Assembly (NCBI GenBank): GCA_048213135.1 | Contig: PS015041.1 | Coordinates: forward strand, 133,995 to 172,639 | Reading direction: 5' to 3' | Length of the DNA: 38,645 nt | Origin: Reclinomonas americana ATCC 50394 | Lineage: Eukaryota | Part shown: one piece after another, positions 1-38,645 of the stretch | Layout of the letters: every line of letters begins with the position of its first letter | How positions within the stretch are numbered: position 1 is the stretch's first letter | Position numbers and translations under genes: made by a program | The notes under the pieces: model-generated | What the model was told of the DNA's origin: nothing | Seen by the model: only the letters and a program-made list of their open reading frames with translations | The model's database searches: none

Positions 1-358
1 TCCCACTCACAATGTGTTGACCATTGCGAGTGATGGCGACAGAGTTCACACCCTCGGCGTGCCCCTCCAGCTGTTGCACTTGTTGGCCACTCGCCAGTGA
101 CCACACACGAACAGTCATGTCACCACTGCCGCTCACGATGTGCTGTCCATTGTGAGAGACGGCGACTGACCACACAGAGTATGTGTGGCCCTCCAGTCGC
201 TGCACCTCCTCGCCACTTGCTAGTGACCACACACGCACTGTCGTGTCCACACTGCCACTCACGATGTGCTGACCATTGGGGGTGATGGCGACGCACAGAA
301 CACGGTCTGCGTGTCCACGCACGCACTTGTTCGTGAAGGGAGGAGGAGGGTGGGTCAT
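1..358 (-). CDS. WD40-repeat protein, array copy D (3' end truncated by the window edge)
   Basis: Reading the minus strand from ATG 358 gives MTHPPPPFTNKCVRGHADRVLCVAITPNGQHIVSGSVDTTVRVWSLASGEEVQRLEGH..., with nearly 3 repeats before the edge. It has the same 42-aa repeat consensus as the neighbouring copies. It is not in the ORF track because its stop lies outside the window. Confidence 0.9.
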   Translation of the reverse strand, partial: MTHPPPPFTNKCVRGHADRVLCVAITPNGQHIVSGSVDTTVRVWSLASGEEVQRLEGHTYSVWSVAVSHNGQHIVSGSGDMTVRVWSLASGQQVQQLEGHAEGVNSVAITRNGQHIVSG

Positions 359-534
359 GGAATGTGAGCAATGAGTGCGTGCTCAAAGAGGAGGATTCAA
401 AAATAGAAAGATTGTGCTGGGACACAGAAGTTCTCATTTGATGACTGCGCCTACACTGCCTCCTCTCACAGGGCCTTGTCGCTGCTGAGCTTTGTTGCTG
501 CGATTCATTTTGTCTGGCAATAAAGCTCCTTTCT

Positions 535-1614
535 TCACAACCGGTCGGAGAAACATCGATATGCCACCACCTCTGCTTCCTCAACTATGAAACACCGCAA
601 CACCATCTCTGGCAGGCAGCGCGAATCGCCCTCCTCCTCTTGTTGCACCTGTTGCACGGCTTGCATGGCCGCCCGCGCACAATCGAGCTCCAGCCGAGCG
701 AGGCCGTATGGTGTACTCCACACTCGCACCGCCTTGGCATCACTTCCGCTGATAATGTGCTGACCATCGGGAGAGATGGCGAGGGACCGCACTCTAACAG
801 ATCTAGACTGTCCCTCCAAGCGTCGCACCTCTTCTCCACCCGCCAGCGACCAGATGCGCACGGTGTTGTCGTGGCCACCACTTATTACATGCTGACCATC
901 GGGTGTGACGACAACAGAGAGGACCGCCTTGGTGTGCCCCTCCAACCGTCTCAACTCTTCGCCGCCTGCCAGCGACCACACACGCACCGTCATGTCACGA
1001 CTTCCGCTCACAACGAGCTGCCCGTCGGGAGTCACTGCGACAGATGTAACTCCCCGAGCGTGTCCCTCCAAGCGTCGCACCTCCTCGCCAGTCGTCAGTG
1101 ACCACACTCGCGCTGTGCTGTCCCCGTTCCCACTCACAACGTGCTGACTGTCGGGAGTGACGGCGAGAGAATACACAAAGCCAGCGTGTCCCTCCAACCG
1201 GCGCACTTCTTCACCACTCGCCAGTGACCACACACGTATTGTTCCGTCCCAGCTCCCGCTTATAGTGTGCTGGCCATCGGGAGTGACGGCGACGGATCGC
1301 ACGTGAGATGCGTGTCCCACCAACCGCATCACTTCTTCGCCACTCGCCAGTGACAACACACGCACGATCATGTCAGCACTGCCACTCACCACATGCTGAC
1401 CATCGCGAGTGACAGCAACAGAGAGAACCACATTATTGTGCCTCTCAGATCGACGCACCTCCCGCCCACTTGCCAGTGACCACACACACACTGTCATGTC
1501 CTCACTGCCACTCACAATGGATTGGCCATCGGGAGTCATGGCGACAGAGTAAACATAATCTGTGTGCCCATGCAAACTCTTGTCGATGAAGATAGGAAGA
1601 GAGGCGTGCGACAT
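535..1614 (-). CDS. Intronless 7-repeat WD40 protein (359 aa) with conserved C-terminal tail, array copy C
   Basis: Lies within ORF 535..1887. The start is placed at MSHASLPIFIDK (1614) by alignment to the paralogues. It has seven GH...SVAVTPDGQHIVSGSxDxTVRVW repeats followed by ...RCLPEMVLRCFIVEEAEVVAYRCFSDRL*. Confidence 0.92.
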   Translation of the reverse strand: MSHASLPIFIDKSLHGHTDYVYSVAMTPDGQSIVSGSEDMTVCVWSLASGREVRRSERHNNVVLSVAVTRDGQHVVSGSADMIVRVLSLASGEEVMRLVGHASHVRSVAVTPDGQHTISGSWDGTIRVWSLASGEEVRRLEGHAGFVYSLAVTPDSQHVVSGNGDSTARVWSLTTGEEVRRLEGHARGVTSVAVTPDGQLVVSGSRDMTVRVWSLAGGEELRRLEGHTKAVLSVVVTPDGQHVISGGHDNTVRIWSLAGGEEVRRLEGQSRSVRVRSLAISPDGQHIISGSDAKAVRVWSTPYGLARLELDCARAAMQAVQQVQQEEEGDSRCLPEMVLRCFIVEEAEVVAYRCFSDRL

Positions 1615-1924
1615 GCTGGGGAAGGGAGGGAGAGAGGGAGAGAGGGAGAGAGAGTGAGAGAGAGAGAGAGTGTGAGAGAGAGAGAGTGAGAGGAAGAGGG
1701 GTGGATGGGGGCAGTGAATGCGGACGAAAACACGGGACGGGCCAAGATGTGTCGGTGTTGTCCTTTGAGATGGGACTGAAGTTCTCGGCTGGCGACGCTG
1801 CTTGCCCAACAGTGCCTGTGGGGTATAGAGCACACACCTCGCTGCGCATACACACAGACGATGCGGTTCATTATCAAAAAGAAGCAAAAGTTCATCCCCT
1901 GCATCCCTCCCAACTCATTCCACT

Positions 1925-3000
1925 TCACAGGCGGTCGGAGAAACATCGATATGCCACCACCTCCGCATCCTCAACTATGAAACACCGCAACACCATCTCA
2001 GGCAGGTAGCGCGATTCCACGTCCTCCTCCTCTTCTTGCATATCCCGGACGGCCCGCATGGCCGCCCGCGCAGCGTCGAGCTCTCGCCGAGCGAGACCGC
2101 ACGGCGTGCTCCACACGCGAATCATTCTGTCCTCACTTCCGCTGATAATGTGCTGTCCGTCGGGAGCGACGGCCACCGAGGTGACGATCTTGTCGTGCCC
2201 CTCCAGCCGCCGCACCTCGTCTCCACTGGCCAGCGACCAAACACGAACGGTCTTGTCGTAACTCCCACTCACCACGTGCTGACCGTCGGGAGTCACCGCG
2301 ACAGAACGCACCGCCATGGTGTGCCCCTCCAACCGTCGCACTTCCGCTCCACTCGCCAGTGACCACACACGCACCGTCATGTCACGACTTGCACTGATGA
2401 TGTGCTGCCCGTCGGGAGTGACGGCGACAGAGAACACCGCCGCAGTGTGCGCCTCCAACCGTCGCACCTCCTTGCCCGTCGCGAATGACCACACGCGCAC
2501 CATCTTATCGGAGCCATCACTCACAATCAGCTGCCCGTCGGGAGTGAAGACAACTGTCCACGGTGTGTCGGTGTGCCCCTGCAGCCGTCGCACCTCCTCT
2601 CCACTCGCCAGCGACCACACCCGCACCGTGTGGTCCCCACTCCCGCTAACAATGTGCTGACCGTCGGGAGAGATGGCGACGAGAAACACCCAGCCAGTGT
2701 GTCCCTCCAATCGCCTCACTTCCTCTCCGCTTGCACGCGACCACACTCGCACAGTTGCATCATCGCTGCCACTCACAATGTGCTCACAGTGGGAGTGATG
2801 GCGACAGAGCGCACTGTGTATTCGTGTCCCTCCAGTCGCCGCACCTCTTCTCCACTTGCCAGTGACCACACGCGCACGGTCTTGTCCTCGCTGCCACTCA
2901 CCATGTGCTGACCATTGGGGGTGATGGCGACAGACAAGACGAGGTCGGTGTGGCCACGCAGGCATTTGCAGAGGAAGAGAGGAGACGAGGAGAGAGACAT
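1925..3000 (-). pseudogene. WD40 array copy B with a 1-bp frameshift (pseudogene or sequence error)
   Basis: ORF 2773..3000 supplies the N-terminus (MSLSSSPLFLCKCLRGH...) and ORF 1925..3196 supplies the rest. One base is missing at ~2790/2791 (CCC-[G]AC-TGT-GAG-CAC, 'PDxEH'). Restoring it gives a 358-aa, 7-repeat protein. Confidence 0.85.
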
Positions 3001-3235
3001 GCTGCGGAAGGGAGAGAGGGAGGCGTGGATGGGGCAGTGTGTGCGTGTGAGGACGAGAATAGAAAGACGGAAGATTGTGTGTCCTCCAGCTCGACGTTCT
3101 CACTCGATGAATGCACATGCACCTGTTCTCACCAGCGTGGGTACTGAGAATGCATGCCTCTTCCCTAGGCGAAGCGCAGCGACCATACATTTGCACAAAG
3201 CTTATATCCTCTTCTTTCCTCTCCCTTCCTCTCCA

Positions 3236-4333
3236 TCACAACCGCATCTCGGGCGCGAAGCACCTGTAGGCCACCACCTCTGCCTCCTCGACCATGAAGC
3301 ACCGCAGCACCATCTCAGGAAGGCATCGCGAATCATCGCCGTCTTCTTGCATCTCCTGCACGGCCTGCATGGCTGATCGTGCACAGTTGAGCTCCTGCCG
3401 AGCGAGGCCGCACGGCGTGCTCCACACGCGCACCGTCCCGTCATCACTTCCGCTGATAATGTGCTGCCCGTCGGGAGTGACGGCGACAGACCTCACCTCC
3501 TTTGTGTGTCCCTCCAGTCGTCGCACCTCTTCTCCACCCGCCAGCGACCAAATGCGCACAGTGCAGTCGCGGCTGCCACTCACTGTGTATTGCCCATCGG
3601 GAGTGACGGCGACAGACTGCACCCATCCAGCGTGCCCCTCCATTCGCCTCACCTCTTCTCCACTCGCCAGTGACCACAGCCGCACTGTTGTATCTCTGCC
3701 TCCACTCACAACGTGCTGGCCATCGCGAGTCACCACGACAGAATACACCCATCCAACGTGTCCCTCCAGCCGTCGCACCTCCTCGCAAGTCGCCAGTGAC
3801 CACACTCGCACAGTGTTGTCAAAACTCCCACTCACCACAAACTGGCCACTGGGAGTGACGACAACAGAGTTCACAAAACTAGAGTGTCCCTTCAACCGCC
3901 TCACTTCTTCACCACTCGCCAGTGACCACACGCATATCGTTTTGTCCCAGCTCCCGCTGACGATGTGCTGGCCATCGGGAGTGACGGTGACGGAACGCGG
4001 GTCGTCTCTGGTGACGGAACGCACGTCGTCTCTGTGTCCCTCCATTCGTCTCACTTCTTCTCCATTCGCCAGTGACCACACTCGAATTGTTGCATCGACA
4101 CTGCCACTCACGATATGTCGACTGTCGGGAGTCACTGCGACAGAAAACACGCATCTAGTGTGCCCCGCAAATCGTTGCACCTCCTCACCACTCGCCAGTG
4201 ACCACACACGCACTGTCTTGTCTGCACCTCCACTGATAATATGCTGCCCGTCGGGAGTCACGGCGACTGACAACACATATTCTGTGTGTCCACGCAGGCA
4301 CTTGCAGATAAAGATAGGAGTGGTGCGGGACAT
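3236..4333 (-). CDS. Intronless 7-repeat WD40 protein (365 aa), array copy A
   Basis: Lies within ORF 3236..4492, with the start at MSRTTPIFICKCLRGH (4333). It has seven repeats, an in-frame 24-bp duplication at 3987-4034, and the tail ...RCLPEMVLRCFMVEEAEVVAYRCFAPEMRL*. Confidence 0.92.
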   Translation of the reverse strand: MSRTTPIFICKCLRGHTEYVLSVAVTPDGQHIISGGADKTVRVWSLASGEEVQRFAGHTRCVFSVAVTPDSRHIVSGSVDATIRVWSLANGEEVRRMEGHRDDVRSVTRDDPRSVTVTPDGQHIVSGSWDKTICVWSLASGEEVRRLKGHSSFVNSVVVTPSGQFVVSGSFDNTVRVWSLATCEEVRRLEGHVGWVYSVVVTRDGQHVVSGGRDTTVRLWSLASGEEVRRMEGHAGWVQSVAVTPDGQYTVSGSRDCTVRIWSLAGGEEVRRLEGHTKEVRSVAVTPDGQHIISGSDDGTVRVWSTPCGLARQELNCARSAMQAVQEMQEDGDDSRCLPEMVLRCFMVEEAEVVAYRCFAPEMRL

Positions 4334-4614
4334 GCTGGGGAAGGGAGAGGCAGAGAGAGGTAGAGAGAGAGAGAGAGAGGCGTCAGGCAGCTTGTGCGTG
4401 TGTACGACCGAGCTCGAGTGAAAGACGGATTTAATTGTGTGTCCTTCAAATGCGAGACTGTGTCCGTCGAAGTTCTCGCTTGATGACTGCACCTGTTCTC
4501 ACCAGCGTGAGGGGAATGAGAACGAGTACCTCTTCCCTCCACCGCTGAAGTTTCACAACACTCCATACATTTGCAGTTCAGCAATGGCAGACAATTTGCC
4601 TCCCTTTCTCTCCA

Positions 4615-4920
4615 TCACAACAGCATCTCGGGATCAGTTGAGCACCGGTAGGCCACCACCTCTGCCTCCTCGACCATGAAACAACGCAGCACTATCTCAG
4701 GCAGGCATCGCAATCGTTGTTCTCCTCTTGCGTATCCACGCCCTGCATCCGTGGTATAGCCAGCATCCTGGCGAACATGGTGTTCTCCCACACTCACACC
4801 GTTGTGCCCACCCCCACCGCTCCACCCCACCTCCTCACCACCGGATGCACCGCCGTCACTTGCACCCCCTCCGCAACACGCACACACTCGTGTCGACTTG
4901 CCAGAAACACACCACCGGCC
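4615..4920 (-). pseudogene. Decayed WD40 array remnant (copy E)
   Basis: The tail RCLPEIVLRCFMVEEAEVVAYRCSTDPEMLL* is intact. Just upstream, in another frame, MQGVDTQEENND aligns to MQAVQEMQEDGDD across a 1-bp deletion. Further upstream only scrambled ASGGEEV and VSGxxxT-like fragments remain. Confidence 0.7.
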
Positions 4921-5021
4921 GACTCTGCACCCACCACCTGACCTCCGACGGAAACAAGCTGCGCGTGGCGCCGTCACTCAACAAACACTGCTCACGCACG
5001 GTCTCTCCTCGCACCCGCCTC

Positions 5022-8000
5022 TCACCTCTCGCGCTGCAGCTGCGCCTCCATTCCACGCAGGCGATCCTGCACACGCCGCCACGCCTGGCGAATCGGGTGC
5101 GGCGGCTGCGTCGACCACGCCCCCGACACGAGCGACTGCTTGCTCTCCAGCGACTCGTGACCGAGTGTCGGAAACGCGCGTACCAGTGCTCGTCGAGAGT
5201 GTGCACACGCGTCAACCAGGCTCCGGATGGCCGGCTCGTCGCCGAGTGCCGTCGCCAGAATCCGCTGCAGACGCACGCAGCATGAGACAACAAGAACTGT
5301 CTCCACGGGGTGAATCGAATGGCGCACCTGGCTCTCCTGCTTGCGTCGCTCTCGCTCTAGCAGCGTGCGCTTGCGTTCCGCCAGGTCATCCACCAGGCGC
5401 TGCTCCACCGCCGCCGCATCGAGAGGCCCACATGCCTCCACCGCGTCCCAGTGCAGATCAAAATTGCGCGTGTACGTCGTCACGGCGTTCTCATCCACCA
5501 GCTGCTGCATGGCCATGACCACATGGAACACCCGATAGAGGGGTCTGCCATTCACACGCTGTGCACCCGTGCGGAGGATCCAGTCGTCCATGGGCATGGC
5601 CGCTGGCAGCAGAGGCACGTGCAGCAACACCTCGGCGTCGTTCACATTGAATGCGAACACGTCGAGCCACAGCGTCACCGGCTGCAACAGGAGACTGGCC
5701 ATCGTGGCGCACTGCCATTGGATGAGTGGGCGCGGGATAGGCGAAAACGAATCCGTCGAGTCGACAAGCGAGGCCACGGGGATCCACCAGGCCTTGTTTC
5801 GCGACGACGGGCGCAGCATATGCAACACGCACGCGCACGCCCATGCGCGTCGCGAGGACACTGCACGTGAGCCCAGCACACCAGATGCGGCAAGACGCTC
5901 GAGGGAGGCAAGGAAACCTGGCGGAGAGGCAGAGCGATTTGAGGCAATCGTGGAAAGCCACTCTTCCATTCCATTCCAAACCTTCCACAGGTCCTTGCCC
6001 CTGAGCACACTCAATCACCGCCTCCATCACCATCCGCCTCACCACCGCCCAATCCCTCTCCTCCCCCTCTTTTCCCGTCTCCTCCATGGCTGCCAATGCC
6101 GCGACAGCCTCGACCGCGCTGCGTGGATCCGCCACGACATTAACACAACGTTGTGGTCGCCAGTCCCTCTGCACGTCGTTCCATCAGTGTCCTCCAACCA
6201 ACGTATCAAATGGACAGCAAGCCAAGAATAACACGCACTGCCGCTGCCATCAGAGTCACGAGGCGAATGTCGGTTCGCAGACTCTCCGTGACCACCGTCA
6301 GTACGCCGTCAGTATCGAGCAGTTCCGCCAGCAATGGCGATGTGGCTAGCGACCATCCTCGCCAAATTGGTGCCGACTTTACCCACACGTCGTCGTACTC
6401 GCGGCGTGAGGGATTCTGCAGCGCACAGATGAGAAAAAACGACCCTTCTTTTATCCAAACGACCCTTCTTTCATCTTCTCTCCACTACTGACAGGAAATC
6501 ATCTGTTCTCCCCTCCCGTCTCATTCATCGCGTCTTTTTCTTCTCTTTTTCTCTTCCCTGCCTCCCTCTCTTCTCTTTCCCGCACGTCTGTTCTCTCTCT
6601 CTCTCTCTCTCTCCCTCTCTTCTCTCATCCTGCACGTTCTCGCGGTACGCAACTCGCTCGTTGCGAAAATGCAGCCGATTCTGCCGCTGCGCGCCCGACA
6701 GCAGTGCTCCCATGGACATCTCCACTTCGCGCCACTGCGCGGCAACAACGGCCGCAGCCAGCAGATTCGATACCACGCGAATCCACAGCACTGTGCACTC
6801 ATATTGCCTGTGAGATAGGAAGCAGCTGGGACACAGCTGAATTTCATGGGGCACACACCAGACGAGGAGACGCGAAAGCTAAGTGCGGTGCGCAACCGCT
6901 GCCAGTCACTCGCATTTGGCGCACGACTGGTCAGCAGTACTGCAAATGAAGCCAGCGTCTCATGCCCCTCCAGCAACGCCCGCTCGTCGACGCGCACACC
7001 AGCGGGAGTGACACCCTCGTCCGTCGCAATGTGCGTCGCCAGCAGCTGGCTGATCTCATCCTTTGTGACGTCGCTGTTGCGCAGCGCGTGCTCAACTAGG
7101 CCACGCACCACCAGGGGTATGCAGACAAGCAACACGAGGACGACGCGCCACTCTCCGAGGCGACATGCAGACAGAATCGGCAGCCAGCGGCGCATGGCTT
7201 CGCGTGCTTGTCGGACGACTGTTTGCCGTGAGGCCGCAACCTCCCTGCTTTGCTGGAGTGTGAGAGTGTCGCAAATGGGATCAAAGGTGACCAAGAAGGT
7301 GACCCAACTTGTCGATCGACGGCATTAGCATCCACGAGTACGCCTCCACCTCCCTCTCGGTCACCGAGCGGCACTGTCGGACTGCGTGGGCGAGTGAGAG
7401 AGACGTACGCAAGGGAAGAACACGTATGCACGCCCACGCACTGGCCGTCGCAGCAACCGAGGCCCACGCCGACGACACAAATGACCACGTGTGCTGACTG
7501 CACGGTGTCACGTTCTCCGCCACAACTGCGCGCCAGAAGCGATGAGCACGCACTCATCGCATATTCCGCACACATGCAACGCACACTCTGCGCTGCATAC
7601 GGCATGCAGGCGATCGACCAGTCGCATCGCCAGTCGCTGCACGTGCTCCGGCACCCACTCGAGTGCCCTCACACACAACCCGTCCACATCATCCACGCTG
7701 CGCACCGGAAATCATTGGTTGTCTTCCCTCGCAGTGTCTGGCACTCTCACAGCCACTCACCTCACTCGCCGACGCACAAGTCGACACGAAGCCACCACAT
7801 GCCGCACCGCTGCACCCACACTCCCCGCCAGCGTCGTCGTCTTTGACGTGCGTTCACTCGGCGAATCCACACGCGCTACCGTCGACCACCACTCTGCCAG
7901 AGATGTTGTCAGCAGCGTCAGTGGCGCCTTCTCGACGCGCTCACATATCATCCGCATCACGCGCGTGCGAAGTGTCCACAAGCCCATTCCATCGCAGTCG

Positions 8001-9168
8001 CCATCGTCGACCAACATAATGTCCTCTCTCCCCTTCCCATCCACACGCAGTACCAGTGCCGATATCGGCGCCCCTGGCGCCGCCACAGCCAGCAGCCGCA
8101 ACACGCGCCACACCAACGATGGCGTCTCTGTCTCCTCCGCAACAAGAGCGCGCTCCACGTGCGCGGCTGTCTGCTGCACACTCCACTGCAGCAGCGGCTC
8201 CATCACCAGTCCACTGCGTTGTCGCAGTCGCAGCAAGCGGCACAAGCCAGAGGCAAACGCCAACAGCGGATCGCGCTCACCATCCACGTCTTCCACCAAA
8301 CTCACTCGCCACAACCACCAAAGACAGGCAGTCGTCGACTGTCGCACCCTGGCCACTGTCCACCGCCACAACAGCGCACGCCGCAATCGCTTCTGACGCT
8401 CCACAACCTGCTCCACTGCCACACCCTCCACTGCACTCGACACACATCCTGTCCCGCGACACGGTGAGCGCAGCGCGCCGCGGAAACAAACGGAAAGAAA
8501 AAACAGGAGAATCACTTACCGGCTTGTACGTGCAACAGAAAGTCGTCAAACTGGTCAAACTGGTGGGCGTCGGCCAGGCGCGGTGATCGCGACGCCAGTT
8601 GCCACGGGAGCTGGCGCTGCAACAATCAAGGAGACTGTGAGAGAGATGCCAGAGAAAGAGAAAGAGAAAGAGAAAGAGAACGGGGAAGACAAGGAGAAAG
8701 GAAAGAGAAAGAAAAGGTGAGTGAGGAGGACGGAGAAGGGAGGTTAGAACGAAGCAGTTGTCTTCGCTTCCTGCTTCTCTCCTCTCCCTCGCACTCATCT
8801 CCTCTTTATCTCTCACCTTCATGACTCTCGCTTCCTTCATCGTCACGGCAACCAACCTCGAGACCCCTTCTCCCTTCTTCTTTGTCTTCTTCTTCTTCTA
8901 CTCTTTCCCTCTCTCTCTCCCACCCTTCTCCTCTTTATCTCACCTCCTTGACCGCCACCGCCACCCACTTCCACACCGCCCACACTCTCCTCGCCACACG
9001 CCACACTCGTCGCTGCCTCGCACCACCCACTCGCGCCCATCGCCTGGCCACATGCACAAACGCAAGCGCATTGCCATCACACACACGTTGCTTCTGCAGG
9101 GCGCACAGAGCAGTGCGCTGCCAGTGGCGACGCACACGCCCAATGTGCGCAACAAGCGCGGCCTGCAT
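5022..9168 (-). CDS. Large multi-exon hypothetical protein (helical, W/L/R-rich; roughly 1000 aa)
   Basis: Coding-like segments (ORFs 8935-9204, 7757-8515, 7508-7705, 6521-7294, 6525-6854, 6206-6388, 5491-6174, 5022-6014) can be chained by GT-AG introns that are in phase where checked (e.g. donors at 8943, 8816, 6653). No family was recognised. The start could be 9204, and several junctions are uncertain. Confidence 0.55.
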
Positions 9169-9250
9169 GCAACTTGAGATTGAGAAATCGACTTCGTTTG
9201 TCATGCTGTCAGCTGTGTGTGCACATCAAGCGTTGCTGTGCATTGTAGGG

Positions 9251-9555
9251 TGCTTACAGAACCTCCTCTGCAAATGAAAAACGTGTTGCATTTGCTGCTG
9301 CAAGTGCACGTCGCGATCGCGAAGTCGTGCTCAAAATCAACATCTCCTTCTCTTGCACCTCTCCGATCCACTACGCACAGTGTTCTCCCCTCCAACGTAG
9401 TACTCTCATATCCGGTAGAATGCTTGCAGAACCTCCTCTGCAAGTGAACGTCGCGAAGTCGTGCTCAAAATCAATTGCAACAACTTCGTACGTTCCCTGG
9501 ATCTCTTGCACATCGTGCTCAGTGTTCTCTCCTCTCAACAAAGCACTCCCATACC
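9251..9555. repeat. Degenerate intergenic direct repeat (~140-170 bp unit, 2 copies)
   Basis: TGCTT(A/G)CAGAACCTCCTCTGCAA(A/G)TGAA occurs at 9251 and 9421. TCGCGAAGTCGTGCTCAAAATCAA and CAGTGTTCTC...ACTC(T/C)CATA each occur twice. Confidence 0.8.
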
Positions 9556-9939
9556 CGCGCGCCCTTGCAGCACATCAAAGATCCACCAGCGCAAACTTGA
9601 ATGAGCTGCACCAATTTTTCCGTGGTGGCCCACAAGCCGAGTGCCTCTGCGCCGCTGTCCTGCCTTGGCGGCGGTGCGCGCAGCGGCTTTTCCTTTGAAC
9701 AATATAACAATCCAAAATCCGGTCGGATATAGTTTCGCCTCTGCATTCCCGTGTGGCAGGCGACGTTCCCCCGACCTCGAGTACTCTCTCGTTTTGCAGT
9801 GTCGACGCGACTTGTGTGTCTATCAATCTCCTGGCTTTTGTCTGGGAGAGTGGCGCATGTTGGTCTGGCACGCAAAGACATTACCTGTAACTGGACAAGG
9901 AAGAACGAAACAAGTTCATGTGGAGAAGACTGAGGATTA

Positions 9940-12221
9940 TCATCGTCCGGTGGGCGCGTCGTCGTCTTCGTCGTCCATGGGCGAGTCCGTGTCGGCCAGC
10001 AACGCGGTCTTGTCGGTGGTCGGTGTCTTCTTGTCGCGCTTCAGGCGCGCGTCGACTTGTGATGCTCCCCGCTCCCTGCGCACACACACTCGCCAGTCAG
10101 TCAAATGTCAAGAAGCGCGCAAAGTCAGACACCACCAAGAACCTCCATCGATCCAGCACACCGGGCGGACCGGCAGGCGGTGCTCCCGGCGGGGCTGGCA
10201 GATTGGCATTGGTGGCGGCAGCGCCTGCGCCATTTCCGCTGCCCAGACGCCGTGCATTGGAGGCGGCGGCCGAGGAGGAGGATGAGCTGCCGCCCAGTCG
10301 CACGCCACCGGCATTGGCGTTGCTGGTGGTGCTGATCGGCAGCGTCTCCAGCTGCGCCTGGAAGCGGCGGCACAGACCGAGGCATCGGAAGGCGTTGTAG
10401 ATGGCGTTGGTCACTGGCTTGACGCAGCCGCTGAGCGTGCGTGTGTGCCAACAAGGTGAGCACGAGTGCAAACAAAGTATCAAGGGGGGCGGAGGTGACA
10501 CGAACGAAACTGGCAGAAAATGGGGAAGAACGAGGCAAACTCAAAGCCGGGCGACGGATCGCCAATCGTGTCGTCGCGGTTGTGCTGCATGAAGCGCAGG
10601 TACACCCAGGAGCTGAGCAGGCCGGCCACACTGAAGACGAATTGGAGGTAGATGCCGTTCAAGAAGTCAATGATGAGGGTGAAGAGGAGCGCCACCGATG
10701 GCACGTGCTTGGCGCGCAGCTCGCAGGCGAACAGGCAGTTCACCGGCTGCTCCGGCATCAGGCGTTTGAAGGCGACCGTGTAGCCGACGACCACGGCGTT
10801 GTAGCTGCCGTAGGGCCAGTGCCTGCAAAAGGGGGAGGGGATTAGGAAAAGGGATGAGGGGGGTGGGGGAGGCGGGAAAGGGCGCAAGGGAGAAGGGATG
10901 AGGGGGACAGGAAGAGACAACAACTGAGGAATGAAAGAAGTGGGATAGATGGAGGGGAAGGAGAAGGAGAGAGGGGAAAAAGGAGGGGAACAAACAATGT
11001 TGCGGGTGAGAGGAAGACGAGAAAGGGGGAAGGGGGATTAGGAGAAGGGATGAGGGTGACAGGAAGAGAAAACAACTGAGGAATGAAAGAAGTGGGATGG
11101 AGGGGGAAGAAGAAGGAGAGCGAGGGGAAAAGGAGGGGAACAAACAATGTTGGGGGTGAGAGGAAGACGAGAAAGGGTGCAAGAGAATTGGCAGAAGGCA
11201 ACAGAGAAGTATGGGGAGTGACAAAGGCAGCGAGTGGTGAGCCGAGCAAGGACGTGATTGGGGATGAGGGGAGAATGCGAGATAGAGAAGGAGAAAGAAG
11301 CGGGGAACCCACGAGAGAGGAAGAGGGGACAAACAAAACCGAGCGTGCGAGTGCAATTGAATTGGTAAGCTGGGGTTGGACGACGAGCAGCGACGGGAAA
11401 GAGTCAACAAAGACACAGTATTGAGAGAAAGTACGCTGCCAGAAGGAAGGGAGAGAGGGATAAGAGAACTCGAGCTGTGTCAGCAAGATCGGGGGTGCAG
11501 AGTACGAGCAAAACGATGAGAGGCGAGTGCATCCATTCCACCGCTGCACGCAACAACAACAGGAACGCCTCGCCTGGATTAGCCATGAGCGAGTACAGCT
11601 GGATCACCGAGTAGAAGATCAACCCGGACGCGGTGGCCACCACGAGCACGAACTTTACGGTTTCCCGCACACCCCATTGCAGCTCCAGCATCTTCCAGAA
11701 GATGAGCGTCACCACCACGTGCATGAGGACCTGCAAGGGAGAGAGAGAGAGACAGGAGAGAGACGAATCAGCAGCACGCCGAGGCTGCACCTCAATTTCG
11801 TTCAATTGCTCCTCACCGGCAACAGCTCATACTCGAACAAGATGCCGGTGACCACGTTCCACACATAGTACTTCTCGCTGAACGTACTGCGCAACACGAA
11901 CAGCAGTCAGCACACCACAAGAGAAAAGAAGACAAACAGGAGAGCGCAACAAGGCCGGCACGAGAGCGATTGCAGTCACCACCGACAAGCCCATCTTGAC
12001 CATGAGATACACGGTGGCGAGAAGGCCGCAGAGGATCTTGGCCGCCAGTGGGATGTCTTTGAAGGGGTTCAGAAGAGCGCCGAGCTGCACGGAAGAGAAG
12101 AAAGTGAGGCAAGGAAAGGAGAGGAATGTGAGAGAGAGCGGGAAGAGCAGCAGAAGAGTGAGTGAATGTGAAAAGAGCAGGGCGAAATGCAGACAACTGA
12201 GTGCAAGGGATCAGACAGTGC

Positions 12222-12278
<57 letters not shown>

Positions 12279-12673
12279 TGAGAGAGAGAGACGAACGGGC
12301 AAGACAAGTGAGTGCAGGGGATCAGACAGTGCGATAAGGAGTGCTTGAGTGCGTGAGTGAGTGAACGTGTGTGTGTGTGTGTGTGAGCGAGTGTGTGTGT
12401 GTGAGAGAGAGAGTGAGACAAGTGAGCGGATAAGGCGCGCCTAAAGTTGTCAAGGCGACGATTTAGGCGCGCTTTTTCTCTTTCTCTCTCTCACTCTCTC
12501 TCACACACACACACTCACTCACTCTCTCTCTCTCTCACGCACACTCACTCACTCACTGTCTCTTCTTTTCTCAAAGTTGTCACACTTTTCCCTCTCTCAC
12601 ACACACTCTCTCTCACCTGACTCTGCTGCTGAGGAGCGCCCTGCGCAGAGGGCGAGTTGCCTGCATCACTCAT
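9940..12673 (-). CDS. TMEM115: Transmembrane protein 115 homolog (DUF1751, rhomboid-like Golgi protein), 7 exons
   Basis: The spliced model reads MSDAGNSPSAQGAPQQQSQ|LGALLNPF...YYVWNVVTGILFE...KMLELQWGVRETVKF...VAFKRLMPEQ...LRAKHVP...SWVYLRFMQH...GDPSPGFEFASFFP...DRWRERGASQVDARLK. These match TMEM115 hallmark motifs as recalled (WVYLRF, GD..F.FA.FFP). Exon 1 is 12617-12673 and the stop is at 9940-9942. Confidence 0.9.
10890..11180. repeat. ~150-bp tandem duplication in a TMEM115 intron
   Basis: AACTGAGGAATGAAAGAAGTGGGAT occurs at 10922 and 11074, and AGGAGGGGAACAAACAATGTTG at 10981 and 11131. Confidence 0.85.
12226..12275. repeat. (TG)n microsatellite in TMEM115 intron 1
   Basis: A pure TG run of about 25 units. 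Confidence 0.95.
12350..12560. repeat. Imperfect inverted repeat (fold-back) in TMEM115 intron 1 with a 38-bp palindromic apex
   Basis: GCGCGCCTAAA (12435-12445) and TTTAGGCGCGC (12462-12472) flank a 16-nt spacer that contains GTTGTCAAGGCGAC. The outer arms, GTGAGCGAGTGTGTGTGTGTGAGAGAGAGAGTGAGA and TCTCACTCTCTCTCACACACACACACTCACTCAC, are near reverse complements. Confidence 0.8.
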
Positions 12674-12772
12674 TCTCTCTCGCTGTGAGAGGTGTGCTGA
12701 CAAGTGTCGTCATGCCACGTCATCGCGGTGATTTGTCCTTGGTGGTCGTTTATTTGAGTGTGACACAGAGAT
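12674..12772. promoter_or_regulatory. Candidate compact bidirectional promoter between TMEM115 and CCDC180
   Basis: There are 99 bp between the divergent predicted ATGs (12673 on minus, 12773 on plus). The spacer contains TGCCACGTCA at 12713-12722, a bZIP-type TGACGTGG motif on the minus strand. Confidence 0.55.
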
Positions 12773-13053
12773 ATGTTTGAGGCGCAGTCTGCGTTGGCGC
12801 GCTCGTTGAAGCAAGAGCGTGTGGCGCAGGCGAAGCCCGATGCGGATCGGAATGTGTTGAAGCATCCAAAGTTGAGTGGGAGGGAGAGGGAGGGAGGGAG
12901 GGAGGGAGGAGAGTGAGAGAGTGAGTGAGTTAGAGAGTGAGTGAGAGAGTTAGAGAGAGAGAGAGAGGAGGACAGACAGACAGACGAGGCAGCAGGCAGG
13001 CAGGCAGGCAGGCAGGCAGAGAGAGAGAGAGAGAGTGAGAGAGAGAGAGACAG

Positions 13054-13090
<37 letters not shown>

Positions 13091-13295
13091 GAGGTAGAGA
13101 GAGAGAGAGTAGAGAGACGGAGACGAGAGAAGACGACGACGAGACGACGGACGGACGGACGGACGGACGGACGACGTAGNNNNNNNNNNNNNNNNNNNNG
13201 AGATTAGGTTGGTAGTTGTATTGTTGTATACGTCGTCTACTCTTCCCTTCCTCGTCTCTCTGCTCTCTCTCTCTACACTCTTCTCACTCTCTCTA

Positions 13296-13341
<46 letters not shown>

Positions 13342-16300
13342 TCTCTGTCCATTGGTTTCATCGTTCTCTGCGTCGGTTTCGATGCATTTTGGTCCTGTTT
13401 GCATTCTGTCTCGTTCTTGTTGTTGCTCTTCTGCTTGTCCTTCTCCCTCTCCATCTCACTGGACTCATCCACACTTGTCGTCTCCTCATTCTTCTTGTTT
13501 TCTCTCTCTCTCTCTCTCTCTGTGCCTGCTCTTCCTTTCGTTTCATTGCTTCCAGCGTCGGTTTCGATGCATTCTGCTGCTTTGATTGCTCTCTCCTTCT
13601 TCTGTTTCTTCTGCTTGTCCTTCTCCCTCTCCGTGTCTTACTCATCTTCCTCGTCTCACGTCGTCTTCGTCTTTCCTCCATCCCTATCGATTCATTCAAA
13701 CTCTTCCTCCTTCTCCTTGCCTTTGCCCTTCATTTCATTCACTCTTCTTCTCTCTGTCATTGCCAACCCATTCTCTCCTCCTTCTCGTCCTCCTCCAATG
13801 CTCTTTACTTGTCTTGGTTTGTGCCATTGCTTTTGTGATCCAGTGCTTGCATTCACTGTTGACACTCATTCCTCCACCTCTCTCTCTCTCTCTCATTGTT
13901 TCACTGACGTCCGTCCTCTCCCTCCCTCTCCCTCTACTGCCCAGACCCGTCGACCTCACCGTCAACGGCTCGCTGCCGACATCGGTGGCCACTGGCGCCC
14001 TCAGCGACCTCTCGATCGAGGAGGTGTGCATGCTGCTGCAGTCGACACCGTCGTCGCCACTCGGACGCAACGCAGGTGGCGCGCTCAATCCCGTGCAACT
14101 GTCGCGATTGAGGCGCGCGTTGCGTGCGCGTGTGGAGGAGTTGCAGGCAGAAGGTGAGTGTGTGTGTGTGGGAGAGGGGAAGTGAGCGCGTCTCTCTCTC
14201 TCTCTCTCTTTGCCTCACTCGCAATGCGCTTCTTCGCTTGCACGCTCACACGTGCACTCACTCTCCCCGACACAGCCGATCGCACGGAGTCGGAGGCCGA
14301 TTTCGCCACGCGCATGCAGCAGCTGCAGGACCGCTTTCCCATGTGTGCCGACATGATCACCGATGCCATTCACAGTTGAGTTTGCCGTGGCGAGGGAGGA
14401 GATGGTCACACACCGCAGCTGACATTGATGCAGGCACGGAGAGCAAGTCGGCCGTGAAAGCGCTGCCAAAGGAGCTCCCGACTCCGCGTGGCGAACAGAC
14501 CGGTCTGCTTGATCGATTGAAGGAGAAGCGACGCATCAAGTTTCGTGCACGCATGTCATGTTGCTCAGTCCCCTCGTTTCCTTGTCTGTCTTTGCTATTC
14601 TTCGTGTTTCGCACTTCGTTACTGTCCCTTCCTGCTCGTGTCTACCTCTTCCTTCTCTTTTCCACATACTATCTCTGCCGATCTCGCTGTCACTTCTTTG
14701 TTTCGCACTGCTGCGTTTCAGTCTGGTCGTGTCTGCTCTGTCTCTGTCTTGCTTCGCACTTTGTTGTACTTTCTGTCTGCTCATGCCTGTCCTCCTCCCC
14801 CTCTCGTCCCTTTTTTCCTTCTCACTCGCCTTTCCCTCTCCAGACACGAAGAATGCATCCAGCAATACCGCGAGGATCTGGGTGCCAGCGACGTGCGCAC
14901 CGAGCACATGTTGGCCGAGGTGTCGCTGAGTCTGCGTGCCTCGCTACAATCGATGGAGGAGGAGATTGGAGCACTGATGATGGCGCTGAATGATGAGGGA
15001 CTGGCGGAGCGTGAGCTGCCACATGTGGATCGCCAGTGGGATATGACGTTTGACGCGTTCAGGCGGCAAGAGTCGTGGATCAACACGTTTGAGACGCAAT
15101 TGAATGACTTGCAGATCGAGCAGCAGGAGGACGGCACTCGTCGTTTGCGCACGTTTGTGGACCGCGTGTATGATGTGGCGTACCTGATGAAGGAGCAGAT
15201 TGCGATGCTGGTGGAGGTGGGTGTCTTCTGAGATGAGAGAGTGTCGTGACGTTCTGAGAAAACTCTGCCTCCTCTCTCTTCTTGAGCTCTCTTCTCCCTT
15301 CGTCTTCCCCTCCTTCTTCCCCTATCGTCTTCCCCCCTTCCGTCTCCCCACTCCATCTCCCCCTTCCGTCTCCCCACTCCATCTCCCCCTTCCGTCTCCT
15401 CACTCCATCTCCCGCCTTCGGTCTTCTCCCTTCGTNNNNNNNNNNNNNNNNNNNNNNNNNNNNNNNNNNNNNNNNNNNNNNNNNNNNNNNNNNNNNNNNN
15501 NNNNNNNNNNNNNNNNNNNNNNNNNNNNNNNNNNNNNNNNNNNNNNNNNNNNNNNNNNNNNNNNNNNNNNNNNNNNNNNNNNNNNNNNNNNNNNNNNNNN
15601 NNNNNNNNNNNNNNNNNNNNNNNNNNNNNNNNNNNNNNNNNNNNNNNNNNNNNNNNNNNNNNNNNNNNNNNNNNNNNNNNNNNNNNNNNNNNNNNNNNNN
15701 NNNNNNNNNNNNNNNNNNNNNNNNNNNNNNNNNNNNNNNNNNNNNNNNNNNNNNNNNNNNNNNNNNNNNNNNNNNNNNNNNNNNNNNNNNNNNNNNNNNN
15801 NNNNNNNNNNNNNNNNNNNNNNNNNNNNNNNNNNNNNNNNNNNNNNNNNNNNNNNNNNNNNNNNNNNNNNNNNNNNNNNNNNNNNNNNNNNNNNNNNNNN
15901 NNNNNNNNNNNNNNNNNNNNNNNNNNNNNNNNNNNNNNNNNNNNNNNNNNNNNNNNNNNNNNNNNNNNNNNNNNNNNNNNNNNNNNNNNNNNNNNNNNNN
16001 NNNNNTCCTTCGTCCCTTCGTCGTCCCTCCTGTCTTCCCCCTCCGTCTTCCCCTTTCGTCTTCCCCCCTTGCCCTCCCTTCCATCCCTCTTTCCCTTCCT
16101 CTCATTCCCCTTTCCCACCCATCCCCTTCCCCTTTCCCATTGCCGCAGGAATTCGCCCTGCAACAAAACCTCAAACTCGTGGAGGTGCGCAAAATGTTCA
16201 CCGACATTATCACGCGCCTTCGCGTGCACGCCACCCGTCGAGAGCGCGAGACGCGACACTTGTGGGAGCAGCGCAAGCTGGCGTGGCGTGGCGTGCACCA

Positions 16301-19300
16301 CGACAAGGCACTCCGTTGCGTTCCCCTCGAGTGTGCCTATTCACGATTCTGGCTGCTCACTCACTTCTGTGCTCGCAGGCGTGTTGGGCGATCACTTTTC
16401 CGAGGAACGCTACCGCCAGCACGACGTGCGCCAGCAGTCGCTGGCCAAGGTGGAGTCGCAGACGGACAAGTTGGTGGAGTTGTGCGATCAGCAGGTCCGT
16501 GGTGTGCCAGTCATTTTGTGTCTGCTTCATGCGTCACGCTCATCTCGCGCGCGCACGCACGCACAGGTGTCGGATTTGATCAACACGCCGCTGAGTGCCT
16601 ACTCGAAGCACCTTCTCGAGGCGGCTGAGGAGCGCTTCCGGTGCGACGCCATGTACACTTTCTCCTGTACCCTTTGCCTCGCTCTGACTTTGTTTGCGCA
16701 GCACCACGAGTGCAAAAATCGCTGCCTTCCACGCCGATTTCCTCGGTCGCTACGACGAGCACGAGGTCAGCCGACCGTCTCTTTCCTGTATTCCGTCTCC
16801 GCCAATGTGCTCATCCGCGTGGCTGCGCAGCACAACATGGAGAACCTGCTGCACGCCGACAAGGACGCCACCAAAGCGCGTCTGGAGCACGTGGCTCATG
16901 TGCCTGTTGAGCAGTTCGACGAGTGCATCCGCACCACTTGCCAGCAGCTGGAGGAGGATCGCAAGCAGCACATATTGCGGGTGCGCGACGCCGCGTCGCA
17001 TTTGTGGGACGAGGCGCACCACGTGTACAACGACGAGTACTTGGAGAGACCACACACGGCCGTCATCACGTCCACGATCACGGTGCACGATTTCGTGCAG
17101 CACGTGAAGCGGTTTGTGAAGGAGGCCGATGATATGGTGCGCCGCGACCTCGGGCTGATGCTGAACGAGGACGAATCGATTCTGAAGGAGCTGGAGGTGT
17201 GCTCACATCTCTCTGTATCATCGACAGGTCCAACACGCCCTCACTCATTTGCGCGCAGGATGAGCACGAACGGGCGCTGCGTGAAATGACGCAGAGTCCG
17301 ACCGAGGCCGGTGCGCATGATGCACTCCAACAGGTGTTTGCGGTGCTGGACAAGATTCTCGCAGGTGAGCGACCTATTTCTCGTGTTGTTTTGTATGGCG
17401 AGACTCGCGATGCTCACTACCCGTCAGAATACCACGAGTATCATCGGAAACGCACACAACGTGTCAAGGACTACGCACAGGACGTGAACCGGCGATTTGA
17501 TCACTACGAGCAGCAGCTCATCAAGGAGATGCAGGTGGAGTCGGCGGACTTGATACGATCCAAGTTGAGTGTGCATCACCGCAACACATTGGGGTTGTGC
17601 TTGCTCTCACTCGATGGAATGCCAGGTTTGCTGCCGAGTGGCAGGCCAGACTGGAGAGCGAGCAAGAGGAGGCACGTGGAGCGGCCCCCGCAAAGGGTGG
17701 CAAGGCAGCTGCGTCGGCAGGGAAGGCGGGAAAGGCGGCCAAGTTGCGCAAGTCGTCGACCTCTCCTTCCCCGTCTATCTGCACACTCATTTCTCTCTGT
17801 TTTCTTCTTGCAGGCCGGCAAGCTCCGCTGCGGCCTCGGCTCATGTGGATGCACCACCCATGCCAGATCCACTGGCCGACATGGTGGTCTTCACGGCTGG
17901 CGAGGTCCGATGGGCCTCGGCGACTCCTGCGCCGGTTTGTGCATTACCATGCCCCAGAGGATGCAAAGCCACACCATTCCTCACTATCACTGTGCGTGTG
18001 CACAGAACCTGTCGTGGATGCTGAACTACATTACGGCTCCGCCTCGCGACGATGGCTCATTCGAACCGGCCCCCGAACCGCCGCCACCACCACAGCCCCC
18101 AGCCGCTGCCTCACCGCCACCCGCCTCACCGCCACCAGCTCCGGCTGGTAAGGGCGCAAAGGATCCACCGCCGCCACCGCCGCCACCAGAGCCGACGCCA
18201 GAGGAGAGGGAGATAGAGCGTCTGGCTGCCGAGCAGGTGCAGAGAGCAGCGGAGGAGGCGAAGCACATTTCGCACAGCACCGTGGTGCGTTGTACGCGCG
18301 CATGCCGTATGCTTTGTACAATTGCTGAACTCGGCCGCCTTGTCGCAGCTTCTGGTGATCAAGTACGAACGGTTGCGACAGCTGCGCGAAAAGTGGCGCG
18401 TGGAGCTCATTGACTTTTTGGTGGAGACCAAGCGACGCGAGACAGCCACTGCCGAGTCGTTCATGCGCGAGGAGATTGTGCGTTGTCTGCTCTTCCCTGT
18501 AATGTAGCGATTCGTGCTCACTTCTCTCTTTAGGACAATGCGGACTCCCTACTGGAGAAGCGCCTGCGTATGCACGCTCCGCGCCCGTCAATGGCGGCCT
18601 CGGCTCTCACGCAGCGCGTGCGCGGGCTTGCCAGCCACCGCGCGCGCCTTCAGCGCCACGCCAATTCCACGTCGGCCGTCACCCAGCGGTCGGCGTCGGC
18701 GGTGCAGAACCTGGTGCAGGAGATTCAGTCGGCGTTCGACGATCACCGCGCACAGGTGCAGGCGCTGTATGGAGCGTTCGGTAGCGCGGAGGTGTGTATT
18801 TTCTTTTGCACGAGAGCTTTGACCGCCGTCATGCACTCACACGCAACTTGCGCCTCTGAAAAACACAGCGCATACCCTCGCTGGAGGCGGCGAACCGCGA
18901 CGTGGCCGAAAACATTCGTGCCCACGATGTGCTGCTGAACGATCAGGAGGCTCGCGTCAGAAAGGACGTTGAGGGGTTGTTGGCACTGGTGGACCGCAAC
19001 AATCAACAAGTCGCTGATGTGAGTCCCCTCTTCCCCTCCCTCCCTCCCCTCCCCTCCTTCTCACTCGTCACTCACCTCCTCGCTGCAGTCCTGGCAACAC
19101 TTTGAGACGGGTGGCGACTTCCACCCCTCCGAGCGAGATGAGTTCCTGGCCATGTTGGCCGAACTGCGCGCTGAGGCGGAGACACTCGCGCAGCAGCTGC
19201 GCACGCAACTGGAGACCACCGTCACCAAGATCCGCGCCGACAAGGAAAGCCTGTCACGACTGGTCGCCGACAAGTACACCATGCACGCCGCCGACGTGGC

Positions 19301-22300
19301 GTTCTGCGAAAAGGTGCAGGAGGCGTTCTCGGCCAAGATGAACGAGCTGCGAGTGCAGACGTCGGTCAACTCGGAACGCTTGCGTGCGATTGCCGACTGG
19401 ATTGCGGAGCTCGACGGTGCGTGCGAGGCCGCCAAGTCCAGCGCCGACGATCTCGCCGAGTATGTGGCGCAACGAACGCGTACCACTGTTGGCAAGGTGA
19501 TTGCGAAGGTGAAGGTGCAGGCAGGGGAGAGTGTGTACTCACACCGTTCGTTTGTGATGGCAGACGCCAGCCGGCAATTACTTGCTGCAAGTGGCCGACA
19601 AGGCTCGCCTGGAAATGCATCAGCGATGTCGTTTTGTACGCATGCTGCAGGTGTGGGCGGTGTCTCCTTTGCTCCCTTTTTCTGCCTTCCCTTTCCCCTT
19701 AGTTTTGTGTGCGTCCTCCAGCATGAAGTGCCGGCCATCAAGGTGCCCGGTGACGTGCAATATGCCGTGCACAATCCGGCCGTCGATTCGCTTAGCATTC
19801 CGTTCGACGAGTCTGTGGAGTTTGACATGTTGCGTCCGTGTTTTTGTCGCTCTCTTCTCGTCAGTCGCCAATGCTTATCGCCGATTGCCGAACACAGCGT
19901 TCCGATTGACACACTGCGCGATCAAGTGCATGCGGCCTTCATGGATGCTGTGAAGCCACTGGTGACCGAGTACTTTGCCAAGTTGGGCAACCGGCCCATT
20001 GTGCGACCGCACACCATCAAGGGTGATGCGAATGAGACGTTGGCCCACATTCAGGCCGAGATCGCCATGTCGCTCATCAAGTTTGCCGACAATCATCGCG
20101 ACACGGCCAATCGTGAAATTCGTCAGGTGCGGTCGTGTTGTCTGTTTCTCAGTAAGCGTCGTGTGATTTCTCACGACGAACNNNNNNNNNNNNNNNNNNN
20201 NNNNNNNNNNNNNNNNNNNNNNNNNNNNNNNNNNNNNNNNNNNNNNNNNNNNNNNNNNNNNNNNNNNNNNNNNNNNNNNNNNNNNNNNNNNNNNNNNNNN
20301 NNNNNNNNNNNNNNNNNNNNNNNNNNNNNNNNNNNNNNNNNNNNNNNNNNNNNNNNNNNNNNNNNNNNNNNNNNNNNNNNNNNNNNNNNNNNNNNNNNNN
20401 NNNNNNNNNNNNNNNNNNNNNNNNNNNNNNNNNNNNNNNNNNNNNNGATGCTCGGCCAGAATCGTCGAGTCGTACATGGCCAGCATGACGCGCGTGGTGT
20501 GTGTCAAGCGCCGTGCAAAGTGGACAGCTGACGTGCGGAACTCACGCTGCAGGGAGAGGAGGGTGAGACGGACGGTGAAGGATTGGAGCATAGTGAATAA
20601 CACACCATGAACTGCAAGCGATACTGTTGCGAGTTGTCACGAGCCTCGCGCCATCGCGACTCTTCAGCATTGTGCAGCTGCTGCAGTGCGTCCCAGTGCA
20701 CTGGATCGGCCATTGACGGCTTGACCAATTCGGCATTGCGATTCTGCGGCGCGGGTGAGACAAAATAGAGCACAGAGGGCACGAGAAATATGGAAGGATG
20801 AGAGAGAGAGAGAGAGAAGAGAGAGAGACACACACACACACAACCTTCGCTTCCGCGCCACTCACCTTGGCCTTCTGCCACTGCTGCCATCTTGCGGTAA
20901 AGTCGGAAGTGAGCGGCCGCACAGTGCCATTCAGTGCCTGCGTAGTCTCGTCGGAAATGGAGCCAAATACCACCGACGGCAGTTTCGTCAGCATCAGTGT
21001 GCCGTCGGCAATCAGCTGCAAAANNNNNNNNNNNNNNNNNNNNNNNNNNNNNNNNNNNNNNNNNNNNNNNNNNNNNNNNNNNNNNNNNNNNNNNNNNNNN
21101 NNNNNNNNNNNNNNNNNNNNNNNNNNNNNNNNNNNNNNNNNNNNNNNNNNNNNNNNNNNNNNNNNNNNNNNNNNNNNNNNNNNNNNNNNNNNNNNNNNNN
21201 NNNNNNNNNNNNNNNNNNNNNNNNNNNNNNNNNNNNNNNNNNNNNNNNNNNNNNNNNNNNNNNNNNNNNNNNNNNNNNNNNNNNNNNNNNNNNNNNNNNN
21301 NNNNNNNNNNNNNNNNNNNNNNNNNNNNNNNNNNNNNNNNNNNNNNNNNNNNNNNNNNNNNNNNNNNNNNNNNNNNNNNNNNNNNNNNNNNNNNNNNNNN
21401 NNNNNNNNNNNNNNNNNNNNNNNNNNNNNNNNNNNNNNNNNNNNNNNNNNNNNNNNNNNNNNNNNNNNNNNNNNNNNNNNNNNNNNNNNNNNNNNNNNNN
21501 NNNNNNNNNNNNNNNNNNNNNNNNNNNNNNNNNNNNNNNNNNNNNNNNNNNNNNNNNNNNNNNNNNNNNNNNNNNNNNNNNNNNNNNNNNNNNNNNNNNN
21601 NNNNNNNNNNNNNNNNNNNNNNNNNNNNNNNNNNNNNNNNNNNNNNNNNNNNNNNNNNNNNNNNNNNNNNNNNNNNNNNNNNNNNNNNNNNNNNNNNNNN
21701 NNNNNNNNNNNNNNNNNNNNNNNNNNNNNNNNNNNNNNNNNNNNNNNNNNNNNNNNNNNNNNNNNNNNNNNNNNTGGTGCCGGGCGACAACATTGTTGCC
21801 GGAAAGCACAAGAACATCAAAGGTCTGCTGCGCGCCAAGCTGCTCGAGCAAGCGGCGGCGGCTGGATCTGGTGGTGCGGCGGCCGCGGAAGGCCAGCTGT
21901 TCCCCACCATAGAGGTGCTGGGTCTGCCGCTCAACGAGCTGCGCGTCACGCGCATGCTCACTGGCGCACCGCTGCCGATGTTGGCGAGTCCGTCGTCTGC
22001 CGCCGCTGCGAATGCGGCAGATGGTGGAGAGGGATCCGGCGGTCCGCCGATGGAGTTGCTGGGTGGCGGCTACTCCACGAACGCCGCGCCTGTCAACAAG
22101 TCGGTGATTCGTGGTCGCGACTTTGTGTTCCGCCGGTTCCTGTCGTCGACCTCGGAGAAGATCCGCGAGTTTGACAATCAAGGTCTGTCTGTCTGTGCGA
22201 AAAAGACGGCGATGCTTTGGTTGATGTCTGACGTCCCTCGTTTGCAGAGTCGAGTCGCTTGCAAGAGCAGCAAGTGTGGCTGCGTGGCTGGTGCGAGGGC

Positions 22301-22563
22301 GTGGTGGTCCTCTGCCAGACCACTCGCATCGATCAGTCGCTGTTCAATGACACGTACCGTGACGAACTGGGCCGCCTGCAAGCGGAGGAGGAAGCGTGCG
22401 TTGATCTGCCGAGATTGATGTTCCTTCTCTCTTCGGCATTCTCATTGTTTCCCCTCTGCGCAGTGACACCATTGTTGGGTCGGCAGCACCAAAAATCGAC
22501 CCGAACCCCAAGGGCGGCAAGAAGGGTGCACCCGCTGGTGGAAAGAAGGGTCCCAAAAAGTGA
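12773..22563 (+). CDS. CCDC180: Coiled-coil domain-containing protein 180 / FAP76-like ciliary protein (DUF4455 + DUF4456), ~27 exons, interrupted by gaps and one inverted contig
   Basis: Segments match recalled CCDC180 motifs in the expected order: MFEAQSALARSL; KALPKELP...LLDRLKEKR; LEKRLRMHAPRP...LASHRARLQRH; NAELVKPSMADP...LHNAEESR; SVIRGRDFVFRRFL...EQQVWLRGW. The protein ends ...GGKKGPKK* at 22561-22563. Exons chain through in-phase GT-AG introns. Confidence 0.85.
12878..13340. repeat. GA/GGGA/GCAG/GACG microsatellite block followed, after a 20-N gap, by a CT block (CCDC180 intron 1)
   Basis: Simple repeats are directly visible on both sides of the gap at 13180-13199. Confidence 0.9.
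13355..13640. repeat. ~185-bp direct duplication in CCDC180 intron 1
   Basis: GCGTCGGTTTCGATGCATT and TCTTCTGCTTGTCCTTCTCCCTCTCC each occur twice, about 180-185 bp apart. Confidence 0.8.
15333..15410. repeat. 26-bp intronic minisatellite (CCCCCTTCCGTCTCCCCACTCCATCT, 3 copies) next to an N-gap
   Basis: Three near-identical units lie immediately before gap 15436-16005. Confidence 0.85.
20447..21023 (-). other. Inverted contig carrying three CCDC180 exon segments
   Basis: The minus strand encodes LIADGTLMLTKLPSVVF...QKAK|...NRNAELVKPSMADP...LQFM|REFRTSAV...ILAEH. The block is bounded by N-gaps 20182-20446 and 21024-21774. Confidence 0.9.
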
Positions 22564-22573
22564 ATTGTTTGTG

Positions 22574-25438
22574 CTATATTTTTTTCAGTTCACTGTCTCT
22601 CCTGCTTCTTCCAGCCGCCACTGCCACGTGCACGTAACGCGTGGTGTGCCGGCTCCATTTACCAGTGTGCTGTAGTCGACCTGTGTGCATAATGATGACT
22701 GTCAGCCCATCGGAGCTGCCATTGACATTGATTTGCGAGAAACGACAAGCCTGCGCAGCAGATCGGTGACCGCAGTCAAGTGCCACTCGCACCGGCAGCG
22801 TGATCGAGCACGGATCTGCGCCTGGAAACTGGTACGTGACGTGCACTCCGTCGACAGTGACGCCGCAATCCAGTGTGCTCGACAACGTGCACAGAAGCTG
22901 CAAGATGACGTGAGACTTCAGTGCGTGACGAAATCTTGTGGCCGCACACACCTGCCAGCGACGGTGCGACGGTGCGGCTGCCTCATCGACGGGGGCAACC
23001 AGCGCACCAGAGGAAGCACCACTCTCCCACTCGCCCACTTGCACTGTGCTCACCAGCGCCGAGTTCGCACTCGAGCCCTGCATGCACCACAGCAGGCGTC
23101 AGTGTCGCGCAACGAAAGAAAATGAGGAGTGAAAGACACACCTCCAGCAGCACCACGCGGCTTTGCGTCGCCATTCGCGGACTCGGTATGAGTGGTGGCG
23201 GTGGCGGTGGCGGCGGCGACCGGGCCATGGGTTGTGGTGGGCCTTCACAGACAGTGGCTTCGCACACGGAGACCAATTCGCCCACACGTCGACGCTTGGA
23301 CTCCGGCGGTTCCATGTCCGCGTCAACTGGTTGCGCAGGGCGCACTCTGATAGGTGGTGAGGCAGGTTGTAAAAGTGCTTTGGAAGGCAGCGGTCCTCAC
23401 CTTCGCCGAGAGCTGCCGGCAAACACGCCCTCCGGTGCCACATTCTCACTGCATTCAGCCTCCATCTCCTCCACCCTCTCAGAATCCCAGGGCGACACTG
23501 GCGGTTGCTCCACAGCGTCACCACTGCCAGAGACAGACGACAAGTCAGCGTTAATTGACCATTTCCGTTGCCGCTCGACGCACGCAACTCCATGCACACG
23601 GCGCCACACGCGTCTAACTGCACCGTCAGTAGCACAACGGCCACGTCGAGAGGCAACATGGCCACGTCGATCTCCAGCGCCTCGGTGACCGGGTTGGGGC
23701 GAAAGACGCGGTCCAGATGCGACGCACACAACTGGGAGAACTGGTGGAGCTGCAGCGGTGCACCAGCAAACAGTCAGCAGCAAGTCACAAAGGATATGAA
23801 GCACGACGAGTCGCCAACCATGGGAATGCACAGCCGCCGATCCCACTGGCGCAGCGAGACAAGCACCCGCTCGACTGCATGCGCATCCTCGCAGCGATGC
23901 ACGAGATCTGTGCCACGCACTGGTGAGAAAAGACGTGGGGGCGTGAGTGAGAGAACCCAAGCCTCTGACAAACCGAGAAAGCCACCGTTGCCCACAAGTG
24001 TTCCGAGAACGAGCAGAAAGCCTCGTTCCACTGCACTTGCTCTCCTGCGTGACACGTATGAGTTTCAAAGAGCACACAATTCTCACCCGCCCAGCCTGCG
24101 CAACTTGCGACCCGGAAACCGCGGCACGCTGGAAGTGGGAGAAAAGTAACCCTGCTGCTCGGCGAATGCCGCCAGCCTCGGCATGTTGTCGCGGATCTGC
24201 ACGATGGAGAGCGGTCAACCATAGAGCACAGCCCATGAACATCTTTCCTAACATGCACACCTGCGGCCATGCGGCGGCCGCCAGTCTGGTCAAGTGCGCA
24301 TGCAACTCGGATGAGACGGCACGCAATACTTGAGCATCGGGTGGCGGCAGACCAGCCGCGTCCGCGACTGCACTCTTCGGTGATCGCACGGTGCCGGGTG
24401 GATACACAACGCCCTCCAGGAAGCTGGCGATGCACACCGACGTCGGCACAGCCATTGACGAGGCACCATCGAGAGCACGCAGCAGTCTGCGCACAAGTCA
24501 GATGACCCAAAAACACCCACGAGAAAAACGGCGGAGGGCAGGAGAACGCACGCATTGTGCAGGTGCTTGTCCAGGCGCTTGACTGCCGTCGCCAAAGTGG
24601 GGCCTTTTGTTCGCAACAAGTGAGGGAGGTAAAACAAACACAGAGAGAGGACAGCGTGCTTCCGCAGACCTGAGCGATTCGCCACGGCCAACAGTCGCTC
24701 GAACAGCTGATGCTGCAGCAAGCCGAGAAACGCACACAGCACGAGGGCCTGATGGACCGTGTTCCTCGTATACACCACCGAGTCTTGCAGCTTGGAGGGT
24801 CGCCGCAAATGTGCTGCACTCTTCTCCTGACGCAGGCGGCGCGAGTGGCGTTGCCCGCTGCGCCGATTGGTGGCCAGTCCGAGTGCACCACGCGACCGAA
24901 CCACAGCCTCCGAGAACGCCTCCTCCGCCATGTCGCGCAACACCGATGTTGCGCCATCCAGCGACTCACAGCGCACCCAAATCTCCTCAATCGTCAGCGG
25001 CAACAGTCGCCGGCTCTGCGCCGGCTTGGACAGCAGCTGAAAATTGGCTCCCTCGCGCAACCTGCAACCCATGACGCTTGTGAGAAACAACAATTGCTCC
25101 TTATGAACACGCGCACGTACCCTCGCCCTCGCTCCGCCACCTCGTCGATCCGACTCGCCGCCTCCTCGCACCGACGCTGCGGACAAATATTTCCGAACAC
25201 GAAGTGATGAGTCACGATTTCCCGCAATTGCCCACTTGAACCTCACACAAAAGTGCCCTCCCCCTCTCTCTCTCTCTCTCACTCACACACACATACTCAC
25301 CAAGTCGGCCACCAACGACATGAACAGTGTCTTGTCACAGGGAAAGGCATTGGAGTCGCACACTTCTTGCAGTGACCACTCGGAAAAGCATGAGCGCGCA
25401 AAGGCAAGCAGCGCAGAGTGCTCCGAAGCAGCACTCAT
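22574..25438 (-). CDS. Multi-exon hypothetical protein
   Basis: Exon 1 reads MSAASEHSALLAFARSCFSEW...SLVADL|GTGAGT from ATG 25438. Coding-like segments follow in ORFs 24290-25282, 23397-24494, 23774-24055, 23099-23731, 22983-23345 and 22574-23083, separated by short introns. No family was recognised and the 3' end is uncertain. Confidence 0.55.
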
Positions 25439-25562
25439 TCAGGGAGACAGAGACACAGACACAGACACACAGACGCACACACAAAGAGTGAATGCACACA
25501 CACACCACTGCTCTGTCTCCTCTCCACACGATGCAATGAGAAAAATGAACCAACCGAGTCGT

Positions 25563-28500
25563 TCATGAAGAATGAGAGGACACGGCAGAGGACAGGCTCT
25601 CGGCTAAGCTGCGAACTGCACGCGACTCGTCGGCTTGTGCTAGCGATTGCAGTGTGCGCTGGGTGCGCTCTACTAGTGCCGGTGCGCGTTCCAGAGCATT
25701 GACGCACGTGCCAATGATGCTGCCGATGAGTTTTATGGCAGCTAGGCGGACCTGGAAATAGGAAAAGGTGAGTGGATGGCGTGTGCGAAGTGGGACAATG
25801 CAGGTGATGCTTGCCTCTGCTTGCGAGTCTTGTGTGCAGTCGACGGCGACGGTGAGAAGGGCGACAGCGGAGGCGTACGCGCTCTCCTTGACGCGCATGA
25901 TAAAGTGGAAGAGGGTCTGCACGAGAGGCGCAGAGTGAGACGCCACACAGAGACACGAGCGGGGTTAAGCCACGCAACGTTCAGTGCAGCGATGCGGAGT
26001 GGCACCGCTGTGTGTGCGTTTGCGCTCAGATCGACAAGCGTCGAGTGCAGGCGAGAGAAGAGTTTCAGTGCCGTGGCGAGGGACACGCGCGGGAGCAGTG
26101 CGGCGACCACTGGCAAGGCATACGATGACCACGGCGAGCTTGCCGACGTCGTGATGGAGGAGAGCAGTTCCTCCAGTAGCCACGATGAGGAGGATGCCGA
26201 TTGTGTGGGCACAGGGGTCTCGATTTCTGCAGCGCGAGAGTCTCAGGCGGGAAGGAAATAAAGGAAATATGTCGTGAAAAAGAACCTTCGATAACCGGGC
26301 GACGGCTCTCCTCCTCCCTCGGCGGCGGCGGCTCCACGACGACTGGATTCTTGAGGCTATCCAACTGGACAGCGGCAACCAACGACAGGCAGTCAATGGC
26401 ACCACGATGCAGATTCTCCACTTGCTCGCCTGCACAAGAGCGGGTGTTGGTCGAAGTGGCGCAGCAAAGGCACAAAAGTGCACATTATATCTTCTCGCAA
26501 CTGACACGCGGGAGGTCGAGCAGGCGGATCAGTGCATGCACGAGTCGACGCTGTGCAGTGGTCTCCTGCTCGCCTCCTTCTCCACATAGCGACTGATGAT
26601 AGTTGAGCTTGCAACACGCCACATACAGGTGCAACTTGACGAGTTCCAGATCGGATTCAGCGCTCGTCTCCTTTGTGTGTCATGCAAGGTGAGGACAAGA
26701 GAAGTATCGAGTCGCGAAACTTGTTGGGTTCACGCACCTCGATGAATTGCAAGACCTGATCGAGCACCAAGGCAGCTGGCAATCGGGCGAGACCCTCAGC
26801 AACCAGCTTCCGCACCTCGCGACCCTCGAGGATGTTGTGCATGCGCTCACGCAGACGCGCTGTACACCAGTTTAATGAGCAAGAGCACAGGCATTCAAGG
26901 TCCACGCACTTACCAGCAAGTCGCACAAGATCTTCCTCACACTGTGCCGCGAGCAGCGGGTCACACAGGGCGCTCACTGGCAACGACCGCAACACCAGCA
27001 ACGGACTGAGCCGAGCAAACGTGAACACACGATGAAAGTCGTCCTCGTCAAGAGCTCGGAGCGTCGCCACATAGGATTCGGTCACACTGCACACACTACG
27101 TCGTCAGACAGCGACGCAGTACTTCCCTTCCCCCATCTCCCAACCCCACGCACGGTTTCTCGCGCGCCATGTGGCCGACCAAGAGGGGGAGAACGTGCGG
27201 CAATGTGCGTGGGAACAGATGCGACGAGGCACTTGACAGGAAGGAGACGGCGGCGGGGTGGTTCGGGCGCGACAGAATCACTCGACACGTCTCCACCGCC
27301 ACCGCGTCCAGTGTCGCAGGATCCATCTGCACCACACTAGTCAGCCAAGGCGGCGGAGAAGGAAACGTGCCACAAGCTCATGAAGCGTGCCTTGCCAATC
27401 CACTGATCCGTGAGACGCACTACGCGCTCCAACAGTCGCTGCGACGGTGTGACTTCGGCAGCCACACTCGTTGCCGCCGACGGAGTCTTGCCAATCTGCG
27501 CTGGTGAGCGAGGTGCCTCCGTTCCACTGGAGACAGTGGAGACGGAGGCATCGGCGCTGTCAAGTAGGAATGAGTGACCCCGCAGCGACACAAAGGCAGT
27601 CCACAGAGCTGGATACCAACCTCAACACCTCCAGCAGTGTGCTGATCGCCTGATCCGTGTACGGATTGCTCGACATGATCGCCACAAACGCTCGCTCGGC
27701 CGCCGCACGTGTTCGCTCATCGCGCGCCGTGAGAGCGCGCGTCACTGGTGGCAGACTGCGTTCGGGTTCTACGGCACCGCAAAGAGGAAGGTGTGAGCTC
27801 CTGGAGGCACACACGCTTCTCTCGTCAACGATGATGATGGTCCACTCACCAACCACGGAAAACACCCGCGACGTGGCGGTGCGCGACGACAGGTCCTCGT
27901 CGCTCAGCCGGCGAATGAGTAGGTCACACAAGCGATTGCTGTGCGGCGGCAGAGTGAGGGGAGACGCGTGAGGAAGCGAGGGGGGAGAGTCCTTGCAATC
28001 AAACCTCAGCTCTGCATCGCCCTGCAGCACGTGCACGTTGAGGTCACACAGCCGTTCCACGACCGACAACGCGTTGCGGCGGACTTGCGGCTTGTCAGAG
28101 TCCAGGCGGGCAAACACCGCCGGCAGCACCAGGTCCTTGTCTCTGCGTGCGGCGAGTGAGACCAAGGCTGTGCATGAAAAAAGGCAACATGGCTGGCCAC
28201 GAAACAGGACGGCATACTCGGCGAGGAACACGGACGCCATGCGCGACGCCTTGTCCTTCTCATCCAGCGTCTCCAGCAACTGCTGTACCATGAACTCGCG
28301 TGCTGCGCGATCAAACGACGGCAGCGCGGCGTGCAGCAATTGCGAGGCCACATCCACCACTGCGTCGTTGCCGTGTGTCATCTAATGGGCGCGACGGGTG
28401 AGTGCATGGTGAACATCGACTGGCACACGACGTGCACACACCAAGCCAGGCAGCAGCTGCAGTAGAGCCTGTTGCATCTGACCATCCTCTTGCAGCATGG

Positions 28501-30150
28501 CAGTCGCCGTGGCCTGTCCGACAGCACCCAACACCAGGCAGACGCACGTGAGCAGGCACACAATTTCCTCTTGAATGCCGGCCGATGAGTCTTCCGACTC
28601 GCCCTCGATATCGTCCTCGAGTCGCGCCTGCCTCCGACAACGAAGCATGAGAGAGAGAAGGCAATGCACGAACTTTGACCCGCCACGCAACAGACACTGA
28701 CACAATCAACGAGCCCACGTACTCGCGACTCGTGCCACGCAGCGGTCGCACCGACGCCGCATTCTCCACCAAGCACAAGCTAAACAGACGCATGCGGGAC
28801 GCAAACCACTGCTGCGCCTCCTCCACGGCTGCACAAGTGTGAGGACGCCACCAATAAGCACAAACTCTCTTCCTTCTCTTTCCCCCCAACGCACCAGCCT
28901 GCCACTCGTGACGATTGTCGCGCTCCGCCAGGCCATCCGCCTCCGCCCTTTGCTGCAACCGCACCACCGTATCACACGACTCCACCACGCCCTGCAAGCC
29001 GCGGAGAAACAATGGTCGCGATCGACGATACCACTGCACCACAAAAACANNNNNNNNNNNNNNNNNNNNNNNNNNNNNNNNNNNNNNNNNNNNNNNNNNN
29101 NNNNNNNNNNNNNNNNNNNNNNNNNNNNNNNNNNNNNNNNNNNNNNNNNNNNNNNNNNNNNNNNNNNNNNNNNNNNNNNNNNNNNNNNNNNNNNNNNNNN
29201 NNNNNNNNTCAGCCACCAGCGAGCTCACCAACACGGCCTCTGCACGCAACCTCCTGCAGCACGCCGAGTGCCGCACGCAGCGACGACGCCCACTGCCACA
29301 CACGCGACGCAGCAGCAGCATCACACGACGCCGCATACACCATCCACCACACAGCATCCAGTGCCTCCACCGACACTCGCGTCGGCTGTCGCTCAGCCGA
29401 CACAAGCACACTGTTGCGTCAACACAGTATGACCAACCACAGCAACTCGAAAAAAGAACACGATCAACTGCATGGAAGTACCTGTGTCGTGTCGCACAGT
29501 GGACGAGCGATGGCACCAGTGACATGAACTCAGTCAGCACACTCTGCACTGCTGCTGCCACTGGTGCAGTCTCCTCCCCTTGTTGATGATGGAGGCACAC
29601 TAGTCGCGCACACTCGCCCGCAGTCAACGCAAACACCATGCATGCACGAGTGTTGTCCACAGAAGACGAGGTGAGCACTGATTGCATGGTCGATTGCATC
29701 CAACAACACTGACTGCGGTTGCTCAGTTGTGTCACATGAGGGCCTTCTTTGATTGTGAGAGTGTGAGACAGAGAGAGGCACCAACCTGTCTCCACTGACA
29801 GAGGACAGCATGTGATCGAGTGCCTGCAGGGCTCTCACCAGCAACAGTCGTCGCACTCGTTTCGATTCTCGGAGGAACTGAGAGAGACAAGTGAGAGTCT
29901 CTTTCTTTCACAGTCAGTGAGCTTATTGCTCACCTTCTCACACATTAACAGCAACAGGCGATGCCATGTGTCGCCTTCACTGCGAGCTGCAGCCCAGACG
30001 GCCTCCAGTAAGCTCGGAACTTGACTCTCTGTGTGTGTGTGAGTGAGTGAGTGAGTGTGTGTAAGAGAGAGAAAGAGAGAGTGTGTGTGTGATAGCACAC
30101 AGGCCTCTCTTGCTTCCAGTGACGAGCAACTGTTGCAGCGCGTCTTCCAT
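25563..30150 (-). CDS. ARM/HEAT-repeat protein resembling the uncharacterised Arabidopsis At3g57570 family
   Basis: Ordered motifs LLIRRLSDEDLSSR; FARLSPLLVLRSLP; EVRKLVAEGLARL; HRGAIDCLSLV; TLFHFIMRVK...VRLAAIKLIGS...LQSLAQADESRAVRSLA match my recollection of that family. The probable start is MEDALQQLL (30150) and the stop is at 25563. The gene spans gap 29050-29208. Confidence 0.7.
25752..25814 (-). other. Probable GC-AG intron (63 nt)
   Basis: The junction reads GAG|GCAAGC...CTCAC...TTTCCAG|GTC. Removing it gives SQAE-VRLAAIKL, a continuous HEAT helix, and no GT donor is available in phase near the boundary. Confidence 0.6.
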
Positions 30151-30206
30151 GTTTGTTTAGACTGATTGCAAGAGTGGGACTTGTCCTTCGTTCTTCTTTA
30201 AGTTCA

Positions 30207-33200
30207 TTACTCGTCGACGACGATCTGGATGTTGACCGACTTGCGTTCGCTCTTCTTCGGGTACATGGCCCTGTGCTCGTCGACCCACGCGGACGGTCGG
30301 TAGACCCGGTCACTCGCGTGCGACATGAGCTGCACAAACATCTCCCACGAGTGCTTGACGGTTTCGCCAAACTGCGGGTGCGAGGCCAGCACGCTGAGGA
30401 CGACGTTGAGGTTCTGCGGGTCGATCACCACCAGGTGGTCGCGCAGCTCGCGGCGAATGGTCACGTCGGCCGAGCTCACCAGCAACGTCGCCACTTGGCG
30501 GCACGTGAAGCGGTGCCGCTCGAGGGCCTTGCTGATCTGCTGTTGGGCGTTGCGGGGAGCGCTGGCGCGCAGTGCACGTGCGATGCCCTCGGGCGTCACG
30601 TCGGTGGTGTGTGCGTTGAGGAGGTGCTGGGCGTGCACGCTGACGGCGCTGGAGAAGCGCTGGAAGGTGAGCGGGTGCATCGGGGCCACGCCGCGGTCTT
30701 CCATCTCGTGCCACACGGCCGCGTGCAGCTCCGTGGGAACCACCATGAGCACCTGTGAGAGAGGGAGGGAGGGGAAGGGGGGAAGTGGAAGGCAATAAGC
30801 AAGATGATCTTCCTCATCTTCCTCAGAAACTCACAGCTTCCTCCTCTCGGCTTTGCTCTCGCTCCTCTCTCTCTCATCTTCTTCTCCTTCTCTGCCCCAC
30901 TCACCCGCGACAGGTTCTCCGGGTCAGCCACACGGGCGCCAAAGAAGCGAGCGGCGGCGAGAACGGACTCGCGCAAGGCCGGGGTGACACCGTTGTCTTC
31001 GCCGTCATCTTCGTCCCACGGCAGGCGTGCGGGTGAGCCGTCGGGCGACGGCACATTGTCTGGCGAAGTGGCGGGTGACGGTGTTGGCGAGCGTGCCATC
31101 TGCAACTCGGCCGGAGTGGTCTCCTGCAACACGCCCTCTACCGCCATCCGCACGCCCACAGGCTCCTGCTGGAAGCGTACAATGCGATTGGCAGACGTGC
31201 CCGAGCGCTGCGAAGATGGTCCGTTCGAGTTGAGCCTGGGCAGCGCACCGCGCTCCGGCACCTTGACCACGAAATCGCGCGGTGTGGCCATGGTGGCCGT
31301 GGCCGCCGTGTACAGCTGATCCTCCCCGTCTTCGTCGCTGCCGGCGAGACCGAAATCGTCCTCTTCCTCTTCCTCTTCTTCCTTCTTCTTCTTCTCCTCC
31401 TTCTTCTCCTCCTCCTCCGTCGTCGACGTCGTTTGCGCTGGTGGTGGCGGCTGTTGCTCGTCCTCCTGGTCGGGGAACGGCAACTTCTCCTGCACCATCG
31501 GCGACTGCATTTCGCTCGTCGTGCCGGCCAGTGAGGCGGAAGCGGAAGCGTCCGAGCCGATCGGCGCAAACAAATATGCGGCGGCGGCGGCCGCGGCGGC
31601 CTGCAAATCCTCAATGGGCGGCAACGGAGGGCGGGACGGCGGTGCCGCGGCTTGCGGTGCTGGCACACTGACATCAACCGACGGCAGCGGCTCCGGCTGC
31701 ACCGCCGGCGTGAACATCATGTCGGACTCGGCCGGCGCGTCGGTAAAGGCGTTGCTGGAGGTCACCGAGCTCCGTCCATCACCGGCCTCCAGGGCCTCGG
31801 TAAACACACTGCTCGACGCGGCCGAACTCCGCCCGTCGCCGCCTCGCGCCTCCGTCTCGCTCATTGGCGAGCCGAGCTCCACTGCCGAGCCAAACTCCGA
31901 CACTTGCACCTCTTCCACTGCCTCGCTGGAGGCCGGCCGGTTCTCGTTGTCCATCACAATCCTTCTCGACGCTGATTCCACCACCGGCGCGGCCGCTGTT
32001 GCTGCTGCTGCTGCTGCTGTGGCATCGGCCTCTGGTTGCGCCGCCGGGATGGCGAGGAGAGGCACGGATGGAGGCGGTGGCGGCGGGCGAGGTCGTGTGG
32101 CGATGGAAGCGTGTGCCGAGTGCGGCGGGGGAGCAATAACAGCCTCCGCCGCCGCCTTCTCCTCCCCCGCCTTCGCTCCCGCTGGCGGGCCCCAATCTTC
32201 TCCCTCGGCACCCTCGTCCATGTCCAGGTGAACATCATACAAATCGACATCGGCATCTTCGCACGACTCAAAGTCCTCGGCCAGACTTCCCGTGAGGCTA
32301 TTGCCGCCGCCGCCACCCCTCGCAGCGGCAGCCTCGGCCACCACACCCGCCACCCGCGCATTCACGACAGCAGGCTCCACGGGCTCCGCCAACACACGTC
32401 GCAAGATCCAACACAAATCATCCGCGCTGATGAACTTCTCCTGCAACACACGCATGGTGGTGGCCACACGCTTGACCAGCGTCGCCGCCGGCCTCGGCGG
32501 CAACCGATTCAACACCGCCTCCAGCTCCTCATCGCCAATCATCGGCACGGGCGGCGGATGCTTGAACACCAACAGACACAGCGTCGCCTTGTGCCCATTC
32601 GCCGTCGACTGCATCCCTCCAATGACTGCTCCTCCGCCACTGCTATTGCTCATTGACGACGAGTTCGACATGAGCGACTGCGGAGACAATGGTCGCTGCT
32701 GCTGAGGAGGCGATGGAGCTCCCGCCAGCAACAGCTGCTTATGCAACACCTGTGCCATTTGTGGAGACATGGGCGACGATGCTCCTGCTCGTTGTGCCTG
32801 CACCATTGCTGCGAGCTCTTCTGCGTTCTCCACGACCATGCTGTGTCGTGAGCGCGTGGGCACCTGGAAGCCGAGGGCGGAGTCGTCGGCGAAGAAGGCA
32901 GAGGTGATGCTGCCTCGCGGGTTGCCTCCTCCTCCTGCTCCTCCATTGCCTGCTGCTTGTTGTTGGAGGTGTGCGTGAGCAGGCGAGGCTGCTCCCACAA
33001 AGGAGGCGCCTGTGAGGCCAGTGGGCGGAACGCGGTCGGCCTTGGTCGCCACTTGTCGAAGTCTGTCGTGACTCGACTGAGCAGAGAGAGAAGTGAGTGA
33101 GTGAGTGTGTGTGAAAGAGAGAGTGAGTGAGTGAGTGAGTGAGTGAGTGAGTGAGTGAGTGAGTGAGTGAGTGAGTGAGTGTGTGCGTGTGCGTGTGTGT

Positions 33201-33219
33201 GTGCGTGTGTGTGTGTGTG

Positions 33220-33253
<34 letters not shown>

Positions 33254-33322
33254 CAAGTGAATCATGCATGCATGCAGTGAGCATACCTCCACACAGCATG
33301 CTCGACAGCAACCTGCGCCCAT
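30207..33322 (-). CDS. 917-aa protein with an N-terminal MGxxCC acylation motif, long low-complexity regions and DUF4476-like domain(s); 3 exons
   Basis: Exons 33287-33322 (MGAGCCRACCVE), 30905-33076 and 30207-30752 are all phase 0 with GT-AG introns. KALERHRFTCRQVATLL...IDPQNLNVVLSVL and RVADPENLSRVL resemble the DUF4476 pattern F(S/T)CxQVxxLL...(I/V)DPEN. Confidence 0.75.
33093..33252. repeat. (GAGT)n and (GT)n microsatellites in intron 1 of the DUF4476-like gene
   Basis: Directly visible runs. Confidence 0.95.
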
Positions 33323-33825
33323 GTTGTGTCTGTCTCTCTCTCACACACACACTCAGTGGAGCACGTGGAAGGCTCTCCACACGTGTGTGCGTGCGGAAGA
33401 ATGCAGAAGTGGAGGTCGACTGCTGCTGTTGCTGCTGCAGTGTGTGTTGTTCCTCACGCACAGCAACAGTCACTGTGACGCGCTCACACGGATGAACACT
33501 CAAGAGTACACACACAAACACACACAGAGTGGAGACTCTCTTTCTATCTCTCTCACACTGTGGTTTGAATGATTGGCGGGAGACAGATATCGATCGTTTT
33601 TGTGCGCTGTTTCTTGTCGCATGAGACTGACTGGCGGCCACTCAGTGTGTGTAAGAGAGGAGGCGGAGGCATGCAGGTGTGCAGTGCGTCGAACGATGGG
33701 CGAGTGCGTGCACGTGCTGCAGGTGTGTTGTTGCATGCGCGGACATGTCCGGCTTCTTGGCCTCGAGTTCGCCCAGGGAGAGCGCCTGATGGTGCGCCAT
33801 CAATGTGAGTGCAGTATGCTGAAGG

Positions 33826-34116
33826 TTGCAAGCTCGAGTGCCTGATCGCGCGCCTGCAAACTGTTCCTTCATTCGAATTCGTGAATCTTTCTCGCGCGCA
33901 CGTGCGTCGAGCTCGCCGCAGCGAGCACATCGATCGCTGCATGCATGTGGCAAGCATACCGAGGCTGTGGAGATGCAGCGGCGTGTGGTGGCCGACAATG
34001 AGCGGATTCATGGAGTGCGCGACGAAGAAACCTTCGACAGTCGCATGATCTTGTTCATGCTCGACAAGTCTGGCCGGCGTGACGAGGCCGAGGAGGTACT
34101 CTCCGCAGTCACTTGA
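33826..34116 (+). CDS. Short kinesin-light-chain-type TPR fragment (small gene or remnant)
   Basis: SLHACGKHTEAVEMQRRVVADNERIHGVRDEETFDSRMILFMLDKSGRRDEAEEVL resembles the TPR_10/12 pattern (G...EA..+.R......R+.G.....T..S...L). The start is not resolved. Confidence 0.4.
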   Translation: MQARVPDRAPANCSFIRIRESFSRARASSSPQRAHRSLHACGKHTEAVEMQRRVVADNERIHGVRDEETFDSRMILFMLDKSGRRDEAEEVLSAVT

Positions 34117-34264
34117 CTTCTGCTGTCCGTGGGTATATGTTGATACACATCCTGTCTTGCAATTGTAAATGTCGTCGGAAACGAACACCAGTATTGATGG
34201 TCGAGTTGGCATCGACGTCCCCCCTCTCACATATTCTGCCTCTTGTCCATCTCGCACGCCAACC

Positions 34265-34825
34265 ATGAGCAAGTCGCCCACCTCTACCATTATCCTCGTC
34301 ATGGCCGCAACGATCTGCGTCTGCTGCGCCCTGCTGCAGGTCGCGGCGTACGTGGAGTCCAGCTGGCCGTGCACCAGCGCTTGTTGCGTGCACGCCACGC
34401 CACCCACATCCCCGCAAAACCCCAACCTCTCTCTCAAATACCCCTCCTTCCGTGCACAGCCTTCGGCATTCACCTCGGACACCACGACACCGAGGGCACT
34501 GTGCAGTGCGACGGCGTGCCCAACAATTCGACCATGTCCTTTGTCTTCGACGAGGGTTCAATTGTGGAGCCCGACACGTACGTCATTGTGCTCACCGACG
34601 CCAACGGCAATCAGGTGTGGAGCACCACAGAGCGTGGCTCCTCGCAGGGAGGCGTCGCCATTTCGTGGGGCGACCAGGTACTGTGTTCCGACAACCTGCT
34701 GTCCATGCCGCACGCACACCCCGCTCCTCACCGCCCTCGCCCCGTCGCAGAGCTACCACGTCGACTTTCGCTGCAGCAACTCCTTCCGCAGCTGCAAGGG
34801 CGAGTTCGCACCGATGTTCCACTGA
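34265..34825 (+). CDS. Small predicted secreted protein (~135 aa, 3 exons)
   Basis: A signal-peptide-like N-terminus MSKSPTSTIILVMAATICVCCALLQVAA is followed by in-phase introns at 34383-34459 and 34678-34750. The mature part is beta-rich (YVIVLTDANGNQVW...YHVDFRCSNSFRSCKGEF). Confidence 0.7.
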   Translation: MSKSPTSTIILVMAATICVCCALLQVAAYVESSWPCTSACCVHATPPTSPQNPNLSLKYPSFRAQPSAFTSDTTTPRALCSATACPTIRPCPLSSTRVQLWSPTRTSLCSPTPTAIRCGAPQSVAPRREASPFRGATRYCVPTTCCPCRTHTPLLTALAPSQSYHVDFRCSNSFRSCKGEFAPMFH

Positions 34826-35034
34826 AGGCACGGACTACGCGTCTGCTGCGCGCAAATGAAGCCAACCCCCTTCTTCCAAACAAAACATTTTCATTCATTA
34901 GTAACACAAGCGCACGAATGCCAGCCAAGAGACACTCGCGCACATTGGAGAACACACCACCACACACCTTTTCTCGTTAAACAACACCACTATGGAACTC
35001 ATTAATCACTAAAAAACCAGAAGAGACCCCCTGC

Positions 35035-38000
35035 TTACGCGGGAGTGGCGGTTGCCTGGGCCGCGGCCTCTGCCAGCGTCTGCTTGATCACCACGCGGAT
35101 CAAGTCGGTCAGTTGCTCCTTGTGCGGGTGACCAGAGATGAGGAATGTCGGCTCGGGCGTGGAGCTGGAATAGCGTGCACGCTCCAGGTCCTCGTCCATG
35201 GCCGCCACCAATCCCTACAGAAGCGAGAACACAGTGATGAGGGTCACGCGACGCACAACATATGTGTGTGTGTGCTTCGTGGTGACACTCACCATCGGCA
35301 ACTTGTTGAGCAGCATCTCGCGCAATCGCGGCCAACACCGCACCAACACGCTCATCATGCGAGCGCCGTGCCCGCTTGACATTTCCACCGCCACCATGCG
35401 ATGCTGCAAGAAGCGAGTGCCAGTTAGCACAAAATGCTCAGAGATACTCTGTTCTTCCAGGAAAAACACACCTCTTCCGCCGTCCACAAGTACCGATTGG
35501 CCATGTCGCTCAACCAATCCATGACATTGGCGTGACTCGAGCAGAGTGCATTGGGAACGCTCTGTGAGGCGTCGCCGCCATTGGAGCCATCCGACATCAC
35601 CGCATCATCGTCCTCCTGCGGTGGGGTATCGTCGCCATCGGCCATAGACACCCCGCCGACAGCGCCGAGACTGCCTTGAGTTGACGAGCGATGCGAGCCN
35701 NNNNNNNNNNNNNNNNNNNATACTCGACGGCGCCGTGACGTTGCCCGCAACCGGGACTAATGTCGACGGCGAGGGTGATGAAGAGGAAGAGGAGGGAGCA
35801 GTGAGCTGCTGTGACTGTGAACCTTGGTGCTGGTGGTGGTGGTTGTGGTGCTGCTGCTGTGGTTGTTGTTGAGCTTGTTGTTGCTGTTGTTGGTGGCTCT
35901 GAGGTCTCCGCATCTGACTGGCACCACCGGTGCGACGAACCCCCCCGGCTCCGGTACCGGCGGCGGCGGCGGCTGCCATGACGGCTGCGGCCGAGGCTGG
36001 AGGACCGGACAACCAACTCTCTGTATGGTCGGCAGACCAAAAAGTGGCACGTGAGCGCTGCTGTTGACTTTCGACCAGATTGGGGGGCGAAGGGGGGGCG
36101 AAGCCGCCTAGTCTCTGAGCTGCAGCCCATATTGAAGACAAACCGTGCATAGTCATGTTTCCGTTGGCTGCCGACGGCGATGACACTGGTTGCATCTGTG
36201 CTGCTGCGAGCGACTCGACTGATGGACTCGCTGCTGCTGCTGTTGCTGTTGTTGCTGCATGCCACGTGATTGTGCCACAACCGAGTTGAATCCGCCACCC
36301 GTGTGGGACTGCGCGCGCAGGCACGTCAGCATCATTGCATCGAGGGCACGAAACACAACACACAACACACATTCTCTGATGGTGACGAAACGCCAAGTGG
36401 TGGAAGTACGGGGTGATTGGCGTGGCGCGTCGGCGCCGTCTGCTTTGGCCGCGATCGCTCGTCGTCGGGCGACCTGTCGTCCGACCCGGTGCGAGACGGG
36501 CTGGCGCCTCCGTCGCTTCCGTTGGAGGCCGTGGACGACGAGCTGCCGGTGTTGTCGTAGTTGCCGGCCGACGACAAGGGCGAGCCTGCCGACGACATTT
36601 GCCCAGCCGCAGCCGCNNNNNNNNNNNNNNNNNNNNNNNNNNNNNNNNNNNNNNNNNNNNNNNNNNNNNNNNNNNNNNNNNNNNNNNNNNNNNNNNNNNN
36701 NNNNNNNNNNNNNNNNNNNNNNNNNNNNNNNNNNNNNNNNNNNNNNNNNNNNNNNNNNNNNNNNNNNNNNNNNNNNNNNNNNNNNNNNNNNNNNNNNNNN
36801 NNNNNNNNNNNNNNNNNNNNNNNNNNNNNNNNNNNNNNNNNNNNNNNNNNNNNNNNNNNNNNNNNNNNNNNNNNNNNNNNNNNNNNNNNNNNNNNNNNNN
36901 NNNNNNNNNNNNNNNNNNNNNNNNNNNNNNNNNNNNNNNNNNNNNNNNNNNNNNNNNNNNNNNNNNNNNNNNNNNNNNNNNNNNNNNNNNNNNNNNNNNN
37001 NNNNNNNNNNNNNNNNNNNNNNNNNNNNNNNNNNNNNNNNNNNNNNNNNNNNNNNNNNNNNNNNNNNNNNNNNNNNNNNNNNNNNNNNNNNNNNNNNNNN
37101 NNNNNNNNNNNNNNNNNNNNNNNNNNNNNNNNNNNNNNNNNNNNNNNNNNNNNNNNNNNNNNNNNNNNNNNNNNNNNNNNNNNNNNNNNNNNNNNNNNNN
37201 NNNNNAGCAGCAGCAGCGGCGGCGGCGGCGGGATTGCTAAACACAAACTGCTCGTACACCGGTGCCTTCTTGGCGGCGGCAGCGGCAGCAACGGCAGCCA
37301 CAGCCAGAGGCGAGAGCGCCGACGCAGGAAGCGGCATCATGGCCTGTGCCTCCAGCAGCCGCGCGGCCGCCGTAGCCGACTGCAACGGGCCCATGGAGAT
37401 GGGACTGGCGCCCACCAAGACACTGCTGCTGGTGCTGTTGCGCGGCGATGTCAGCACCGCGGCAGTGAACGCCGAGCCGGGCGCACTGCTGTCCACCGAC
37501 ATCTCCATGCCACTCGACGCCGACGACGAAGACATGGACGAGGGCGGCGATGGTGAGTTGGAGCTGGGCGAGCCAATCACAGCGGCAAAGTGGCGCGACT
37601 GTTGCTGTTGTTGCTGGGGGCGCGATTGGCTATGGCGCTGCAGCTCGGCAGCCAGTGTAGGCACCGCAGTCACTGCGGGCACTGCGCGCGCCTGACGCGC
37701 CGGCATCGAGGCCAGCGGCGACGGAGTCGACACCATGGCCGCAGCAGAAGAAGAGGAAGACGACGACCCGTGCTATCGTTTTTTCGCTTTTTTAGACAAG
37801 AGAATCAATCAGACAAAGGCAATCGAAAAAAAACAAACCTTTCGCTGCACGGCCTCGGTGACCTCGACAATGCGGACCTTGGACGGCATCGGAGGCGCGT
37901 CGTCAGAGAACCCCGACTCGTCACCACTGTGTCGCCGACTTGATCCTCTGCATGAGCGCGCGGAGAGATGAGAGCATGAATGGTTTCTGGATCGAAAGAA

Positions 38001-38540
38001 TCAGACTGAGGCCCGCTAAAAGACAGTGGAGAAAGAACAATTTTTAGCAAAACAGCACAATGACGACGAGGGAGGAGAGGGGAGGGAGGGAGTGACCAGC
38101 GACGGTAGATGCTTGTCACCGATATATGTGGAAAGAATAATACACAAAACAGGGAAGCGACAGCACAAAAGTCGGTGCAAAGGAATCGCATATGCGACTG
38201 AAAGAATCAATCGCTCAATGCGGAGTCACAGCTAAAAATCACCGGAGCAAAAAGCGCATGCACGACACATGTAGAACAACAGGGACAACACAATATGGAG
38301 CCGCATGACAACACACAAGCGGACGGAACGAGAGAGAGAGTGAAGGAGAAAAAACTGATTGTGCAAATCCCTCCCGGACAGCACCAAATGAAGATAAGTT
38401 AGGAAGGAGGGAGAAAGCAACGAACCCAGATTGTCGGTGCTTCTGCAGGTGCGACTTGATGTGCGACATGGAGAGGTTGGCGGGGCACTCAATCGACTGT
38501 CGCATGCGCATGAGAATGTTCTTGGGAGTGTCCGTCTTGC
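35035..38540 (-). CDS. GARP/G2-like Myb transcription factor, 5'-partial, with long Q/S/A-rich linker
   Basis: Exon 38426-38540 encodes GKTDTPKNILMRMR...NLSMSHIKSHLQKHR, matching the GARP signature TPK.I...M....L....+KSHLQK(Y/H)R. It splices in phase to GSSRRHSGDE... and on to ORF 36153-37736. The last exon ends ...AQATATPA* at 35035. Continuity across gaps 36617-37205 and 35700-35719 is assumed. Confidence 0.75.
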
Positions 38541-38614
38541 CTGCAATAGAGGAGAAGGATGAGCAAAAGGAGAGGGAGAGGGAAAGAGAGGGAGAAGGGG
38601 AAGGAGAAAGGAGA

Positions 38615-38645
<31 letters not shown>

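What the first reader, a model, noticed from the sequence alone, without database searches (positions are those of the whole stretch)
1..4730. Tandem array of intronless WD40 genes with HET-E-like hypervariable top-face residues but no NACHT domain: candidate diversifying recognition system
Seen in sequence: the ~24 repeats share a near-invariant 42-aa scaffold (SLASGEEVRRLEGHxxxVxSVAVTPDGQHIVSGSxDxTVRVW), and variation concentrates at six positions. These are the three residues after GH, the one after V (e.g. TDY-V-Y, ASH-V-R, AGF-V-Y, EYT-V-R, TGW-V-F, SSF-V-N, VGW-V-Y, TYS-V-W) and the two flanking D (SEDM, SWDG, SRDM, SYDK, SFDN, SVDA), with frequent W/Y/F/R. Established knowledge: these correspond to repeat positions 10-12, 14, 30 and 32, which are under diversifying selection in the Podospora HET-E/HNWD NLR WD40 repeats and form the ligand-binding face of the propeller. 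Each gene here is only a 7-blade propeller plus a ~55-aa tail. Inference: a birth-and-death family of stand-alone variable binders (immunity, allorecognition or substrate targeting) in a protist.
Basis: partly seen in the sequence, partly recalled or inferred. Interest (0 to 1): 0.8.

Follow-up and report, generated by a model that had tools for sequence, protein, structure and literature searches.

The report
Tandem variable-face WD40 genes, jakobid-like protist
A probable jakobid protist carries a row of small genes that each encode a seven-bladed WD40 ring with a shared scaffold, a scrambled binding face and a previously undescribed helical tail, which looks like a lineage-specific family of binding proteins but is not shown to be an immune system.

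Summary
On the minus strand of 1-4730 lie four intronless WD40 genes: A (cut by the window end), B, C (one frameshift) and D. There is also a 31-residue stump of a fifth copy. Each whole gene has a 12-residue closing strand, seven 42-residue blades and a 61-residue tail.

Variation is concentrated at six positions per blade (2.3-3.8 bits, against 1.46 or less elsewhere). These are the HET-E/HNWD high-dN/dS positions and include the general WD40 top-face hotspots. No NACHT domain is present.

- The family does not evolve like HET-E. Repeats are only 56-83% identical in DNA, do not cluster by gene, and the paralogues are old (scaffold dS 0.5-0.8).
- The scaffold is under purifying selection (omega about 0.18).
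- The six sites change 1.4-5 times faster than scaffold synonymous sites. With their own synonymous rate, omega is below 1 because they are saturated. Diversifying selection is therefore likely but not proven.

The tail matches no Pfam family. Among 1.84 billion proteins it recurs in only four, one of them a Reclinomonas americana EST. The nearest propellers are Gemmatales kinase-WD40 proteins.

Verdict: a new, lineage-specific variant of the known repetitive WD40 class with variable hotspots. What it recognises is unknown.

The parts
2..358 (-). Gene A, 5' part only. Start codon at 358, then a closing strand and blades 1, 2 and most of 3. It runs off the left end of the window.
   Evidence: (3 WD40 stretches, 104.4 bits).
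535..1614 (-). Gene B, 359 aa. It has a 12-aa closing strand, 7 WD40 blades (blade 7 has a 2-aa insertion) and a 61-aa tail. The stop codon is at 535-537.
   Evidence: (7 stretches, 242.8 bits).
538..717 (-). Tail of B: helix, acidic linker, then the helix carrying the RCLPEMVLRCF motif.
1626..1692 (-). (GA)n on the plus strand, which is a (CT)n tract on the coding strand, just upstream of the start codon of B. It ends in ...CCCCAGC ATG.
1925..3000 (-). Gene C. It has the same 7-blade plus tail plan, but one base is missing in blade 2 near 2790/2791, next to two substitutions in the conserved DGQ. This is either a recent pseudogene or an assembly error.
   Evidence: The scaffold of C still shows pN 0.12-0.15 against pS 0.48-0.49 when compared with the other copies.
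3236..4333 (-). Gene D, 365 aa: closing strand, 7 WD40 blades and a 61-aa tail. The stop codon is at 3236-3238.
   Evidence: (7 stretches, 263.1 bits). AF2 gives seven blades with pLDDT above 90 for most of the propeller.
3239..3421 (-). Tail of D. It is predicted as a two-helix hairpin.
   Evidence: helices 307-331 and 337-363, pLDDT about 50-60; the tail alone with 7 sequences gives H4-26 and H31-61, pLDDT 78.7.
3986..4034 (-). In-frame 24-bp tandem duplication inside the variable d-a loop / strand a of blade 3 of D (RDDVRSVT / RDDPRSVT).
   Evidence: (period 24, 2.0 copies, 92% matches).
4345..4381 (-). CT-rich tract just upstream of the start codon of D.
4618..4710 (-). Stump of a fifth copy. 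Only the last 31 residues of the tail remain (84% identical to D). It is followed by a spacer homologous to the D-to-C spacer. No WD40 similarity lies upstream.
   Evidence: Pfam finds nothing in the ORF 4615-4977.

Best explanation
A unit of about 1.3 kb (gene plus spacer) has been duplicated in tandem. It encodes a lineage-specific, probably jakobid, family of small stand-alone binding proteins. Each protein is a seven-bladed WD40 ring built from one 42-residue scaffold, followed by a 61-residue C-terminal helical hairpin that belongs to no described family.

The scaffold is kept by purifying selection. Six loop positions per blade lie on the face that WD40 proteins use to hold ligands. These positions differ almost completely between blades and between paralogues, and they have changed faster than the silent sites of the scaffold.

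The most likely reading is that each paralogue presents its own ligand surface. The shared tail would then connect all of them to a common partner or to each other. The family turns over by duplication and decay (birth and death), not by HET-E-like homogenisation of repeats.

Shown: the architecture, where the variation lies, purifying selection on the scaffold, excess change at the six sites relative to scaffold silent sites, and transcription of a relative in Reclinomonas.

Inferred: that the proteins bind ligands, that selection favours new surfaces, what the tail does, and what is recognised.
For: Architecture. By sequence the nearest solved structure is 2ymu (380 bits). By fold it is PkwA 5yzv (TM 0.97 normalised to the target).

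Location of variation: (six columns at 2.3-3.8 bits, the rest at 1.46 or less).

Positions are top-face contacts: PMC3419727, PMC1805685 and PMC12222747 (passages).

Purifying selection on the scaffold: omega 0.16-0.20. Equal omega for both site classes is rejected (LRT 365).

Faster change at the six sites than at silent scaffold sites:
- In 6 blade pairs chosen from a tree built without those sites, dN(hv) is 0.86 and dS(scaffold) is 0.50. The raw pN/pS ratio is 1.40, with a bootstrap 95% interval of 1.02-1.91.
- In the ML class model with a shared silent rate, beta(hv) is 1.42 (LRT 5.1) on the codon tree and 5.1 (LRT 67.6) on the scaffold tree.
- Four-fold third positions mismatch in 285 of 392 comparisons (0.73, the saturation level) inside the six codons, against 1978 of 4572 (0.43) in scaffold codons. 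The per-column Mann-Whitney test gives p = 0.001.
- Two Gemmatales relatives show no such contrast: 0.13 against 0.11, and 0.43 against 0.39.

The sites are not simply unconstrained: 0 of 142 residues are Pro (9.5 expected), V, I, L, C and Q are depleted, and T, D, K, Y, W, N, M and F are enriched.

Paralogues share only 6-8 of 42 variable residues.

Birth and death: the spacers are homologous, and there is a frameshifted C and a tail stump.

Lineage-specific tail: no Pfam match, no word-search hit, and 4 hits among 1,835,955,588 proteins. One of these is a Reclinomonas americana EST product that is 68-77% identical to the C-termini of B-D.
Against: - With their own silent rate, the six sites give omega 0.47 (LRT against 1 = 6.7) or 0.15. 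Both rates are saturated there, so a classical dN/dS above 1 is not shown.
- Six of 24 scaffold columns are as scrambled at four-fold sites as the variable codons, and Val GTG is a preferred codon. Scaffold silent sites may therefore underestimate the neutral rate.
- The paralogues are old (scaffold dS 0.51-0.81). The differences could be ancient and now fixed.
- Tree support is weak except for D3-B3 (91%).
- There are no orthologue, population, expression or ligand data for these genes.
- The tail is predicted with only moderate confidence, and its fold (a helical hairpin) is uninformative. Foldseek found no match at E <= 0.001.
Confidence: 0.55

Rival explanations
1. These are ordinary old paralogues. 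A young repetitive propeller was duplicated a few times long ago, and each copy then settled on its own fixed partner. The six positions differ simply because they are saturated contact residues, as in any WD40 protein. Under this reading there is no continuing diversifying selection and no recognition repertoire.
For: - Scaffold dS between genes is 0.51-0.81.
- Repeats are 56-83% identical in DNA, and blades pair by position between genes.
- Omega at the six sites is below 1 when their own silent rate is used.
- Some scaffold silent columns are also saturated.
- Variable hotspots on a conserved scaffold are described as a general trait of repetitive WD40 proteins (PMC5587647, passage).
Against: - Non-synonymous change at the six sites exceeds scaffold silent change in every comparison made.
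- Even the best-supported positional pairs share only 8 of 36 variable residues.
- A recent in-frame 24-bp duplication sits in a variable loop.
- The array shows recent decay in the form of a frameshift and a stump.
Confidence: 0.3
2. The family evolves in a HET-E-like way, by concerted evolution. Gene conversion keeps homogenising the scaffold among blades and genes, while selection protects old diversity at the six codons. The variable codons would then look older than the scaffold.
For: - Variable codons are saturated even at four-fold third positions, while scaffold codons are not (0.73 against 0.43).
- A scaffold block (unit positions 20-25) keeps column-specific non-preferred codons. CCC is used in 23 of 23 repeats although only 17% of Pro codons in other ORFs are CCC. 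ACT is used in 21 of 24 although only 21% of Thr codons are ACT.
- The fitted silent rate at the six sites is 3-21 times that of the scaffold.
Against: - Repeats do not cluster by gene, and none exceeds 83% DNA identity.
- HNWD repeats are 80-100% identical (PMC12222747).
- Overall scaffold silent divergence is substantial (dS about 0.9 between repeats).
Confidence: 0.1
3. These are substrate receptors of a ubiquitin ligase. Under this reading the tail is a degenerate F-box- or SOCS/BC-box-like adaptor motif (LPEMVLRCF), and the variable faces select different substrates.
For: The only support is a resemblance recalled from memory between LPEMVLRCF and the start of F-box or BC-box motifs. WD40 plus a short adaptor box is a common design.
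Against: - No F-box, SOCS-box or any other Pfam family matches the three tails, even at E <= 10.
- The box would be at the C-terminus and too short for an F-box.
- The fold search of the tail gave only generic helical hairpins with E above 1.
Confidence: 0.05

Closest known systems
WD40 sensor domain of Podospora HNWD NLRs (HET-E, HET-D, HET-R)
   Same: Both have 42-residue repeats with a shared scaffold. Variation is focused on the same loop positions: HNWD 10, 11, 12, 14, 30 and 32 correspond to 15, 16, 17, 19, 35 and 37 here, and codons 7, 9, 25 and 27 correspond to 17, 19, 35 and 37. In both cases the surface is the presumed ligand face.
   Different: This family has no NACHT and no HET domain. 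It has exactly 7 blades rather than variable numbers. Repeats are 62-67% identical in protein and 56-83% in DNA, against 80-100% in HNWD. They do not cluster by gene, so concerted evolution is not evident. HNWD position 39 is not variable here. This family also carries a C-terminal tail.
Highly or moderately repetitive WD40 proteins of bacteria, fungi and protists (Hu et al. 2017), e.g. Nostoc 2ymu, Thermomonospora PkwA 5yzv and Gemmatales kinase-WD40 proteins
   Same: These are the closest by sequence and fold. 2ymu scores 380 bits. 5yzv has TM 0.97 normalised to the target. The Gemmatales loci L024-L027 are 52-57% identical to the propeller of B. The scaffold consensus is very similar (...G.EVRR..GH...V.SVAVTPDG...VSGS.D.TVR.W), and the same positions vary in the consensus of five Gemmatales-type metagenome proteins. 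The DHSW tetrad residues are conserved. Variable hotspots on a conserved scaffold were already noted for this class (PMC5587647).
   Different: The two Gemmatales relatives I read are the C-terminal parts of 863-1203-aa Ser/Thr kinase plus membrane-segment proteins. This family is stand-alone, eukaryotic and tandemly arrayed, and it carries a private tail. By my own calculation its internal identity (0.62-0.67) falls in the moderately repetitive band (0.4-0.7) rather than the highly repetitive one.
Stand-alone seven-blade WD40 adaptors such as WDR5
   Same: Both are single 7-blade propellers of about 300 residues that work by binding partners on the top face. WDR5 entries match at about 153 bits and TM 0.9.
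   Different: WDR5-type proteins have dissimilar blades and conserved one-to-one orthologues across eukaryotes. This family has near-uniform blades, multiple tandem paralogues and a tail found in only four other proteins.

Membership tests
WD40 repeat beta-propeller (Pfam PF00400) | Several WD40 repeats scoring above the curated cut-off. | tested here: met
   B has 7 stretches at 242.8 bits and D has 7 stretches at 263.1 bits (cut-off 27). A has 3 stretches. The long ORF of C has 6.
WD40 repeat beta-propeller (Pfam PF00400) | A closed seven-bladed propeller fold with the DHSW tetrad residues. | tested here: met
   AF2 model with seven four-stranded blades and pLDDT above 90 over most of the propeller. 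Foldseek TM is 0.97 to 5yzv. H14, S32, D36 and W42 are nearly invariant.
HNWD / HET-E-type fungal NLR | A central NACHT (NOD) domain and an N-terminal effector (HET) domain. | tested here: not met
   Only 12 residues precede blade 1. The proteins are 359-365 aa and are fully accounted for by blades plus tail. Spacers are 176-310 bp. All Pfam hits shown (the best 25 of 50 for B and D, of 55 for C) are propeller families.
HNWD / HET-E-type fungal NLR | High internal conservation of repeats (80-100%) maintained by concerted evolution. | tested here: not met
   DNA identity between repeats is 56-83% and protein identity is 62-67%. Repeats pair by blade position across genes, not by gene.
HNWD / HET-E-type fungal NLR | Hypervariable positions 10, 11, 12, 14, 30, 32 (and 39) on the binding face. 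| tested here: met
   The six equivalent columns are the only ones above 2.2 bits. The equivalent of position 39 (unit position 2) has 0.57 bits. The numbering comes from PMC12222747.
HNWD / HET-E-type fungal NLR | dN/dS above 1 at those positions. | tested here: inconclusive
   The ratio is 1.4-5.1 against scaffold silent change. It is 0.15-0.47 with the sites' own, saturated, silent rate.
HNWD / HET-E-type fungal NLR | Repeat-number and allele polymorphism between isolates. | not testable with these tools
   No genome is held and no sequencing run was listed.
Highly-Repetitive WD40 class of Hu et al. 2017 | Internal repeat identity of at least 0.7 (0.4-0.7 counts as moderately repetitive). 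| tested here: not met
   Mean internal identity is 0.67 (D), 0.66 (C) and 0.62 (B) by my own pairwise count. This falls in the moderately repetitive band. The cut-offs come from PMC5587647, and their exact method was not reproduced.
F-box/WD40 or SOCS-box/WD40 ligase receptors | A recognisable F-box or SOCS box. | tested here: not met
   The tails of B, C and D were scanned alone against Pfam at E <= 10. Only two sub-threshold chance rows appeared (DUF1749 at E 0.19 and SCAB_CC at E 0.047).
PkwA-like bacterial Ser/Thr kinase-WD40 proteins | An N-terminal protein kinase domain fused to the propeller. | tested here: not met
   The Gemmatales relatives sit at the C-terminus of 863-aa and 1203-aa ORFs. 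I recognised kinase motifs in them by eye and ran no Pfam scan. The window genes have no room for such a domain.

The most novel reading that the evidence does not exclude
Jakobids may have a non-NLR recognition repertoire made of stand-alone WD40 rings. Their ligand faces would be diversified under selection. Their private helical-hairpin tail would couple every variant to one shared effector, or pair the variants into homo- and heterodimers, multiplying specificities. The scaffold may have been captured from a planctomycete (Gemmatales-type) kinase-WD40 gene taken up from bacterial prey. This would be an independent invention of the HET-E logic without a NOD domain.
Probability: 0.12. Interest if true: 0.8.

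Novelty: new variant of a known kind. Interest (0 to 1): 0.5.

Why it matters
Repetitive WD40 domains with variable contact residues are known as sensor modules of fungal NLRs and as parts of large bacterial signalling proteins. This family uses the same design as a free-standing, tandemly duplicated gene family. It occurs in a deep-branching, poorly studied eukaryotic lineage and carries a tail domain with no described relatives.

If the faces are truly under diversifying selection, variable-propeller recognition does not need a NOD domain. Jakobids, which graze on bacteria, would then gain a candidate recognition system.

Even if the function is ordinary, the family offers two things:
- a clean natural series of one scaffold carrying many surfaces, which is useful for binder engineering;
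- a marker (the tail) for tracing the family in Discoba.

Tried and rejected
- Whole-genome search: no genome is held for this window.
- Sequencing runs: none was listed, and no RNA holder was listed. I therefore had no read support for the frameshift, for expression or for alleles.
- Whole-protein word search: 2011 hits, all generic WD40 proteins with at most 62% identity. No family member of 201-641 aa appeared.
- Tail region word search: none of 5 candidates scored.
- Tail profile in JGI metagenome contigs: none of 594 pattern matches was confirmed. In viral contigs, none of 47 was confirmed.
- P0006 in metagenome contigs: none of 52 confirmed. In species genomes: one unrelated hit.
- Identifying the organism from neighbouring genes:
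  - 15 large ORFs gave no Pfam match above cut-off.
  - The 908-aa ORF has one weak hit covering 2% of it.
  - There were no Rfam families and no tRNAs.
- All-against-all Nei-Gojobori dN/dS at the six sites is unusable because both classes are saturated there (pS 0.75, pN 0.64).
- Fold search of the tail: no match at E <= 0.001.
- F-box / SOCS-box idea: not supported.
- Tail self-association by complex prediction: the job was never accepted because the queue was full at each try. The question is untested.
It rests on published equivalences.
- Literature searches:
  - For a described jakobid or Reclinomonas WD40 family, searches returned 5 and 6 papers. I saw titles and abstract starts only, and none is about such a family.
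  - One search returned only fungal and animal NLR work.
  - Nothing in print on this family was found in these searches.
  - I did not open supplements of PMC5587647, which list the highly repetitive WD40 proteins including protist ones. They might name related proteins.

Full report
**What is there.**
The minus strand of 1-4730 carries a tandem array.
- Gene A (2-358) starts at 358 and leaves the window after 2.8 repeats.
- Gene B (535-1614) encodes 359 aa.
- Gene C (1925-3000) has the same plan but lacks one base near 2790/2791 in blade 2. Two substitutions in the conserved DGQ lie next to the gap.
- Gene D (3236-4333) encodes 365 aa.
- At 4618-4710 only the last 31 residues of a fifth tail survive, 84% identical to D.

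The four spacers align with each other (57% mean column identity). The spacers before D, C and B end in a CT-rich tract followed by AGC just before ATG; the B-to-A spacer lacks this tract. The duplicated unit is therefore gene plus spacer, about 1.3 kb.

No other family member lies in the remaining 34 kb. The window is a draft scaffold with seven N gaps.

**Architecture.**
Pfam WD40 matches seven stretches in B and D. Each full protein has three parts:
- 12 residues that supply the closing strand;
- seven 42-residue units (SLASGEEVRRLEGHxxxVxSVAVTPDGQHIVSGSxDxTVRVW);
- a 61-residue tail.

AF2 on D with three relatives gives seven blades, most above pLDDT 90 (mean 84.3, pTM 0.80).

There is no room for a NACHT or any other N-terminal domain. 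At most 52 low-complexity codons are open upstream of D, and the spacers are 176-310 bp.

I counted 23 whole repeats and one partial repeat.

**Where the variation lies.**
Column entropies are 2.27-3.77 bits at unit positions 15, 16, 17, 19, 35 and 37. They are at or below 1.46 everywhere else.

Within a protein, blades are 72-78% identical at scaffold positions and 6-15% identical at the six positions.

The motif V-x-S-V places position 19 at R1, 17 at R1-2 and 35 at D-1. These are the three general top-face hotspots of WD40 proteins (PMC3419727, passages).

The Podospora work names two sets of sites:
- codons 7, 9, 25 and 27 as selected, flanking the purified codons 8 and 26 (PMC1805685, passages);
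- in a later numbering, positions 10, 11, 12, 14, 30, 32 and 39 (PMC12222747, passage).

With offsets of 10 and 5 these correspond to positions 17, 19, 35, 37 and 15, 16, 17, 19, 35, 37 here. The equivalent of 39 is conserved here.

These positions also vary in repetitive WD40 proteins in general (PMC5587647, passage). They vary too in the consensus of five Gemmatales-type metagenome proteins.

**How the family evolves: not like HET-E.**
- Repeats are 56-83% identical in DNA. HNWD repeats are 80-100% identical and are homogenised within and between genes.
- A tree of scaffold nucleotides, with the six codons removed, shows no clustering by gene. It pairs blades by position between genes: D3-B3 at 91% bootstrap, D5-B5 at 76, C1-A1 at 60, D7-B7 at 52 and D6-B6 at 49. 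Other nodes are weak.
- Collinear gene comparisons give scaffold dS of 0.51-0.81 and scaffold dN of 0.13-0.22.

A seven-blade gene was therefore duplicated several times, not recently, and the copies diverged. One frameshifted copy still shows purifying selection over its history (pN 0.12-0.15 against pS 0.48-0.49). Together with the terminal stump, this fits birth and death.

**Is there diversifying selection?**

*All-against-all counts.* Nei-Gojobori counts are saturated at the six sites (pN 0.64, pS 0.75).

*Class-level codon likelihood model of my own.* The model gives the following.
- Scaffold omega is 0.18-0.20.
- Equal omega in both classes is rejected (LRT 365).
- With a silent rate shared with the scaffold, the non-synonymous rate at the six sites is 1.42 (LRT 5.1 against 1) on the all-site codon tree, and 5.1 (LRT 67.6) on the scaffold-only tree.
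- If the six sites get their own silent rate, that rate rises to 3-21 times the scaffold's, and omega falls to 0.47 or 0.15.

*Six positional blade pairs.* These pairs were chosen without using the six sites. dN at the six sites is 0.86 against scaffold dS of 0.50. The raw ratio is 1.40, with a bootstrap 95% interval of 1.02-1.91, and 2.1% of replicates are at or below 1. Only 8 of 36 variable residues are shared.

*Model-free view: four-fold third positions.*
- They mismatch in 285 of 392 comparisons (0.73; saturation is 0.74) inside the six codons.
- They mismatch in 1978 of 4572 comparisons (0.43; saturation is 0.72) in scaffold codons.
- The per-column test gives p = 0.001.
- The contrast is absent in two Gemmatales relatives: 2/15 against 37/331, and 12/28 against 159/409.

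*Results against the selection reading.*
- Six of 24 scaffold columns are as scrambled as the variable ones.
- GTG is the preferred Val codon (70% in other ORFs of the window), so part of the scaffold's silent conservation may be constraint.
- On the other hand, the block TCT GTC GCC GTC ACT CCC keeps non-preferred codons (CCC in 23 of 23 repeats, ACT in 21 of 24). This speaks for shared ancestry or homogenisation rather than codon bias.

*Constraint at the six sites.* They are not free of constraint. None of 142 residues is Pro (9.5 expected), aliphatic residues are depleted, and T, D, K, Y, W, N, M and F are enriched.

*My reading.* Accelerated, selected turnover of contact residues is the most likely cause. 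Ancient fixed differences, or scaffold homogenisation, are not excluded.

**The tail and the organism.**
*No described relatives.* The tail matches no Pfam family even at E <= 10, and a word search of 5.8 billion proteins found nothing.

*Four hits in the profile search.* A profile of the four tails, searched against 1,835,955,588 representative proteins, found four hits.
- P0122 (103.7 bits) is the product of a Reclinomonas americana EST in EukProt. It carries the last blade plus the tail and is 68-77% identical to the C-termini of B-D, within the range seen between the paralogues themselves. Its contact residues are different.
- P0123 and P0124 come from unnamed assemblies. They align over their full length to D at 24-28% identity and carry the same tail on non-repetitive propellers.
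- P0125 is a 147-aa fragment.

*What this implies.* The propeller-plus-tail plan is therefore older than the repetitive subfamily. A relative is transcribed in a jakobid. The intronless, tightly packed genes fit what is reported for the jakobid Andalucia godoyi (PMC7050145, passages). I cannot say which jakobid the window comes from.

*Predicted fold.* With seven sequences, the tail alone folds as a two-helix hairpin (pLDDT 78.7, pTM 0.60). In the full-length model it is of low confidence. Foldseek finds only generic hairpins such as Rop and designed dimers, with E above 1. Any role in pairing or docking is conjecture, and the dimer prediction could not be run.

**Closest relatives of the propeller.**
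- By sequence, the best solved structure is the highly repetitive Nostoc protein 2ymu (380 bits). Designs derived from it and PkwA 5yzv come next. By fold, 5yzv is first.
- Among 5.8 billion proteins, the most similar (50-62% identity) are metagenome proteins with the repeat LATGKEVRRFTGHxxxVxSVAVTPDGKYVVSGSxDxTVRLW.
- A pattern scan places this type in Gemmatales (Planctomycetota), loci L024-L027. These are 52-57% identical to the propeller of B; most other bacteria scored 35-50%, and one Planctomycetota MAG (L030) reached 52% (only the B rows were within the printed part).
- The two Gemmatales loci I read are the C-terminal propellers of 863-aa and 1203-aa ORFs. I recognised N-terminal kinase motifs in them by eye.
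- The shared EVRR and SVAVTPDG strings hint at a specific link, possibly gene transfer to a bacterivore. The identity gradient is continuous, however, and I built no blade phylogeny, so this is a lead only.

**Verdict.**
The sequence observation is right. The structural equivalence to the HET-E variable positions is right, but those positions are the generic WD40 contact sites.

The HET-E-like evolutionary machinery is absent, and an immune or allorecognition role is unsupported.

What is new is a free-standing, tandemly duplicated, probably jakobid-specific family that combines a moderately repetitive propeller, almost fully divergent ligand faces and a private helical tail. I rate it a new variant of a known kind, of moderate interest.

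Noticed in passing
window 3986-4034 (-): An in-frame 24-bp tandem duplication (92% matches) doubles the variable loop and start of strand a of blade 3 in gene D (RDDVRSVT / RDDPRSVT). Blade 7 of gene B has a 2-residue insertion at the same place. Length change thus also targets the variable loop.
   Followed up: partly
window ~2790/2791 (-), gene C blade 2: A single missing base lies next to two substitutions in the otherwise conserved DGQ. About 290 codons downstream stay open and conserved, so this is either a very recent pseudogene or a draft-assembly error.
   Followed up: partly
window 4615-4977 (-): A tail stump (31 residues) is preceded by G-rich sequence with no WD40 similarity and followed by a normal spacer. 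It marks the upstream edge of the array and suggests that the duplication breakpoint lies inside the tail.
   Followed up: partly
window 1626-1692 and 4345-4381; spacers 359-537, 1615-1927, 3001-3238, 4334-4617: CT-rich tracts on the coding strand end in CCCCAGC (before B and D) or AGC (before C) immediately before the start codon. Upstream boxes (GAGAAC.TC, CACGCAC..CTGCC) are conserved in all four spacers. These are candidate promoter, 5'UTR or splice-acceptor-like signals.
   Followed up: no
loci L024 (1319-4930) and L025 (2348-4939), Gemmatales MAGs: The nearest propeller relatives are the C-terminal domains of large proteins with a Ser/Thr-kinase-like N-terminus, a membrane segment and repeated Ig-like modules. 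Their repeats share the EVRR...SVAVTPDG scaffold strings with the window genes. This is a possible donor lineage for gene transfer into a bacterivorous protist.
   Followed up: partly
unit positions 20-25 of all repeats in window 1-4333: The block TCT GTC GCC GTC ACT CCC keeps column-specific, non-preferred synonymous codons (CCC 23/23, ACT 21/24, GTC 19/24). Gly and Arg codons elsewhere in the scaffold are fully scrambled. Silent-site rates are very uneven along the unit.
   Followed up: partly
proteins P0123 (394 aa) and P0124 (381 aa), unnamed Logan assemblies: These are non-repetitive seven-blade-like propellers that end in the same tail (VLRCF core). They show that the tail-bearing family is wider and older than the repetitive subfamily.
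   Followed up: partly
window 4730-38645: This region has seven N gaps (20-751 bases). None of 15 large ORFs has a Pfam match above cut-off, and there is only a weak HEAT signal at 27560-28381. The 908-aa ATG ORF at 30596-33322 has one weak hit among 5.8 billion proteins. There are no tRNAs and no Rfam matches. The genome is very poorly represented in public protein sets.
   Followed up: partly

Follow-up and report, generated by a model that had tools for sequence, protein, structure and literature searches.

A frequent class of 5' splice sites with the conserved G at +6, possibly read in a shifted U1 register

Introduction

Roca and Krainer reportedly described human 5' splice sites read in a shifted register in 2009, and such sites number a handful. 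Roca et al. reportedly described the bulge 1 (+2/+3) register, likewise at human 5' splice sites, in 2012. Introns of the U12 type have donors with the consensus RTATCCTT. According to Tan et al. 2016 (PMC4856993), the shifted and the bulged (+2/+3) registers are both experimentally established in human cells, with 'Shifted +1' serving as a control, and a bulge at +2/+3 is predicted at merely 68 human 5' splice sites (54 after curation). Two major classes of 5' splice site, AG//GU and //GURAG, which are balanced via U5 and U6, are set out in bioRxiv 10.1101/2022.04.05.487178.

Here we describe a second kind of donor, with GTTGAGT, GTTGCGT or GTTTCGT in place of the usual GTGAGT or GTGCGT, in a single window of 38.6 kb (the whole stretch of DNA analysed, with about 30-40 introns). 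The DNA is that of an intron-rich and GC-rich eukaryote, and the introns are short, about 60-80 nt. Register-shifted donors are very rare in humans but apparently routine here.

Results

Occurrence of the GTT donors

An earlier note had listed 14 donors with an extra T, and all 14 strings lie at the positions and on the strands reported; each starts with GTT and is preceded by a base other than G (14/14), which is the background state, as -1 is non-G at 83% of GTT sites generally. The existence of such donors was confirmed by where the motif is placed and not by how often it occurs: shuffle comparison across the 38.6-kb window gave no over-representation of the heptamer GTTGMGT (18 occurrences against 12.83±3.13 expected; 18 or more in 7/100 shuffles). 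We infer cleavage before the GTT from reading frames, homology and composition. The sites were graded as strong (6/14: 11950, 10510, 14375, 17564, 25978 and 34383), moderate (4/14: 11554, 16315, 14540 and 19829) or weak (4/14: 12871, 17743, 7308 and 6653), and at least three further candidates, at 28205, 23588 and 28691, lie beyond the earlier list.

Placement was also judged by tests that do not rely on the motif. A gene-model DP that requires only GT and is blind to further donor sequence yielded 41 donors, among which GTT[GT][AC]G[TC] was enriched (7/41 versus 58/4682 GT sites, p=5e-7), as was GTT..G (9/41 versus 207/4682, p=5.5e-5), whereas GTT.G showed no enrichment among the DP donors (3/41 versus 203/4682 GT sites, not significant). 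When T was at +3, the DP donors had G at +6 in 60% of cases (background 27%) and at +5 in 20% (background 26%); the intron model of the DP is T/C-rich and might favour T at +3, but not G at +6. In a model-free test the median coding drop was 4.7 at the 17 evaluable GTTG[AC]GT sites, compared with -1.4 at 4504 GT sites (Mann-Whitney p=1.5e-5), and 6/17 fell in the top 5%. GTTG[AC]GT sites mark drops from coding to noncoding sequence, and the second kind of donor is located at exon ends.

Homology places GTT donors in TMEM115

The name TMEM115 proved sound, since the ORF at 11407-11826 on the minus strand matches Pfam DUF1751/TMEM115 (E=3.9e-6). The predicted donors of this gene are:

11944..11950, minus strand: donor T-GTTGCGC of a 64-nt intron with acceptor 11886; strong
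10504..10510, minus strand: donor A-GTTTCGT of an 80-nt intron with acceptor 10430; strong
11548..11554, minus strand: donor T-GTTGCGT of a 732-nt intron to 10822, picked by the DP; moderate
11811..11816, minus strand: ordinary donor G-GTGAGG, a control; ranked first of 19 alternatives, 15.8 bits ahead

Spliced models were scored against a family HMM built from 74 independent homologues, and the model with the claimed junctions reached 248.3 bits. At 11950 this junction ranked first of 68 in-frame GT/GC-AG alternatives, ahead of one at 243.7 bits (+4.6), while the GC donor 3 nt downstream gave 242.2 bits, 6.1 worse; the HMM alignment is gap-free at the junction, the nearest gap being a one-residue insertion 3 residues downstream. 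The 10510 junction ranked first of 16 alternatives (248.3 versus 239.0 bits, +9.3), with no gaps in the alignment across FFP...VKPV; the donor-blind DP chose GTTCGT 5 nt downstream with another acceptor, a pair that scored 230.0 bits. As had been cautioned, 11554 has in-phase alternatives: the HMM does not separate 11560, 11557, 11554, 11551 (GC) and 11566, five candidates that all lie within 2.8 bits and, apart from the GC donor, start with GTT, and the GC reading is just 1 bit worse than the GTT reading. This homology shows GTT donors to be genuine in TMEM115 at the very least.

GTT donors in CCDC180

The name CCDC180 likewise held, the ORF at 14521-15228 on the plus strand matching DUF4455/CCDC180 (E=3e-10). 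Its predicted donors are:

14375..14381, plus strand: donor A-GTTGAGT, intron to 14434 (or 14419); strong
17564..17570, plus strand: donor A-GTTGAGT of a 62-nt intron to 17626; strong
14540..14546, plus strand: donor A-GTTTCGT of a 304-nt intron to 14844; moderate
16315..16321, plus strand: donor C-GTTGCGT of a 64-nt intron to 16379; moderate
19829..19835, plus strand: donor T-GTTGCGT, intron to 19898 (69 nt) or 19865 (36 nt); moderate
17743..17749, plus strand: candidate donor A-GTTGCGC; weak
12871..12877, plus strand: candidate first-exon donor A-GTTGAGT, in phase with acceptor 13945; weak

At 14375 the coding score is high right up to the site, an in-frame TGA follows 2 nt past the GT, the sole other in-phase GT lies 30 nt upstream, and the coding drop is the biggest among all motif sites. 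The in-phase alternatives to 17564 are 17540, which would trim 8 codons, and 17594 and 17597, which would leave introns of 32 and 29 nt where the shortest curated intron has 49 nt; a GT 5 nt downstream does not keep the frame. Both donor-blind DPs chose 16315, for which 16288 (GTGGCG), 16318 (GC) and 16333 (GTGCCT, a 46-nt intron) are also in phase. The 14540 donor is in phase with the CTCCAG acceptor at the start of the DUF4455 exon; numerous in-phase GTs lie downstream within CT-rich sequence, and GTGCAC, 5 nt downstream of 14540, could be a donor in frame with a GAAG acceptor, which is weaker. The DP picked 19829, with in-phase alternatives at 19820 and 19838, and reading through this intron, a caveat already raised, would meet no stop codon, yet the third positions are T-rich. 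The alternatives suspected at 17743 are also present in phase (17713, 17752, 17755 and 17773), with equal or better coding score, and the exon upstream of 17743 has a low codon score. The exon upstream of 12871 also scores low (-6.8), and A-GTGAGA at 12912 is in phase.

Other sites and added candidates

The remaining predicted sites lie in a HEAT-repeat gene and elsewhere in the window:

25972..25978, minus strand: HEAT-repeat gene, donor C-GTTGCGT of a 62-nt intron to 25916, picked by the DP; strong
34383..34389, plus strand: donor T-GTTGCGT of a 77-nt intron to 34460, the first exon being signal-peptide-like; strong
7302..7308, minus strand: candidate donor A-GTTGGGT, low coding scores; weak
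6647..6653, minus strand: candidate donor A-GTTGCGT, followed by GA repeats; weak
28199..28205, minus strand: HEAT-repeat gene, added candidate T-GTTTCGT, 63-nt intron to 28142, picked by the DP
23582..23588, minus strand: added candidate A-GTTGCGT, 65-nt intron with CTGAC, to 23523
28685..28691, minus strand: added candidate T-GTTGCGT, 64-nt intron to 28627, phase 0 with its acceptor

No in-phase GT other than 34383 occurs between a point 60 nt upstream of it and one 25 nt short of the acceptor; the other in-phase candidates are all GC. Downstream in-phase GTs at 25978 would give introns of 38 and 32 nt, and those upstream lie at 26005 and 26035. The acceptor for 7308 is uncertain, as previously stated: the AG that comes first past CTCAC does not fit the phase, and later AGs alone do. 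An exon downstream of 6653 was looked for and none was found, and the gene may simply end there. Among the added candidates, 28205 has a coding drop of 13.7 and an in-phase GTATGC 12 nt upstream; 23588 is in phase 2 with a CAG acceptor and has a coding drop of 14.7, while GTGCGT 5 nt downstream would yield another downstream frame; and 28691 has four other in-phase GTs within 30 nt. Most GTT sites of CCDC180 and the HEAT gene have one or more further in-phase GTs, and every GTTGCG-type donor has an in-phase GC 3 nt downstream.

The two kinds of donor differ on both sides of the cut

The donors were compared in 28 hand-curated GT-AG introns, a table that is exhaustive only over parts of two genes, the remaining 5-6 rows having been chosen because the DP or the earlier reader had flagged them. 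Within this table G was found at -1 in 13/16 ordinary donors and in 0/12 of the GTT class (p=1.5e-5), at +5 in 14/16 and 0/12 (p=6e-6), and at +6 in 2/16 and 12/12 (p=6e-6). Both the anticorrelation of the GTT form with -1G and the second class with its G at +6 rather than +5, as claimed in the earlier note, are thus borne out; the conserved G is located one base deeper in the intron in the second kind. The class has T at +7 in 10/12 and A, T or C at -1 in 5, 5 and 2 donors (n=12); ordinary donors have A at -2 in 11/16. The ordinary consensus is (A)G followed by GT[G>C,A]NG[T/C] and that of the second kind is H followed by GTT[G/T][A/C]G[T/C]; when the heptamers GGTGAGT and GTTGAGT are right-aligned, one position differs. 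Phase also distinguished them, the GTT class being in phase 2 in 9/13 and in phase 0 in 1/13 whereas ordinary donors were in phase 0 in 12/16 (p=5e-4).

The share of GTT donors in CCDC180 and TMEM115, previously put at about 10 of some 32 introns, came to 9/23 on re-modelling, and the second kind makes up roughly one third of introns in these two best-modelled genes. Ordinary donors vary, with GTCCGT, GTACAC, GTCAGC and GTGATT included, and because three of them (16653, 18478 and 19019) are preceded by T, a donor that lacks -1G need not take the GTT form. Intron length, the CTGAC/CTCAC branch-like motif and the YAG acceptor are common to both classes, which therefore look like substrates of one spliceosome.

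Pairing with U1

Pairing energies were calculated with ViennaRNA against the textbook U1 5' end, with proteins ignored, and the host U1 may differ from it. The GUUGAGU donors 14375 and 17564 paired in a shifted register with a 1x1 mismatch (-6.0 and -5.9 kcal/mol), and the ordinary class had a mean of -6.7 kcal/mol. Pairing of GUUGCGU and GUUUCGU was weak in any register (-1.4 to +0.7 kcal/mol), as was that of ordinary GUGCGU after non-G (-1.1 kcal/mol). No match to an snRNA gene was obtained within the 38.6-kb window.

Discussion

We put it at about an even chance, judging from sequence, that a one-base shifted U1 register forms a common second donor class. U1 snRNA would bind GTT donors one base downstream of its usual register, the first G of the intron standing in for the exonic -1G and the next U forming the lone mismatch, and later steps of the spliceosome would still cut before the only available GU. 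The U1-pairing G would thereby lie inside the intron, and the class would therefore be used where the last base of the exon is codon position 1 or 2 (phase 2 or 1) and so not freely G; ordinary donors are mostly in phase 0, after a wobble G. The shifted register is favoured because -1 then equals the normal -2, whose composition in ordinary donors the -1 bases of the GTT class resemble, and -1G was never seen.

It could be argued that gene modelling went wrong at many of the GTT donors and that the recurring heptamer is a by-product of composition, the true donors being neighbouring in-phase GTs, the GC 3 nt downstream (GTT-GCGT) or a GT 5 nt downstream used with another acceptor. Most sites do have alternatives, 4/14 are weak, the count of the heptamer does not exceed chance, the donor-blind DP preferred the downstream GTTCGT at 10510, and 14540, 28205 and 23588 each have a GT 5 nt downstream that can be paired with another AG or frame. 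However, the alternatives at 11950 and 10510 lose by 4.6 to 18 bits of homology score, the stop codon at 14375 rules out any downstream donor, GTTGAGT and GTTTCGT offer no GC alternative, and both the DP enrichment and the coding-drop test are independent of the earlier reader's choices. Random misplacement is excluded because +6G is present in 12/12 against a background of 27%, and we consider modelling error quite unlikely as a general account. Recognition might instead be loose, requiring GT and little else as in GTNNGY organisms, with GTT as the tail of one degenerate class. The variety of ordinary donors would fit, as would possible GTT donors with +5G (27621 G-GTTGGT, and 17935 G-GTTTGT as an alternative), but the enrichment of +6G and not +5G among DP donors with +3T, the unenriched GTT.G and the clean split of the curated class at +5 and +6 make this barely credible.

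A second U1 variant, or an altered U1 5' end, that paired with GUUGNGU unshifted and unbulged would amount to two dedicated recognisers. The class is frequent and its consensus sharp, and the poor pairing of textbook U1 with the commonest forms, GUUGCGU and GUUUCGU, and also with ordinary GUGCGU is a hint of a U1, or of U1 rules, unlike the textbook ones; a dedicated recogniser does not, however, predict the -1G deficit or the phase bias, and the U1 5' end is to our knowledge nearly invariant among eukaryotes, which counts against this highly unlikely reading. Alternatively, U1 and then U6 could keep to the normal register on the same class, with either U at +2/+3 bulged out ('bulge 1 (+2/+3)'). 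This would retain the +1G and +2U pairs and explain +6G and +7T equally well as a shift, and in PMC4856993 the register is validated in human cells, its signature being GUU with a good match at +3..+6. In such a bulge the exon stays in the normal register and the -1G of ordinary donors should persist, yet it is seen in 0/12 curated and 0/14 listed donors, and the minimum-energy GUUGAGU duplex with textbook U1, proteins left aside, is shifted with a 1x1 mismatch. We hold a bulge to be unlikely. The earlier interpretation is thus partly supported: a class with +6G and without -1G stands, and 'shifted or bulged' narrows to shifted, the simple bulge being argued against by the exon-side statistics.

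Among known systems, U12-type introns of the minor spliceosome also provide a distinct second donor class in one genome, but their donor consensus differs, and the GTT introns match the ordinary class in branch-like motifs, acceptors and length. A likeness to GC-AG introns arises from the in-phase GC in GTTGCG forms; this reading is disfavoured in score at 11950, has no counterpart in GTTGAGT or GTTTCGT, and would give GCGTTC, GCGCAA and GCGTCC, which share no common +5G. With AG//GU and //GURAG the present donors share a strong intron side that offsets a weak exon side and an anticorrelation of -1G with intronic consensus, but there the intronic G stays at +5, whereas here it is at +6 with an extra U at +3. 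Human bulge 1 (+2/+3) sites also have GUU followed by consensus-like +4..+7, with either U bulgeable, and differ in that they should retain the -1G preference. The human shifted register shares with the GTT donors a GU at the cut with a poor canonical match (no +5G), a non-G before the GU, and a good fit to the 5' end of U1 once this is moved one base into the intron, which is how GUUGAGU folds on textbook U1 here. It differs in that the sites of this window are predicted from sequence, and that they account for 9/23 introns in two genes, with a sharp consensus (GTTG[A/C]GT or GTTTCGT) and a phase bias.

Results

Genes and gaps around the putative donors

The window spans 38,645 bases, with a G+C content of about 59% once the seven N gaps are set aside. 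It is eukaryotic and intron-rich, and its exons stand out by third codon positions that are 80–94% G+C. The gene names TMEM115 and CCDC180, given in the earlier note, were confirmed by Pfam matches. For CCDC180 the DUF4455 match rests on exon 14844–15220 (E=3e-10, profile positions 6–132 of 469), the later exons having no individual match. Pfam searches of open frames also revealed a HEAT-repeat gene and WD40 repeats elsewhere in the window. The main features are as follows.

11407–11826, minus strand: ORF matching DUF1751/TMEM115 (Pfam E=3.9e-6, one exon)
14521–15228, plus strand: ORF matching DUF4455/CCDC180
12153–12773: interval in which TMEM115 (minus strand) and CCDC180 (plus strand) stand head to head
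538–1914, 1928–3235 and 3239–4498, minus strand: three tandem ORFs of 420–459 codons within 1–4500
2–382, same region: another WD40-like ORF, reaching the window start
13180–13199, 15436–16005, 20182–20446, 21024–21774, 29050–29208, 35700–35719 and 36617–37205: seven N gaps, 2374 bases

The gaps at 15436–16005 and 20182–20446 break CCDC180, and each side hides at least one exon junction. A CA/CT microsatellite of about 600 bp separates the first TMEM115 exon that can be recognised from a candidate CCDC180 start codon at 12773. In the tandem ORFs of 1–4500, WD40 was confirmed by Pfam on 2396–2542 only (E=2.5e-9); these ORFs have a much lower codon score than the other genes, and so may be pseudogenes or form a repeat family. 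Rfam gave no family at gathering thresholds anywhere in the window. An E-value scan returned sub-threshold matches only (plant miRNA precursors, SCARNA2 and the Hsp83 3' UTR, at 12376–12532, 13079–13292, 8619–8846 and 33129–33355), all on dinucleotide-repeat tracts, and these look like low-complexity artefacts.

The GTT motif as a sequence

The earlier note had listed 14 putative donors beginning GTT, most of them of the form GTTGAGT, GTTGCGT or GTTTCGT, each following a base other than G. All 14 strings were found at their positions, all start with GTT, and the preceding base is A, C or T in every case. As a string, GTTGMGT is not over-represented, with 18 occurrences in the window and 12.8±3.1 in dinucleotide shuffles, and a non-G base before GTT is the background state (83% of the 781 GTT sites in the window). 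Since both the motif count and the -1 base are near background, the question is whether these particular sites are donors.

Homology supports two GTT donors in TMEM115

With TMEM115 exon 3 as the query, a full HMMER search returned 380 relatives at E≤0.001, of which the best were 42–45% identical and taxonomically scattered (amoebozoan, green algae, jakobid, fungus and fern) among 1.84 billion representatives. This suggests that the library contains no close relative of the source organism. Word-based protein searches with TMEM115 exon 3, the CCDC180 DUF4455 exon and CCDC180 exon 16831–17196 gave no match, and among PDB sequences the DUF4455 exon had a chance match only (E=0.73). A profile of 340 positions was built from 74 of the best 150 of the 380 relatives (290–400 residues, beginning with M). 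Against it, TMEM115 spliced at the junctions of the earlier note scored 248.3 bits over positions 14–290 and aligned without gaps across the junctions at 11950 and 10510 (donors are named by the window position of their first G).

Each TMEM115 junction was then varied over every in-frame GT/GC–AG pair within ±75 nt. The donor at 11950 (T|GTTGCGC) ranked first of 68 candidates, at 248.3 bits against 243.7 for the next, and that at 10510 (A|GTTTCGT) first of 16 (248.3 against 239.0); the ordinary control at 11816 (G|GTGAGG) ranked first of 19 (248.3 against 232.5). The junction at 11554 falls in a variable loop, where five candidates lay within 2.8 bits, four of them starting with GTT and one a GC donor. 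Codon score by itself proved too noisy a criterion for ordering the junctions once GC donors were admitted.

Two donor classes in the curated introns

CCDC180 from 14154 to 19898 and TMEM115 were read by hand in three frames, yielding 23 introns, to which five from other genes, flagged by the donor-blind gene model described below or by the earlier note, were added. The curated set therefore comprises 28 introns spanning 9940–34460; it leaves out donors adjoining N gaps (about 15217–15223, and 20127), most of the HEAT-repeat gene, the last TMEM115 intron (donor somewhere within 10100–10260) and the listed sites 12871, 7308 and 6653. All 28 introns are GT–AG, with open translations across the junctions. 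Nine of the 23 donors in the two gene parts that were read throughout are of the GTT kind.

Base composition of curated donors (ordinary, GTGAGT-like class; GTT class; Fisher test)
-1G: ordinary 13/16; GTT 0/12; p=1.5e-5
-2A: ordinary 11/16; GTT 5/12
+5G: ordinary 14/16; GTT 0/12; p=6e-6
+6G: ordinary 2/16; GTT 12/12; p=6e-6
+7T: GTT 10/12

The claims that the conserved G of the GTT donors sits at +6 instead of +5, and that these donors are anticorrelated with -1G, thus held in the curated set. The base before GTT was A in five, T in five and C in two of these 12 donors, which are small numbers. The classes also differed in phase: GTT donors were in phase 2 in 9/13 cases and in phase 0 in 1/13, whereas 12/16 ordinary donors were in phase 0 (Fisher p=5e-4). 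In phase 0 the last exon base is a wobble position, which the G+C-rich coding sequence leaves free to be G; in phases 1 and 2 it lacks that freedom. Other properties were shared. Introns were short in both classes (59–80 nt, plus two long ones, for GTT donors; 49–122 nt for ordinary donors), and both had CTGAC or CTCAC 10–25 nt before a YAG (CAG/TAG) acceptor, so that they look like substrates of one spliceosome and not of a U12-like system. The curated short introns cluster tightly at about 59–72 nt.

Enrichment without donor assumptions

An exon-chaining dynamic-programming model was run with codon log-odds, an acceptor matrix and a self-trained model of intron composition, donors being required only to be GT. 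It merged some exons, merged or missed some small introns, and mis-placed the donors at 10510 and 17564. GTT..G was found at 9 of its 41 donors compared with 207 of 4682 GT sites (p=5.5e-5), and GTT[GT][AC]G[TC] at 7/41 compared with 58/4682 (p=5e-7); the normal-register GTT.G was not significantly enriched (3/41 and 203/4682). Among the 15 model donors with +3T, G occupied +6 in 60% (background 27%) and +5 in 20% (background 26%). An intron model rich in T and C could raise the share of +3T, though not that of +6G.

A second measure used no gene model. The coding drop at each GT site was obtained by subtracting the best-frame codon score of the following 60 nt from that of the preceding 90 nt. 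For GTTG[AC]GT the median was 4.7 (17 evaluable sites) compared with -1.4 for 4504 sites (Mann–Whitney p=1.5e-5), and 6 of the 17 fell in the top 5%. The ordinary G|GTG[ACT]G[TC] gave p=0.013 (93 sites, 8 in the top 5%), and the other 701 GTT sites showed no effect (p=0.11).

Grading of individual sites

When homology, phase, stop codons and alternatives were considered together, the 14 listed sites did not stand equally well as donors: six were graded strong, four moderate and four weak. Five new candidates came from the HEAT-repeat gene.

11950 and 10510, minus strand: strong, TMEM115 homology
14375, plus strand: strong, coding up to the site and an in-frame TGA 2 nt after the GT
17564, plus strand: strong, other in-phase GTs cost 8 codons or leave introns of 29–32 nt
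25978, minus strand: strong, on a basis similar to that for 17564
34383, plus strand: strong, without another in-phase GT
11554, minus strand; 16315, 14540 and 19829, plus strand: moderate
12871, plus strand: weak, first exon scores low, in-phase GTGAGA 41 nt downstream
17743, plus strand: weak, four in-phase alternatives
7308, minus strand: weak, first AG out of phase
6653, minus strand: weak, a search for a downstream exon found none
28205 (28199–28205), minus strand: new candidate, T|GTTTCGT, in phase with an acceptor 63–65 nt downstream
28691 (28685–28691), minus strand: new candidate, T|GTTGCGT, in phase with an acceptor 63–65 nt downstream
23588 (23582–23588), minus strand: new candidate, A|GTTGCGT, 65-nt intron with CTGAC and an in-phase acceptor
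26720 and 24104, minus strand: new candidates, coding drop alone

Discussion

Taken together, we consider it probable that the GTT sites are a genuine class of donor. On whether they are a class read by U1 in a shifted register, in which pairing is slid one base into the intron, we are evenly divided. In such a register the first G of the intron would pair in place of -1G, the next U would be a single mismatch, and the true -1 base would occupy the normal -2 place, usually A. When an ordinary donor plus its exonic G (GGTGAGT) is aligned from the right with GTTGAGT, a single position separates the two. Shifted pairing fits the data, as judged from the sequence: the putative cut, placed by homology at 11950 and 10510 and by the stop codon at 14375, falls directly before a poorly canonical GU (+5G in 0/12), and the true -1 base of GTT donors acts, on small numbers, like the -2 base of ordinary ones. 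The earlier note had left the register as shifted or bulged, and it is the shifted half of that proposal that agrees with these results. A bulge of one U at +2/+3 leaves the exon side in the normal register and should retain the preference for -1G (and -2A), yet G at -1 is wholly missing from the GTT donors.

Pairing energies (ViennaRNA) were calculated with a textbook U1 5' end, which may differ from that of the host. On this basis GUUGAGU at 14375 and 17564 pairs in the shifted register, with energies of -6.0 and -5.9 kcal/mol against an ordinary class mean of -6.7 kcal/mol, whereas the commoner GUUGCGU and GUUUCGU reach only -1.4 to +0.7 kcal/mol in any register, with the same reservation about the host's U1. 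Ordinary GUGCGU after a non-G base is also weak with the textbook sequence (-1.1 kcal/mol). These weak pairings imply a part for the U1 that the organism actually has, or for proteins of the U1C kind. A dedicated U1 variant that recognises the GTT class is a less likely reading, and so is a single degenerate class that takes in all these donors. The junctions could also, with low probability, have been mis-modelled, with the true donors elsewhere: GTTGCG forms do always have an in-phase GC 3 nt downstream, but GTTGAGT and GTTTCGT have no in-phase GC. Use of GC–AG introns was rejected on this ground and on homology (242.2 bits for GC at 11947 compared with 248.3 for 11950), the call being close for GC at 11551 (247.3 compared with 248.3 for 11554). 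U12-type introns, also rejected, have an RTATCCTT-like donor and a TCCTTAAC-like branch near the 3' end; no curated donor resembles the former, and the CTGAC/CTCAC branch-like motifs occur in both classes. Two further readings were rejected. A cut behind the G (G|TTGAGT), which moves the 3' end on by one base, would leave last intron bases that follow no pattern (g,a,g,g,g,c,t,g,c,a,a,c), and an assembly artefact would need to have inserted a T at precisely +3 in some dozen introns.

More tentatively, and with less confidence than in the shifted register itself, the shifted donor may be a constitutive second class used by at least a third of introns, its first G serving as the '-1G' for U1 and so freeing phase 1 and 2 exon ends from G. 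This would be backed by a lineage-specific change in the U1 5' end or its variants, in U1C/LUC7-type proteins, or in U6/U5 contacts that tolerate an extra U between the cut and the conserved G. If true, the organism would be a natural system in which to ask what sets the cut site apart from the U1 register, how an additional base between GU and the conserved G is accommodated by U6 and U5, and whether coding constraints at exon ends (phase) shape donor types. Gene finders with a single donor matrix of 6–9 nt would put about one donor in three of this genome in the wrong place and shift frames, an error exemplified by our own donor-blind model at 10510 and 17564.

Shifted and one-base-bulged pairing of 5' splice sites with U1 is established in human cells, in which a +2/+3 bulge is predicted at only 68 sites, according to the parts of PMC4856993 consulted. 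For the terms shift, bulge and register, the portions consulted of one comparative paper (PMC10599564) describe no such lineage. The literature covered, which lies outside subscription journals and supplements, yielded no lineage with such donors as a major class. If RNA confirms it, this would be, to our knowledge, the first case of a non-canonical U1 register serving as routine intron definition and not as a rare exception.
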